A stretch of 64,000 nt of DNA from positions 1,576 through 65,575 of the IMG/VR virus record IMGVR_UViG_3300035670_000190; one strand, 5' to 3'. Position 1 is the stretch's first letter. Every line of letters starts with the position of its first letter. The stretch comes from a virus. Its lineage: Duplodnaviria > Caudoviricetes. The translations under genes were made by a program, and so were the position numbers. The notes below the pieces were generated by a model. It worked only from the letters and a program-made list of their open reading frames with translations. It had not been told where the DNA came from and made no database searches. Shown here piece after piece: positions 1 through 64,000 of the stretch.

Positions 1-2
1 TA

Positions 3-338
3 TTAGACGCCATCGATTCAATTTCAGTAGCAGGGTTCGGTATTGATCAGATTACAGGCGGTGATATAGAAACCTATGTCACAAGTTTGGAGCAAAAAAT
101 AGAACGAAAGCTGGAAGCATTGCGAGATTTCGGCGAAGATTGGCCAGAGTATCTCATTAGACAGTGGATGCAAAAGGTCACCGCATTCTTTAATGCCATC
201 GGATTAAGTGCTTTGACACAATGGATCACGTTCAATTTTTGTCAGTTCCTACAACTTATTGGAGTCCCAACTTCTATAGACATTGGATATGGCGTTTCTG
301 TAGGATTGAATGAAAGCGTCGCTCTTGATGCAGCATAG
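3..338 (+). CDS. 5'-truncated hypothetical protein upstream of gp25
   Basis: The frame of ORF 87..338 is open back to the window edge (LDAIDSISVAGFGIDQITGGDIETYVTSLEQK...), so the TTG at 87 is probably not the real start. No recognisable motif. Confidence 0.6.
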   Translation, partial: LDAIDSISVAGFGIDQITGGDIETYVTSLEQKIERKLEALRDFGEDWPEYLIRQWMQKVTAFFNAIGLSALTQWITFNFCQFLQLIGVPTSIDIGYGVSVGLNESVALDAA

Positions 339-346
339 TATAAATA
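339..346 (+). promoter_or_regulatory. T4-type late promoter TATAAATA
   Basis: Exact gp55 consensus, intergenic, about 30 nt before the gp25 ATG. Confidence 0.85.
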
Positions 347-376
347 AATTGGAAATCCTATAGGAAAACCGCTAAA

Positions 377-775
377 ATGGCGATAGCACTTAATACAAGA
401 ACATATAAAGATATCGATTTGGATTTTCTTGCAAATCCGATCACGAAAGATGTTCTTAAGAAAACAAATGAAGAAGCCATCGCGGCGTCTATATCAAATT
501 TGTTGCAGACCTCAAACTATGAAAGACTGTTTAATCCTGACTTGGGGTGTAATCTAAAAAGATATTTGTTCGAGCCAGTGGATGATATTACAACGAATAA
601 TATTCGCGAAGAAATTACAAGAACATTAGCCAACTTTGAACCGCGTATAGATTTATTGGATGTTCAGGTTGAGCCGTTTCCTGATGAAAATCTATACAAT
701 GTTGCGATTAAATTTTTTATTAAGAATGATCCAGACCCAATCACTATTACCCTATTCCTAGAACGAGTAAGATAA
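377..775 (+). CDS. gp25: baseplate wedge subunit (T4 gp25-like)
   Basis: YKDIDLDF..NPIT.D, ERLFNPDLG, LFEP and FEPRI motifs; lies directly before gp6. Confidence 0.93.
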   Translation: MAIALNTRTYKDIDLDFLANPITKDVLKKTNEEAIAASISNLLQTSNYERLFNPDLGCNLKRYLFEPVDDITTNNIREEITRTLANFEPRIDLLDVQVEPFPDENLYNVAIKFFIKNDPDPITITLFLERVR

Positions 776-776
776 C

Positions 777-2843
777 ATGGCAAATATTGATGCAAAACTT
801 AAAGTTGCCGAGTTGGATTTTGATACTATCAAAACCAATCTGAAGAACTACCTCAAGTCTCAGTCAGAGTTTAGCGACTACAACTTTGAGGGTTCAGGCA
901 TGTCTGTTTTGCTAGACTTGCTTGCTTATAATACGCACTACATGGGATACTATTTGAATATGGTATCCAACGAAATGTTTATTGATACTGCACTCACTCG
1001 TGGTTCAGTTGTTTCTCATGCCAAACTCTTGGGTTATACTCCAAGATCTCGCGTGGCTTCTAGAGCAGCATTGAATCTAACAATCGCGCCAGTCGCTGGA
1101 GATTCTAATTCTTCTATTATTATTCCTAGATTTACTCGATTTGTATCAGAAACAAAAGATGGTGTAAACTATATTTTCACAACACCAAGTTCAAGAATTG
1201 TCACTAAGAATGTTTCAACTGGATTATTTGTCGCTCAAAACGTTGAAATTAAAGAGGGACAGCCAGTCACATTTACGTTCACCTACAACTCTCAAACCAA
1301 TCCTCGTCAAGTTTTTGAACTTCCTGATATTGGAATTGATACTTCAACTATTGAGGTTGTTGTACAAAATTCTGATCAAAACGCAAATCAAGAAACTTAC
1401 ATTCTAGCGCAAGACGCCACAGATGTCGATCCAGATGCTTTAGTGTATTATCTTGATGAAAATAAAAATGGAAGATATCAGATTTATTTCGGGGACGGAA
1501 TAATCGGGAAGAAAATTACTGAAGGAAACATTGTTATTGTTTCGTATCTCGTTACTACAGGACAAAATGCAAATAATCTTAAAGATTTTAGATTGCTCGA
1601 TAACATTTTAACTGGAGCAACCACAACTATTTCTCTAGTTGCTGAATCATCATCTGGTGCGCCAGAAGAAACTATTGATCAAATCCGATTTACTGCGCCT
1701 AAGTCATTTATCGCTCAAAATAGAGCTGTAACTAAAAACGACTACATCGCATTGATTAATCGCGATTATCCATACTTCGAAGCAGTAAATGTTTGGGGTG
1801 GCGAGGAAAATGATCCACCTGTCTATGGAAAAGTATTTTTTACTGCAAAACCATTAGGTGGATATGAAATTACGGAAACTGAAATTGAATTCGTGAAAAA
1901 TTCAGTTTTGAAGCCATTTTCAGTTTTAACCGTTGCTCCAGAATATGTTGCTGCAGATTACAATTATTTGAATTTGGTGGTTGATGTCAATTATAATCCA
2001 ACAAAAACAAACAGAACAGGCGAAGAAGTTCGTGCTCTAGTTATAAACTCTATTAGAAATTTTGCAAATACAAACCTTGACACTTTTAATAATAGCTTCA
2101 AAGTTTCTCGTTTGTCTAGAGCAATTGATGATGCTGAAAATTCTATCACGAATAATGATATTAAAGTTTTCTTAGAAAAGCGATTTACTGTCGATACAAC
2201 AAGAACCACAGACTATATTTTAAATTTCGATACAGAGTTGAAACAAGGGACTACGACTGAAAGAATTGTTTCTTCTCCTTCATTTGGATATTTTGATAGT
2301 ACAGGCGTTGAAAGAAATTGCTTTATTGAAGAAGTTTTACAATCATTCACAGGTGTTGAAGAAATTCAGGTATTGACTGGAGGTAGTGGTTATACTACAA
2401 CTCCAACAGTGGTCATTGAAGGCGACGGTCAGGGTGCAACAGCTAGAGCGATAATTGTAAATGGAGCGATTCGCAGTGTTGAAATTGTAAATGAGGGTTC
2501 TGGGTATACATCAGCTACAGCAAGAATACTTGGCGGTGGCGGATCAGGGGCGACATTGAGAGCAAATCTACAAGGTCGAACAGGAAAACTTCGAATCTAT
2601 TATTTCGATACAAATAATATTAAGAAAACAATTACAAACGATGCAGGCACGATAGATTATCAAGTCGGTAAAATTGTTTTGGAAAATTTTTCACCAATAT
2701 CTGTATCAGATCCCTTTGAAACTATGATAATTAAAGCAATTCCAGTATCGAAAGTTTTCAGTTCTGAGAAAAATAGAATTTTAACTTTAGATCAATCAGA
2801 CCCAACTTCTATAACCACTACAATTAATGCTGTAATTGAATAA
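777..2843 (+). CDS. gp6: baseplate wedge subunit (T4 gp6-like)
   Basis: ELDFDTIK.NLK, DYNFEGSG..LLDLLAYNTHY, SVVSHAK.LGY.P and QNRAVT..DY motifs. Confidence 0.95.
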   Translation: MANIDAKLKVAELDFDTIKTNLKNYLKSQSEFSDYNFEGSGMSVLLDLLAYNTHYMGYYLNMVSNEMFIDTALTRGSVVSHAKLLGYTPRSRVASRAALNLTIAPVAGDSNSSIIIPRFTRFVSETKDGVNYIFTTPSSRIVTKNVSTGLFVAQNVEIKEGQPVTFTFTYNSQTNPRQVFELPDIGIDTSTIEVVVQNSDQNANQETYILAQDATDVDPDALVYYLDENKNGRYQIYFGDGIIGKKITEGNIVIVSYLVTTGQNANNLKDFRLLDNILTGATTTISLVAESSSGAPEETIDQIRFTAPKSFIAQNRAVTKNDYIALINRDYPYFEAVNVWGGEENDPPVYGKVFFTAKPLGGYEITETEIEFVKNSVLKPFSVLTVAPEYVAADYNYLNLVVDVNYNPTKTNRTGEEVRALVINSIRNFANTNLDTFNNSFKVSRLSRAIDDAENSITNNDIKVFLEKRFTVDTTRTTDYILNFDTELKQGTTTERIVSSPSFGYFDSTGVERNCFIEEVLQSFTGVEEIQVLTGGSGYTTTPTVVIEGDGQGATARAIIVNGAIRSVEIVNEGSGYTSATARILGGGGSGATLRANLQGRTGKLRIYYFDTNNIKKTITNDAGTIDYQVGKIVLENFSPISVSDPFETMIIKAIPVSKVFSSEKNRILTLDQSDPTSITTTINAVIE

Positions 2844-2844
2844 T

Positions 2845-5800
2845 ATGGCTGCAACAGAAAAAACTATTTCAGCTCTAATAGGCTCACAATTGCCTGACTT
2901 CGTCAAGGCAAATCATCCTCAATTTCAGCGTTTTATTGAGTTATACTATCAATGGTTAGAGCAAAATAATCCAGAGGGAATTTCCAGCAGTGCTGGAAAT
3001 ACAGTTTATCAGGCTGCTGAAATAGCAGATTATAGAGATATTGATTCTACTCCTGATGATTTTGTTCGCTATTTCAAACAAGAACTTCTACCTTATTTCC
3101 CAGAAAACACTTCTCTTGATATCAAGAAAATACTAAAAAGCGCCAGAGAATTTTATTCTCAAAAAGGTAGTGAAGAATCTATCAAGTGGCTATTTAAAGC
3201 ATTATTCAATGAAGATATTGAAATCAATTACCCAAAAGAACAAATTCTGATTGCTTCTGATGGTAAATGGAAACTTCCAAGAGCATTTCGTATTACAGTT
3301 GGTGAAACCAATAAAAACTTAGATGTCAATCTTCTTGAAAAACGCCTTGTCACTGGTAACGTATCTGGTGCAACATGCGTTATTGAAACTGCGAACAGAA
3401 CAATTGATCCAACAAATGGAATCGAAGTAATTGAGATTTATATCTCGAATATTAGAAAATTGTTTGAAAATGGTGAATATATTACTGTCAATTACATTGA
3501 TCAAAATGGTGTAGAACAAACTTTCTCTGAGAAAATTATCGGCACCATTTCAAATGTTCGTATTGATTCTAGCATTAGAACAGATCCAAGACAACGTCGA
3601 AGAGGATTGTTGTATAACGTAGGCGATCCAGTGGTCATTACTGGTGGATTGGCTACAACTGCAGAAGCAAACGATGCAGTAGCAATAGTTGGAAATGTAA
3701 GTGTTGGTTCTATTGAATCTGTTGCCACAACATTTCCAGGATATGGATATAGAATTTATTCAAATACTGAGACTATAGCACTTCGCTCGACTGCTGATGA
3801 TCCAAATTCTAATGCTAACACAGATCTTCGTGTTATTGCTATTAATGTAACTGCTTGCACAACAAATAGTCAACAAAACTTTTTAGAAGCAATAACTTAT
3901 GATAAAACTGTTATTGATTATTTGAGCGATACAGTTATTGGTATAGCAAATTTAGCAGCGTTCACTGTGAATAATAGAAACGCTGTAATCAATGTCACTG
4001 AAAATGATGAAGATGATCCATACAATAATTATGAAGAAGTTTGGGCTAATGGAAATAATTTTACAGATGCCCTCTTTACTGCAAAAATCGCAACTCCAAA
4101 TAATGCAATTTTCGGTGTTGGGGGTATAAGTGCAAATACTGGGGATCTATTAGTATACGATATTAAGGGTTCAAATAGCGCGTTGATTTCAACTAGCGAT
4201 TTGCCTATTATTTTAAATGGCGCTCAAATTAACACAAAAAACACAGCCAAGTCTTTTGTCTATAACTCTATATCCACATATTTTGTTCCTGCAAATTTAA
4301 ATTCTCAAATTCAACAGTGTCTTGATTTTGAAACTGTGAATACTGGTGGTATTGCACTCATCGCGGTGGAAGATGGCGGATTTGGATTTAGATCTGCACC
4401 TGCTCTTCAAATCACATCTCATTATGATAGTCATATTTCTGAGAGCTATGATTATGAAACTGAGACTGTTAATAAAAGAGCCTATTGGCAAACATTTAGA
4501 GACTTGGGCAGAATAGCTCACGTTTGGATCAACAATGGCGGCACTGGATATGCCAATGGCGACACGATTACATTTGAAGGTCGAGGATATGGTGGTAACG
4601 CTTTTGTAAATGTGAACACGACAGGCACAATCACTTCTGTAACACTCACAGATCGAGGCGAAGGGCATTTAATTCGTCCAACGGCTAACATTTCAACATC
4701 AGGTGGATCTGGCGCAGTTCTTACAGCATATTTGTTCGGTGATGGCGTTGAGAATACTGTTGGAACAAACGCTATTGGTAGAATACGAGATCTCCGCTTG
4801 GTTTATCGCGGATTTGACTATGTAGCAACTCCAAACGTAAACATGAAGATAGTTGATACGATTATCAATCCTATTTCTGAGCTAGATTCTTTTGTTGAAG
4901 GTGAGTACATCTATCAAGGACCAAGTTTAGCTAATTCAACTTTCAGAGCCAACGTTAAGCAATATATTCGAACAACTGGGTTGCTTCGATTATTTAATTA
5001 TTCAGGAAGTATCGACAGTACTGTTGACCTAGTAACACAAAATAATGTTTATGCTAATGTGAATACTGCAGCTAACGTTCCTGCACCTTTACAATATCCA
5101 TCTACCGTTATTGCAACAGGTCTCCCAAATCCAATGTATTATGGAGATGGCAGAGCAAAAGCTGTCGCACTTTTTGCAAATGGATTGATCGAATTTAATG
5201 GATTCTATTTAAATACTGATGGATTCCCAAGCTCTGATAAGAAACTTCAAGACGATAGATTATATCAAAATTTCTCATATATCGTTCAATCAGAAAAGAA
5301 TCTTGTCGACTTCGAAACGCCACTAAAAAATATTGTACATCCAAGTGGAATGTTGGTTGTCTCAAAAACTATTTTGAAACAAGAATATAATGAGCTTGCA
5401 AATTCAAGTTCGAACGTTGATATCATAAGAGCAATTAATTTAACCTCTTTAAACACAGCATTAATAACAGTTTCAGACCCGACCTCAAATGTTGTGACGG
5501 GTTCTGACACCAACTTCCTAGCTCCAGATACTTTGGTTGAACCTGGAGATCTGTTTATTATTAGCGACTTAACAAATCCACTTCGCTCTATCTCTAAAAT
5601 TGTTTCTGCAGTAAGTAGTAATACAGAACTAGAAGTTTTTGGAGACTTCATCTATCCAGGTCAGGGTAAAATAACACTTCAAAGCGGAAATACTTCTGGA
5701 ATAGTCGTTGGAAATACAAATACTATCTCTGATTTTATACAAACTGGAGATAAAATTAGAGTAAATGTACCAAATGTAACAATTACGGGAACTGTGAATG

Positions 5801-6150
5801 TAAGTGGAACGAGCGTGGAAGGCAATACTACTGGCTCTAATACAACATATTTCCTTGGAAACGTTATTGTTGGAAGTGAGATCACTGTAAACGGAGAATC
5901 TAGACTCGTGACTGTTGTTACAGATGATAATAATCTCACTGTAAATACGTCATTCACAAACGACGCGGAAGATAAATATCTTGTTGCGAATAGTATTCTA
6001 ACGAAAGAAATAGATGCAATTTCTGGAAATGTTGTAACGATGAACACAGCGATTTATAATACAAATTTAACAAATGTTGTTTACCTAGTTGTTCCTGATT
6101 ATTCATCAACTAGCTACCCATTCAAGATTATTTCGCTCAATTCGTACTGA
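2845..6150 (+). CDS. gp7: baseplate wedge initiator (gp7-like) with extra beta-rich inserts
   Basis: QLPDFV, FY.QKGSEES..LFK.LFNE and the C-terminal KLQD..LYQNFSY/HPSG motifs; lies between gp6 and gp8. ATG 2845 preferred over the ATT at 2836. Confidence 0.85.
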   Translation: MAATEKTISALIGSQLPDFVKANHPQFQRFIELYYQWLEQNNPEGISSSAGNTVYQAAEIADYRDIDSTPDDFVRYFKQELLPYFPENTSLDIKKILKSAREFYSQKGSEESIKWLFKALFNEDIEINYPKEQILIASDGKWKLPRAFRITVGETNKNLDVNLLEKRLVTGNVSGATCVIETANRTIDPTNGIEVIEIYISNIRKLFENGEYITVNYIDQNGVEQTFSEKIIGTISNVRIDSSIRTDPRQRRRGLLYNVGDPVVITGGLATTAEANDAVAIVGNVSVGSIESVATTFPGYGYRIYSNTETIALRSTADDPNSNANTDLRVIAINVTACTTNSQQNFLEAITYDKTVIDYLSDTVIGIANLAAFTVNNRNAVINVTENDEDDPYNNYEEVWANGNNFTDALFTAKIATPNNAIFGVGGISANTGDLLVYDIKGSNSALISTSDLPIILNGAQINTKNTAKSFVYNSISTYFVPANLNSQIQQCLDFETVNTGGIALIAVEDGGFGFRSAPALQITSHYDSHISESYDYETETVNKRAYWQTFRDLGRIAHVWINNGGTGYANGDTITFEGRGYGGNAFVNVNTTGTITSVTLTDRGEGHLIRPTANISTSGGSGAVLTAYLFGDGVENTVGTNAIGRIRDLRLVYRGFDYVATPNVNMKIVDTIINPISELDSFVEGEYIYQGPSLANSTFRANVKQYIRTTGLLRLFNYSGSIDSTVDLVTQNNVYANVNTAANVPAPLQYPSTVIATGLPNPMYYGDGRAKAVALFANGLIEFNGFYLNTDGFPSSDKKLQDDRLYQNFSYIVQSEKNLVDFETPLKNIVHPSGMLVVSKTILKQEYNELANSSSNVDIIRAINLTSLNTALITVSDPTSNVVTGSDTNFLAPDTLVEPGDLFIISDLTNPLRSISKIVSAVSSNTELEVFGDFIYPGQGKITLQSGNTSGIVVGNTNTISDFIQTGDKIRVNVPNVTITGTVNVSGTSVEGNTTGSNTTYFLGNVIVGSEITVNGESRLVTVVTDDNNLTVNTSFTNDAEDKYLVANSILTKEIDAISGNVVTMNTAIYNTNLTNVVYLVVPDYSSTSYPFKIISLNSY

Positions 6151-6157
6151 GGAATAC

Positions 6158-8161
6158 ATGAAATCTAAACTTACACCACTCTTTTCTAAGTTCATCGCCG
6201 ATGACATAAAAGATCATTTTTCAAATGACGCTAATGTTTTCGTAGGAATTGGAAGATCTTTAAGTTTCGGTTCTTCATCTGAAAATGTGGAATCGGTATC
6301 GTTCACAACAAATAAAATAAATGAACTTTACAGAAATTTAATTTCTCTTAAAAAGATTCAAGCAGCTGATATGCAAACGGTAGTGGCTCGTAGAGATTGG
6401 GCTGAAAATGTTGCATATGATCCATATGAAGACGATGTTGATCTGTACTCGTTTGAAGACTTTGTAGGAATTGGAACAGCAAACTCCAACGCCAATACAA
6501 TTATTAGTGGCACTGTAAACATAGCTGCATCAAACATCGTTACTGGAAATGGAACGGTATTCGAACAATTCGTGTTCGCAGGAGATCAAATTCTTGTAAA
6601 TTCGGCTATCAAAACAGTTGTCTCAGTTCCAAGTAATACCATAATTGTGGTTAATAGCTCATTTGCGAATACAAATACAGATGGAAGGCTTACTCTTTTA
6701 AGTAATAGTAGAGTTATTGTTTCAAATACTGTCAATTTTATTGGAAACGTCTCTATAGGAAATACTATTGTTATTGGTGAGGACACTAGAGAAGTTATTG
6801 CAGTACGAAGCAATAAGGTAATCGCAGTAAATGCAAACTTGACTTATTCTAATTCAAATACTGAAATATTTCGCAGAGATAATACTTATCCTCTATATGC
6901 GAATAATTTTTATGTTAGAAATACTCGAGATCAAGTTTTTAAATGTCTCTTCAATAACAGTAAAGCTAACTCTACCGTGGAACCAACGATTGACATCGAT
7001 GGTCAACTACCTGAAAATCCATTTATCTTAACCTCTGATGGTTATAAATGGAAATATCTCTATACTATTGCTCCTGGCTTGAAGCAAAAATTCTTTACAA
7101 ACAAATGGATGCCAGTTTCCAATGAAGCATCTGTTGTTGCTGCAACATCAGAAGGTAGAATTGATATTATCAATACTCTATGGGGCGGCTCTGGACATCT
7201 AGGCGGTGGAAGCTCAAATACTGCAAGAATTTTAAGTGTAACAAATACCGACGGAGCTAATGCTAATCTTTCATGTAAGGTTTCTAATGGAGTGATAACA
7301 GAAGTTACCATCTTAAATGGTGGGAATAATTACACAACTGGTGTAGTCACTGTAACTGATACAACAAAACTTGGTAATACTACTCTGACAGGAACAGTTA
7401 ATGTTTCTGGAACTGTTGTGAGTGGAAACCTATCAAACACCACTTACTTTAATGGAAACGTTTTTGTAAATGATATAATTACTATAAACGGCGAATCTAG
7501 AAATGTTGTAAGTGTTCTGAGCAATACCTCTCTAAGCGTTAATACTGCATTTACATATTCAACAAATACAGCTATTGCAACTATTCAACGCTCTAACGCG
7601 ATTTTCGACATAGAATTTTCACCTCAGGGCGGTCATGGATTTTTCCCTGCAAGAGAACTGGGCGCTAGAAGTTTGATGGTTTCAGTTGAGTTGGATGGAG
7701 ATGAAAATACAACACTTCCGACTTCAGATGTGATCAATACTTTCGATTTCAATCAAATAAGCATTATCGATGACCCTTTGATCGCAAATTCAGCGTGGAT
7801 AGCAAATAATACAAATTATAGAGTTTCAACACGTGTTTTGGTAAGTGATCCAGGTATTTCAAATTACATAAATGATGAAACTGTGTTTATCGGATCTTCT
7901 CTATCAACTGCAACAATGGTCGCTAATGTATCGCATTGGAGTGCATCTGATAATTATTTGTATATAAATAATATCACTGGAACATTTTCAGCTGCCGAAT
8001 TAATAAGAGGGCAAACTTCTGGAACTGTAGCCACCGTTTTATCAATCTCTAATTCTGAAATTAAACTCTATAGCGGCGAAGTTGTTTATGTTGAAAATAG
8101 ACAAAATGTTGTTAGAGATGAAGATCAAATTGAACAATTAAAAATAGTCTTGACATTCTAG
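6158..8161 (+). CDS. gp8: baseplate wedge subunit (gp8-like), enlarged by inserted domains
   Basis: RRDW, NFYV.N...VFKCLFN, DGYKWKYLYTI, SPQGGHG and ENRQ..R..DQIE.KIVL.F motifs. ATG 6158 follows a GAGGA RBS. Confidence 0.9.
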   Translation: MKSKLTPLFSKFIADDIKDHFSNDANVFVGIGRSLSFGSSSENVESVSFTTNKINELYRNLISLKKIQAADMQTVVARRDWAENVAYDPYEDDVDLYSFEDFVGIGTANSNANTIISGTVNIAASNIVTGNGTVFEQFVFAGDQILVNSAIKTVVSVPSNTIIVVNSSFANTNTDGRLTLLSNSRVIVSNTVNFIGNVSIGNTIVIGEDTREVIAVRSNKVIAVNANLTYSNSNTEIFRRDNTYPLYANNFYVRNTRDQVFKCLFNNSKANSTVEPTIDIDGQLPENPFILTSDGYKWKYLYTIAPGLKQKFFTNKWMPVSNEASVVAATSEGRIDIINTLWGGSGHLGGGSSNTARILSVTNTDGANANLSCKVSNGVITEVTILNGGNNYTTGVVTVTDTTKLGNTTLTGTVNVSGTVVSGNLSNTTYFNGNVFVNDIITINGESRNVVSVLSNTSLSVNTAFTYSTNTAIATIQRSNAIFDIEFSPQGGHGFFPARELGARSLMVSVELDGDENTTLPTSDVINTFDFNQISIIDDPLIANSAWIANNTNYRVSTRVLVSDPGISNYINDETVFIGSSLSTATMVANVSHWSASDNYLYINNITGTFSAAELIRGQTSGTVATVLSISNSEIKLYSGEVVYVENRQNVVRDEDQIEQLKIVLTF

Positions 8162-8171
8162 GTAAAGAAAT

Positions 8172-11100
8172 ATGCAATTTAACGTTGACCCATATTACGA
8201 CGATTTTGAGCAAAATGCTTTAGATAATAACTATATGCGCATTTTGTTCAAGCCTGGATATTCTGTCCAAGCGCGTGAACTTACGCAAATTCAATCTATT
8301 CTTCAAAATCAAATAAAGCAGTTTGGCGATCATATTTTCCAAGATGGTTCTCCTGTTATTGGCGGAAATCTCACGCTCGACAATAAAGTTCAATTTCTAA
8401 AACTCGAAGAAAGTTTTAATAACGAAGACGTAGAAGTTGAACTTTTTGATGGTAGAATTGTTCGTAGTTTAGACGGAACAGTTCAAGCTAAAGTATTGAC
8501 AACATATTACCCAACAGATGGAACACCAACTCTACTCGTAAAGTATATTACAGGAAATCAATTTACAGACGCTTCAAACGTTCGTGTGGCTGGAACAACC
8601 ACAGAAGCAAAAATGGTTTCTTCAAATTCAACTGGTCCAGCCCTTGTGTGTTCAATCAACGAAGGTGTGTTTTATGTTGATGGATTTTTTGTAAAAGTTA
8701 GTGATCAAACGACTGTTGTAAATCCATATGACGTGTCTGCAAACGTTAAGATTGGTCTAGAAATTTCAGACGAAATTGTAGATGCTGCAATTGACACAAC
8801 GCTTCTCGATCCAGCGCAAGGATCATTTAATTATCAAGCTCCAGGCGCTGATCGCTATCAATACAACTTAACGCTAACAACTCGCCCTCTAGATTCAATT
8901 GTCGACGAATCACAATTTTTTGAATTGATGCGCGTTGAAAATGGCGCAATCACTAAGCAAGTCAAATATCCTGTTTATGCAGAACTAGAAAAAACTCTGG
9001 CTCGTCGAACATTCGATGAATCAGGAGACTATGTTGTTCGTCCATTTCGCGCAACAATTAATGATGGCGCTGATGCGAACAACTATGTCCTTTCAATTGA
9101 ACCTGGAAAAGCCTATGTAAAAGGTTTCGAGTTTGAGACGATCGGAACACTTAAAGTTACAACGCCAAAGCCAAGAGGCGCTGAAGATATTAAATCATTA
9201 GTTGATATCGATGTTGATACCTCATATGGCAATTTCATTTATGTTACCAATCTAAAAGGAAGCAGTAACGGATTCATTAATATTGCCGCTCTAGAAAAAG
9301 TAGATGTTCATCTTGGAAGACGTAGTTGTATTTTCGCTACGGGAGCAGGCAATGAAACTGCAAATGCATTTGTTTATGCAAATACTCGTATTGGATCTGC
9401 TCGTGTCAAAAACTTTGTGCGTCAAAATCCAGACTTGTTTAATGCAAATACTGACTCAAATGGCATTTATAAGATTTATTTGACTGACATCAATATTGAA
9501 CCGAAAATATTAAAAGTAAAAGAAGCAAGTCCAAATGCGCAAACACTTGTGGTTACACAAAACTTTTGCGCAAATGTCAATAACTTCATTAATGTCTCTG
9601 TAACGATACTTCCAGTTCGTTTGGATCCAGTTGCAAACGTAAATGTTGCGAATGTATTCACAAATTCATATAGACTTAATGCAAATAGTACAGTTGCAAG
9701 TGTATTTACTGGTAATGTTTCTCCAGGAAGTATAATTCGTGTTGCTGACATGGTGCGTGAAGTTGTCTCAGTGAACACTGCAGGTGACTTTTTGACAGTA
9801 AACAGAGCATGGGACAAAACTATTGTCGCAACAAATTCTACAACTAATCCATTATCTGTATTTGTACAATCAACATATACTCAAAATGTTTCTGGTCAAA
9901 GCCGTTTAATTACTGCAGCTGCTAATAACGTCGGTGGCGCAAATCTTCATTTCTACCTAGATCGACCATTTGACAACTTGGGCGTGCCAGATTCAAATAC
10001 TGTTATACAATTCAATTTCGGAATCAAAGATGCTAAGAGTTTTTGCTCTGGACCAGTAGTTGCTAATACACTCGCAACAAATGCAAATGTGGCTTTTGAC
10101 GTTGCTCTTCAATCTACTTTAGTCAACAATGAAACGTTCATTGAAGACCCAAAAAGAAACTTGTTAATTTTCAAGTTGCCTGGAACATTTGTTCGCCGCA
10201 CGTCATTAAACAATGCAGATTATAGACACGCCAAATACATTGCTGATCGTTCAAATACGGGTAATCCTGGCGAATTTACTATTTCTCAAGGTTCTGGTCT
10301 TGAGAACTTTGAAACAATTGACTGGGCAGATTCAACCAGCGCTATACAAGATAATTTAGTGTTTGTTGTTCGAAATAATAATGGAAATACAAGTTTCCCT
10401 AATGGATCTGTTGTTCAATTGACATCAGCTAATGTATCACTAAGTGGAGCCCCAGTAGACACAATTACAATTGATACTGGAATTCCAGATATTTTAAAAG
10501 CTGATATTATTTTAAATGTAAAGGAAAATGACTCAGAAGATAAATTGAGAACAAAAGTGTTTATGCAAAATACTGTTGCAACACTTTCTCCATTCAATTA
10601 TCCAACATCTAACTCAACAACTTCTAACACTGAAGTTAGTTTGCAAAACTTAGGACATGTTGCTTCTATTGACGTCGCAAACGGATTTATTTGGCTCACA
10701 AACCCAACATATAATGCTGTTCGCCCTGGAGATGCAATTTCATTGTTTGTGCCAGATGTTGTGAGAGTTCGTCGAGTTATCGCTGGAAATACCACAAATG
10801 TTCCAGATGCTGATAATGCAGTAGATATTACCAATAGATTCCTTGTTGATTATGGTCAACGAGATGATCGATATGATCATACAAAACTAGTTTTGAGATC
10901 TGGTTATGATAGTCCAGAAGCTAAACTTCTGGTTCATGTTGACTTCTTTCAGCACATATATGCAACTGGAACGAATGTTTCATTCTTCTCAGCTGATTCT
11001 TACTCTCAGCCATTATATGATGGCGGTGCAATTCCTATTTACACCTCATCAACTGGAGAAATCTACTATTTGAGAGATTGTCTAGATTTTCGTCCAACAC

Positions 11101-12449
11101 AAACTTTAGGAAGTGCAACTGGCGCATATACTGTTCCAAACATCCCGCTTCCAGATGAAACAACAGAACTTTCTCATGACTATTATCTACCTAGAATTGA
11201 TAAACTTGTTCTAAGTAAAGATAAAGAATTCAGAGTAATTTCTGGTAAATCAGCCCCAAGACCTCTTCCACCAGAGGATCTTGATGATGCAATGACTCTT
11301 TATCAAATTAACGTTCCTGCATTTGGCGCAGATGTTCGTGAGTTTAATTTAAGATACGTCGATAATCGTCGCCTCACTATGCGCGATCTAGCCAATCTTC
11401 AAAAGAGAGTTGAAAGTCTTGAGTTTTATACTTCTTTCAATAACGTCGAGTTGCTTGCATTGAGCGATAAAACTGCATATGAAGATGGAACTGAAAAAGA
11501 AAAATTTGGTATTGTTGGTGAAAACTTCAGCAACTTTAATATTGCAGATTATAAAAATCCAGAGTTTGGTGTTGCGCTAGAAGATGGATTTATGACACCT
11601 TCAGCTCTAACTTTGAATTATGGATTTAAAAATATTGCAAATTCAACAACAAAGAAAAATAAGAAAACTGTTACGCTAAATTATACTGAAACTCCAGCGA
11701 TAACACAAGGTCTTGCTTCAGATAATGCAGTTTCAGTTCAACCGTTCTTGTTTGGATCATTTAATGGTACACTTGAACTATTCCCAGAAACCGATTATTG
11801 GATCAATGAATCACTTAAACCAGAAATTATTTCTGTTCCAGAAAGAATTATTGAACATCACCACGTAATCAGAGAAATTGTTAAAGAGCCTGCTCCGCCG
11901 ATAACAATTGTAAACAAATATTATACTACAAACGTGGTAAATCAAATTATCGTTGCTCCTGGTGATGATCCAGTCGATCCACCACCAGATGATGTGCCTC
12001 CAGTAGATCCTCCAGCTGATCCACCTGTGGTCATTCCACCAGAGCCTGTTTTACCAGATCCAACTCCACCACCAGCGCCACCTACACCGCCAGTGGAGGA
12101 CCCACCATTTTTCCCAATTATAACACCTGCAATTGATCTTGAATTTGATCCTTGCTTTATAAATGTGGGCATGAATTTTACTTTTGGAACAACAGGTGTT
12201 GTGGTTGCCCCTGGATGTCAACACGGTGGCATGTGGGGTAAAGGTGGAATTACAGATCTTTGGTTCCCACCAACTGACATTCCACAAGTTGATCCATTAC
12301 CACCAGTGCTAGAACCTCAAAACCCAACTAAGACAACACCAATTAATTTGGTCGGAAAAACTGGAGGCGGCGGCAGTGGTGCTACTGGCGGCGGTGGCAA
12401 CGGCAGAGCAGCATTGGAATTCGATTTCAGTGATACAAAGTTTAAGTAG
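8172..12449 (+). CDS. VrlC/DUF4815-like virion structural protein, N-terminal part, with a Pro-rich tail
   Basis: FNVDPYYDDF, LFKPG..VQARELTQ.QSILQNQI, APGADR, LARRTFDESGDY, YYLPRIDK and RR.TMRD motifs typical of this protein in cyanophage-like T4 phages. Confidence 0.85.
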   Translation: MQFNVDPYYDDFEQNALDNNYMRILFKPGYSVQARELTQIQSILQNQIKQFGDHIFQDGSPVIGGNLTLDNKVQFLKLEESFNNEDVEVELFDGRIVRSLDGTVQAKVLTTYYPTDGTPTLLVKYITGNQFTDASNVRVAGTTTEAKMVSSNSTGPALVCSINEGVFYVDGFFVKVSDQTTVVNPYDVSANVKIGLEISDEIVDAAIDTTLLDPAQGSFNYQAPGADRYQYNLTLTTRPLDSIVDESQFFELMRVENGAITKQVKYPVYAELEKTLARRTFDESGDYVVRPFRATINDGADANNYVLSIEPGKAYVKGFEFETIGTLKVTTPKPRGAEDIKSLVDIDVDTSYGNFIYVTNLKGSSNGFINIAALEKVDVHLGRRSCIFATGAGNETANAFVYANTRIGSARVKNFVRQNPDLFNANTDSNGIYKIYLTDINIEPKILKVKEASPNAQTLVVTQNFCANVNNFINVSVTILPVRLDPVANVNVANVFTNSYRLNANSTVASVFTGNVSPGSIIRVADMVREVVSVNTAGDFLTVNRAWDKTIVATNSTTNPLSVFVQSTYTQNVSGQSRLITAAANNVGGANLHFYLDRPFDNLGVPDSNTVIQFNFGIKDAKSFCSGPVVANTLATNANVAFDVALQSTLVNNETFIEDPKRNLLIFKLPGTFVRRTSLNNADYRHAKYIADRSNTGNPGEFTISQGSGLENFETIDWADSTSAIQDNLVFVVRNNNGNTSFPNGSVVQLTSANVSLSGAPVDTITIDTGIPDILKADIILNVKENDSEDKLRTKVFMQNTVATLSPFNYPTSNSTTSNTEVSLQNLGHVASIDVANGFIWLTNPTYNAVRPGDAISLFVPDVVRVRRVIAGNTTNVPDADNAVDITNRFLVDYGQRDDRYDHTKLVLRSGYDSPEAKLLVHVDFFQHIYATGTNVSFFSADSYSQPLYDGGAIPIYTSSTGEIYYLRDCLDFRPTQTLGSATGAYTVPNIPLPDETTELSHDYYLPRIDKLVLSKDKEFRVISGKSAPRPLPPEDLDDAMTLYQINVPAFGADVREFNLRYVDNRRLTMRDLANLQKRVESLEFYTSFNNVELLALSDKTAYEDGTEKEKFGIVGENFSNFNIADYKNPEFGVALEDGFMTPSALTLNYGFKNIANSTTKKNKKTVTLNYTETPAITQGLASDNAVSVQPFLFGSFNGTLELFPETDYWINESLKPEIISVPERIIEHHHVIREIVKEPAPPITIVNKYYTTNVVNQIIVAPGDDPVDPPPDDVPPVDPPADPPVVIPPEPVLPDPTPPPAPPTPPVEDPPFFPIITPAIDLEFDPCFINVGMNFTFGTTGVVVAPGCQHGGMWGKGGITDLWFPPTDIPQVDPLPPVLEPQNPTKTTPINLVGKTGGGGSGATGGGGNGRAALEFDFSDTKFK

Positions 12450-12479
12450 AAATATAAACATTATCAGGTAATATAAACT

Positions 12480-15400
12480 ATGCCAAACAATTTAACAACA
12501 AATTTCGGAAAAGTTGTCGTTGACACAAGTCTTATTCCATACATCCGAAGTCGAGATGTGGAATTTACGGCTAGAAATTTGAAGCCATATAAGCTATCAA
12601 AGATTTTCTTTGACGACATTGCTGTGAACGCTTTTTGTCAAGTTGGAAATAAAATAGTTTTAGATTCTAAGAAAGTAGTAACAGTATCAAGAAATAATTC
12701 TATATCTCTTGCAGCAAGCGATATCGTATATCAAGGAACATCAAATACAGTTAATACATTCAACGGAATTGTAGATGCTTGGTATACTGCAAATTCTACA
12801 ATTGTGATTCGTTCACTTTCTGGTAATTTTGATGACACCGCTAAGTTATTTGTTGAAGCAGCAACATCTCATGACAGTTTAACAATAGGAACAACGTTTG
12901 CAAACTGTAATGTTGGAACAGTAACTAATTTCAATACATCTGACACATTCTCACCAGGAGAGGGTGTTAGAAGCACACAGGGTGGAAATGTTTATGCCAA
13001 GGTCCTTTCAACCTCTGGTGAAAATGTTTTATATGTAAATCAAAACTTTATAACTGTTAACGTGACAGCAGTTGGTGCTAATTTAATTAGCTCAATGTCA
13101 GCTGACTATTCTGTTGGAGATGTTGTATATCAAACTGCTAGTGGAACAAATGATTACTATTCTGCGACATTCAGAGGTGTTGTTGAATATTATAATGTTG
13201 AAAATCCAGGAACTCTTGCAATTAAACCTATTGCTGGAAGTTTGATTGCAAATTCAACAAGCACTAGTGCTAATGCAAATGTTCGTATTTGGAATGCATC
13301 AAATACAAGCTCTAAACCACTGGGCGTGAATTCTTTCAATGCGAATAAATTCGTCGTTGGCGGAAATGTAACAAGTGTTCTTAATTCTGCTAATAGCATT
13401 AAGATAACTGCATATACTCATAGATCTGGTGTTTTTGCTAATACCTTGAATCCAAATACCTCTTCTGTCATACTTTCAGTAAATGATACATCAAATCATC
13501 CATCTTTAAATAGCAATTTGATCTATTTTACAGCTGGTACTGGTGTTGGCGAACTTAAACGAATCATCAGTATAAGTGGAACTGAGGTGACTTTGAATAG
13601 CGCACTTCAGTTAGGTTATGATTCTGCAACTCACTACTCTATTGGCAATTTCATTGTAGATGAATATGGCACTGAAACGGGTATTTTCCATATTCCATCA
13701 TTCCCAGGATATAAGTTTAAAACAGGAAATCGTTTGTTAACGATTACTGATACAAATACTTACAATGATCCAGATTATGGAATGAGAGCTGCTGCAACTT
13801 ATGCTGCATCTGGAGTTTTGAAAACAACTCAAAATATTCAGACTACCCCTACATTACCACCATTCCCAGAAGTAGACGCAGATAATCTAGTTGCTCCATT
13901 GTCTCCAGCTGAAAGAGCTTATAATTCAGATGGAACAAAAAGTCCAATTACGGGATCAACAGCATCAACTACCCCAAGAATTCCTCTTGGGGATGGTTTA
14001 TCACAAACATTCTTTACTCCTAAACCAACAACCAACAAACAGAATTATGGTATTTTTGTTACCTCTGTTGATTTGTTTTTTAAGAGTAAGCCAAGTGTCG
14101 CTTTGGGCAGCATGCAGCTACCAGTTACAGTCAAAATTGCTGAAGTTCAAAATGGCTATCCAACTAAGAAATATTTGGCTGCTAAAACAATTCAAGCAAA
14201 AGATGTAAAGGTCTCATCACTACCAAATGTTTCTGATGCAAGTTCTTTGACAAAATTCACTTTTGACGATCCAGTTTACTTGGAACCAAATCGTGAATAT
14301 GCTCTCATCGTTGGATCTGATTCACCAGACTATGAACTTTATATTGCAGAACTTGGACAAACAGTTTTGGGCTCATCTCCAGAAAGAAGAATTTCTGAGC
14401 AGCCATATGCTGGTTCATTGTTTAGATCTCAAAACAGTTCAACATGGAGCCCATATCAAAATCAAGATTTGATGTTTAGAATTAATAAGGCTGTATTCAG
14501 TTCTTCTGGAACATCAACATTCAATCTTGAAGAACCACCAGCATCTTTAACAAATATTGATAAATTTATTCTATCTTCAGCAGATCTTAAATTTCCTGTC
14601 GGTACTGTGGATTATCGTGTAAGAGGAATTTATGCTTCTGATTTGAATAATGATAATGGTGTTCTTGCAGTTCCATACAGTCCAATTGAATATGGAGTTC
14701 TTCAAGATAAATCTAGCAGTACCAGTACCAACAGAAGAAGAATTAAACGCGGAAACTCAAATAGTTACATTGTCACGGTTGAAATGTCTTCATCTGATCC
14801 AGACGTTTCACCAACTGTCAATTTAGAGCGTTTGTCAATAACAGGCTTCACATATAATATTAATAATGCTGGATTGCCTAACACAGTAATCTCAATTACA
14901 AATAAGGGATCTGGATATAACTCATACTCTTCAAGTGGTGATTCATTACTCGGATCTTCAAATGCTGCTCTAAACACCTTTGCCCAAACATATAGAACAA
15001 CTTATTATGCAAATAACTATAATATAGCATTCTATGCAGTATCAATTTCTGGTGGACTAGGAACTGGCGCTCAAGGGTTTGTTGTTGCAAACACTGATGG
15101 ATCTAATACTGTTTCACATGCAGTAATGATGACTCCAGGTAGTGGCTATATTGAAACACCTTCTATCTCAATTCCAACTGGCGCTAATACCACAAACTCA
15201 CAAGCGTTTGCGCTTGTAGCTGGTGAAACTGGCAAATCAGGTGGAAATATCCGTTCTAAATACATCACAAGAGAGATTATTCTAGAAGACGGATTTGAAT
15301 CAGGAGATATTCGCGTTTATATGGATGCAATTCGTCCAGCACCGACAGATATTCAAATATATTATAAAGTCCTTTCTCCAGATGACTTTGATCGAATCAC

Positions 15401-15647
15401 TGACAAGTCATGGCGCAGAATGGAAAAGGTGAAAGATATCTATTCAAGAAATGCTAGAACATTGATTGGTTTAGAGTTTAGACCATCTTTGACTGAAAAT
15501 CGAATTGCTTATACTGAAAATGGAATTTCTTATCCTATCGGTGGTAAGTTTAAGAGATTCCAGATTAAAGTATGTTTGCTCAGCCCTGACGCAGCTCTTG
15601 TACCTAAAGTTAGAAATCTTCGAATTCTTGCGACTCCAGAAGGATAA
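12480..15647 (+). CDS. VrlC/DUF4815-like virion structural protein, C-terminal part
   Basis: IPYIRSR.V.F.A..LKP, LSQTFF, TSVDLFF.SK, F.FDDPVYL, QPYAGSLF.SQN.STW, KYIT..I.L and F..FQIK motifs; AGGT RBS. Confidence 0.82.
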   Translation: MPNNLTTNFGKVVVDTSLIPYIRSRDVEFTARNLKPYKLSKIFFDDIAVNAFCQVGNKIVLDSKKVVTVSRNNSISLAASDIVYQGTSNTVNTFNGIVDAWYTANSTIVIRSLSGNFDDTAKLFVEAATSHDSLTIGTTFANCNVGTVTNFNTSDTFSPGEGVRSTQGGNVYAKVLSTSGENVLYVNQNFITVNVTAVGANLISSMSADYSVGDVVYQTASGTNDYYSATFRGVVEYYNVENPGTLAIKPIAGSLIANSTSTSANANVRIWNASNTSSKPLGVNSFNANKFVVGGNVTSVLNSANSIKITAYTHRSGVFANTLNPNTSSVILSVNDTSNHPSLNSNLIYFTAGTGVGELKRIISISGTEVTLNSALQLGYDSATHYSIGNFIVDEYGTETGIFHIPSFPGYKFKTGNRLLTITDTNTYNDPDYGMRAAATYAASGVLKTTQNIQTTPTLPPFPEVDADNLVAPLSPAERAYNSDGTKSPITGSTASTTPRIPLGDGLSQTFFTPKPTTNKQNYGIFVTSVDLFFKSKPSVALGSMQLPVTVKIAEVQNGYPTKKYLAAKTIQAKDVKVSSLPNVSDASSLTKFTFDDPVYLEPNREYALIVGSDSPDYELYIAELGQTVLGSSPERRISEQPYAGSLFRSQNSSTWSPYQNQDLMFRINKAVFSSSGTSTFNLEEPPASLTNIDKFILSSADLKFPVGTVDYRVRGIYASDLNNDNGVLAVPYSPIEYGVLQDKSSSTSTNRRRIKRGNSNSYIVTVEMSSSDPDVSPTVNLERLSITGFTYNINNAGLPNTVISITNKGSGYNSYSSSGDSLLGSSNAALNTFAQTYRTTYYANNYNIAFYAVSISGGLGTGAQGFVVANTDGSNTVSHAVMMTPGSGYIETPSISIPTGANTTNSQAFALVAGETGKSGGNIRSKYITREIILEDGFESGDIRVYMDAIRPAPTDIQIYYKVLSPDDFDRITDKSWRRMEKVKDIYSRNARTLIGLEFRPSLTENRIAYTENGISYPIGGKFKRFQIKVCLLSPDAALVPKVRNLRILATPEG

Positions 15648-15653
15648 TCTATC

Positions 15654-15881
15654 ATGTCAGATAGAGCTAGAATTCGAGAAAATCCTGATTTTGTAAAAGA
15701 TATGAAAAATTTTGCTATTTTAAACACGAATAAATCTGCTGTGGCAAAACACGAGCATAAAATGGCTGAATTGAAGCGTGCAAAGCAAACAGAAGAAGAA
15801 ATAAATAATCTGAAATCTGAGGTTTCAGAAATCAAAACTTTACTCTCTAAAATTCTAAGTGCCGTTGAAGGCGAGAAATAG
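15654..15881 (+). CDS. small coiled-coil protein following VrlC
   Basis: RD/KD..AILN.N motif then EINNLKSEVSEIK.LL heptads; tightly packed between its neighbours. Confidence 0.75.
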   Translation: MSDRARIRENPDFVKDMKNFAILNTNKSAVAKHEHKMAELKRAKQTEEEINNLKSEVSEIKTLLSKILSAVEGEK

Positions 15882-15883
15882 AC

Positions 15884-18800
15884 ATGGCAAATACGACAAA
15901 TGTTGAAATAATCACTACAGCTAATACATTCGATCAATGGCGAATTCGTGATAATCTACTCGCCAATGATGTAAATGAAATAGTTCGTGGAGAATTTCTA
16001 AAACCAACTGGAAATGTTATTTTAGAGAATAAACTTACATTGAATAATGCCTCATTTGGTGTTACTCTTGAAGTAAAAGACGACGTTCGTATAGATGGTT
16101 TGCTTTCTGTCGATACCATTGAATCTGATGATGATGGGCATGTTTATCTTGCAGCTGGCGATATTACGATGGGCAATCGCGCTGCTGGTGGTTTATTCCA
16201 AGCAAACATCAACACTAACTTTAACTCAGCCTATGTAGCGTTTTCTAATGATACAGTAGGCTTAATTAATGTAAACACTCGCAATGTTATCATTAATACT
16301 GCCAATACATTATTCCAAAACAATGATCCAGGCTCCACATTAAATGTCGAAGTCTATGCCACAAACTTCTTTGGAACAAATATAACAATCGATAACACTG
16401 CGACAGGAACTCTTGAAGTTTATAATCGATTAACGCACGTTAACTCTGGAAATATCTTTTTCGGTAATACAGATCTTGAAGCAACATTTAATGTTCTTAC
16501 TTCCAATACCAATTTCCTAGGCGGTAATATCAGTATTACAAATACCTCTGTTGGTACAATTAATATCGATAATCGAATTCTTCAAATCAATACGCCAAAT
16601 GTAATTGTTACAAACACAGACCCAAGCGCCACATTTAATGTATTTCCAAACACATATTTTCATGGCGGAACAGTAAATGTTGCTAATACAGATGCTGCAG
16701 CGGTTGTAAACGTTTCTCCAAATACTTTCTTTTTCTCAAATGTGACAATAAGTGGCACAACGAACGTCGCTTCAAATGTCCATCTAAATGGAAATTCGCT
16801 AAACGTTTCTGGCAATATTATTCACACTGGTGCCAGCGCTAACTTAGCAGGTAACTTAAATGTAACTGGAACAGCTAATGTAGACGCTAATGTCCATTTA
16901 AATGGTAACTCTTTGAATGTTTCTGGTAATATTATTCATACTGGTGCCAGCGCAAATCTATCGGGCAATCTAAACGTTACTGGAACAACAAACGTTTCCT
17001 CTAACGTTCATCTAACAGGAAATTCACTCAACGTTTCTGGCAACATCATTCATACTGGTGCCAGCGCAAATCTATCGGGCAATCTAAACGTTACTGGAAC
17101 AACAAACGTTTCATCAAATGTGAATTTAAGTGGCAGCTCTTTAAATGTATCTGGCAATATTATTCATACAGGTGCAACTGCTAATTTGTCAGGTAACTTG
17201 AACGTAACTGGAACAGCAAATGTTTCATCAAATGTGAATTTGAATGGCAATTCACTCAATGTTTCTGGCAATATCATTCATACTGGTGCTAGTGCTAACT
17301 TATCAGGCAACTTAAATGTAACTGGAACAACAAACGTTGATAGCACATTAAAAGTTGCTGGAAATACGCAGCTCCTTTCTAACTTAACAGTTTCACAGAA
17401 CACAACTACCAGTAATTTAGAAGTAATTCGAAATATTACTACTGGCAATATTTCAGTAACACAAAATATTGCAGCTGGAAACGTTTCTGTTTCCAGAAAT
17501 ATTGCAGTTGGAAATGTTGCAGTTACTCAAAATCTATCCACTGGTAATCTAGTAGTTGCCGCGCTATCAAATATTGCTTGCGCAAATATTACTACTCTTG
17601 CTGTTGAAACGCTAACTGTTCAAAATCCTATTGCTGGACCTGCTGAAAGTGATGGTTCTTTATACAGACTTCGTGTCAGTCAAACTACTCGTGGCGATGG
17701 ATCTTTTGGTGTTCGTTTAGGTTCTGCTGCCAATGGCAATGCTTTCCTGACATTTGATACAACGGCAGGAAACTTATGGCGCGTAACAGCGAATAGCACT
17801 GAAGGAACATATTATACTCTTCTAACAGCCCAAAATCTTGTAGCCACAACATCAAATACAAGCACGATTTATGTTGCAGCTGCTAACACTGTGAACTCAT
17901 TGAATACGTTGATTAGAACAACCTCTGCAACACAAAATAATGTTCTAGATACGCACAATACAACCTTTGGAACTGTTAATACTACATTCGGTACTACTAA
18001 CACGACCTTTGGCACTGTAAATACAACTTTTGCTACACTAAACACCTCAGCAGGCAGTCAAAACACTGCAATTACTAATGCGCATAATCAAGCAAATGCC
18101 GCAAGAGGTCAAGCAAATACAGCATATGATACTGCAAACTCTGCTGCAAATACTGCTCGCGTTTCAGCTAATGGCGGATCATCATTATCTGCAAGACAAT
18201 TGAACTTTATTAATACTGCAAGCGTTCTTGTTTCTGTTGCCTCGGCTTCAGATGGAACAAATGCAAATATTTCTTTTGCAGTAGCAGGTGCTTCTGCGGG
18301 TGATGCTTATGATAGAGCAAACTCTGCAGCAAATACAACTCGAGTTGTTCATGCTAATACAGGCGCGACATTTAATAATACCTCAATCACAGTCTCAAAT
18401 TCAGCTTCCATTAATGTCAGAACAGCAGGTGGAACTGGTGTATCTAACACAGTATTTTTCTTCGAAGCAAACACATCAAATCCTGCAGTTTTAGGTCCAC
18501 AAGGACCAATTGGCTTCACTGGTTCTGTTGGTCTCACAGGTCCACAAGGACCAATTGGCTTCACTGGTTCTGTTGGTCTCACAGGACCACAAGGTCCAAG
18601 AGGTTACACTGGATCAGTTGGTGCTACAGGTCCACAAGGTGCAACTGGCTTCACTGGATCAATTGGTGCTCAAGGATCTCAAGGTCCAAGAGGTTACACT
18701 GGATCAGTTGGTGCTCAAGGACCACAAGGACTTCAAGGACCACAAGGATCTCAAGGTGCAACTGGCTTCACTGGATCAGTTGGTGCTCAAGGATCTCAAG

Positions 18801-19480
18801 GACCAAGAGGTTACACTGGATCTGTTGGTGCTCAAGGACCACAAGGATCTCAAGGACCACAAGGACTTCAAGGTCCGCAAGGACTTCAAGGTCCAAGAGG
18901 TTACACTGGATCTGTTGGTGCTCAAGGACCACAAGGATCTCAAGGACCACAAGGACTTCAAGGTCCGCAAGGACTTCAAGGTCCAAGAGGTTACACTGGA
19001 TCTGTTGGTGCTCAAGGACCACAAGGTCCTGCTGGTCCAATAGGCGGCAGCAGTGGACAAATACTATTCAACAATGGTGGTTCAACTGGTGGGTTTGGTA
19101 GTTGGAATGGTTCAACTATGGCAATCACTGGTGCAATTACGGCGACAGGCGATATTACTGCTTTTGCATCAGACTTAAGATTGAAAACAAATATTCAATT
19201 ACTCGAAGATGCTTTGAGTAAAATTAATAATATTAGAGGATTTACATTTAACTTCAATGATCTGGCTGGTGATATGGGCTTAGATACCAATATCAAACAT
19301 GTTGGTGTTGGCGCTCAAGAAATTGAATCTGTGCTCCCAGAAGCAACAGCTCCAGCGCCAATTAATGGTGAATATTTAACAGTTAAATATGAAAGAATTG
19401 TACCATTGTTGATTGAAGCTATTAAAGAACTAGACGCAAAAGTTGAAATGTTAATTGCAGAAAAAAACAATAACATCTAA
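15884..19480 (+). CDS. long tail fibre: beta-repeat shaft, collagen segment and C-terminal intramolecular chaperone (peptidase S74-like)
   Basis: N-terminal NTFDQWR..N, Asn/Thr/Val beta repeats, Gly-X-Y run at ~18490-19040, then ITAFA-SDLRLKTNI...GVGAQE...Y..IVPLLIEAIKEL. Confidence 0.88.
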   Translation: MANTTNVEIITTANTFDQWRIRDNLLANDVNEIVRGEFLKPTGNVILENKLTLNNASFGVTLEVKDDVRIDGLLSVDTIESDDDGHVYLAAGDITMGNRAAGGLFQANINTNFNSAYVAFSNDTVGLINVNTRNVIINTANTLFQNNDPGSTLNVEVYATNFFGTNITIDNTATGTLEVYNRLTHVNSGNIFFGNTDLEATFNVLTSNTNFLGGNISITNTSVGTINIDNRILQINTPNVIVTNTDPSATFNVFPNTYFHGGTVNVANTDAAAVVNVSPNTFFFSNVTISGTTNVASNVHLNGNSLNVSGNIIHTGASANLAGNLNVTGTANVDANVHLNGNSLNVSGNIIHTGASANLSGNLNVTGTTNVSSNVHLTGNSLNVSGNIIHTGASANLSGNLNVTGTTNVSSNVNLSGSSLNVSGNIIHTGATANLSGNLNVTGTANVSSNVNLNGNSLNVSGNIIHTGASANLSGNLNVTGTTNVDSTLKVAGNTQLLSNLTVSQNTTTSNLEVIRNITTGNISVTQNIAAGNVSVSRNIAVGNVAVTQNLSTGNLVVAALSNIACANITTLAVETLTVQNPIAGPAESDGSLYRLRVSQTTRGDGSFGVRLGSAANGNAFLTFDTTAGNLWRVTANSTEGTYYTLLTAQNLVATTSNTSTIYVAAANTVNSLNTLIRTTSATQNNVLDTHNTTFGTVNTTFGTTNTTFGTVNTTFATLNTSAGSQNTAITNAHNQANAARGQANTAYDTANSAANTARVSANGGSSLSARQLNFINTASVLVSVASASDGTNANISFAVAGASAGDAYDRANSAANTTRVVHANTGATFNNTSITVSNSASINVRTAGGTGVSNTVFFFEANTSNPAVLGPQGPIGFTGSVGLTGPQGPIGFTGSVGLTGPQGPRGYTGSVGATGPQGATGFTGSIGAQGSQGPRGYTGSVGAQGPQGLQGPQGSQGATGFTGSVGAQGSQGPRGYTGSVGAQGPQGSQGPQGLQGPQGLQGPRGYTGSVGAQGPQGSQGPQGLQGPQGLQGPRGYTGSVGAQGPQGPAGPIGGSSGQILFNNGGSTGGFGSWNGSTMAITGAITATGDITAFASDLRLKTNIQLLEDALSKINNIRGFTFNFNDLAGDMGLDTNIKHVGVGAQEIESVLPEATAPAPINGEYLTVKYERIVPLLIEAIKELDAKVEMLIAEKNNNI
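16760..17329 (+). repeat. five tandem 114-bp (38-aa) repeats in the fibre shaft
   Basis: Unit NV(S/A)SNV(H/N)L(N/T/S)GNSLNVSGNIIHTGASANLSGNLNVTGT starts at ~16760, 16874, 16988, 17102 and 17216. Confidence 0.9.
18803..19026 (+). repeat. perfect 90-bp tandem duplication (~2.5 copies) in the collagen segment
   Basis: ccaagaggttacactggatctgttggtgctcaaggacc... recurs identically at 18803, 18893 and 18983. Confidence 0.9.
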
Positions 19481-19497
19481 TTCTATTAAACGCGAAA

Positions 19498-19505
19498 TAT
19501 AAATA
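19498..19505 (+). promoter_or_regulatory. T4-type late promoter TATAAATA
   Basis: Exact consensus, intergenic, before 19531. Confidence 0.85.
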
Positions 19506-19530
19506 AAAAATACAAATAGGATAGAGAAGA

Positions 19531-19866
19531 ATGGCGCAATTTGTAGAGTTAGAAATAGATCAAGGTGCTGATTTTGTAGCTGATTTAGATATTACTAATA
19601 TAGATGGCACCCCGCAAAACGTGACTAATTATATTTTTTCTTCTTCAATTAAAAAATCATATTATTCTTCAAACGTGACATCTAATCTAACAGTGACAAT
19701 ACTTGATGCAGCTAATGGTAATGTTTCTTTATCTTTAGATTCAGCAAATACAGCTAATATTAAAGCTGGAAGATACCTATTTGATGTGAAACAAGTTGAT
19801 TCTTCTAACAGTGTAACACGATTATTTGAAGGTATTGTAACTGTTAATCCACAGGTCACGCAATGA
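19531..19866 (+). CDS. small Ig-like virion protein (BppU-N-like; putative fibre anchor)
   Basis: L.IDQGADF, G.V.LSL....TA.IKAGRY.FDV and R..EG.VTV.P.VT motifs; overlaps the start of the next collagen gene (ATGA). Confidence 0.7.
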
Positions 19867-22800
19867 GCAATATTCGAATAAAACCAACAACAATTCGTGT
19901 ATCAACTGGTAGAGGTTCAACTGGATTAACAGGACCTCAAGGTCCACAAGGACCATCAGGACCTGCAGGCGGTCCACAAGGTCCTCAAGGACCACAGGGT
20001 CCTCAAGGTCCACAGGGTATTCAAGGTGAAACTGGTCCACAAGGACCTCAAGGACCTCAAGGTCCTCAAGGTATTGTTGGTCCTCAGGGTCCACAAGGTC
20101 CTCAAGGACCACAGGGTCCTACAGGCAATGGTGTTGAATTAAGCGGAACAGTTGATACTGCTGCAAATCTTCCGCCATCTGGATCAAGCACAGGCGAAGC
20201 ATACATCACATTAGATGATGGACACCTCCATGTTTGGAGCGGAACTACTTGGGAAGATGTTGGTGTTATTGTTGGTCCAACTGGTCCAACAGGCGCAATT
20301 GGTCCCACAGGTCCTATAGGTGGTGCAAATACAGAGGTATTGTTTAGTAATGGCACAGTCGCTGTTGGTTCAGCCAATTTAACTTTTGATCTTACATCTA
20401 ATACTCTCTCTGCTTATAACGTAAATGTAAGCGGAACTCTTGTAACACAAAATATTATTCCAGCTTCTAATGAAACTTATTCATTGGGTTCACCAGAAGC
20501 TAAATTTAAAGATCTTTATCTTTCTGGAAACACTGTATTCATTGGCGAAACTCAATTAGGCGCCAATGGTGATGCACTTACTGCAAATAACATATCAGTA
20601 ACTGAAAATTTAAATGCTGCGAACGTTACAGCATCAGCTTTCTTGACCCCTAGCGGATTGAATGTTGCAGATCAAGCAAATACTGCTCGAGCATTAGCAA
20701 ATTTAACCTTTAATAATCTTATAACAACTAGCGCATCTGCGAATAATGCGTCTGATCAGGCAAATGTTGCACGCAATACTGCCAATGCAGCATATATTCG
20801 CGCCAATTCCGACTTTATGCCAGCAGTGACTGCTCTTAATGTCACAACTTCTGCTGTAACAGCTTACCTATTTGATTTATATTCAGGCAATAATCCAACG
20901 TTATATGTTCGTGGTGGTGAAACTATCGCATTCAATTTGAATGTAGATGGACATCCATTTATGATTCGCACTACAGCAAATGGTGCAACATATAATACTG
21001 GATTGACGCACGTTTCAAATACTGGAACAATTACTACAGCAAATGACGCCCAAGGAAAAGAAGGCGGCACATTATATTGGAAAATTCCAGTTGATGAAAT
21101 TGGTAACACGTTTGTTTATCAATCACTAAATTTTCCAAATCTTGTTGGTAACGTTGTTGTTGAACCATTTACAGTTACTGTATATGATCAAGCAAATACT
21201 GCTAGAAATACTGCTAATGTTGCATATGCTCAAGCAAATGCTGCTTACGAAGCAGCAAATAATGCATCTATTACTGTCAAAGAAATTTATTCTACAAATG
21301 GTACAGTAGTCAATGCGATTAGTAATGTAAATACAATTCAATTTGACACAGAATCTGGACTTGCTGTTCTAGATGAAAGTAACAGTACAGTTACAATTCA
21401 ACTTAATAGTACGTTTAAATTTTGGAACATAAACGGAAATGAAGGACTAACTGCTGTTGGTCTTGATACAGTCAATTTTGTTAGCGGTAATGGAATTACC
21501 ATCACTGCAAATAATACTGCGCCAAAAACAATTACTTTTGAATCAGTTGGTGGTCCACAAGGACCGCAAGGTCCACAGGGTTTAACAGGTCCTCAAGGTC
21601 CACAGGGTCCAGCTGGCGGTCTTCAAATTCAAGGTACAGTTCCAAACGTTGCAAGTTTGCCATCTAGTGGAAATAGTGATGGTGATGGATATATTGTCAC
21701 GTCAACTGGTGACTTGTATGTTTGGGAAGAAGATATATCTGACTGGGTGAATGCAGGCAGAATCGTCGGTCCACAAGGTCCACAAGGACCACAGGGTGTA
21801 ACAGGACCACAGGGTCCCCAAGGTGTAACTGGTGACACAGGTCCTCAAGGTCCACAAGGTCCTCAAGGTGTTACTGGTCCACAAGGACCACAGGGACCAC
21901 AAGGTCCACAAGGTATCGTCGGTCCTCAAGGTCCACAGGGTCCACAAGGCATCACTGGTGACACAGGACCACAGGGTCCTCAAGGACCACAGGGTCCACA
22001 AGGTCCTCAAGGCATTCAGGGTGAAACTGGTCCTCAGGGTCCTCAAGGTATTCAGGGTGAAGTTGGACCACAAGGTCCACAAGGTCCACAGGGTCCACAA
22101 GGTATTACTGGTGACACAGGTCCGCAGGGTCCACAGGGACCACAAGGTATTACTGGTGACACAGGTCCTCAAGGACCACAAGGACCGCAAGGACCACAAG
22201 GTCCACAAGGTGTGGATGGTCCTCAAGGTCCTCAAGGTATTCAAGGTGAGACTGGTCCACAAGGTCCGCAGGGACCACAGGGACCGCAAGGTGTAACTGG
22301 TGATACTGGACCACAGGGTCCACAAGGTCCGCAGGGCATTCAAGGTGATCTAGGTCCTCAAGGTCCAACAGGTCCTAAAGGTGATACTGGAGACTTTGGT
22401 GGCGCTACGTTTGAATACAATTATTTGATTGATACAGCTAATACTGATCCATTAACTGCGAATTTAAAATTTGATTCAACAGATCTATCCTCTGTAACAA
22501 GATTGTATATTAACTGTATTGATTTAGATAATGCCAACGCTCACAATTATCTACAAACAATTGATGATTCGACATCTGCTGTTAAAGGCACATTTAAAGT
22601 TGCAAATACATCAAATATAAATTATTTCGCATATTTCAATATTAATGGAAATCATGTTCATATTGAAGGTGGTTCTGACGAATATTTCTCAATACCTATT
22701 GCATTCCTTACTGGTGAAACTTCTTTTGATGATGGCACTGATGTTATAATTACATTTGTTCGCACTGGTGACAAGGGCGATACAGGACCACAAGGTCCTC

Positions 22801-25118
22801 AAGGTCCACAGGGTCCGCAAGGTCCACAAGGACCGCAAGGCGTGGATGGACCTCAAGGTCCGCAGGGACCACAGGGTCCACAGGGAATTCAAGGTGAAGC
22901 GGGACCTCAGGGACCACAAGGTCCACAGGGCGTCGTGGGTCCACAAGGACCACAAGGTCCACAAGGTGTTGATGGACCTCAAGGACCACAAGGTCCACAA
23001 GGTATACAAGGTGAAACTGGTCCACAGGGTCCACAAGGTGTTGATGGTCCACAAGGACCGCAAGGTCCACAGGGACCTCAAGGTCCTCAAGGCGATACTG
23101 GACCACAAGGTCCACAAGGAATACAAGGTGAAGTTGGACCGCAAGGACCACAAGGTCCGCAGGGCATTCAAGGTGAAACAGGTCCACAAGGACCGCAAGG
23201 TCCACAGGGTCCACAAGGACCACAGGGCGTTGAAGGACCGCAAGGTCCGCAGGGACCACAAGGACCACAGGGCGTTATCGGTCCTCAAGGTCCTCAAGGT
23301 CCTCAGGGTGTTGCTGGTCCGCAGGGTCCTCAAGGCGATATTGGTCCTCAGGGTCCTCAAGGTCCACAGGGTGTAGATGGTCCACAGGGACCACAGGGTC
23401 CACAAGGCGAAACTGGACCACAGGGTCCGCAAGGTGTCACTGGTGACACTGGACCACAAGGTCCACAAGGACCACAGGGACCACAAGGAATTCAGGGTGA
23501 GACGGGTCCACAAGGACCACAAGGTGTCACTGGTGACACTGGACCACAAGGTCCACAAGGACCACAGGGACCACAAGGCGTGCAGGGTGAAACTGGACCA
23601 CAGGGTCCACAGGGTCCACAGGGTTTAACAGGTCCTCAAGGTCCGCAAGGCGATACTGGACCACAAGGTCCACAAGGACCACAGGGTGTAGATGGTCCGC
23701 AGGGTCCTCAAGGTCCCCAAGGTCCACAGGGAATTCAAGGTGAAGTTGGACCACAAGGACCTCAAGGTCCACAGGGTCCGCAAGGTATTACTGGTGATAC
23801 AGGTCCTCAGGGACCACAAGGACCACAAGGTGTAGATGGTCCACAAGGTCCTCAAGGCATTCAAGGTGAAACTGGTCCTCAAGGTCCGCAGGGTCCACAG
23901 GGTCCTCAAGGTATTCAAGGTGAGACTGGTCCGCAGGGTCCGCAAGGCGTGGATGGTCCTCAAGGACCGCAGGGACCAACTGGCGTAACAGGACCACAAG
24001 GTCCTCAAGGCATTCAAGGTGAAACTGGTCCACAAGGACCACAAGGTGTTACTGGTGACACTGGACCGCAAGGACCTCAAGGTCCACAAGGCGTGCAGGG
24101 TGAAACTGGACCACAGGGTCCACAAGGTCCTCAGGGACCACAGGGTCCACAAGGTGTAACTGGTGAGATAGGTCCACAAGGACCTCAAGGTCCTCAAGGC
24201 ATTCAAGGTGAAACTGGTCCACAAGGTCCTCAAGGTGTGGATGGTCCGCAAGGTCCACAAGGTCCTAAAGGTGACACTGGTGAATTTGGTGGTGCAACTT
24301 TTGAATATGTGTACTTAACAGACACAGCTAACACCGACCCATTAGCTGCAAATTTAAAATTTGATAATGTAACATTCTCTTCAGCGACAAGATTGTTCAT
24401 TCATTGTATTGATGACACTGGAGCAAATGCACATAATTATCTTCAAACAATTGATGATTCTACTTCTGTTATTAAAGGAACTTTTAAAGTTGCAAATACA
24501 GCGAATGTAAACGAATTTGCATTCTTTGATATTAATGGAAATCATGCTCATATTGAAGTTGGTGGGGCTGAATATTTCTCTGTTCCAATTGCACATACAA
24601 CTGGTGTAACCAGTTTAACGAATGGCGCAAATGTAATCATTACATTTGTTCGTACTGGTGACAAGGGTGATACTGGACCTCAAGGTCCACAAGGTCCTCA
24701 AGGTCCGCAGGGTCCACAAGGTATTCAAGGTGAAACTGGTCCACAAGGTCCTCAAGGACCGACTGGTGCAACAGGACCTCAAGGTCCACAAGGACCTCAA
24801 GGTGTACAGGGTGAAGTTGGACCACAAGGACCGCAGGGACCACAAGGACCTCAAGGACCACAGGGTATTGCAGGTCCACAAGGTCCACAGGGACCACAAG
24901 GTGTTATTGGTCCACAAGGTCCACAGGGTCCATCTGGTGTAGCAATTGTACAATCAGATGAAGCGCCAGTAGACACTTCAGTTCTTTGGCTAGATACTGA
25001 TGAGGAAGTCACTGCACCAGTTTCATCAAATGATGTATATTACATTGCTGTTGTAACAGAATCTGCTTATCCTGGTTCACCAGATCCAAATACTCTTTAT
25101 ATTGTAATTCCTGATTGA
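19863..25118 (+). CDS. collagen-like fibre protein 1 (1751 aa)
   Basis: Long GPQ-dominated Gly-X-Y runs, two GATFEY domains, a cupredoxin-like insert and a C-terminal PDPNTLYIV motif. Confidence 0.88.
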
Positions 25119-25120
25119 TT

Positions 25121-25915
25121 ATGAAATTAAATGACGCTGCAAATATAACATTTGGTTCTACCAACGCTGTTGCTGTGTACTTCAACAGTCAACTCATTTG
25201 GCCAGTGACTTCAAGTCTTGTAGCTGACAATCTTTTTATGCAATTAGATGCTAGTAATTCATCATCATATCCTGGAACTGGAACAACTTGGACTGACTTG
25301 ACTGGCAATGGAAATAATGGTACAATCAGTGGCGCAACTTGGAGTTCTACTGATGGTGGACAATTTGATTTTGATGGAATAAATGATACAGTACAAATAG
25401 CTCATGCATCATCTTTATCTCTTTCAACATCAGTACAAAGAACAATTCAAGTATGGGTTAAGTTTGATGCGCTAGGAGCAACAAGTACATCCCAAGTTCC
25501 AGTTTTCGGAAAATTGTCAAGCTCTTTTTCTTTTGATGGATATTGGGGTGGTTTGTATGGAAACACTGGAACTATTCGCGGTGTAACAAATGGAACTGCG
25601 CAGCAACGAATTACGACATCAACATCAACTGTGAATATCAATACTTGGTATTTGTTTACATTTATTTCGCAGATTACATCTACAGCAAATACAACTAAAT
25701 TGTATATTGATAAAACTGAATATGCAACTAATGCGCATGGAACAGATGGTTATACAGAATCAAATCCATTATATCTTGGTTGGATTGGTTCTGGTGTAAG
25801 TTCATTATATCTAGATGGTAAAATAGGTGCGTGTTATTTTTATACAGATGGATTAAGTGCCGCTGAAATAGCGCAAAATTATGATGCCACAAAGTCTCGT
25901 TACGGAAAAACGTAA
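25121..25915 (+). CDS. LamG/concanavalin A-like lectin domain protein (putative fibre tip)
   Basis: LDA.N.SSYPGTGTTW.DL.GNGN.GT, F.FDG.ND, TI..WVK, NTWY and G.IG...Y...LSAAEI.QNY.A.K.RYG. N-terminal AVAVYFNSQLIWP segment. Confidence 0.85.
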   Translation: MKLNDAANITFGSTNAVAVYFNSQLIWPVTSSLVADNLFMQLDASNSSSYPGTGTTWTDLTGNGNNGTISGATWSSTDGGQFDFDGINDTVQIAHASSLSLSTSVQRTIQVWVKFDALGATSTSQVPVFGKLSSSFSFDGYWGGLYGNTGTIRGVTNGTAQQRITTSTSTVNINTWYLFTFISQITSTANTTKLYIDKTEYATNAHGTDGYTESNPLYLGWIGSGVSSLYLDGKIGACYFYTDGLSAAEIAQNYDATKSRYGKT

Positions 25916-25926
25916 AGATAATTTCC

Positions 25927-25934
25927 AATAAATA
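25927..25934 (+). promoter_or_regulatory. probable late promoter variant AATAAATA
   Basis: 7/8 match, intergenic, before 25974. Confidence 0.55.
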
Positions 25935-25973
25935 AGAAGAAATAACAGCGCCAATCGCAATATGGATTAATAA

Positions 25974-28900
25974 ATGAGTGTATTAAAAATCTACAATGCA
26001 AATACCTCCCAGTGGGAAACAGCAGTTATTGGCGCTGCTGGTCCTCAGGGTCCACAAGGTCCTCAAGGTCCACAGGGTCCGCAAGGTCCTCAAGGTCCAC
26101 AAGGAATTGATGGTCCGCAAGGACCACAGGGACCAACTGGTGTAACAGGTCCTCAAGGTCCACAAGGTATCACTGGTCCTCAGGGACCACAAGGACCTCA
26201 AGGTGTCACTGGTGATACAGGACCACAAGGTCCTCAAGGACCACAAGGCATTCAAGGTGAAACAGGACCACAGGGTCCACAAGGACCACAAGGACCTCAA
26301 GGTCCGCAAGGTATAGATGGTCCACAAGGACCTCAGGGACCTCAAGGACCACAAGGCGTTCAAGGTATTCAGGGTGAAACAGGACCGCAAGGTCCTCAAG
26401 GTCCACAGGGACCAACTGGCGTCACTGGTGACACAGGACCACAAGGTCCTCAAGGTATTACTGGTGACACAGGACCACAAGGTCCACAGGGACCAACTGG
26501 TGTAACAGGTCCACAAGGTCCTCAGGGTCCTCAAGGTATCGTTGGTCCACAAGGACCTCAAGGACCACAGGGTCCTCAAGGTATCGCTGGTCCGCAAGGT
26601 CCACAAGGTGTTGATGGTGATACTGGACCACAAGGTCCACAGGGACCAACTGGCGTAACAGGTCCTCAAGGTCCACAAGGTATCGTTGGTCCTCAAGGTC
26701 CACAAGGACCGCAGGGTATCGCTGGTCCTCAAGGTCCACAAGGACCACAAGGTCCTCAAGGTATTATTGGTCCACAAGGACCTCAAGGACCGCAGGGTCC
26801 TCAGGGAACAACTGGTAATACAGGTCCGCAAGGTCCACAAGGACCTGCTGGTCCAACGGGTCCATCAGGAACTGGTACAGGCAATCCTGGATCTACTCGA
26901 AATTCATATACTGGTGATGGCAACACAGCAATCTTTTCACTGACTGTTCCACCAACAAGCGAAGAACATACTCTCGTTTTCATTGATAGACTTTTGATTG
27001 TCAATTCAGAGTATTCTATCACTGGTGCAAACTTAACATTTACTGCTGCTCCAGATGATGGCGCAGCAATTGAAATTTATACAATTGGTGATTCTGGTCC
27101 ACAAGGTCCAACAGGTCCTTCTGGCGCTGCTTCTACAGTAGCTGGTCCTCAAGGTCCTCAAGGTCCACAAGGCGCTGCTGGTCCGCAGGGTCCTGCTGGT
27201 GTTGCAGGTCCACAGGGTCCCCAAGGTCCTCAGGGCATTGCTGGTCCACAAGGTCCGCAGGGTAATATTGGACCACAAGGACCACAGGGTCCTCAAGGTA
27301 TCGCTGGACCACAGGGTCCGCAAGGCGATGAAGGTCCGCAGGGTCCACAGGGACCTCAAGGCGCACAAGGTGAAATTGGACCACAAGGTCCTCAGGGCGT
27401 TCAAGGTGCACAAGGCGATATTGGTCCTCAGGGTCCGCAAGGACCTCAAGGTCCATCAGGTGCAACAGGAGATGTTGGTCCACAAGGTCCTCAAGGACCT
27501 CAAGGTGTTGCTGGTCCTCAAGGTCCTCAAGGTATTGCTGGACCACAGGGTCCACAGGGACCTCAAGGTGTTCAGGGTGACATTGGTCCGCAAGGACCAC
27601 AAGGACCACAGGGTGCTGCTGGTCCACAAGGACCACAAGGTCCTCAGGGTCCACAGGGTGTTGCTGGTGACGCAGGTCCTCAAGGTCCTCAAGGACCAAC
27701 TGGTGTAACAGGTGACGTTGGTCCACAAGGTCCACAGGGACCTCAAGGTCCAAAGGGCGACACTGGTGAATTTGGTGGCGCAACGTTTGAATTTGTATAT
27801 TTGACTGACACCGCAAATAGCGATCCAGGCATTGCTAATGTTAAGTTTGATAGCGTTACATTTACTAGTGTTACAACGATGTATATTAACTGCATCGATG
27901 ACACTGGCGCAAATATTCACAATTATCTACAAACCATTGATGATTCTACTTCTATCATCAAAGGTACATTCAAGATGGCAAATACTGCAAACGTTAATGA
28001 GTTTGCGTTCTTTGACATCAATGGAGCACATGATCATTTCAATGGTGGCGGCGAATACTTTGCTGTTCCTGTTGCACATACAGTAGGTATTACATCATTG
28101 ACTAATGGTGCAAATGTTATATTAACATTTGTTCGCACTGGTGATAAAGGCGACACTGGTCCGCAAGGTCCTCAAGGTCCACAAGGACCAACTGGTGTAA
28201 CAGGTGACACAGGTCCTCAAGGACCGCAAGGACCGCAGGGTGCTGCTGGACCACAAGGTCCACAAGGTGATGTTGGTCCTCAGGGTCCAGAAGGTCCACA
28301 GGGTCCTCAGGGTCCACAAGGTATCGAAGGACCACAAGGTCCACAAGGTCCTCAAGGTGTTGCTGGTCCTCAAGGTCCTGCTGGTGTTGAAGGTCCGCAA
28401 GGTCCACAGGGACCACAGGGTGTGGCTGGACCTCAAGGACCGCAAGGTCCACAAGGCATCCAAGGCGATACAGGTCCACAAGGTCCTCAAGGCGCTCAGG
28501 GTGAAATCGGTCCATCGGGTCCACAAGGTGAAGTTGGTCCACAGGGACCACAGGGACCACAGGGTGTTGCTGGACCACAAGGTCCTCAAGGTATCGAAGG
28601 ACCACAGGGTCCGCAAGGTCCTCAAGGTGTTGCTGGTCCTCAAGGTCCACAAGGTGATGTTGGACCACAAGGACCTCAAGGTCCACAGGGCGCAGCTGGT
28701 CCGCAAGGTCCTCAAGGTCCAGAAGGTGCAGCTTCTACTGTTCCTGGACCACAAGGTCCAACAGGTCCTGCTGGTCCAACAGGTCCTTCGGGCACAGGAA
28801 CTGGTAATCCTGGATCAACACGCAACGAATTTATTGGTGATGGTACAACCACTGAATTCACACTCACTGTTCCACCAACAAGTGAACAACATACATTAGT

Positions 28901-31565
28901 ATTCGTAGATTATATTCTACAAAATAATGCATCATACAATGTTGCGACTGCAAATATTGTCTTTACTGCTGCACCAGCAAACAATTCTGAAATTATCGTC
29001 TACACTATAGGTGACTCTGGTCCACAAGGTCCTCAGGGTCCGCAAGGCGTCGCTGGTGCAACAGGTCCACAAGGTCCATCAGGTCCACAAGGTGAAGTTG
29101 GTCCACAGGGACCACAGGGACCACAGGGTGTTGCTGGACCTCAAGGACCACAGGGTCCACAAGGTCCACAAGGTATTGCAGGACCACAGGGTCCTTCTGG
29201 CGCAGCAGGTGATGCTGGTCCACAAGGTCCTCAAGGTATTGCAGGACCACAAGGTCCACAGGGTCCACAAGGACCAGCTGGTACAAATGGTGATGAAGGT
29301 CCTCAAGGTCCACAAGGTCCTCAAGGTCCACAAGGTCCTCAAGGTCCTCAAGGTATTGCTGGACCACAAGGTCCACAGGGTCCACAAGGACCAAGCGGTG
29401 TCAATGGCGAAACTGGTCCAACAGGTCCTTCTGGCGTAACTGGTGACACAGGTCCACAAGGACCACAAGGTCCTACTGGCGCTGATTCAACTGTTCCTGG
29501 TCCTCAAGGTCCTCAAGGTCCATCAGGTGTAAATGGAGATGCAGGACCACAAGGTCCACAAGGACCACAAGGAGTTGCTGGAGATACTGGTCCGCAGGGT
29601 CCTCAAGGTCCATCAGGTGTAAATGGGGAAACAGGTCCACAGGGACCACAGGGACCACAGGGACCACAGGGTCCTCAAGGTCCTCAAGGTATTGCTGGTC
29701 CACAAGGTCCACAAGGTGATGTGGGTCCACAAGGTCCACAAGGTCCGACTGGTGTGACAGGTCCACAGGGACCTCAAGGTCCTGCTGGCGCTGATTCAAC
29801 GGTTGCTGGACCACAAGGTCCACAAGGACCTGCTGGTCCAACTGGTCCATCAGGAACTGGCACAGGCAATCCTGGTTCTACGCGCAATGAATTCACTGGC
29901 GATGGTGGAACAACAGAGTTTACACTTACCGTTCCTCCAACAAGTGAAGATCACACTCTTGTATTCGTAAGCACAGTTCTTCAAAATAATTCAACATATA
30001 ACATTGCGGGCGCAAACGTTGTATTTTCAGAAGCACCAGAAGCAAACGCCGAAATTATTGTTTACACTATTGGTGACTCTGGACCACAGGGTCCACAAGG
30101 TCCACAGGGTGCTGCTGGAGATGCAGGTCCTCAAGGTCCACAAGGACCAAAAGGTGACACAGGCGAATTTGGTGGCGCAACGTTTGAATATGTATATCTA
30201 ACTGATACTGCAAATTCGGATCCTGGCACTGCTAATGTTAAATTTGATAATACTGCGTTTGATAGTGCTACAACGTTGTATATTAATTGTATCGATAGTA
30301 CTGCTGCAAATATTCATAACTATTTGCAAACAATTGATGATTCGACATCTGCTATTAAAGGCACATTTAAGATGGCAAATACTGCAAACGTTAATGAGTT
30401 TGCATATTTCTCTATCACAGGAAGCCATGATCACTTTGAGTCAGGCGGTGCTGAATACTTTGCAGTCCCTGTTGCTCATCTCAATGGCATTACATCATTA
30501 ACAGACAGTACAAATGTTACGATGACATTTGTTCGCACTGGTGATAAGGGCGATACAGGTCCTCAAGGACCACAAGGTCCACAGGGTGCTGCTGGTGATA
30601 CTGGTCCACAAGGTCCACAAGGTCCTTCTGGCACAGCAGGTGATACTGGACCACAAGGTCCACAAGGACCACAGGGACCTCAAGGCGCTGCTGGTGATAC
30701 TGGTCCACAGGGACCACAGGGACCTCAAGGTCCGCAAGGTCCTCAAGGTATTGCTGGTCCGCAAGGTCCACAAGGCGATGTTGGACCACAAGGACCCCAA
30801 GGTCCGACTGGTGTGACAGGACCACAAGGACCTCAAGGTCCAGAAGGTGCTGCATCAACTGTTGCTGGACCACAAGGTCCTCAAGGTCCATCTGGTCCTG
30901 CAGGAGCAAATGCTGAACCATCACAAGTTTATGCAGATCTATTCACTGGAACTGGTGCTTGCACTGTATTCACGCTTTCAAGCAATTCAACAACGAATAC
31001 TGTGTATGTGTTCTTGAATGGTGTTGCTCAAGTTCCAAATACTGATTACACTGTTTCAAATAATTTGCTTACGTTTACAAATGCACCAGAAAATAATGCA
31101 AATGTAGATGTTCGTGTATTTGGAAATGTGTCAATAGTTGCTGGAAGTGGTGGTGGATCTGGAACAACTGTCACTCGCGATGAATACTCTGGCGATGGCG
31201 CAAATACTGACTTCACACTATCAACAACACCAACAAGCGAAGATTATACGATTGTCTTTGTTGATAGCGTTCTTCAAAGAACTGATGCTTATAATGTTGC
31301 AACATCTACTTTGTCATTTAATGTAGCACCAGAAGCAAATGCTGAAATTGATGTCATTACAATTTCTGGTGGCGGTGGAGATTCTGGAATCACAGTTTCT
31401 CAAAATGGTTCAAATGACATTGTAAGCAACACGATAAACTTCATAAATACTTCAACAGTCACCGTTGAGACTTCAAATAACAGCGGAGTTGTAAATGTTG
31501 CATTTACAAGCACTGGTGGAATTACAACAGGTAAAGCCATTGCTATGGCTATGATTTTTGGATAG
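25974..31565 (+). CDS. collagen-like fibre protein 2 (1863 aa)
   Basis: GPQ runs interrupted by five (F/Y)xGxG domains and two GATFE domains; ends [15 protein letters not shown]. Confidence 0.88.
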
Positions 31566-31574
31566 GAGTTAAAA

Positions 31575-31934
31575 ATGGCAGCACCAAATATAGTCGGTGT
31601 TACAACAATTACTGGTAAAACAGCAGTTCAAGCAGTAACTGATGCAGCAAATACCATCGTGAGCAATTCCGCTGCAAGTGGAAAAGTTTTTAAAGTTAAC
31701 ACTTTAATTATTTCTAATGTTGATGGAACAAATGGTGCTGATATTTCAGTAGACGTTTTTAGAGATAATACTGCATTTCATATCGTAAAAACTGTAACAG
31801 TCGACCCCGATTCAGCATTTTCTGCAATAGATAAAAACTCATTTATCTACCTTGAAGAAGGTGATGCTCTAAGATTGACAGCTTCCGCAAATGGTGATTT
31901 AGAAGCAGTATGTTCTTATGAGGAAATTAGCTAA
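31575..31934 (+). CDS. ~110-aa adaptor-like virion protein (MAAPNIV type)
   Basis: AGGAG RBS; KVNT..ISNVDG and IYLEEGD motifs; ends SYEEIS; paralogous to 35858 and 40064. Confidence 0.75.
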   Translation: MAAPNIVGVTTITGKTAVQAVTDAANTIVSNSAASGKVFKVNTLIISNVDGTNGADISVDVFRDNTAFHIVKTVTVDPDSAFSAIDKNSFIYLEEGDALRLTASANGDLEAVCSYEEIS

Positions 31935-32833
31935 TGGGCTATTTGCGAAATATGGGTTTTATGGGCAAAAATATGCCCCTTAGAACACAGACAAAAGCTG
32001 GATTGTTTAATCATGGTGATTTGACTTTTAATTTAGAAGGCACAGCACCAGTAGGAATTCAATTTGCTGAAAGCTACATTGCTTCTACTGGTGGAACTTT
32101 GACTCAATATACTGGTGGAAGTGATTTAACTGCAACACTTGATACTTATGCAGGAAATTCTTCTGGAGATGCTTTATATTTACCCGCAGGAGTATATACT
32201 GTCAATACTGCATATAGTTCTAATTTTTTAGGGCTTCAATACAGTTCGCATATATTTCCATCTGGGTATTATGGTGTTTTTGGTGCAGATCCTGATCAAA
32301 CAATAATTTTGGCAGATGTGAATACAGCAAGAAGAGCAGACAATTGTCTCATAAGTTGGGAAGATAATGTTAATATTAAACTTACCTGCGGATATATGAC
32401 GATTAGAACAAAAGCATATTCAACCACAAATTATGAAAGTGCGTTATTTCACGGCACAGGCAGTACTGCTTTAACTTATGCATATTTCAAAAATGTTGCA
32501 ATTAATAGAGAAGGAACTTCTTTTTCTATGCTATATGATAATGATGGAGATACAGGAATTATTTTATTGGAAAATTGCTCTATTGGAAATAATTCTGGAT
32601 TTACTGGAAACTATGCTGGAAGTCGAACGAATAAGAGAGCATTAAATTGTCTATTTGCACCTAATATCACAACAACTCAATGGGGTGTATTAACTGATTG
32701 TATTGTGAATGGTGCTTATTTTACAGTTGGAATGAATGGTATTTTAGATTATGACTATACGCCTACTGGTGTTTTTGGTACTGTCGGTCATAGATATGGT
32801 CGTTTCGATACTACTTGGGTAGAGCCAACATAA
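31934..32833 (+). CDS. putative parallel beta-helix (pectin-lyase-like) head protein
   Basis: GDALYLPAGVYTV...GADPDQTII resembles the N-terminal cap of right-handed beta-helices; followed by Asn/Cys-containing beta strands; TAATG coupling to 31575. Confidence 0.5.
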   Translation: MGYLRNMGFMGKNMPLRTQTKAGLFNHGDLTFNLEGTAPVGIQFAESYIASTGGTLTQYTGGSDLTATLDTYAGNSSGDALYLPAGVYTVNTAYSSNFLGLQYSSHIFPSGYYGVFGADPDQTIILADVNTARRADNCLISWEDNVNIKLTCGYMTIRTKAYSTTNYESALFHGTGSTALTYAYFKNVAINREGTSFSMLYDNDGDTGIILLENCSIGNNSGFTGNYAGSRTNKRALNCLFAPNITTTQWGVLTDCIVNGAYFTVGMNGILDYDYTPTGVFGTVGHRYGRFDTTWVEPT

Positions 32834-33066
32834 TGTATTTGGGGTATGTATATACAAAAGACGGTTCGTATCCTCAGGGGAAACCTAAAAGGATACGATT
32901 GCCGAATGGATTTACAAAAACTCATGATGCAATCACTCATGAGCTCATGCTTGAACTTGGGTATAGAGTAGCACCAGATTATCCCAGACTAAATGATGGA
33001 ACAGATTCTGCAAATTGGCCAGTTTATGAATGGGATTCTGAAACATCGTCTTGGATCTTAAAATAG
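32833..33066 (+). CDS. small tail-fibre-assembly-like protein
   Basis: TAATG-coupled start; P.RIRL.NG.TKT...ELGY and the C-terminal EWD....W pattern. Confidence 0.55.
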   Translation: MYLGYVYTKDGSYPQGKPKRIRLPNGFTKTHDAITHELMLELGYRVAPDYPRLNDGTDSANWPVYEWDSETSSWILK

Positions 33067-33087
33067 GTTTCAAAGAAAAGATAAAAA

Positions 33088-35856
33088 ATGACAACAATAG
33101 TAACAGTAGAATTTGGTGGAACAGGCGCGAATAATGCTAATGATGCATTGACAGCGCTTGGTGCTGCATCGGCTGAATCTGCAAATGCCGCCGCGAATAC
33201 AGTCCGCGTTTCGCAAAATGGTGCATCAACACTTTCTGCTAAACAACTAAACTTCGTAAACACTGCAAATGTGACAATTTCTGTCACTGATGCTGGTGAT
33301 GGAAATGCGAATGTTGAAATTTTCTCTGCTGCTGGTGGCGGTGGAGGTGGAGAAACTGGACCTCAAGGACCGCAAGGTCCACAAGGACCGCAGGGTCCAC
33401 AGGGAATTGAAGGACCACAAGGTCCTCAAGGTCCCCAAGGCGTTGCTGGCGATGCAGGTCCACAGGGTCCACAAGGTCCACAAGGAACTGCTGGCGACAC
33501 AGGTCCTCAGGGACCACAGGGTCCACAGGGACCGCAAGGCATTGCAGGACCACAAGGTCCACAGGGTGTTGCTGGACCGCAGGGACCACAAGGTCCTCAG
33601 GGTGTAACTGGACCTCAAGGTCCACAAGGTCCGCAAGGTGTTGCAGGTCCGCAGGGTCCGCAGGGTCCACAAGGACCACAAGGTGTTGCAGGTCCACAAG
33701 GTCCACAGGGCGCTGCTGGCGATGTTGGTCCGCAAGGTCCACAAGGACCTTCTGGCGCTACGGGTAATACAGGTCCACAAGGTCCTCAAGGACCACAAGG
33801 TGTTGCTGGTGACACGGGTCCACAAGGTCCTCAAGGTCCAGAAGGTGCTGCATCAACTGTTGCTGGTCCGCAAGGTCCACAAGGACCTGCTGGTCCAACA
33901 GGTCCATCAGGAACTGGCACAGGTAATCCTGGTGCGACTCGCGACGAATTTACAGGTGACGGAACAACAACTGAATTTACTTTGACTGTTCCGCCAACAA
34001 GCGAACAACACACATTGGTTTTTGTTGCTACTGTTCTTCAAAGTAATTCTTCATACAATATTGCAAGCGCTAATGTAGTATTTGCAGAAGCACCTGCAAA
34101 TAATGCAGAAGTTATTGTTTATACCATTGGTGACTCTGGTCCACAAGGACCAACTGGACCATCAGGTCCATCAGGTTCTGGAGATACTGGACCTCAAGGT
34201 CCACAAGGACCACAAGGTGTTGCTGGTGATACGGGACCACAAGGTCCTCAAGGTCCAACTGGTGTAACAGGTGATGCTGGACCACAAGGTCCTCAAGGTC
34301 CCCAAGGTGTTGCAGGTGATACAGGTCCACAAGGACCACAAGGACCACAAGGACCACAGGGTATCGAAGGTCCACAAGGTCCACAAGGTCCACAAGGTCC
34401 GCAGGGTCCACAGGGTATCGAAGGACCACAAGGACCACAAGGACCACAGGGTATCGAAGGTCCACAAGGTCCACAGGGACCTCAAGGACCGCAAGGCGTC
34501 CAAGGCGATGCAGGTCCACAAGGTCCACAAGGACCTCAAGGTCCTCAGGGTGTAAAGGGAGACACTGGAGACTTTGGTGGTGCAACTTTTGAATATGCTT
34601 ATTCAACTAATGTTGCAAACACTGATCCAGGCGCAGGATTTTTGAAGTTTGATGATATAGACTTAGCAAATGCTAACACGCTTATCATCAATTGTTTGGA
34701 TATAGATAACGCTAATGCTCACAATTATCTTCAAACTATTGATGATTCAACCTCCGCAATTAAGGGTACATTTAAAGTTGCAAATACTTCCAATATAAAT
34801 TATTTTGCATACTTTAGTATCACAGGAAATCATACTCATTTAGATGGCGGTGGCGAATATTTTGCAGTCCCAATAGCTTTCTTAACTGGTGAAACATCGT
34901 TTAATGATGGGGCAAATGTCGTAATTACATTTGTTCGTACTGGAGATAAAGGTGATGCAGGTCCTCAAGGTCCGCAGGGTGTTGCAGGCGATACAGGTCC
35001 ACAAGGACCACAAGGACCTCAAGGACCACAGGGACCACAAGGCATCGAAGGACCACAGGGTCCACAAGGTCCACAAGGTATTGCTGGTCCACAAGGTCCA
35101 CAAGGACCTCAAGGACCTCAAGGACCGCAAGGCATCGAAGGTCCACAAGGACCACAGGGACCTCAAGGTCCTCAGGGTCCAGAAGGTGCTGCATCAACTG
35201 TTGCTGGTCCGCAAGGTCCTCAAGGTCCGTCAGGACCAAGTGGTTTGTCTGAATTCTTAGTTTCTGCAAACAGCGTTTCAACAGTAAATGCAAATTCAAT
35301 TAACTTTGTAAATACTGCAACAATCACCGCAGAAGTTTCAGCTGGTCCAGATGGAAATGCAAATATAGCATTTACAGTCATTGGTGGAGGCGGTGGTGGA
35401 ATATCATTCACCTCTTCAAATACTGCTCCAGAATCACCAAGTGCTGGTGATGAGTGGTTTGATACAGAATCAGGTGCACTGTTCAAATATATAACTGATG
35501 CAGACTCAAGTCAATGGGTAGAACTCAGTTCACCAAACAACTGGACTACACTGGGTGACGTTTCTTCTGGTGGTGGAAGTAGTGGTGTTGCTGTCGTTCG
35601 GAATGAATTCACAGGTGACGGTGCAAATACTGATTATACTCTTACAACTGCACCAACGGATGAAGCGCATACTCTTGTCTTTGTCGACAATGTTTATCAA
35701 AGTAATGCAGCGTATAATGTTTCATCAACAACTTTAAGTTTCACTTCTGCGCCAGATGCAAATTCAAATATCGCAGTTTATATTTTCTCTGGTGGAAGCG
35801 GTGGAACGACAACAACTGAATCAGGATTTAATCCATTCTTATTAGCAGGAATGTAA
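33088..35856 (+). CDS. collagen-like fibre protein 3 (922 aa)
   Basis: N-terminal GGTGA...LG, GPQ runs, two FTGDG domains, one GATFEY domain and AP.SP..GD.WFD motif; ends FNPFLLAGM. Confidence 0.88.
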
Positions 35857-35857
35857 A

Positions 35858-36193
35858 ATGGCAACGACATATAAAGTTTTAGGACAAGCAGCACTTACAC
35901 AGAATACGACATCAAATGTCTATACTGTTCCTGCAGCAACACAAGCAGTAATTTCAACCATAGTAATTTGTAATAGAGGTGCAGCAAATACTGTTTATAG
36001 ATTAGCAGTACAACCTGCAGGTGCTGCTCTTGCAAATCAACATTTTATCTCCTATGATACCGTTCTTCCGCAAAATGATACAATTGCACTAACACTTGGC
36101 ATCACACTTGGAAATACTGACGTCATTTCTGCAAACACAGAAGCAAGCAATGATAACGTATGTATAACTATTTTTGGATCAGAGATCACTTGA
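35858..36193 (+). CDS. ~110-aa adaptor-like virion protein (MATTYKVLGQ type)
   Basis: YTVPA.T.AVISTI.ICN and LTLGITL...D motifs; ends FGSEIT. Confidence 0.75.
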   Translation: MATTYKVLGQAALTQNTTSNVYTVPAATQAVISTIVICNRGAANTVYRLAVQPAGAALANQHFISYDTVLPQNDTIALTLGITLGNTDVISANTEASNDNVCITIFGSEIT

Positions 36194-36194
36194 T

Positions 36195-37151
36195 ATGTCG
36201 ATTAAATCTGTTAAAAATTCATCATTTAGTGAAAAAAGATTTAATTTTTTAAATGCTCGAGCATTGAGAGGACTTCTACAATCTCAAGGAACTGTAAGTG
36301 GATATGCGAGTGGAGGATTTACTGGACCAGCAACAAATTATAATATTATTGATAAATTCCCATTTGCTACAGACGCCAATGCGACTGATGTTGGCGATTT
36401 AACACTGGCGAGAAGAGAAGTTGCAGGTCAAAGTTCTCCATTTTTTGGTTATGGATATACCAGTGGTGGATATAGTCCAGCCAGAAACACTATTGATAAA
36501 TTTCCATTTGCTTCTGATGGTAATGCAACTGATGTTGGCGATTTAAGTGTATCAAGGAGAAATTTAACAGGACAAAGCTCTGAAACGCATGGTTACAGCA
36601 GCGGCGGAGGTCCACCAAATTTAAATACAATTGATAAATTTCCTTTTGTAGCGGAAACTAATGCCACTGATGTTGGAGATTTGCCACTTGCGAGATATGG
36701 TGCTGCAGGTCAAAGTTCCAGCACACATGGATATAATAGCGGTGGAGTCCCCATTCCACTTGCTCCCGCTGCAATCACTAAATTCCCATTCGCTTCTGAT
36801 TCAAATGCAACTGCAATCGCAGGACTGTCAGTTGCAAGATACGCCATAGCAGGACAAAATTCTAGTGAATATGGATATACATCAGGAGCTGGAACTCCTG
36901 CAGGTAATGTGATTGATAAATTTCCATTTGCATCGGATGCAGACGCTACTGATGTTGGTGATTTGACTGTAGATAGGAGTCGGGGCTCAGGGCAAAGTTC
37001 TTCTTCTTCAGGATATACCTCTGGAGGATTTATTGGACCAAACGTTCAACTTAATACTATCGATAAATTTCAATTTGTAGCAGATGGAAATGCTACTGAT
37101 GTTGGCGATTTAACTGTTGCACGACAGTTATCTGCAGGTCAGCAATACTGA
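36195..37151 (+). CDS. six-repeat Kelch-like beta-propeller protein A
   Basis: Six [39 protein letters not shown] repeats; ATG 36195 lies just after the upstream TGA. Confidence 0.8.
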   Translation: MSIKSVKNSSFSEKRFNFLNARALRGLLQSQGTVSGYASGGFTGPATNYNIIDKFPFATDANATDVGDLTLARREVAGQSSPFFGYGYTSGGYSPARNTIDKFPFASDGNATDVGDLSVSRRNLTGQSSETHGYSSGGGPPNLNTIDKFPFVAETNATDVGDLPLARYGAAGQSSSTHGYNSGGVPIPLAPAAITKFPFASDSNATAIAGLSVARYAIAGQNSSEYGYTSGAGTPAGNVIDKFPFASDADATDVGDLTVDRSRGSGQSSSSSGYTSGGFIGPNVQLNTIDKFQFVADGNATDVGDLTVARQLSAGQQY

Positions 37152-37158
37152 GAAATGA

Positions 37159-38373
37159 ATGTCAATCACAAGAGTCATTCCTGTATCATTATCAACCGAA
37201 ATCAGCGAGAGCACCTCTGCTGATCTTGTAATCTCAACAGCCACTTATCCTGACAGTGCAAATGGTGCATCAAACACTGGCGGTGATACTGTCATATTGA
37301 CTGGTAGCAATTTTGATGCAAACATTGCGATCTACGTCAATTCAAATCTTGTTTCAAATATTAATGTTTCAAATTCGAGTTATCTAACCTTTTCTTCTCC
37401 TACACTTGACATCAACAAATATATCATCTATGCTGTAAATCCAGATGGAACAACAGGTGTGTTCGCTGAAGGATTGAATGTGATTGAGGTGATAGCTGGT
37501 GGGTTTCAAGGAACAGTGAGTGGATATACGAGCGGCGGTCAAACTCCTTCACCCCCAGTTGGTACTAATGTTATAGATAAATTCCCATTCGCCTCTGATG
37601 CAAATGCAACAGATGTTGGAGATTTAACTGACACCAAGTTTGCAACAGCTGGGCAAAGCTCACAAGAAAATGGATATGTTTCTGGCGATTTCCCCGCCGT
37701 GACCGATATTGAAAAATTTCCATTTGCATCTGACACTAATGCAACCAATATTGCAGACTTAACGCAAGGTCGATACCAAACAGCAGGACAAAGTTCTCCT
37801 GTGAATGGGTATACTACTGGTGGAAGAGTCGGACTACCAACAGGTGGAAGAAATACCATCGATAAATTCCCATTCGCCTCTGATGCAAACGCAACTGATG
37901 TTGGCGATTTGACTGCATCAAGAAGAAATGTTGCGGGACAAAATTCAAATGATAATGGATATACTAGCGGCGGAAATTCACCACCAACAATATTCGACGT
38001 CATCGACAAATTCCCATTCGCTTCTGATGCTAATGCAACTGATGTGGGAGATTTGACTGAAGAAAGAGCTGGACTAGCAGGTCAAAGTTCAACACAGAGC
38101 GGATATACCAGCGGTGCTGGTTTAACTCTTGATACAGTTGATAAATTCCCATTCGCTTCTGATGCCAATGCAACTGATGTTGGAAATTTGACTGAAGGGC
38201 GAAATGGACCTACGGGTCAAAGTTCAACTGCGAGCGGATACACTAGTGGTGGATTAGTACCACCACCACGAGTTAACACAATTGACAAGTTTCCCTTTGC
38301 CTCTGATGCCAATGCAACTGATGTTGGGGATTTGACTGTTGCAAGATCAGCAGGTTCAGGTCAACAAGTCTAG
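37159..38373 (+). CDS. IPT/TIG-like domain plus six-repeat Kelch-like propeller B
   Basis: GGDTV.LTG.NF...V.NPDG Ig-like domain followed by six repeats. Confidence 0.8.
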   Translation: MSITRVIPVSLSTEISESTSADLVISTATYPDSANGASNTGGDTVILTGSNFDANIAIYVNSNLVSNINVSNSSYLTFSSPTLDINKYIIYAVNPDGTTGVFAEGLNVIEVIAGGFQGTVSGYTSGGQTPSPPVGTNVIDKFPFASDANATDVGDLTDTKFATAGQSSQENGYVSGDFPAVTDIEKFPFASDTNATNIADLTQGRYQTAGQSSPVNGYTTGGRVGLPTGGRNTIDKFPFASDANATDVGDLTASRRNVAGQNSNDNGYTSGGNSPPTIFDVIDKFPFASDANATDVGDLTEERAGLAGQSSTQSGYTSGAGLTLDTVDKFPFASDANATDVGNLTEGRNGPTGQSSTASGYTSGGLVPPPRVNTIDKFPFASDANATDVGDLTVARSAGSGQQV

Positions 38374-38392
38374 GTCTACAAACATAGAAACA

Positions 38393-38400
38393 AATAAATA
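38393..38400 (+). promoter_or_regulatory. probable late promoter variant AATAAATA
   Basis: 7/8 match, intergenic, upstream of the AGGAG RBS of 38429. Confidence 0.55.
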
Positions 38401-38428
38401 GAACGAAACTCTAGGAGAATTCCTCAAA

Positions 38429-39643
38429 ATGGCAATTACAAAAATCCCATCAATCGCTCTCTCCACTGAAGTTGCTGCGAATCTAAGTGGTCTAAGAGTC
38501 ACTTCGATCTCTTATGCAAGTGGCAGTGGAGCTGCAAACTCAGGCGGCGATACGATTACACTCACAGGAGCTAATTTTGATGCGAATCTAGAGATTTATA
38601 TTAACAGCGAACTCGTTTCAAATATTAATGTTGCCAACTCCACTTCTGTTTCGTTCACTTCTCCAGATGTTCCAATTGGTGTTTATGTGATCTATGTTGT
38701 AAATCCAGATGGAAAGACTGCGATTGTTGCTCCTGGTCTAAATGCGATCGAAGGTTATACATTCCAAGGAACAGTGAGTGGATATACGAGTGGTGGGCGA
38801 AATCCCGCCATTGGTACAACTATTTCGAACACAATTGACAAATTCCCATTTGCATCTGATGCCAATGCAACTGATGTTGGGGATTTGACAGGCAATTTTC
38901 AAGATACTGCAGGTCAAACTTCTTCTGTCAGCGGATACACTAGCGGTGGATACACCCCAGTCTCTGCATGGACAAATATAATTCAAAAATTTCCATTTGC
39001 ATCCGATACTAATGCAACAGATGTTGGCGATTTAACTAAACAAGTAAATTCACTAGCAGGTCAAAGTTCAAGTGATAATGGATATACTGCTGGGGGGTTT
39101 ATATCCCCCACAACCAGAAGTAATATTATCGATAAGTTTCCGTTCTCTTCTGACACAAACGCTTCTGACGTTGGAGATTTGACACTAGCAAGGGGTGCGT
39201 CTGCTGGTCAAAGCTCTTCTGAAAATGGGTATACGAGCGGTGGATTCACTAATAATATAACTAACGTCATTGATAAATTCCCATTCGCAACAAATGCAAA
39301 TGCAACTGACGTCGGAGATTTAACTGAAGCAAGAACTGGCGCAGCAGGACAAAGTTCATCCACTAGTGGCTATACTAGTGGTGGTGGTGGTTATGGTCCG
39401 CCAGTTTTTAACACAATTGACAAATTTTCATTTGCTTCTGATGGTAATGCAACTGATGTTGGTGATTTGACACAAGCGCGAGTTTCAGTTGCAGGTCAAA
39501 GTTCTACTGTTAGTGGTTATTCTAGTGGTGCACCTGAATCAGGTAATGTAATAGACAAATTCCCTTTCGCTTCTGATTCTAATGCAACTGATGTTGGTGA
39601 TTTGAGTCAAGCTCGAGGTCGGGCTGCAGGTCAACAAGTATAA
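38429..39643 (+). CDS. IPT/TIG-like domain plus six-repeat Kelch-like propeller C
   Basis: Tandem paralogue of 37159 (both 404 aa) with the same architecture but different loops. Confidence 0.8.
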   Translation: MAITKIPSIALSTEVAANLSGLRVTSISYASGSGAANSGGDTITLTGANFDANLEIYINSELVSNINVANSTSVSFTSPDVPIGVYVIYVVNPDGKTAIVAPGLNAIEGYTFQGTVSGYTSGGRNPAIGTTISNTIDKFPFASDANATDVGDLTGNFQDTAGQTSSVSGYTSGGYTPVSAWTNIIQKFPFASDTNATDVGDLTKQVNSLAGQSSSDNGYTAGGFISPTTRSNIIDKFPFSSDTNASDVGDLTLARGASAGQSSSENGYTSGGFTNNITNVIDKFPFATNANATDVGDLTEARTGAAGQSSSTSGYTSGGGGYGPPVFNTIDKFSFASDGNATDVGDLTQARVSVAGQSSTVSGYSSGAPESGNVIDKFPFASDSNATDVGDLSQARGRAAGQQV

Positions 39644-39664
39644 AAGTATAACAGGAAATAGAAT

Positions 39665-40051
39665 ATGGCTATTAATTTTCCAGGTTCACCGTCAAACGGT
39701 CAAAAATATACGTTCGGAAATCGAACTTGGCAATACAATTCAACATCAAATGCATGGTATGTTGCATCAAACACAACAAACATTTTGTCAGATTCATTTA
39801 CCGCAAATGGCAGCGTGAATACATTCACGCTCTCACAGACAACCAACACTATTACTTGTCTTGTGACTGTTGATGGTGTTTTATTGGTTCCAACAACAGA
39901 CTATAGTATTTCAAATAATACAACATTAACGTTGAATTTCATGCCTCCAAATGATTCAATCATTGAGGCAAGATCATTTACAATCGATCCATCAGTTACA
40001 ACATCAAGTTCATCTGGAGTGTCACTTGGTTTAGTGATCGCTCTTACATAA
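39665..40051 (+). CDS. short fibre-linker protein (MAINFP motif plus FTANG domain)
   Basis: MAINFPGSPSNGQ.Y...TW.Y....W, one FxGxG-type domain; ends GVSLGLVIALT. Confidence 0.7.
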   Translation: MAINFPGSPSNGQKYTFGNRTWQYNSTSNAWYVASNTTNILSDSFTANGSVNTFTLSQTTNTITCLVTVDGVLLVPTTDYSISNNTTLTLNFMPPNDSIIEARSFTIDPSVTTSSSSGVSLGLVIALT

Positions 40052-40063
40052 TCGGAGAATAAA

Positions 40064-40390
40064 ATGGCAGAAACATTTAAGATGTATAACGCATCACTGA
40101 CAACAGAAACAGCGAATGTTTATGTTTGTCCAGCAGGAACAACAGCAATTTTTATATTAGGGCAAGTTGCAAATGCTGATGGAGCAAACTCTGCAGACAT
40201 GACTATTGTGGCTACAGATAGTAGCAATACAAGCACTAAGTTTCTTGCAAAAACGATTCCTGTTCCTTCCGATGCAGCAACAAGTTTTTTGACTGGTAAG
40301 TTAGTATTGGAAGCTGGAGATTATCTTGCTGGAAGTGCAAGTGCAAATGATCATCTAGATGTTACTGTGAGTGTGCTTGAGATCACTTGA
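40064..40390 (+). CDS. ~110-aa adaptor-like virion protein (MAETFK type)
   Basis: VY.CPAGTTAI....VAN and GKLVLEAGD motifs; ends SVLEIT; GGAG RBS. Confidence 0.75.
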   Translation: MAETFKMYNASLTTETANVYVCPAGTTAIFILGQVANADGANSADMTIVATDSSNTSTKFLAKTIPVPSDAATSFLTGKLVLEAGDYLAGSASANDHLDVTVSVLEIT

Positions 40391-41397
40391 TGAATAACTT
40401 TATTGGAAAAAGAAATTTACTAGGCACAGCACCTGCGAATACTGCAGGTATTTGGTCTCTTGGAAGCATCAATCAAATGCGCCAGTATAGATTTATCAGA
40501 GATAGTGGTAGTACACAGGCGCAAGGAAATATTAGTGGATATTCAAGTGCTGGCACATCCTCACCAACAACTAGAGTAAATACCATCGACAAATTTCCAT
40601 TTGCGGCAGATGGCAATGCCACTGATGTTGGAGATTTGACTACAGTTAGAAATGATCTTTGGGGTCAAAGTTCTGCGACCAATGGATATTCGAGTGGCGG
40701 ATTTATTCCTGGGCTAACTAATATAATTGATAAATTTCCATTTGCAACTGATGCCAATGCTACTGATGTTGGTAATTTGACTGTTGCAAGAACATATGGT
40801 GCAGGTCAAAGTTCTAATGATAATGGATATGCCACAGGAGGTGTTAATCCACCAAGCACAACCAGTTATAATATTATAGAAAAGTTTCCATTTTCAACAG
40901 ACGCAAATGCAACTGATGTTGGAGATTTAGTGCAAGGCAGACAAAAAGCAGTAGGTCAAAGTTCCGCAGAAAATGGTTATTCCTCTGGTGGTGGATCTTC
41001 ACCAACAAGTTCAACTTCTACCATATATAAATTTCCATTTGCTTCAGACACTAATGCATCTTTTGTTGGCGATTTAACTGAAACTAGAAGACACTCCTCT
41101 GGACAAAATTCTGTACAAAATGGTTATGCAAGTGGAGGATTGAATCCAACTATTTCTAATGTTATCGATAAATTTCCATTCGCAACAGATGCGAATGCAA
41201 CTGATGTTGGGGATTTAACTCAAACAATAGATCGCCCTGCAGGTCAAAGTTCATTGATAAGTGGGTACTCTACTGGAGGACTAAATCCAGCTATATCTAA
41301 TGTTATCGAGAAATTTTTATTTGCTTCTGATGGAAATGCTGCTGATGTTGGTGATCTAACAGTGGGTAGATTTTCTTTTGCAGGTCAACAGGTATAA
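40390..41397 (+). CDS. six-repeat Kelch-like propeller D
   Basis: TGATG coupling to the adaptor; N-terminal FIG...AGIWSL; six repeats ending AGQQV. Confidence 0.8.
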   Translation: MNNFIGKRNLLGTAPANTAGIWSLGSINQMRQYRFIRDSGSTQAQGNISGYSSAGTSSPTTRVNTIDKFPFAADGNATDVGDLTTVRNDLWGQSSATNGYSSGGFIPGLTNIIDKFPFATDANATDVGNLTVARTYGAGQSSNDNGYATGGVNPPSTTSYNIIEKFPFSTDANATDVGDLVQGRQKAVGQSSAENGYSSGGGSSPTSSTSTIYKFPFASDTNASFVGDLTETRRHSSGQNSVQNGYASGGLNPTISNVIDKFPFATDANATDVGDLTQTIDRPAGQSSLISGYSTGGLNPAISNVIEKFLFASDGNAADVGDLTVGRFSFAGQQV

Positions 41398-41400
41398 ATT

Positions 41401-41646
41401 ATGAGTGAAAAAATTTATCGTATGTATGGAATTAACACAGCTGTTGAACTTCTTCGCCCAAAAGCAAAATGGGAGTGGACAGGCGGTGTTGGATTTACTC
41501 GTTGGGATGACCCACGACCATGTCCAACTAAAGAAGAAGTTGAAGAGACCATGGAAAAAATTAAAAACTTTGAAGACTCCATAAATACCATATGGACAGA
41601 AGAACAAATTCAAGAAATCACACAACACTTTGAGGAGAATCAGTAA
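41401..41646 (+). CDS. XkdW-like small tail protein
   Basis: A..LLRP.A.W....W.DPRP.PT.EE pattern. Confidence 0.6.
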   Translation: MSEKIYRMYGINTAVELLRPKAKWEWTGGVGFTRWDDPRPCPTKEEVEETMEKIKNFEDSINTIWTEEQIQEITQHFEENQ

Positions 41647-42011
41647 TGGCACATTTTGCACAACTGAATGAGAATAATGTCGTAACACAAGTAATTGTTG
41701 TCGCAAATAAAGACACTGCAGATGCAAATGGTGTTGAGAAAGAACACATTGGTGCTGCATTTTGCGAAAAACTTTTGGGCGGCACATGGAAACAAACGTC
41801 ATATAACGCAAACTTTCGCAAGAACTATGCAGGCATTGGTTATACTTACGACGCAGATCGTGATGCATTTATTCCACCAAAACCATTCAACTCATGGGTT
41901 TTAAATGAAGAAACTTGTCACTGGCAAGCACCAACGCCAATGCCAGATGATGGTAAAGTTTATTCATGGAATGAAGAAACAACGTCGTGGGTTGAAGTTT
42001 CAGCTGAGTAA
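41646..42011 (+). CDS. conserved phage protein (MAHFA family; tail-fibre-assembly-like C-terminus)
   Basis: MAHFAQL, W.QTSYN.NFRKNYAGIGY.YD...DAFI.PKP..SW and W.AP.PMP.DG..Y.W.E....W motifs. Confidence 0.75.
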   Translation: MAHFAQLNENNVVTQVIVVANKDTADANGVEKEHIGAAFCEKLLGGTWKQTSYNANFRKNYAGIGYTYDADRDAFIPPKPFNSWVLNEETCHWQAPTPMPDDGKVYSWNEETTSWVEVSAE

Positions 42012-42048
42012 ATGTTAATTCGAGAATAACGTCACAGAGAAACACTAA

Positions 42049-43797
42049 ATGACACAAAAAGTTTCAATTTTCATGGGTGGTACAGGCGCAAATAGTGCCT
42101 CTGCAGCAAGAGAAGCACTTGGTGTTCCTTCAACAGAAACAACCAATGCAGCCGCCAATACAGTCCGTGTTTCTCAAAATGGTGCCTCTACTTTAGATTC
42201 AAAACAACTGAACTTTGTAAACACTGCAAACGTCACAATCGTTGTTACAGATTCAGGAAACGGAAACGCTAATATTGAGTTTGATGTTGCTGGCGGTGGC
42301 ACTGGTCCACAAGGACCACAGGGACCACAAGGTGTCGCTGGTGACACAGGACCTCAAGGTCCACAAGGTCCTCAAGGTGTTGCTGGTGATGCTGGACCTC
42401 AAGGTCCACAAGGTCCTCAAGGTGTTGCTGGTGACGCAGGTCCACAGGGTCCACAGGGTCCACAGGGACCACAAGGTGTTGCTGGTGACGCAGGTCCACA
42501 GGGTCCACAGGGACCACAAGGTGTTGCTGGTGACGCAGGTCCACAAGGACCACAAGGACCACAGGGTCCTTCAGGACCAACAGGAAATTCTATCACAATC
42601 ACAGCCAACAGTGGATCGAGTGCTATTGTTAACACTGTGAATTTTGTAAACACTTCAACAGTCACAGTTTCTGTTTCAAATGCAAATGGAATTTCAAATA
42701 TTGCATTGACCACTACTGCAGCTGCTGTCAATGTTGCCAGAAATTCTTTTGAAGGCGATGGTTCTAATACAGACTTTACATTAACACTACAACCTGCTAA
42801 TGAAGATCATGCTCTAGTATTTGTTGATCGTGTGCTTCAAAGAAACAACGAATATAATGTAACCACAACAACACTCAGTTTCACAAGTGCACCAGATGCA
42901 AACTCAGTGATCGATGTTTTTATATTTGGTGGAAGTGAAGCTGCTGCAGCTGGCGGATTTCAAGGAACCGTTAGCGGATATACGAGCGGTGGTCTTGCCC
43001 CAAGTTTAAATGTAATTGATAAATTCCCATTTGCATCTGATGCGAGCGCATCTGATGTTGGTGATTTAAGTGTCGCGAGATATGAAAATGCAGGTCAAAG
43101 TTCCACTGCTAGTGGATATACTTCGGGTGGTGAATCTCCCATAACCAATGTAATCGACAAATTTCCATTCGCAACAAATGGCAATGCGACTGACGTTGGC
43201 GATTTAACATTAGCGAGAAGAGGTCAAGCAGGTCAAAGTTCTAGCGCAAGTGGCTATAACTCGGGTGGAAATCCTACTACAAACATTATTGATAAATTTC
43301 CATTCGCTTCTGACGCGAATGCTACAGATGTTGGCGATTTGACAGTTGGTAGAGCATTTATAGCAGGTCAAAGTTCTAGTGATAATGGATATACGAGCGG
43401 TGCATCTAATACTATTGATAAATTCCCATTCGCCTCTGATGGAAATGCGACTGATGTTGGAGATTTGACAGTTGGTAGAACATTTATAGCAGGGCAAAGT
43501 TCTAGCACGAGCGGATATAACTCAGGTGGCATTCCTGCTCCAAGTAATGGAAATATCATTGATAAGTTCCCATTTGCATCTGACGCTAATGCAACAGATG
43601 TGGGCGATTTAACTGTTGCAAGATATGGTCCTGCAGGTCAAAGTTCTACTGCCAGTGGATATTCAACTGGTGGTTATAGTTCTTCAAGTGTTACAGTTAA
43701 TACTATTGACAAGTTCCCATTTGCGTCTGATGGAAATGCAACTGATGTTGGCGATTTAACCGTAAGCAGAAGAAGCGGTGCGGGTCAACAAGACTAG
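42049..43797 (+). CDS. short collagen fibre fused to Kelch-like propeller E
   Basis: N-terminus closely similar to 33088, then a Gly-X-Y run, an FEGDG domain and six propeller repeats. Confidence 0.85.
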
Positions 43798-43808
43798 AAG
43801 AGTAAAAA

Positions 43809-44273
43809 ATGGCAATTACTAAACTTCCAGATAGAGCTATTCAGCAACCATTTGCCAATGAATTGGATCTGAACAACACACTTAAATTGAAAGATGTGAT
43901 CGAAAAAATCACAGTGAATACTTCTGCCATGGGAGCAAATATTGCGTTTGATTTTCTAGAAAATTCAATAGTATATCATACAGCTAATTCCACTGCTAAT
44001 TCGACAATCAACTTTCGTGGAAATAGTAGTGTTTCTTTAAATGAATTTTTGTCTGCAAATCAAGCAGTAAGTGCTGCGATATTAATTACTAATGGCGCAA
44101 CGGGTTATACGATTGCAAATGTGCAAATCGATGGAAACACAGTCACACCAAAGCTCTCTGGAAATACAACACCTGTTGCAAATACAAATGCTGTTGATCT
44201 TTATTCATATACCATTGTTAAAACAGCAGATAGTCAATTCACGGTATTTGCTGGCAAAACAGAGTTTGTTTAA
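43809..44273 (+). CDS. putative fibre adaptor protein
   Basis: MAITKLP start; N.T.NFRG and VDLYSYTIVKT...FTVFA beta domain; 2 nt before propeller F. Confidence 0.65.
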   Translation: MAITKLPDRAIQQPFANELDLNNTLKLKDVIEKITVNTSAMGANIAFDFLENSIVYHTANSTANSTINFRGNSSVSLNEFLSANQAVSAAILITNGATGYTIANVQIDGNTVTPKLSGNTTPVANTNAVDLYSYTIVKTADSQFTVFAGKTEFV

Positions 44274-44275
44274 AA

Positions 44276-45319
44276 ATGCCACAATTTTCGCGACTATCTT
44301 CTAGAAGCTCGTTCACAGTTGCTGGTAGAAAATATATTTTCGACTCTACGCCTACTGAACCAACAGAGCCATATACTTTTCAAGGAACAGTTAGCGGTTA
44401 TACGAGCGGTGGAGCATATTTTTCTATTGTAAGCACTGTTGATAAATTCCCATTTGCCTCTGATACAAATGCTTCTGGTGTAGGCAATTTAACTCAAGCA
44501 AGAAATACTGTAGCAGGTCAAAGTTCTAATAGCAATGGCTACACGAGCGGCGGAAATGCACCATTAGCAACCAATACTATTGACAAGTTCCCATTTGCCT
44601 CTGATACAAACGCAACTGATGTAGGCGATTTGACTCAAGGAAGATATGGAGCGGCTGGTCAAAGTTCTACTCAAAGCGGTTACACTAGTGGGGGAAGAAG
44701 AATATCACCACCGCCTACGCCACCATTTGTTGTTAACTCTATTGATAAATTCCCGTTTTCAACAAACGCGAATGCCTCTGACGTCGGCGATTTGACATTA
44801 GGGAGATATGGTTTAGCAGGACAAAGTAGTGCTGATAATGGGTATACAACTGGAGGTCGTCCACCTCCTGGAGCTGGTCTCAATACAATTGATAAATTCC
44901 CATTTGCAACGAATGCAAATGCAACTGATGTCGGAGATTTGACACAAGCGAGATATAATCCTGCGGGTCAAAGTTCTGAAACTCATGGATATACAAGTGG
45001 TGGAACAAAATTTGCTCCGCCGTTCAATGCTCCACCAGTTGGTAATTATTATCAAAGAACGGTTGATAAATTTTCTTTTGCTTCTAATGCCAATGCAACT
45101 AATGTTGGCAACTTAACAGAAGGAAGAACTGGTGGGGCTGGTCAAAGTTCAACTATTAGTGGATATACTGGTGGCGGATATGGCGGTTATGTTCCTGGTT
45201 CTTATGTACCAGGGAATGTTAATACAATTGATAAATTTCCATTCTCTTCTGATGCAAATGCTTCTGATGTTGGCGATTTATCGCAAACGAGAGCATATGC
45301 TGCGGGTCAACAAGTATAG
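44276..45319 (+). CDS. six-repeat Kelch-like propeller F (longest, Pro-rich loops)
   Basis: Six repeats from [12 protein letters not shown] to AGQQV. Confidence 0.8.
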   Translation: MPQFSRLSSRSSFTVAGRKYIFDSTPTEPTEPYTFQGTVSGYTSGGAYFSIVSTVDKFPFASDTNASGVGNLTQARNTVAGQSSNSNGYTSGGNAPLATNTIDKFPFASDTNATDVGDLTQGRYGAAGQSSTQSGYTSGGRRISPPPTPPFVVNSIDKFPFSTNANASDVGDLTLGRYGLAGQSSADNGYTTGGRPPPGAGLNTIDKFPFATNANATDVGDLTQARYNPAGQSSETHGYTSGGTKFAPPFNAPPVGNYYQRTVDKFSFASNANATNVGNLTEGRTGGAGQSSTISGYTGGGYGGYVPGSYVPGNVNTIDKFPFSSDANASDVGDLSQTRAYAAGQQV

Positions 45320-45323
45320 AGCG

Positions 45324-45331
45324 TATAAATA
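45324..45331 (+). promoter_or_regulatory. T4-type late promoter TATAAATA driving the enzyme cassette
   Basis: Exact consensus between the propeller F stop and the glycosyltransferase. Confidence 0.85.
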
Positions 45332-45367
45332 CTTGATCTAATTTGTAATTTATTATATAATTTGTCT

Positions 45368-46378
45368 ATGAAACTACATGTACTAGCAAACCCAAGAAAT
45401 CCCACTGGTCTCATGAATCGCGTTGATCCCTTTGCGGTTCATGCTTACAAATACATCGATCAACTTCGAACTCGATTCGAAGTAATTCACTACGGCATTC
45501 CTGGCGCGCAGGTAAATTGCGAACATGTTGATTTGCCCATAAAAACTCCTCCTGATAAAGAACAATTAGAAAAGTTTGCAAGACTTGCAGGAGAAGAAAT
45601 TCGCAAGAGAAAGAATCCAGGAGATATTATCGCATGTTTCTTCGGTCTTGAGAATAAACTTGCTTGTGATATGAATCCAGATTGTATTCCCGTTGAACCT
45701 TCTATCGGTTATAGAGCCAATGGAATCTTTGCTCCTTATCGAGTCTTCACTTCTTATGCTCAAATGCATATGTTTTACGGTGAACGAGGAATGCTCATGA
45801 ATCCTTCTTGGTTCGATGAAGTAATTCCCAATCCATTTACAGTGAGTGAATTTGAATTTTCAGAAAAAAAAGAAGATTTCTTTTTATTTTTTGGTCGAGT
45901 CATTGAAGAGAAAGGTATTCACTTAGCCATTCAAGCTACAGAAAAACTCGGAGTTAAATTAGTAGTCGCAGGTCCTGGAAGTTTATCCTCTCTTGGATAT
46001 AAACAAACACCAAATCATGTTGAGTGTATTGGTCCTGCTGATGCTGAGGCTAGAAAAGATTTAATGAAACGCGCAAAAGGTTTGTTAGGATTAACATACT
46101 ATGTTGAACCATTCGGAAATATGACCATTGAAGCGAATTTAAGTGGAACTCCAGCCATTACAACTGACTGGGGTGGATTCACTGAGACTGTTATTGAAGG
46201 TAAAACTGGATATCGAGTTAGAAACTTTCGGGAATTGATTGACGCAATGAAAAATATTGAATCAATTAAACCCATAGATTGTCGTAATCATGGGTTAAAT
46301 TATTCTGATGAAGCTGTGCATGATCGTCATTATGAATATATACTTCGCGTGAAAAGGAATGGCTTTTATGACGAGTAA
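45368..46378 (+). CDS. GT-B fold glycosyltransferase (GT4-like)
   Basis: FLFFGR..EEKG...AI, the EPFG....EA (EX7E) motif and GTP.I.TDWG.F.E.V..G.TG. Confidence 0.9.
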   Translation: MKLHVLANPRNPTGLMNRVDPFAVHAYKYIDQLRTRFEVIHYGIPGAQVNCEHVDLPIKTPPDKEQLEKFARLAGEEIRKRKNPGDIIACFFGLENKLACDMNPDCIPVEPSIGYRANGIFAPYRVFTSYAQMHMFYGERGMLMNPSWFDEVIPNPFTVSEFEFSEKKEDFFLFFGRVIEEKGIHLAIQATEKLGVKLVVAGPGSLSSLGYKQTPNHVECIGPADAEARKDLMKRAKGLLGLTYYVEPFGNMTIEANLSGTPAITTDWGGFTETVIEGKTGYRVRNFRELIDAMKNIESIKPIDCRNHGLNYSDEAVHDRHYEYILRVKRNGFYDE

Positions 46379-47123
46379 ATTGTTTATAGTTGGATCTTCC
46401 ATTCAAACGAGAAGCAATAGACTTACATATAGCAAAGTGAGAACTATTTTTTCGAGAGAAGAACGATTACGTCAGACGATTTTCACAATCAATTCAATCA
46501 CAAATGCTTTCCCTGATAGCAAAATAGTTCTTGTTGATTCCTCAGATGATACTAAAGACATCGAAATTTCATTTAAATATTTCAAAAATGTAGAATTTAT
46601 CGCATTAAAAGAATTATCAGGCGAAGCTCATGAAATTGTTAACACTCATAAAAATAAAAGTTTATGTGAGTCTTTGCTATTAAATACATATTATACTCAA
46701 TACAAAAAATACATAAAAGAATTTGATTTTGTAGTAAAGGCATGTGGTCGGTATTTTTACTTCGACATGCTAGATTCTTTCTTTACAGAAGAAAATAAAG
46801 ATAAAATATTTTTTAAAAAACCATTAAAATTTAAATGGAACGATACTTGGAATTATCAATATATTGACGCAAGAGAAACTCAAAAAGACGATTTTATCCG
46901 TCAATACTGTACAGTGTTATATGGGTTCGGTTCTTCTCATTTACATAAATTTATAGATATGAATGAAGCGATTGTACATCTCATTTCTTATCCTCAGATG
47001 AGTCACTTTGATGTTGAAACTCTTTCTTACTATATGACTCGACCGTTTCAATCTCAAATAATTGAAACCGATTGGCGCGTTTGCGGCTGGGATGGCACTA
47101 GCGGAAAATTTATGTTTTATTAA
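46359..47123 (+). CDS. hypothetical protein, possibly glycosyltransferase-related
   Basis: ER..QT..TI.SI...IVLVDSS and VK..GRY segments; context between GT and oxygenase genes. May start at ATG 46368. Confidence 0.45.
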   Translation: MAFMTSKLFIVGSSIQTRSNRLTYSKVRTIFSREERLRQTIFTINSITNAFPDSKIVLVDSSDDTKDIEISFKYFKNVEFIALKELSGEAHEIVNTHKNKSLCESLLLNTYYTQYKKYIKEFDFVVKACGRYFYFDMLDSFFTEENKDKIFFKKPLKFKWNDTWNYQYIDARETQKDDFIRQYCTVLYGFGSSHLHKFIDMNEAIVHLISYPQMSHFDVETLSYYMTRPFQSQIIETDWRVCGWDGTSGKFMFY

Positions 47124-47135
47124 AAGAGAGCAAGA

Positions 47136-47693
47136 ATGAAAACTACTGTGATCATAACTGACAACTTTTACCAAAATCCAGATAATATTCGGAATTATGC
47201 ATTAAGTTTACCGTTTGAAGTATCGGGGAATTATCCAGGGAAAAGAACTGTACCCTATCTTCCCGTGGATGTTAAGGATACAATTCAATTTATAGTGCAA
47301 AATGCAGGTGGCAAAATAACTGAATGGTTTGAAAGTTCTGGGTACACTGGAGCGTTTCAAATTTGCACTGCAAAAGACCGTACATGGATTCATTCTGATG
47401 AATATAATACTTGGGCTGGTGTGTGTTATTTGACTCCAAATGCGCCTCTTTCTTCAGGCACTAGTTTATATCGATATAAAGAAACTAATGAATGGGAAAG
47501 AAAAGATCATAGTGTTCCTTATTATGATGGATATGATTACACTAAATGGGATAAAACAGACTATATTGCGAACAAATACAATAGACTTGTTTTGTATAGA
47601 GGCAATATTTACCATGCATCATTAGACTATTTCGGCGATAGTCTAGAAAATGGTAGATTATTTCAAACATTTTTCTTTAATACAGAATATTAA
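47136..47693 (+). CDS. DUF6445-like 2OG-Fe(II) oxygenase-fold protein
   Basis: DNFY.NPD.IR, YPG.RT, HSD (HxD), AGV.YL.P, YNRLVLY....H and RL.Q.FF motifs. Confidence 0.8.
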   Translation: MKTTVIITDNFYQNPDNIRNYALSLPFEVSGNYPGKRTVPYLPVDVKDTIQFIVQNAGGKITEWFESSGYTGAFQICTAKDRTWIHSDEYNTWAGVCYLTPNAPLSSGTSLYRYKETNEWERKDHSVPYYDGYDYTKWDKTDYIANKYNRLVLYRGNIYHASLDYFGDSLENGRLFQTFFFNTEY

Positions 47694-48199
47694 TGAATCT
47701 GATTCCCAATTTTTTAGAAGAAAACGTAATCCAACAAATTTTGGATTACTATGAAAGTAAAAAATGTACTGCTTCATTTGAAGTTGCAGAACATGGAAGA
47801 TGGGTTAAAGATCTGTATACAGGAAATATGGGCTCTGTTTATATCTTACCTCTTGAGAATTTTAGAAATTACTTTACTCAAAAATTTAGTTCAATTTTCC
47901 CAGAATATAGGATCAGTACAATTTATATGCATATCTGGAACATCGGCAGTCATATCAACTGGCACACGGACGGCGATGAAAACAGAGCTGCAGCGACAAT
48001 TTATCTAAATGAATTATGGGATCCTAACTGGGGTGGACTGTTTTTATTCGACAATAATGGACATGCTAGTTGGTTCAATCCACAATATAACGGGTGCGCT
48101 TATTTTAAAAGCCCAATGTGGCATAGTGTTACAATGATCAATCGTAATGCTCAATATCCTAGATTGAGTGTTCAATTATTTTTTGATAAGAGCTTATAA
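47693..48199 (+). CDS. 2OG-Fe(II) oxygenase, prolyl-hydroxylase-like
   Basis: WHTD, TIYLN..W..NWGG.F, P..N, HSV and RLS give the full HxD...H and RxS signature. Confidence 0.88.
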   Translation: MNLIPNFLEENVIQQILDYYESKKCTASFEVAEHGRWVKDLYTGNMGSVYILPLENFRNYFTQKFSSIFPEYRISTIYMHIWNIGSHINWHTDGDENRAAATIYLNELWDPNWGGLFLFDNNGHASWFNPQYNGCAYFKSPMWHSVTMINRNAQYPRLSVQLFFDKSL

Positions 48200-48948
48200 T
48201 GAAAATTTTACATGTAATTTTTTCTACTAATCGATTAAAGTATCTAACTAAGACTCTTGAATCCCACAAATACTTAGATTATGGAAACCATGAAGTCACC
48301 AAACTCATCATCGATGATTATCCCAAGACTCGAAATGATGCGATATTTGAATTGCTTTGCAAAACGCACAAGATGCTACATTGGCTACATAAAGAAAATT
48401 TGGGGTTATCAGTAACGTGGACTCAATTTTTTAGTTATCTGAAAAATCAAAGTTACGATTATATTCTACACCAAGAAGATGACGTCGTTCTACTTGAGTC
48501 CATTAAGATTGATGACATGATCGAATGCTTAGAATCAGATAATAAAATCGCTTCAGTTGTTCTTCAACGTCAACCTTGGTATTTTCATGAAACTGAATCG
48601 GTGATCGAAGAGACTGATATACCATTCAAGAATTATTTTTATAGAAAAAATAACAAAACCTTCCCAATCATTTTTAGTTTGTACAAACGTTCGATCATCG
48701 AATACCCATTTATAGATTATTGGAAATTTAATCTAAATGAAGGTATGATCATGGTCTATTTGGATCATTTTCATCAAATGTACTCGGTTAATCTTAAAAA
48801 TTCACTTGGAAAACACATCATAGAACATATAGGCGAGGAAACTATCGGAAAAAGAATCCTCCCAGGAGAACCTAGATGGGAAAATTTCGCTCATATGCAC
48901 CCAGATCGAGTCTATAGTTCTCGTGATGGGAGTTTAATTAGAGATTAA
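48199..48948 (+). CDS. GT-A fold glycosyltransferase (GT2-like)
   Basis: NR..YL.KTL.S, IIDD, N.GL, YDYILHQEDD and the C-terminal HIG motif. Confidence 0.8.
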   Translation: MKILHVIFSTNRLKYLTKTLESHKYLDYGNHEVTKLIIDDYPKTRNDAIFELLCKTHKMLHWLHKENLGLSVTWTQFFSYLKNQSYDYILHQEDDVVLLESIKIDDMIECLESDNKIASVVLQRQPWYFHETESVIEETDIPFKNYFYRKNNKTFPIIFSLYKRSIIEYPFIDYWKFNLNEGMIMVYLDHFHQMYSVNLKNSLGKHIIEHIGEETIGKRILPGEPRWENFAHMHPDRVYSSRDGSLIRD

Positions 48949-48955
48949 CTAAATA
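48948..48955 (+). promoter_or_regulatory. probable late promoter variant ACTAAATA
   Basis: TAAATA core just after the stop; the same variant precedes gp18 and gp67. Confidence 0.55.
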
Positions 48956-48985
48956 GGTATTAACAGGTAAATATATGGAATTTTG

Positions 48986-49618
48986 ATGCCAGTACCTACA
49001 ATACCGAGCGCAATTTCAGCTTCTTCAATTCAAACTGAGTTTGACGGATCCAATCCGATCTCACTCAGTGAATATTATTCAGGTTCTGGGTTAGTTCCTT
49101 CCGGAACTGCAAATGCTACCAGTGTTTTAATTCCATCTTCAGGAAATCCTCTTAGATTTTCTAATTTTTCTGGAGCGCAGAAAATTGCATCTTCAACTGC
49201 GGCATTCACTGTAGGGTTTAGTAATTTAGGCAGTGCATTCGCCACAATGTATGGCTACAATTTTGTATTCAGTCCATCATTTCCAATTGGTAGCATGAGT
49301 CCAACTGCGACCATAGGATCTAGAACGGTTGTACGTTTATATGACAGTTATGTTTTTGGCGGACATCAAGCTGTTGTGTTTTCAGTAAATGGGAATCAAA
49401 CTGGATCTTGGTGGAATACTATACAATGGACACATGGAACAACAGGCTATTCGGTTACGGTAAATAGATCTGCAGCCAACCCAAGCGAACAATTAGGGGT
49501 TTATGAAAGTTCTCCGAATATTACAAGCTGGTATTTGTTTGGAACAACATTATTAATGAAAAATGCTTCCACTATTACTCCTGCTGGCGAATCAGGCACC
49601 ATTGTAATTACTGCATAA
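48986..49618 (+). CDS. putative distal fibre tip/adhesin protein
   Basis: N-terminal IS.S.IQTEF.GSNPISLSEYY...IPSSG...FSNF.G motif typical of fibre-tip proteins; aromatic-rich beta C-terminus. Confidence 0.6.
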   Translation: MPVPTIPSAISASSIQTEFDGSNPISLSEYYSGSGLVPSGTANATSVLIPSSGNPLRFSNFSGAQKIASSTAAFTVGFSNLGSAFATMYGYNFVFSPSFPIGSMSPTATIGSRTVVRLYDSYVFGGHQAVVFSVNGNQTGSWWNTIQWTHGTTGYSVTVNRSAANPSEQLGVYESSPNITSWYLFGTTLLMKNASTITPAGESGTIVITA

Positions 49619-49631
49619 CGAGTACTCATTT

Positions 49632-50249
49632 ATGACAACTTCAACATCGCTTATACCTCAAATAAAAAACAGCACTAGTATCCAAATAAACGAGGATTTT
49701 AATGTTTCTTTTGTAACATTTGTTGATAATTCTCAGTTTTATAGATCTAAAAATTTTCAACAATTGTTTATTGAAAAACAATTTTTAGCTCCAAGTAAAA
49801 ATAGAGTGCTTTCTGCCGCATATGAAAATAATGTTGAATTTGGATGTTATGAAACACTATATGTTTGTATTGGAGGAAACGCTGAGCACGTGATGTCTTC
49901 TTCTAACAATGTCAATTATAGTGTTGATTGGAATTTCGGCGATCATAATTTAGAAAATGGTTCAGGATATTTGCCTAAAAAAGAAAATACGCTAATTTGC
50001 AACAACAATTTTACATTGTGCACTCTTTATCCAACCTTCAATAAGACTAATACTAGAATATATAACTTTGAGATTTTGAAAGAAGATACAACCTTAAATA
50101 AAAATATCAACTTTGCGCATGTTGCATATGGTGCAGTGAGCATAGGCGACCAAGTTTACACGCAGCAAGCAAACATTTTCAATTTAACCGAAAACACAAG
50201 ATTATCATTCGCTGGTGAAAGTATTGTGATTTTAGGTTATACAATTTAA
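49632..50249 (+). CDS. hypothetical protein
   Basis: 205-aa ORF filling the gap before gp13; no motif recognised. Confidence 0.6.
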   Translation: MTTSTSLIPQIKNSTSIQINEDFNVSFVTFVDNSQFYRSKNFQQLFIEKQFLAPSKNRVLSAAYENNVEFGCYETLYVCIGGNAEHVMSSSNNVNYSVDWNFGDHNLENGSGYLPKKENTLICNNNFTLCTLYPTFNKTNTRIYNFEILKEDTTLNKNINFAHVAYGAVSIGDQVYTQQANIFNLTENTRLSFAGESIVILGYTI

Positions 50250-50261
50250 TAGGGTCTATAA

Positions 50262-51023
50262 ATGGCATCACCAGCTTCAAGAACACAATTAAAAGATTAC
50301 TGTCTAAGAAAATTGGGATTTCCTGTAATTGACATTAATCTCGACGACGATCAGGTTGAAGACAGAGTTGATGATGCGTTGCAAAAATTTAGAGAATATA
50401 GCTATGATGGTACAGAAGAAATTTATCTTGCTCATCAGGTAACTGCGAATAACATTACCGATGGATATATCGATGTTTCCGATAATATTAGCGGGATAGC
50501 TAGAGTTTTACCTATTAGTGGTAGCAGTATTAGTTCTAATGCTTCGCAAGGATTTAATATTTTTGATATCAACTATCAAATTCGTTTGAACGATTTTTAT
50601 AATCTTCTTTCAAGTTCTTACACCTACTATGTGATCGCACGTCAGCATCTTTCTATGCTAGATATGATTGTAACGGGCGAATTACCATTTACCTTTAACA
50701 AAAAAACTAGCCGAGTATACATTCAAATGGATTGGGCTGGGAGATTAGATGCTGATCAATATGTGGTGTTTCAAGCAAATAGAATTGTAGATGAAAGCAC
50801 ATATAGCAAGGTATTTAATGATATTTGGTTAAAGTCATATACAACTGCATTAATTAAACGTCAATGGGGCTCAAATTTGACCAAATATGCAAATTATACA
50901 CTTCCAGGTGGTTTGGTAGTAAATGGTGAAAAAATTTATACTGATGCGGTAGAAGAAATTGAAAAATTAGAAGTTGAATTACGTGACACATATGAAATGC
51001 CACCTCAAATGATTGTGGGATAA
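50262..51023 (+). CDS. gp13: neck protein
   Basis: SR..LKDYCLRKLG.PVI.IN.DDDQ.EDR.D.A and K.QWG.NL.KY...LPGG..NG motifs. Confidence 0.95.
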   Translation: MASPASRTQLKDYCLRKLGFPVIDINLDDDQVEDRVDDALQKFREYSYDGTEEIYLAHQVTANNITDGYIDVSDNISGIARVLPISGSSISSNASQGFNIFDINYQIRLNDFYNLLSSSYTYYVIARQHLSMLDMIVTGELPFTFNKKTSRVYIQMDWAGRLDADQYVVFQANRIVDESTYSKVFNDIWLKSYTTALIKRQWGSNLTKYANYTLPGGLVVNGEKIYTDAVEEIEKLEVELRDTYEMPPQMIVG

Positions 51024-51029
51024 AAACTA

Positions 51030-51896
51030 ATGGCAACATCAGTATATTTTAATAATCAAGGTGCACTAAAAGAACAATTTCTTATAGAAGACTTGATTAT
51101 AGAATCAATTAAAAACCATGGAATAGATGTATATTACATCCCACGCTCTTCTAGATCTTCAGTAGATGAGCTGTATGGTGATGATCCAGTTAAATCCTTT
51201 GATACTGCATTTTTGGTAGAGATGTATTTGGAAACTTTTGAAGACTTCGAAGGTAATCAAGAATTTTTCTCTAAATTTGGTCTTGAAATTCAAAAGTCTG
51301 GACGCGTGGCGATTGCTAGAAGAACATTTCAAAAATATATCTCCAGCGAGGAAAGAAATTCTCCCAAAGAAGGTGATTTAATTTATCTCCCAGTACAGCA
51401 AAAATTAATGGAAATTAAATTTGTAGAAGAAGAAAAAAACTTTTTCCAAGCAGGTAAAGTTGCACCATATATGTACGTGTTATCTATAGAAGCATTTAAA
51501 TACAATGGTGAATTTTTCAATACTGGAATGTCTGAAGTTGACGATATTCAAAATGTTGAGTCTTTTGCTGTTTCTTTTACTATGAATTCAGGTGGAACAG
51601 GAACGTACGAAATAGATGAACAAGTATATCAAGGATCATCGCTTGCTAATGCAACTGCTGCTGCATATGTTATTAGTTGGGATCTACCTAGCCTCACCTT
51701 AAAATTGCGTAACATAAAGGGCATATTAGCATCCAATGAAGCAATCAAAGGTGTAAATTCCAACGCTAACTGGAGCATGTTAAGCGGAAATACTCAAGAA
51801 GACTCAAATGATTTATTTGATGACAATGTGCGTATAGAAACAGAAGCTGATAATTTCCTCGATTTTAGTGAAGGCAATCCTTTCGGTGAACCTTAA
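51030..51896 (+). CDS. gp14: neck protein
   Basis: EQ.LIEDL..ESI...G.DV.YIPR, SKFGL, P.EGDLIY.P and DFSE.NPFG motifs. Confidence 0.95.
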   Translation: MATSVYFNNQGALKEQFLIEDLIIESIKNHGIDVYYIPRSSRSSVDELYGDDPVKSFDTAFLVEMYLETFEDFEGNQEFFSKFGLEIQKSGRVAIARRTFQKYISSEERNSPKEGDLIYLPVQQKLMEIKFVEEEKNFFQAGKVAPYMYVLSIEAFKYNGEFFNTGMSEVDDIQNVESFAVSFTMNSGGTGTYEIDEQVYQGSSLANATAAAYVISWDLPSLTLKLRNIKGILASNEAIKGVNSNANWSMLSGNTQEDSNDLFDDNVRIETEADNFLDFSEGNPFGEP

Positions 51897-52897
51897 TGTT
51901 ATCAAGTCAACATTTTTATCATAGAACTATTCGTAAAATGGTTGTTGCGTTTGGAACCATTTTCAATAACATCAAATTGGTACGATATAATAAAGCAGGC
52001 ACTGTAGAAATAGAAAGAGTAACAGTACCATTATCTTATGCGCAAAAAGAAAAATTTTATGCACGTATTACTCAAGACCCCAATTTAGCTCAGCCAGTTC
52101 AAATTAATTTACCGAGAATGAGTTTTGAGTTAGATTCTATTTCATATGACCCTTTGAGAAAAACTAGCAATTATAATGAAACGTATACACCAAATAATTC
52201 TACTTCAGTAAAATCTTATCGAGCTGTTCCATATAATTTTGATTTTAGTTTAAACATATATGTTCGCAACGTAGAAGATGGAACACAAATAGTAGAGCAA
52301 ATTTTACCATATTTTAATCCCGATTTAACAATTACGGGCGATCTTTTGGGGTTTGGTAAAAATATAGATCTTCCTATAATTTTACAATCGATTAATTCTA
52401 CAGTAAATTCTGAGGGATTGCCAGATCCCACTCGTATGATAATTTGGACATTAACATTTACATTAAAAGGTTTTATGTTTGGTCCAGTTGCAAACGCCAA
52501 TATTATACGAACCGCTACAGCCAACACATATGATAGCACATTTAATCTCTCTGGTACTAGAGAATTTACTCTAGATGGTTCTACTGGAAATGGAATATTT
52601 AAATTTGGCGAATTGATTTATGAGGGTAAAACACTTGCAAGTGCAAATGCTACTGCGTTTGTAGAATCTTGGACACCTAGCTCTAACACTTTATTGGTAG
52701 TAGATACCAATGGAGTTTTCAACACAGGAAAATATATTTTTGGCGCTGTTTCTAACGCAGCCTACAATTTAGTTTCTAGCGCAGAAGTTGCAGGTCAATT
52801 AAATAACATAGTAATTACTCCTGACCCACTAAGTGCTAATGTTAGCACGGCATTTGGGTTTGACACTACAATTGAAGAAGCTCCAAATATAACATAG
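51896..52897 (+). CDS. gp15: tail sheath stabiliser/terminator
   Basis: FYH.TIRK.V.AFGT.FN, VPL.Y..KEKF, LPRMSFE and QIVEQILPYF.P motifs. Confidence 0.95.
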   Translation: MLSSQHFYHRTIRKMVVAFGTIFNNIKLVRYNKAGTVEIERVTVPLSYAQKEKFYARITQDPNLAQPVQINLPRMSFELDSISYDPLRKTSNYNETYTPNNSTSVKSYRAVPYNFDFSLNIYVRNVEDGTQIVEQILPYFNPDLTITGDLLGFGKNIDLPIILQSINSTVNSEGLPDPTRMIIWTLTFTLKGFMFGPVANANIIRTATANTYDSTFNLSGTREFTLDGSTGNGIFKFGELIYEGKTLASANATAFVESWTPSSNTLLVVDTNGVFNTGKYIFGAVSNAAYNLVSSAEVAGQLNNIVITPDPLSANVSTAFGFDTTIEEAPNIT

Positions 52898-52901
52898 TTT
52901 T

Positions 52902-53318
52902 ATGAGTGAAGTAGATAAAAATCTAGCAGAAATTTTAAATACAGATTATGTTCCTGCGGTGAAAGAAGATAGCAAACCAATCACCATTCATCAGGACGAA
53001 TCTGTAGATCCAGACGCACATTATTCTCGTGCGAATTACTATAATCTAATCGAGAAAGGCAACGAGGCTCTTGATGGAATCCTAGACGTTGCTCGAGAGT
53101 CACAACATCCAAGAGCATACGAAGTTGCTGCAAACATGATCAAGAATCTCTCTGACGTCACAGAGAAACTTATGATTCTTCAGAAACAGCAGCAAGAATT
53201 AAAACCAAAAGAGCAGCAAACAACTCAAACTAATATTAATGTCGACAAAGCAGTGTTCGTTGGAAGCACAGCTGATCTATTGAAGAAGCTAAAGAATGAA
53301 TCTAGTAGCGAGAGTTAA
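52902..53318 (+). CDS. gp16: terminase small subunit
   Basis: Y.R.N...LI.KG..A, HPRAYEV and FVGST.DL.K motifs. Confidence 0.93.
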   Translation: MSEVDKNLAEILNTDYVPAVKEDSKPITIHQDESVDPDAHYSRANYYNLIEKGNEALDGILDVARESQHPRAYEVAANMIKNLSDVTEKLMILQKQQQELKPKEQQTTQTNINVDKAVFVGSTADLLKKLKNESSSES

Positions 53319-54936
53319 ACATTATCTTGGGAATCCCAATTTAAAGCGTGTGAACATGCCAATGCAGCTCACGGAAGATCAGATCCGTGAGTTCATTCGT
53401 TGCTCCAAAGACCCAATCCATTTTATCGAAAACTACGTCAAGATCATTACGCTCGATAAAGGTTTTGTTCAAATCTCTTTGTATCCTTTTCAGCGTCAAG
53501 CGATTACTGACATTAACGAAAATCGACGTGTGATAGTAAAAGCAGGTCGTCAGGTCGGTAAGACCACAATGGTTGTTGGATATATCCTCTGGTATATTCT
53601 TTTCAATGAAGATAAATTTGTAGCGATCCTAGCCAACAAAGCTCCAACAGCTCGCGAAATTTTGAATCGTATTAAAATTGCTTATGAATCTCTGCCGATG
53701 TGGTTGCAGCAAGGTGTTCGTGTTTGGAACAAGGGTGACATTGAACTCGAAAATAACTGTCGTGTCATGGCAACATCAACTGCGTCAAGCGCCATCCGTG
53801 GTTATTCTATCTCGCTACTATATCTTGATGAGTTTGCATTCGTTCCGACGAATATTGCTGATGAATTTTTTACTTCTGTCTATCCTACGATTTCTTCAGG
53901 CACGCAGTCTAAGATTTTGATTTCATCTACTCCAAACGGAATGAATCACTATTATCGAATGTGGACCGAAGCTGTTGAAGGACAAAATGGATTTAAACAT
54001 ATTGAAGCAAACTGGCGTCAGGTTCCAGGGCGCGATCAATCATGGGCAGATGATCAAAGACGCATTCTTGGAGAAGAAAAGTTTTCGCAAGAAATGGAAT
54101 GCGAGTTCATGGGCTCGGCTGGAACTTTGTTGTCAGCAGCTGCTCTCAAGTCTCTTGCATTCGTAACTCCTCTACATTCATCGGATATTGGTGTAAAAAT
54201 TTATCAGCAGCCAACAGAAAATCGTAGCTACATTATAGTTTGTGATACTTCTCGCGGCAAAGGTTTAGATTACTCTGCTTTTACAGTAATCGATGTGACT
54301 TCAATCCCATATAAACTTGTGGCTACTTATAAAGATAACAATGTGAGTCCTCAAGTGTACCCAGGAATTATTAAAAAAGTTGGCGAATACTATAACAATG
54401 CATTTGCTTTAATAGAAATTAATGATAACGGTCAACAAGTTGTTGATACGTTGTTTGAAGACTATGATTATGAGAATATTCTTTCTACCATCGCAGCAAA
54501 GGGTAAAAAAGACAAAATTTCCCTTACATGGGGATATGGAAATAAATCTCAACGAGGGATACGAACTACTAAATCCGTGAAACGACTTGGATGCTCCAAT
54601 TTAAAACACCTCATTGAAAATCAAAAACTCATTATACAAGATTTTGATACTATAGCAGAGTTTTCTACCTTTATATCTAAAGGAAGTAGCTTTGAAGCAG
54701 AAGATGGCTCTCATGACGACTTAGTTATGTGTTTAGTGTTATTTGCTTGGACAACAAATCAAGCCTTTTTTGCCGATTTGACCAATACAAATATCAAGCA
54801 AAAACTCTACGAAGAGCAATTGAAACAGATTGAAGATGAATCGTTGCCCAACTTTTTAGCTGGGCATGATGAGATAGACAACCCCAATAAGACGTTTATT
54901 TCTGATGGAGCTGTTTGGAATATAGTTGACAAGTGA
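53296..54936 (+). CDS. gp17: terminase large subunit
   Basis: YLGNPNLK, Walker A RQVGKT, Walker B YLDEFAF, STPNG, nuclease D..RG.G.DYS and HDDLVM; no intein or intron apparent. Confidence 0.97.
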   Translation: MNLVARVKHYLGNPNLKRVNMPMQLTEDQIREFIRCSKDPIHFIENYVKIITLDKGFVQISLYPFQRQAITDINENRRVIVKAGRQVGKTTMVVGYILWYILFNEDKFVAILANKAPTAREILNRIKIAYESLPMWLQQGVRVWNKGDIELENNCRVMATSTASSAIRGYSISLLYLDEFAFVPTNIADEFFTSVYPTISSGTQSKILISSTPNGMNHYYRMWTEAVEGQNGFKHIEANWRQVPGRDQSWADDQRRILGEEKFSQEMECEFMGSAGTLLSAAALKSLAFVTPLHSSDIGVKIYQQPTENRSYIIVCDTSRGKGLDYSAFTVIDVTSIPYKLVATYKDNNVSPQVYPGIIKKVGEYYNNAFALIEINDNGQQVVDTLFEDYDYENILSTIAAKGKKDKISLTWGYGNKSQRGIRTTKSVKRLGCSNLKHLIENQKLIIQDFDTIAEFSTFISKGSSFEAEDGSHDDLVMCLVLFAWTTNQAFFADLTNTNIKQKLYEEQLKQIEDESLPNFLAGHDEIDNPNKTFISDGAVWNIVDK

Positions 54937-54949
54937 AAAATAGGATTTT

Positions 54950-54957
54950 ACTAAATA
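54950..54957 (+). promoter_or_regulatory. probable late promoter ACTAAATA
   Basis: Intergenic, upstream of the AGGAG RBS of gp18. Confidence 0.65.
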
Positions 54958-54998
54958 ATTCGTAGATTTCTTAAATCTCCATTTATAGGAGCAAAAAC

Positions 54999-56699
54999 AT
55001 GGCTTTTCAAGTATCACCAGGTGTGAATGTAACCGAAGTTGACGCAACTACAGTTGTTCCTGCCGTTTCCACTTCAACTGGAGCGATTGCAGGCGGATTC
55101 CAATGGGGTCCAGTAGATGTTCCACGTCTCGTTTCTTCTGAAGACGAACTCGTAGAACTTTTTGGCAAACCTAATGCAGACACTTATCTAACTTTTTTCA
55201 CTGCAGCAAACTTTTTGTCTTACAGCAACAGTTTGTTTGTATCTCGTGCAGCTGCAGCAACTCTAAATTCAGCAGTAACATTGAACGTTAGCTCCAGTGG
55301 TGCAAACGTTACAGTTAAAAACGAAGAAGATTATTTCAACAATCACTTCACTGCATCAAGTGCAGATTTTTATTTTGCTGCACGCTATCCAGGATCTTTG
55401 GGTAACTCGCTAAAAATAGCAGTTATTGCTGATTCTAATACTGCAAGTTTCGACGCAGCTAACACAGGTGGATATCATATCTACTTTGATAAGGCTCCAG
55501 GCACCTCTGTGTGGGCAGAAGGAAATGCAAATACTGCTGCTAATGATGAGATGCATATTGCTGTTGTTGACGAAGATGGCTCTATCTCAGGAACTGCAAA
55601 TACAGTTCTAGAAAGATTCGCCAACGTTTCAAAAGCAACAAATGCTAAGGATGAATCTGGTGTTAGCTTATATTACCGCGATGTAATTTATCGCAACTCT
55701 CGCTACGTCTATGCTATGGGTCAAAATAACGCAACATGGGGTGTAGCAGCAAACTCAGATCACCTATTCGAAGGAAGCAATTTTACTATCTCCTTCACAC
55801 AAGGTACTGATGGTTCTGTAGTAGATGGTAATGTTCAAACTGCTTATGCTCAGTTCGCTTCATCTGATAACGTTGACATCAGCCTAGTGATGGCAGGTGG
55901 ACATAGCCAAACAGTAGCAGCAAATACAATTACTCTAGCTGCTGGTCGTCGCGACTGCGTCGCGTTTGTATCACCAGCCCTAGCAAATGTTCAAGCTGCT
56001 GACCCTGTAACTGCAGTTGTCAACTATCGTAACAATGCTCTTTCAAACGTATCCAGCTCCTTCGCAGTAATGGATAGCGGTTGGAAGTATCAATACGACA
56101 AATATAACGATCTATATCGTTGGATTCCATGTAACGGTGACGTTGCTGGTCTCTGCGCTCGTACCGATGCTGATCGTGATCCATGGTTCTCACCAGCTGG
56201 ATTCAATCGCGGTCAACTACGCAATGTTGTAAAATTAGCTTTCAATCCAAATAAAGCACAACGCGATGAGTTGTATAAAGCAGGAATTAACCCAGTTGTT
56301 TCTTTCCCAGGAGAAGGTACTGTTCTCTTTGGTGATAAGACGCTATTGTCTAAACCATCTGCTTTTGATCGCATTAACGTTCGTCGTCTCTTTATTGTTC
56401 TCGAAAAAGCTATTGCGCGCGCCGCAAGAGCTCAATTGTTTGAGTTCAATGATGAGTTTACACGCGCTCAGTTCGTCAACCTAGTAGAGCCATTCCTACG
56501 ACTCGTCCAAGGTCGTCGCGGTATCTATGACTTCCGTGTTGTTTGCGATGAAACAAACAATACACCAGAAGTTATTGACCGCAACGAATTCATCGGCGAC
56601 ATCTATATCAAACCAGCTAAAGCCATCAACTATATTCAGTTGAACTTTGTTGCTGTAAGAACTGGTGTTTCCTTTGACGAAATCGTTGGACGCTTCTAA
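54999..56699 (+). CDS. gp18: tail sheath protein
   Basis: SPGV...E.D, F.WGP, PW.SPAG.NRG and SAFDRINVRRLF motifs. Confidence 0.97.
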   Translation: MAFQVSPGVNVTEVDATTVVPAVSTSTGAIAGGFQWGPVDVPRLVSSEDELVELFGKPNADTYLTFFTAANFLSYSNSLFVSRAAAATLNSAVTLNVSSSGANVTVKNEEDYFNNHFTASSADFYFAARYPGSLGNSLKIAVIADSNTASFDAANTGGYHIYFDKAPGTSVWAEGNANTAANDEMHIAVVDEDGSISGTANTVLERFANVSKATNAKDESGVSLYYRDVIYRNSRYVYAMGQNNATWGVAANSDHLFEGSNFTISFTQGTDGSVVDGNVQTAYAQFASSDNVDISLVMAGGHSQTVAANTITLAAGRRDCVAFVSPALANVQAADPVTAVVNYRNNALSNVSSSFAVMDSGWKYQYDKYNDLYRWIPCNGDVAGLCARTDADRDPWFSPAGFNRGQLRNVVKLAFNPNKAQRDELYKAGINPVVSFPGEGTVLFGDKTLLSKPSAFDRINVRRLFIVLEKAIARAARAQLFEFNDEFTRAQFVNLVEPFLRLVQGRRGIYDFRVVCDETNNTPEVIDRNEFIGDIYIKPAKAINYIQLNFVAVRTGVSFDEIVGRF

Positions 56700-56705
56700 T
56701 AAATA
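56698..56705 (+). promoter_or_regulatory. probable late promoter AATAAATA
   Basis: Overlaps the gp18 stop, upstream of the AGGAG RBS of gp19. Confidence 0.6.
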
Positions 56706-56728
56706 GATAAAGTCAGGAGAAACACACA

Positions 56729-57298
56729 ATGGCTTTTAACGTAAATCAATTTCGTACACAGCTCCAAGGTGACGGTGCGCGTCCTAATCTGTTTGAAGTA
56801 AGTTTGAACTTTCCTTCTTACGTCACAAACAGATTGACAGCAAGTGTAAAGTCCTCATTCATGGTGAAGACTGCTCAATTGCCAGGATCAACAGTAGGTA
56901 TCGTTCCAGTTCAATACTTCGGTCGCGAAGTAAAAGTTGCTGGAAATCGTACCTTTGCTGATTGGACAGTAAGCATTCTAAACGATGAAGACTTTATCAT
57001 TCGCAACGCCATGGATGCTTGGGTTCGTGGAATCAATGACAACGAAACAAACCTTCGCTCAGCACTTACAACGCAAGAATATTCCGTTGATGCGCTTGTG
57101 AAGCAATATTCAAAAGATGGTAACATCATCAAAGAATACAAGTTCGTTGGAATGTTCCCAACCGATGTTGCTCCAATCGATCTAGACTGGGGTTCAAACG
57201 ACACAATCGAAGAATACTCAGTGACATTCAGCTATCAGTACTGGGTCGAAGGAACAGCTCGTTCACCAATTCCTTCTTCACTCGGTCCTTTGGGCTAA
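56729..57298 (+). CDS. gp19: tail tube protein
   Basis: GARPNLFEV, GR..K.AG.RTF..W and FPT....IDL......IEE..VTF.Y.YW motifs. Confidence 0.96.
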   Translation: MAFNVNQFRTQLQGDGARPNLFEVSLNFPSYVTNRLTASVKSSFMVKTAQLPGSTVGIVPVQYFGREVKVAGNRTFADWTVSILNDEDFIIRNAMDAWVRGINDNETNLRSALTTQEYSVDALVKQYSKDGNIIKEYKFVGMFPTDVAPIDLDWGSNDTIEEYSVTFSYQYWVEGTARSPIPSSLGPLG

Positions 57299-57306
57299 TT
57301 TGATGC

Positions 57307-57333
57307 GGGGGAGGAAAATCCTCCCCCTTCTTT
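57307..57333 (+). terminator. intrinsic terminator after gp19
   Basis: GGGGGAGGA-AAA-TCCTCCCCC hairpin followed by TTCTTT. Confidence 0.85.
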
Positions 57334-57348
57334 ATGATGGAGTAATGC

Positions 57349-58971
57349 ATGGCAATAAATCTATTCGGATTTGAATTAGTCAGAAAAAAAACTTCTGATC
57401 AAGTTCAACCTCAAATCTCAGCGCCCATTTCAGATGATGGTGCTATCAGTGTTACATCAGGTGGATACTTTGGGACATATTTAGATCTTGAAGCTAGTTT
57501 TAAAACTGAGGCTGATTTAGTAACTAGATATCGTGAGATGTCTATGCAACCTGAGCTAGAATCTGCAGTTGATGACATTGTTAATGAGTCCATTGTTCAT
57601 GACGTTTCAGGTAAATCAGTGTCTATCATAGTAGATGATTTAGAACAACCAGATAATATTAAAGATATGATTCGCGAAGAATTCGCCAATGTTCTTCGCT
57701 TGCTAGATTTTTCTAATTCTGGAAATGATATTTTTCGTAACTGGTATATTGATGGTAGATTATTCTATCAAGTTTTACTTGATGAAAAACAACCACGTCT
57801 AGGGATTCAAGAATTAGTTTATATTGATCCGCGTAAAATCAAAAAAGTTAGAAATCTAATTAAGAAAAAAGATCAAAGAACGGGTGTAGAAGTTATTGCG
57901 GGCATTCAAGAATTTTACGTTTATAATGATAAAATCAACACTCAAGGTCAAAATTTAGTTTCATCAGTCGGTGACGCCTCAGTTAAAATTGCGCCAGATG
58001 CTATTGTAAACATTAATTCTGGTCTTTCTGACGCCAAAAGAAGTATTGTTTTGGGCTATTTACATAAAGCAATCAAACCACTCAATCAATTAAGAATGGT
58101 TGAAGATGCTGTGGTAATTTATCGCCTTTCTCGTGCTCCAGAACGTCGTGTGTTCTACATTGACGTTGGTAATATGCCAAAAATTAAAGCAGAACAATAT
58201 CTCCGCGATATCATGACTAAATTCCGCAACAAAGTTGTTTATGACTCTGCTACAGGCGAAGTCAAAGACGATCGTAAGTTTATGTCAATGATGGAAGATT
58301 TCTGGATTCCTCGTCGTGGCGAAGGTAAATCAACTGAAATTACAACTTTGCCACCAGGGCAACAACTTGGTGAAATGGGCGATGTAAAATACTTTGAAGA
58401 AAAGTTATATAAGTCTTTAAATGTGCCTGTTTCAAGACTACTGCCGCAGCAAGGATTTAGTCTAGGTAGAACAGCAGAAATTACACGAGATGAATTAAAA
58501 TTCAGTAAATTCGTTGAACGTTTAAGATCTAAATTTAGCACTCTATTCGACGAATTGATGCAAAGACAACTAGCCCTAAAGGGTGTTTGCTCAATCGACG
58601 AATGGAAAGAAATGAAAGAATATATTCATTATGATTTCCTCAAGGATAACAATTTTACTGAATTGAAGGAAGCTGAGTTGATGGCGACCAGATTACAACT
58701 TATGAATCAAATCGATCCATATGTTGGAACATACTTTTCTAAAGCATGGGTCAAAAAACACGTTCTTCAATTTGATGAAGAAGGTATTGAGCGTATGGAA
58801 ACTGAGATAGCTGAAGAAATGAGCGGAGAAGAATCTGTAGAAAATGCTCCAACCGCAAATCTTACAGCATCTAATATTACCGCTCCATCAAGTCAAGCAA
58901 ATATGCAACAGAAAAATGCACAAATTAGCAATAATGATGTGAATGACGCATTTAATACAGAATTAAACTAA
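57349..58971 (+). CDS. gp20: portal vertex protein
   Basis: WYIDGR, YLHKAIK..NQLRM.EDA.VIYRLSRAPERR.FYIDVGN and EITRDELKF motifs. Confidence 0.97.
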   Translation: MAINLFGFELVRKKTSDQVQPQISAPISDDGAISVTSGGYFGTYLDLEASFKTEADLVTRYREMSMQPELESAVDDIVNESIVHDVSGKSVSIIVDDLEQPDNIKDMIREEFANVLRLLDFSNSGNDIFRNWYIDGRLFYQVLLDEKQPRLGIQELVYIDPRKIKKVRNLIKKKDQRTGVEVIAGIQEFYVYNDKINTQGQNLVSSVGDASVKIAPDAIVNINSGLSDAKRSIVLGYLHKAIKPLNQLRMVEDAVVIYRLSRAPERRVFYIDVGNMPKIKAEQYLRDIMTKFRNKVVYDSATGEVKDDRKFMSMMEDFWIPRRGEGKSTEITTLPPGQQLGEMGDVKYFEEKLYKSLNVPVSRLLPQQGFSLGRTAEITRDELKFSKFVERLRSKFSTLFDELMQRQLALKGVCSIDEWKEMKEYIHYDFLKDNNFTELKEAELMATRLQLMNQIDPYVGTYFSKAWVKKHVLQFDEEGIERMETEIAEEMSGEESVENAPTANLTASNITAPSSQANMQQKNAQISNNDVNDAFNTELN

Positions 58972-58974
58972 ATA
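58967..58974 (+). promoter_or_regulatory. probable late promoter ACTAAATA
   Basis: Overlaps the gp20 stop and precedes a GGAG RBS. Confidence 0.55.
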
Positions 58975-58990
58975 ATAATTGGAGAAATTT

Positions 58991-59182
58991 ATGGACAGTG
59001 TAAAGATTGTAGATGCTGCTATAGCAGGTGATAAAGAAAGTTTTATGGCTGCTTTTAATTCAGCTATAGCAGATAAGGTGGGTGATGCTCTAGAAGTTAA
59101 AAAAGTTGAAGTCGCATCATCATTAATAACAGCACCAGAAACAGAAGTAGAAATAGATGAACCTACAAATGTTGAGACATAA
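58991..59182 (+). CDS. small acidic prohead core protein (gp67-like)
   Basis: Position after the portal; F...I..KV.DALE.KK..VA with an acidic tail; ATG 58991 follows GGAG. Confidence 0.7.
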   Translation: MDSVKIVDAAIAGDKESFMAAFNSAIADKVGDALEVKKVEVASSLITAPETEVEIDEPTNVET

Positions 59183-59981
59183 ATTGAAGGAAGCGTCGAT
59201 GGAGAATCAACCGACTCAAATGAAGTCGTTAACGAAGTCGAAGCCTCCAGTGCAAGCTAAGGATCTTAACGCTCCTAAAATTGCAATGTTAGCTAGAGCT
59301 GGTCTTTTAAAAACCAGCGAATTACCTATGCTTCGCATTGCAATGGCACGACATAAAAAAGTGGGTGATATTGCTCGTTTATCTAAACCACATCGTGATA
59401 TTATTCAAAAATATCAAGATGCAATGTCAGGTGCTGCTTTACAATCAACACAATCTTTGATGGCTCTTCGTAAAAATTTAATGAATAATAGTTACGATAT
59501 TTTAGATGGAGAACAAATTTCAGAATCTATTTTAAAAAATGAAGTTAATCCTCCACCTATGCTTGTTCTTAAAAGAAAAGGCATTAGAATTTTTCCAGAT
59601 GGTCGTCGCGTAGCATTGTATACAAACGATAAAATGGGATTAGTCTTCACAATCCCATATCAAGGTTCCGGAACTTCAACAGAAGTAATCCCTGGTGTGC
59701 AATCAGAAGAAACAGAAAACGATATTATGGAAAGCCTGGAACAAGTTTCTGCCTACGCGCAACAAGAATCACCAAAAGCTGCAGCAAAACATATGAAGTT
59801 TGCTGATGGTTCTAAGCTCAAAGTCAGTCATGGTGCAGCAAAAGCCATTCATATGGTTCATGGTGCATTGAATGATAAAAACAAAAAGAAATTTGCTGAT
59901 ATGCTTACTCATCCAAAAGGATTTGAGAAAGCAGCGCACTTTGCTCTAAGCAGAGTTAAGTTTACTATTGGTGACGAATGA
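59157..59981 (+). CDS. hypothetical head-module protein (possible internal/core protein)
   Basis: Lies between the gp67-like and gp68-like genes; PP.MLVLKRKGIR.FPDG.RVALY segment. Confidence 0.65.
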   Translation: MNLQMLRHKLKEASMENQPTQMKSLTKSKPPVQAKDLNAPKIAMLARAGLLKTSELPMLRIAMARHKKVGDIARLSKPHRDIIQKYQDAMSGAALQSTQSLMALRKNLMNNSYDILDGEQISESILKNEVNPPPMLVLKRKGIRIFPDGRRVALYTNDKMGLVFTIPYQGSGTSTEVIPGVQSEETENDIMESLEQVSAYAQQESPKAAAKHMKFADGSKLKVSHGAAKAIHMVHGALNDKNKKKFADMLTHPKGFEKAAHFALSRVKFTIGDE

Positions 59982-60295
59982 GTTTAATTTCGCAAATAGT
60001 CAGAGAAATTATTGCGGAAGCGCGCAAACCGAATAGAAATATTCAAAAAATGGGGCGTGCGAAAATTATTCGCATTCGTATTCGTGGTGGAAAAATCCAA
60101 CGCAGAAAAAAACTTTCTGCTGTAAAGGGCTATACGATTCGTGGTGGAAAGATGATTCGTATAGGACCACGTGAAAGATTAAAGAGAAAACTAGGTGCTC
60201 GTAGAGCTAAAATTAAAAGAAGGGCAAAACTCGCAAGAGCTTTGATTCGTAGAAAGAGAACAATGCGCCGAAGAAAGGCATTGGGGTTAAAATAG
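59978..60295 (+). CDS. Arg/Lys-rich prohead core protein (gp68-like)
   Basis: Very basic, directly before gp21; ends RKR..RRRKALGL. Confidence 0.7.
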   Translation: MSLISQIVREIIAEARKPNRNIQKMGRAKIIRIRIRGGKIQRRKKLSAVKGYTIRGGKMIRIGPRERLKRKLGARRAKIKRRAKLARALIRRKRTMRRRKALGLK

Positions 60296-60940
60296 ATGAA
60301 ACTTATTACCGAAACAATCGAAGAAGTAAAAATGATCACCGAAGAAAAGAATGGTGTCAAGTCCCTTTACATTCAAGGACCATTTCTTGTTGCTGAGATG
60401 AAAAATCGCAACGGTCGTATGTATAAAACAGAAACTTTAAAAAAAGAAGTTGACCGTTATAACGAGGAATATGTTCAAAAAAAACGCGCATTCGGCGAAT
60501 TGGGTCATCCAGACTCACCATCTATAAATCTAGATCGCGTTTCTCATCTTATCACTTCATTGAAGCAAGAAGGCAATCAATGGATTGGTAAAGCAAAAAT
60601 TCTTGAAACACCAATGGGTAAAATCGCTAAGTCTCTAATGGAAGGCGGTGCTACTCTTGGCGTCTCTTCACGTGGCATGGGATCCTTAAAGGAAGTCAAC
60701 GGTGTCAACGTGGTTCAAGATGACTATTATCTAGCCACAGCGGCAGATATCGTTGCAGATCCATCTGCTCCAGGTGCCTTTGTTCAAGGCATTATGGAAG
60801 GTAAGGAATGGGTTTGGGACAATGGTAAGGTCAAGGAAGTAAATATCAATGAGTACTATAATCAAATCAAAACTGCTAAACAAAAGCAAATTGACGAAAT
60901 TTCACTCAAGATATTCGAAAATTTCTTGTCAAAACTTTAA
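60296..60940 (+). CDS. gp21: prohead protease
   Basis: MKLITE, NRNGR.Y, GELGHP, GVSSRG.GS and D.VADPSAP.A motifs. Confidence 0.97.
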   Translation: MKLITETIEEVKMITEEKNGVKSLYIQGPFLVAEMKNRNGRMYKTETLKKEVDRYNEEYVQKKRAFGELGHPDSPSINLDRVSHLITSLKQEGNQWIGKAKILETPMGKIAKSLMEGGATLGVSSRGMGSLKEVNGVNVVQDDYYLATAADIVADPSAPGAFVQGIMEGKEWVWDNGKVKEVNINEYYNQIKTAKQKQIDEISLKIFENFLSKL

Positions 60941-60944
60941 ATTT

Positions 60945-60952
60945 TATAAATA
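60945..60952 (+). promoter_or_regulatory. T4-type late promoter TATAAATA
   Basis: Exact consensus upstream of the gp22 AGGAG RBS. Confidence 0.88.
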
Positions 60953-60979
60953 ATATTAACCTCTTCAGGAGTTTTACAA

Positions 60980-62215
60980 ATGAGCAAGACATTATCAGAA
61001 TCTGCTGCTGAAATTCTAAAAGCCTCAATGAACGCAGGCAAGGAACCAGCGCAAGTTATGGCTGCTGACATGCAAGATCTCGGCGGTCAAACACCAACAG
61101 AACTACCATCAGCCATTGGTGCTGCTGCTTCTGCTAACATGAAGCCAGCTGCAAAACCAGGAATGGAAGGTGTTCCAGCTGAGGGCATGAAAAAAGCTCC
61201 AGAAAAAGCCAAGAAAGTAGGCGATGAGGAAGAAAACCTCAAGAAGAATCCTATGGATGCTGGCGCAGTCAAAGCCGAAGAAACAGAAGTTGAAGGCGAA
61301 GTTGTAGCCGAAGAGTCTGAAGAAGAAACATCAGAAGTCGTTGCTGAAGAAGAGCAAGAAGAAATTGTTGCTGAATCAAAAGACGAAGATGAAGAAGACG
61401 AAGACGAAGACGAAGAAGACGAAGAAGACGAAGACGAAAAGAAAAAAGCCATGATGAAAGAAATGGTTAAGAAGCACAAGGGTTCCATGAAGGAAGACGT
61501 TGATGCTCTTTTTAATGGCGAATCTCTCTCTGAAGACTTCCGCGTCAAAGCAACATTGATTTTCGAAACAGCTGTTCAATCTCGCGTCGAAAAGATTGTT
61601 GAAGATGTACTAGCTGAAAACGATCAAGTTCTTTCAGAAGCTATCGACCAAATCAAATTAGAACTATCTGAGCAAGTTGATGACTATCTCAACTACGTTG
61701 TTGAGCAATGGATGGAAGAAAACCAAGTTGCTATCGAAACAGGTCTCCGTGCCGAGCTCGTTGGTGACTTCATCAATGGTCTAAAGAATTTGTTCGCAGA
61801 ACACTACATTGAAATCCCAGAAGAAAAAGTTGACGTTGCAGAAGAACTTGCACTTGAAGTTGCTTCAATGCAAGAAACTGTAGCAGAGAAAGAAGCAGCA
61901 ATTGCCGCTCTTACTGAAGAAGTCAATGTAGTCAAGAAAGAAAAACTAGTTCGCCTAGCATGTGAAGGTCTAACCGAAGTACAGGCTGGCAAAATGAAAT
62001 CGCTCGCAGAGAGCGTGGAGTTCACCACAGAGGGTGAGTTTAATGATAAGCTCGCAATTATCCGCGAGAACTACTTCCCAACAAAAACAAACGTGAAAAG
62101 TGAAGTAAAGGCTATTCAAGAAACAGCTGTTGAAGAGCCAGAAGAAGTAGCAGAAGTACACGGTATTATGGCACATTATGTAAAAGCTCTATCAAAAACG
62201 GCTCCAAAAGCCTAA
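60980..62215 (+). CDS. gp22: prohead scaffold/core protein
   Basis: Acidic N-terminal half; LSE.F..KA..IFE.AV, VD.YL.YV.E.W..EN..A.E.G and M..Y..A motifs. Confidence 0.93.
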   Translation: MSKTLSESAAEILKASMNAGKEPAQVMAADMQDLGGQTPTELPSAIGAAASANMKPAAKPGMEGVPAEGMKKAPEKAKKVGDEEENLKKNPMDAGAVKAEETEVEGEVVAEESEEETSEVVAEEEQEEIVAESKDEDEEDEDEDEEDEEDEDEKKKAMMKEMVKKHKGSMKEDVDALFNGESLSEDFRVKATLIFETAVQSRVEKIVEDVLAENDQVLSEAIDQIKLELSEQVDDYLNYVVEQWMEENQVAIETGLRAELVGDFINGLKNLFAEHYIEIPEEKVDVAEELALEVASMQETVAEKEAAIAALTEEVNVVKKEKLVRLACEGLTEVQAGKMKSLAESVEFTTEGEFNDKLAIIRENYFPTKTNVKSEVKAIQETAVEEPEEVAEVHGIMAHYVKALSKTAPKA

Positions 62216-62241
62216 TTTAATTTAACTGAGGAAACACTAAC

Positions 62242-63567
62242 ATGTATATTAACGAAACATATGCAAAGAAGTGGGCACCAGTTCTTGATCACCCAGAACT
62301 CCCAGCTATCAGCGACCAATACAAGCGTGCTGTAACAGCTCTCGTTCTAGAAAACCAAGAGCGTGCCCTACAAGAAGAAAACCGTTCAATGCAAAACCTA
62401 TGGGAAGCAACACCTGCTAACGCAATGAATTCAGGTGTAAACGGTCTTTCATCAGCATCAGGCGCAACAGTAGCTGGCTTCGACCCAATCCTAATCGGTT
62501 TGGTTCGTCGTGCTCTACCAAACCTAATGGCTTATGATGTTTGCGGCGTACAGCCAATGACAGGTCCAACAGGTTTGATCTTCGCAATGCGTTCACAATT
62601 TGCAAACGCATCATCTGTAACAGGCGAAGCACTCTATAATGAAGCAAACACTTCATATTCTGGTTCTGCTGGTGCAAACCCACTTGCAACATTGAATGCA
62701 AACATTGCAAACGTCACCCTAGCAAACACAGGTACTGGCGCTGCAACAAGCACATTCGAAGATCTATCAACATCACTAGCATATATGGGCTTCCAAATCG
62801 ATCGCGTTGCTGTTACAGCAAAAACACGTGGTCTACAAGCAGCCTACACGCTAGAACTTGCACAAGATCTCAAGGCAGTTCATGGTCTAGACGCAGAAAC
62901 AGAATTGACAAACATTTTGTCAACAGAAATTCTTGCAGAAATCAACCGTGAAGTTGTTCGCACGATCTATGCAACAGCAAACATCGGTGTAACTGGCGCT
63001 TCTTCAGCTGTATTTGATCTTTCAAAAGATACAGCAAACAACGGCACATCAGGTCGTTGGCAAGTTGAGAAGTACAAGTCACTATTGTTCCGCATCGAAC
63101 AAGCTGCTAACAAAATCGCAAAAGACACCCGTCGCGGAAAGGGCAACATGGTCATCGTCTCAACAGACGTTGCATCAGCCCTTGCAATGACAGGTCTTCT
63201 CGATTATAACTCAGCATTGTCAGGAAACACAAACCTAGCAGTTGACGACACAGGTAACAGCTTCGCTGGTACATTGTTCGGACGCATCAAGGTTTATGTT
63301 GACCCATATTCTGTATCTGGCACCGACTACGTCGTTGTTGGCTACAAGGGTACAACTCCTTATGACGCTGGTTTGTTCTATTGCCCATACGTCCCACTAC
63401 AAATGGTACGCGCTATCGACCCAACATCTTACCAACCAAAAGTTGGCTTCAAGACACGTTATGGTCTCGTCGCAAACCCATTCGCAACAGGCGCTGGAAC
63501 AGGTGCACTAGCAAACAACTCAAACTTCTACTATCGTAGATTTGAAGTTCTAAACATCAACCAATAA
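62242..63567 (+). CDS. gp23: major capsid protein
   Basis: KW.PVL, LENQE, GVQPMTGPTGLIFAMR, ELAQDLKAVHGLDA and YCPYVPLQMVRA....QP..GFKTRYG motifs. Confidence 0.98.
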   Translation: MYINETYAKKWAPVLDHPELPAISDQYKRAVTALVLENQERALQEENRSMQNLWEATPANAMNSGVNGLSSASGATVAGFDPILIGLVRRALPNLMAYDVCGVQPMTGPTGLIFAMRSQFANASSVTGEALYNEANTSYSGSAGANPLATLNANIANVTLANTGTGAATSTFEDLSTSLAYMGFQIDRVAVTAKTRGLQAAYTLELAQDLKAVHGLDAETELTNILSTEILAEINREVVRTIYATANIGVTGASSAVFDLSKDTANNGTSGRWQVEKYKSLLFRIEQAANKIAKDTRRGKGNMVIVSTDVASALAMTGLLDYNSALSGNTNLAVDDTGNSFAGTLFGRIKVYVDPYSVSGTDYVVVGYKGTTPYDAGLFYCPYVPLQMVRAIDPTSYQPKVGFKTRYGLVANPFATGAGTGALANNSNFYYRRFEVLNINQ

Positions 63568-63624
63568 TTGATGTGCTAGGAAAGTATTTGCCGACTTGAT
63601 AAGAACAATAAGGCAAAACTACTG

Positions 63625-63651
63625 AGGGGGAGCGAAAGCTCCCCCTTTTTT
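63625..63651 (+). terminator. intrinsic terminator after gp23
   Basis: AGGGGGAGC-GAAA-GCTCCCCCT hairpin with a GNRA loop followed by a T run. Confidence 0.93.
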
Positions 63652-63669
63652 ATTTGTAAAGGAAGAAAA

Positions 63670-64000
63670 ATGATATTATGCCATCTAAACAAAATAGGCG
63701 TGTTTTTCGCACCTAAAACTGGCAGTACATCCCTTCATAAATTGTTTAGCAATTATACTACAAATTTAAATAAACATGATCATATTACATATGAAGAATT
63801 GTTTAACAAACATCCTGAACTCATGTCATACGATTTTTATGCATTTTACAGAGAGCCTGCTGATCGCCTGCTAAGCGCATTGCTGTTTATAAAACAAAAA
63901 CGAAAACCAGATATGTTCCGAATCATTACAGGAACTAACCCAGAAAGACCTGATCGATTATCAGAAGAACAAACTAGCGTAGTCGACAACTATTCAGTAT
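63670..64000 (+). CDS. sulfotransferase-family protein, 3'-truncated (not in the ORF track)
   Basis: Manual translation: MILCHLNKIGVFFA-PKTGSTS-LHKLF...FYAFY-REPADRLLS. These match the 5'-PSB and 3'-PB PAPS-binding motifs. AAGGA RBS upstream. Confidence 0.8.
   Translation, partial: MILCHLNKIGVFFAPKTGSTSLHKLFSNYTTNLNKHDHITYEELFNKHPELMSYDFYAFYREPADRLLSALLFIKQKRKPDMFRIITGTNPERPDRLSEEQTSVVDNYSV

Follow-up and report, generated by a model that had tools for sequence, protein, structure and literature searches.

The presence in one ocean phage genome of three small genes, each lying between a gene for a fibre stalk and a gene for a fibre head, raises the question of how a head that is made as a separate chain comes to be attached to its stalk. 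The window, by which is meant the whole 64-kb stretch of DNA that was analysed, had been interpreted in an earlier sequence-only reading as containing a three-gene grammar used three times, in which a stalk with a C-terminal peptide is followed by an adaptor of about 110 residues and then by a coupled head protein. The three stalk, adaptor and head modules are indeed present in the window sequence, and the open reading frames, their coordinates, the FNPFLLAGM and SLGLVIALT ends and the TAATG, TGAtATG and TGATG junctions all match that reading. The modules, together with the fused gene that lies beyond them, are as follows.

25974 to 31565, + strand: stalk 1 (1863 aa), with matches to Collagen (E 3e-153) and DUF4183 (8e-12)
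31575 to 31934, + strand: adaptor 1 (119 aa), the "MAxPNIV...SYEEIS" type of the jelly-roll adaptor family (HMM 1.4e-24)
31934 to 32833, + strand: head 1 (299 aa), its start overlapping the adaptor 1 stop (TAATG)
33088 to 35856, + strand: stalk 2 (922 aa), with collagen repeats, a DUF4183/T7-tail-like domain and an 11-residue linker
35858 to 36193, + strand: adaptor 2 (111 aa), the "MAxxYKxLGQ...GSEIT" type (N-terminal part of phrog_1276; HMM 1.2e-24)
36195 to 37151, + strand: head A (318 aa), a 30-aa leader and then six ~47-aa IDKFPF...GQSS...GY.SGG repeats (phrog_19111)
37159 to 39643, + strand: heads B and C (404 aa each), with an MSITRV/MAITKI N-terminal start, an IPT/TIG-like domain (TIG 1.7e-4) and six head repeats
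39665 to 40051, + strand: short connector 3 (128 aa), collagen-free, with a T7-tail/DUF4183-like domain and a Ser-rich linker
40064 to 40390, + strand: adaptor 3 (108 aa), the "MAExFK...VLEIT" type, with a 9-strand jelly roll as its AF2 model
40390 to 41397, + strand: head D (335 aa), a 44-aa leader (MNNFIGKRNL...) and six repeats, its start overlapping the adaptor 3 stop (TGATG)
42049 to 43797, + strand: fused stalk-head (582 aa), with a 33088-like N-terminus, collagen, a DUF4183/T7-tail-like domain, a "SEAAAAGG" linker and six head repeats

Stalk 1 is built from collagen-like triple-helix repeats, a DUF4183/T7-tail-like domain near the C-terminus, a Gly/Ser/Thr linker and a hydrophobic C-terminal peptide of 11 residues (encoded at 31530-31562). 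The corresponding peptides in the second and third modules are FNPFLLAGM (35827-35853) and SLGLVIALT (40022-40048), the latter belonging to a gene, 39665, which had been taken for a stalk but is a short collagen-free connector; it has only two relatives of similar length, both near-identical, so no alignment can be built for it. The head leaders are distinct, as had been claimed, and occupy 30-44 residues ahead of the first repeat; heads B and C come after head A without an adaptor of their own. Megablast finds no near relative of the region among isolate phages.

The heads that had been called propellers contain six repeats of about 47 residues, and head D belongs to a virus-only uncharacterised family. 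The "propeller" fold that had been assigned to them is not confirmed, since the AF2 model of head D, made from a six-paralogue alignment, reaches a pLDDT of only 38 and leaves the fold undecided. Sequence searches of the PDB with heads D and 1 return nothing, and head 1 also has no match in Pfam. The description of head 1 as beta-helix-like survives as a lead: its look-alikes in the Atlas are beta-helix or pectate-lyase-like (TM 0.55-0.61, under the naming bar), and it is possibly a right-handed beta-helix.

The three middle genes, which had been grouped by a pattern of N and L positions, a (G/T)D motif and an EI(S/T) end before the stop, are true homologues. BLASTP connects 31575 with 40064 (1e-7) and 35858 with 40064 (1e-4), and a single HMM (A1) matches all three over the full ~108 residues, at about 1e-24 to 8e-49; the common positions include N37 and L82 in the numbering of 40064. 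The family to which they belong is large, with 10,791 cluster representatives matching the A2 profile (E<=1e-3; 50%-identity clusters), and its members, which are 20-45% identical in protein sequence along their whole length, lie among clustered fibre genes in pelagiphages, roseophages and cyanophages. It overlaps phrog_26609 and the N-terminal part of phrog_1276; a PHROG scan of the window adaptors (E<=0.01) gives phrog_1276, 11338 and 26609 for two of them and nothing for the third. The family has neither a Pfam model nor a solved structure. When the adaptors were searched against the PDB, by sequence and by profile, only noise came back; a weak match, 26la_X (E 0.093), is rejected because neither profiles nor Foldseek reproduce it. 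A description of the peptide or of the adaptor family was not found in the searchable open literature. The AF2 model of adaptor 3 is a confident nine-strand jelly roll (pLDDT 90.9) for which Foldseek returns jelly-roll proteins, with resemblance to TNF-like, nucleoplasmin-like and phage cement folds; the best TNF is Eiger (TM 0.44), and pentameric nucleoplasmin/nucleophosmin cores fit better (TM 0.68).

The association between peptide and adaptor can be evaluated outside the window by back-translating ALAIALG plus TAA, the commonest stalk ending, and searching viral contigs, which yields 120 matches. At least 330 nt follow the stop in 106 of them, and these are the loci that can be evaluated. 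Among these loci, which, like those used for type pairing and orthogonality below, were ascertained through one peptide type and include related contigs that are not independent, an adaptor-HMM domain starts within 150 nt of the ALAIALG end in 99, lies beyond an inserted 149-aa gene in two and is absent in five; the background is 124 of 4,325 frames matching the adaptor HMM in the same 1.06 Mb. The three-gene pattern is therefore real and far beyond chance. Since the 120 matches are encoded by 106 distinct 21-nt strings, the constraint acts on the peptide and not on the DNA.

The same relationship is seen when the adaptor is used as the starting point. For 12 isolate phages, picked for diversity by adaptor similarity among the 42 listed of 90 tblastn records, the gene upstream of the adaptor carries a hydrophobic C-terminal tail in every case (ALAIALG three times, PLIIALG, PFILALGD, PYILALGGGD, PFILALGGN, PLIIALDS, AIVFG, SIVFG, LGLGG and AWFMA). 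Adaptor-family ORFs that have no such tail upstream are found in L068, L089 and L095, and those of L008 and L032 are doubtful.

The type of the peptide is also related to the type of the adaptor. Adaptors beginning MANxF are paired with A(L/F)AIALG in 97 cases, those beginning MAxPNIV with an IFG ending in 4 of 4 cases and additionally in HTVC033P, those beginning MAxxYKxLGQ with FLxGM in 2 of 2, and those beginning MAExFK with LVIAL(T/S) in 2 of 2; these N-terminus-based classes are crude, as is evident from S-SRM01, in which a MANVFK-type adaptor accompanies a tail ending in SIVFG. The window tails (SLGLVIALT and the two before it, 20 residues in all) have the same pairings elsewhere. The peptide and adaptor types of module 1 occur together in HTVC033P, L025 and L064; L029 has the peptide type of stalk 2 (DAFLFGGM) ahead of an adaptor of the same type as adaptor 2; and the relative of connector 3 in L007 ends in ASLGLVIALS, followed by an adaptor 75% identical to adaptor 3. 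Adaptor 1 is 35-43% identical to the adaptors of HTVC033P, L025 and L029, adaptor 2 is 37% identical to that of L029 (E 6e-23), and the cross-genome comparisons given for window types 2 and 3 likewise have adaptors that are 35-43% identical. The stalk bodies share only a stretch of about 55 residues in 2 of 4 cross-genome comparisons (both with L029), and the heads share nothing in any of the four. All three peptide-adaptor pairs of the window are found again in other genomes, where most of the adjoining stalks, and the heads, are unrelated. Co-occurrence of peptide and adaptor type across genomes, which the earlier reading had proposed as a check, thus holds strongly, in the 99 of 106 loci and in the recurrence of the three window pairs. 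Where a locus has at least two adaptors, these are only 19-36% identical to each other and have different upstream tails (11 of 11 loci).

On the other side of the adaptor, the coupling is to the gene that follows. From the adaptor stop to the next ATG the median distance is -1 nt, and 80 of 103 such gaps do not exceed 4 nt; the median gap between the upstream gene and the adaptor is 10 nt. A head-leader motif is present in 71 of 92 first downstream genes, compared with 35 of 1,090 background ORFs, and is absent from the other 21. The leader of head D is kept in L007 (MTSPFIGKRNL), but the motif does not fit the leaders of heads 1 and A, and no relative conserving these two was found; as regards head leaders, the grammar is on solid ground for the common type alone, and not for window modules 1 and 2.

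The adaptor also occurs in natural fusions, with LamG (P0124-6), with a fibre and a Peptidase_S74 trimerisation chaperone (P0164), with a 780-aa head (P0165) and with a C-terminal domain of about 190 aa (P0266, P0314, P0320), and partners of the first three kinds are found among relatives of adaptor 1. An N-terminal fibre-like segment precedes the adaptor domains in P0254 and P0235. The window itself contains the converse arrangement. As had been proposed, 42049 fuses stalk and head in one chain: it shares its stalk domain and its head repeats with the modules, and between them the eight-residue linker "SEAAAAGG" stands in place of peptide, adaptor and leader. It is a natural control in which a covalent linker substitutes for these three elements.

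These observations are most readily accommodated if the ~110-aa adaptor is a non-covalent fibre joint that exists in several orthogonal types, a reading that is rather probable and in which the binding itself is a prediction. Because the same peptide-adaptor rule is followed in thousands of marine phages, the joint would probably be a general clip-on device. The jelly-roll protein would be part of the virion and would serve as the attachment module of the distal part of the fibre, the head. It would recognise a short hydrophobic peptide that forms the C-terminus of the stalk before it and is displayed on a flexible Gly/Ser/Thr leash; this stalk would be trimeric, since the stalks are collagen-like. 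In some phages the joint domain is the N-terminal domain of the head polypeptide; here, as in the majority of marine phages, it is a chain of its own, which would be made in step with a head that has its own N-terminal leader by termination-reinitiation at junctions such as TAATG and TGATG. Each sequence type of the joint would have its own peptide type, and a phage with several fibres would draw on different types, by which each head would be directed to its own stalk. The docking of the peptide on the adaptor, the stoichiometry and the way in which a separate adaptor holds the head are what we infer from this arrangement. The AF2 monomer of the adaptor is already a complete jelly roll and so leaves no obvious place for the peptide as a missing strand. 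A complex prediction with three copies each of 39665 and 40064, in which the 3:3 ratio was guessed, the stalk was unaligned and controls were not included, reached scores of 0.29 and 0.10, where the mark is 0.32, and speaks neither for nor against the joint.

A different explanation makes the ~110-aa protein a chaperone of tail-fibre assembly, or a cap, acting on the C-terminus of the upstream stalk in the manner of Tfa, T4 gp38 or gp57A, and takes the downstream gene to encode an independent fibre protein. A small gene directly 3' of a fibre gene is in the classic position for a chaperone, but the adaptor lies closer to the gene after it than to the gene before it. A chaperone that grips the fibre end would also produce the coupling between upstream peptide and adaptor, but it would not be expected to be fused to the N-terminus of head domains, and 42049 dispenses with the adaptor for the same stalk and head domains. 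Some chaperones do remain on the virion; the family, however, has no Pfam or PHROG match to any chaperone family, and its annotations are those of virion components. The homologues in S-TIM5 and MaMV-DC are named "virion structural protein" in BFVD, and that in S-SCSM1 (gp27) is annotated "virion protein" and lies between a "long tail fiber protein" and a "tail fiber protein"; the S-SCSM1 study reports that virion proteins, 45 in number, were identified by mass spectrometry (PMC9602691). On this evidence a chaperone is unlikely.

Alternatively, the jelly roll could be a distal, host-binding knob on the collagen stalk, in a non-covalent counterpart of the C1q/TNF design of collagen stalk and jelly-roll head, with the downstream proteins being separate or accessory. 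The collagen-like stalks and the likeness of the fold to TNF-like, nucleoplasmin-like and phage cement jelly rolls agree with this, as does the existence of adaptors with inserted domains and of tandem-double adaptors (P0142, P0170 and P0191 among the relatives of adaptor 2), which would be expected of a surface-exposed binding module. Host-binding tips, however, are normally the most variable part of a fibre, and within the module nothing is better conserved than the adaptor: of the pairs of adaptors that are at least 70% identical, 80 of 148 stand beside unrelated heads and 85 of 185 beside unrelated stalks. In the fusions, moreover, the adaptor is N-terminal to lectin-like and fibre domains, and the leader motif of the next gene is strongly associated with the adaptor, even though HTVC010P has no leader-bearing head directly after it. 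A distal knob is for these reasons improbable. The conservation of the joint beside non-conserved flanks suggests instead that stalks and heads have been shuffled around it in evolution, and their exchange around a conserved joint is visible in the sequence comparisons.

That the junction is mainly a recombination linker, whose conserved DNA promotes module shuffling with no recognition between proteins, would account for this mosaicism but is very improbable and was rejected, since the 106 distinct coding strings for the peptide, together with the full-length conservation of the adaptors and their confident fold, indicate selection at the protein level.

Two further arrangements in the window had been regarded as two-gene versions of the same grammar, but they are different systems and not shortened forms of it.

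19863 to 25915, + strand: collagen stalk of a different connector type, with a LamG-like head (ATG 25121) directly after it
43809 to 45319, + strand: a 154-aa protein (phrog_5906), not a member of the adaptor family, and then head F (347 aa, six repeats)

The stalk at 19863 had been read as ending in LYIV, which is not the actual end of its 12-residue C-terminal sequence. Its DPNTLYIV ending is a separate, recurrent connector type: of 61 viral-contig matches to the motif, 38 have it 0-8 residues before the stop. Neither 43809 nor 19531 belongs to the adaptor family, even as a divergent member (hhalign probability below 1% for both). The protein at 19531 is LtfC-like, with a match to profiles for L-shaped tail fibre assembly (phrog_1084, 6e-26; phrog_3304, 1e-17); its match to Pfam LtfC (0.0022) is under the Pfam cut-off.

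A larger proposal can be built on the joint. It is quite possible, though we would stop short of calling it probable, that SAR11 podophages, roseophages, Microcystis phages and T4-like cyanophages share a connector alphabet, in which jelly-roll sockets each read their own C-terminal plug of 7-11 residues and so address interchangeable host-binding tips to particular stalks within one virion. The sequence-only reading had likewise envisaged orthogonal connectors that allow heads to be exchanged between fibres; the type pairing, the 11 loci with divergent adaptors and the mosaicism are consistent with it, while the half that concerns the leaders is not solid for modules 1 and 2. If the proposal is true, the code is readable from sequence and predicts which tip is placed on which fibre, and tips could be grafted between phages. 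For the most abundant phages of the ocean, fibre annotation is almost absent, and a rule leading from plug to socket to leader would allow fibre architecture to be reconstructed from metagenomes, explain the shuffling of host-range modules, supply orthogonal connectors from nature with which phage tips could be engineered in laboratory systems, and provide clear targets for structural work on a large family that has no Pfam model or solved structure.

Fibres composed of several proteins with adaptors are already known in principle. In the T4 long tail fibre (gp34-gp35-gp36-gp37), separately encoded trimeric segments are joined by small connectors encoded between them, in assembly order. The window resembles this system in having separately encoded segments with small connector genes between them and in lying in a T4-like baseplate gene context, but the three adaptors match no hinge-connector family such as gp35/gp36 in PHROG or Pfam, and the joint here is a ~110-aa jelly roll with a hydrophobic C-terminal peptide of 7-11 residues, of which several types co-exist and which is found in both podoviruses and myoviruses. 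C1q/TNF proteins combine a collagen-like trimeric stalk with a jelly-roll module; the likeness in fold is only generic, as the TM values for Eiger and the nucleophosmin core indicate, and the jelly roll here is a separate gene product. In the adenovirus fibre tail-penton base and PRD1 P5-P31 interactions, a jelly-roll protein is the docking site for a short peptide at the end of a trimeric fibre, an arrangement like that proposed here. The Bacillus Ena endospore appendage (PDB 7a02, found by Foldseek) also consists of jelly-roll subunits of about 110 aa linked to their neighbours by a terminal peptide on a leash, but it is a disulfide-locked homopolymer, and its similarity (TM 0.59, 15% identity) does not imply homology. 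In the K1-5/SP6 adaptor, G7C gp63.1-gp66 and Klebsiella dual-depolymerase phages, tips are docked on a tail-proximal anchor or on a branching domain of the T4 gp10 kind, and Klebsiella anchor/adaptor receptor-binding systems are reportedly the subject of a 2026 engineering paper. These anchor and adaptor systems, which have no sequence match to the window adaptors, are alike in having interchangeable tips that are held, without a covalent bond, by short terminal sequences or domains that are conserved and have mosaic flanks; they differ in that here the joint would sit where a collagen stalk ends, away from the tail, and the proximal partner would supply the plug as its C-terminal peptide.

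The window covers nearly the whole of the 65.6-kb IMG/VR viral fragment, for which megablast found no close isolate relative. T4-type baseplate wedge proteins (phrog_261, 219, 17744 and 438, then two large phrog_358 proteins) are encoded in the first 15 kb, and the features below, whose genes are named by their start positions, follow them.

Fibre genes and related features of the window
15884 to 45319, one strand, 3' of the baseplate genes: run of fibre genes
15884-19480: fibre protein of 1198 aa that has collagen repeats and, at its C-terminus, a Peptidase_S74 (endosialidase-chaperone) domain (Pfam 3e-14)
19531-19866: gene 19531, LtfC-like beta-sandwich of 111 aa (phrog_1084, 6e-26; phrog_3304 'L-shaped tail fiber protein assembly', 1e-17)
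25080-25118: ending of stalk 19863, of the DPNT[LF]YIV type (also at viral-contig loci L137-L195)
41401-42011: between head D and fused gene 42049, a pair of small conserved genes without known function (phrog_21526, 81 aa; phrog_7759, 121 aa, E 2e-51)

A module in which a stalk is followed by an adaptor of about 110 residues and then by a head occurs three times in this run: 25974, 31575 and head 1 (31934); 33088, 35858 and head A (36195); and 39665, 40064 and head D (40390). The module coordinates, protein ends and junctions of the sequence-only reading were correct on recheck, and its grouping of the three middle genes is borne out, since these are mutually homologous, all end in EIS or EIT, and have stops that overlap or abut the next start (TAATG, TGAtATG, TGATG). 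Collagen triple-helix repeats are massive in stalks 25974 (Pfam E 3e-153) and 33088 (6e-57), and both carry near the C-terminus a DUF4183/T7-tail-fibre-N-like domain, then a Gly/Ser/Thr-rich linker, and then a hydrophobic tail, which has 11 residues in 25974 and is FNPFLLAGM in 33088. Stalk 39665, of 128 residues, is collagen-free; it too has a DUF4183/T7-tail-like domain (a weak Pfam match), followed by a Ser-rich linker and the tail SLGLVIALT. Six ~47-residue IDKFPF...GQSS...GY.SGG repeats are present in each of heads A-F, preceded by different N-terminal leaders as had been noticed from the sequence; head D is a member of an uncharacterised family found only in viruses, and head 1 may be a right-handed beta-helix, judging by its Atlas look-alikes. 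The collagen-coding stretches have a G+C content of about 52%, compared to 35-42% elsewhere in the window, and those at 22000-30000 a strong A-over-T skew, both because of the codons of the GPQ repeats. The 15884-19480 fibre is self-contained, with no peptide/adaptor module.

Gene 42049 is, as had been proposed, a fused stalk and head: its N-terminus, collagen and DUF4183 domain are as in 33088 and its six-repeat head as in A-F, and the 25 residues that follow the domain in 33088 are replaced by 10 which run directly into the head. The same stalk and head parts are joined here by a short linker, and a covalent linker therefore stands in for peptide, adaptor and leader together.

The adaptors form a large family. 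A profile of 37 diverse members, compared with 1.84 billion proteins, matched 10,791 cluster representatives at E<=1e-3 and 2,449 at <=1e-10, and tblastn found the adaptor in 90 isolate records (Synechococcus, Prochlorococcus and Microcystis phages, Pelagibacter podophages, roseophages). There is no Pfam model: none of the three window proteins has a match at E<=1, and none of the 37 members a meaningful one. Two of the three window adaptors fall in PHROGs families of 'unknown function', and phrog_1276 is matched over only the first ~110 of its 325 profile positions. AlphaFold2 confidently predicts a nine-strand jelly roll (pLDDT 90.9), which many viral proteins of ~110 residues in BFVD resemble at TM ~0.9; the few named ones are a 'virion protein' or 'virion structural protein' (S-SCSM1, MaMV-DC, S-TIM5). 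The S-SCSM1 homologue, gp27, is annotated 'virion protein' and lies between a 'long tail fiber protein (virion protein)' and a 'tail fiber protein (virion protein)'; 45 virion proteins of this phage were identified by mass spectrometry, with no per-gene assignment in the accessible text (PMC9602691). Variants include tandem doubles of 213-237 aa (among the family proteins P0142, P0170, P0191 and P0179) and jelly rolls interrupted by an extra domain of ~105 residues (P0130 and ~35 other 225-aa clusters).

In the first three isolates examined (HTVC010P, CRP-9 and S-TIM66), the upstream gene ends in ALAIALG, the adaptor starts with MANTFK and ends with LEIT, and the next gene starts with MPYIGN or MPHIGN. 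Viral contigs searched for back-translated ALAIALG followed by TAA gave at least 120 matching stretches, and 106 of the 120 matches listed had the downstream sequence (at least 330 nt) needed for evaluation. The co-occurrence of peptide and adaptor expected across phage genomes was found: among these listed matches the adaptor domain starts within 150 nt downstream in 99/106, an extra 149-aa gene is interposed in two, and no adaptor was found in five; in at least one of these five the peptide match lies in a frame of 9 codons and is due to chance. As background, the profile matches 124 of the 4,325 open frames of the same 1.06 Mb. In the reverse direction, a hydrophobic tail ends the upstream gene in 12/12 isolates picked for taxonomic spread among the tblastn matches listed. 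The 120 listed matches encode the peptide by 106 different 21-nt strings, and selection therefore acts on the peptide, not the DNA; two ALAIALG ends in one stretch were not found among them. At 3101-4973 of HTVC010P (locus L004), the ORF annotated as 'putative tail fiber' (448 aa) overlaps the 178-aa ORF that follows it and ends in ALAIALG, and a repeated domain is common to both. After a GSTG repeat the 448-aa product ends in an unusual tail rich in Cys and Trp, which points to a frameshift or an error of sequencing at that repeat.

The pairing of types was evaluated by classing adaptors by the signature at their N-terminus and the tails upstream by their final residues, which yields crude classes.

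Adaptor classes and upstream tails (counts among the matches listed)
MANxF adaptor (type 1): tail A[LF]AIALG, 97
MAxPNIV adaptor: tail ..(I/V)FG, 4/4
MAxxYKxLGQ adaptor: tail FLxGM, 2/2
MAExFK adaptor: tail LVIAL[TS], 2/2

Window modules 1, 2 and 3 are of the MAxPNIV, MAxxYKxLGQ and MAExFK types respectively. Seven MANxF adaptors fell into an 'other tail' class; for five (L026, L064, L074, L098, L121) a spurious overlapping frame had been taken, the ALAIALG end being present by construction, and in L069 and L097 an extra 149-aa gene lies between the ALAIALG-ending gene and the adaptor. T4-like cyanophage isolates show a further class, TP[FLY]I[LI]AL[GD].. then MA..A.N.[FY].T (5/5), and S-SRM01, with a MANVFK adaptor after ...SIVFG, is an exception. 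In all 11 stretches with at least two adaptor-family genes (the window, and the rest among the matches listed), the adaptors are 19-36% identical and have different upstream tails. An evident hydrophobic tail was not found upstream of the second adaptors in L068, L089 and L095, and therefore not all members of the family follow the rule.

Types recur in mostly unrelated surroundings. The pelagiphage HTVC033P, a quite different phage, has nearly the window's module 1, ...VGKAIAMAIVFG then MATPNIVNV...SYEEL. The window's adaptor 1 has 35-43% identity (E 1e-17 to 1e-28) to the adaptors of HTVC033P, L025 and L029, and the stalk bodies, compared without their last 15 residues, are unrelated in two of these three cases and the heads in all three. 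Between module 2 and L029 the adaptors are related (E 6e-23), the stalks are alike over only 56 residues, and the heads share nothing. Among 100 type-1 modules, pairs with adaptors at least 70% identical have unrelated heads (no BLASTP match at 1e-3) in 80/148 cases and unrelated stalks in 85/185, complete heads having 59-2,918 residues and stalks 62-1,191.

The median gap from adaptor stop to next ATG is -1 nt (<=4 nt in 80/103), and that from stalk to adaptor is 10 nt. A start of the form M-x(0-3)-[YF]-[ILVM]-G occurs in 71/92 first genes downstream of type-1 adaptors, compared to 8/68 second genes and 35/1,090 other ORFs of at least 100 codons; it fits head D (MNNFIGKRNL) and its L007 relative (MTSPFIGKRNL), and is not found in window heads 1 and A. 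Head A starts with MSIKSV, head B (37159) with MSITRVIP, head C (38429) with MAITKIPS and 43809 with MAITKLPD, and MA(L/I)(T/S)K(I/V)-like starts also follow type-1 adaptors in L016, L038, L059, L078 and S-SRM01; heads A, B and C, after one adaptor, may have a docking start in common. In natural fusions the adaptor forms the N-terminal domain: P0124-P0126 are LamG proteins of this kind (PF13385), P0164 is a short fibre with a Peptidase_S74 trimerisation chaperone at its end, P0165 has 780 residues, and P0266, P0314 and P0320 have C-terminal domains of ~190 residues. In P0235 and P0254 a fibre-like segment precedes the adaptor domains. Type-1 adaptors are often followed by a ~149-aa protein ending ...SGG(T/R)LV(T/I)(L/S/I)-stop and a ~125-aa MSTLKADTIQ...GDLA protein (L022, L028, L048, L068, L073, L101, L104, L107, L109, L110), a pair which may be yet another serial joint.

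The simplest account is that the adaptor module is a non-covalent fibre joint. The jelly roll would be the attachment module of the distal fibre part, the hydrophobic stalk tail would be its plug, carried on a leash, and several plug/socket types would keep several fibres apart within one virion. The comparative predictions of this plug-and-socket idea hold, while the contact between peptide and adaptor is something we infer. That the adaptor is a chaperone is a weaker explanation, given that it is fused to other domains, is coupled more tightly to the downstream gene, and has homologues annotated as virion proteins. A terminal knob is likewise weaker, since the adaptor is the conserved rather than the variable part of the module and is N-terminal in fusions. 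A recombination linker at the junction is rejected on account of the synonymous variation of the peptide-coding DNA.

The DPNT[LF]YIV ending represents a second type of connector, one that has no separate adaptor. It lies 0-8 residues from the stop in 38/61 viral-contig matches, at fibre-protein C-termini, and a tightly coupled gene, often with ..YLG.. within its first ~25 residues, usually starts -4 to +25 nt further on. Stalk 19863 had been read as a two-gene version of the module; its ending is indeed recurrent, with a coupled next gene, but belongs to this separate type and not to the adaptor system. The same reading of 43809 and head F fails, 43809 (phrog_5906, 154 aa) being unrelated to the adaptors. 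Gene 19531, also unrelated to them, lies directly before fibre 19863 and overlaps its start (ATGA), and may serve for proximal attachment and not as a distal adaptor.

Literature searches with the peptide strings returned unrelated papers only, and no description of the adaptor family or the peptide rule was found in the accessible portions of work on cyanophage and pelagiphage fibre structure and adaptors. A paper on phiRIO-1-like podoviruses notes that marine podophages have T-even-like fibres made of several polypeptides, and its accessible portion does not mention the adaptor described here (PMC4819975). Searches of the PDB by sequence and profile found no relative of the adaptors; the closest solved folds are generic jelly rolls (TM 0.44-0.68, 9-21% identity), among them the nucleophosmin core, Bacillus Ena1B, a TNF and a phage cement protein.
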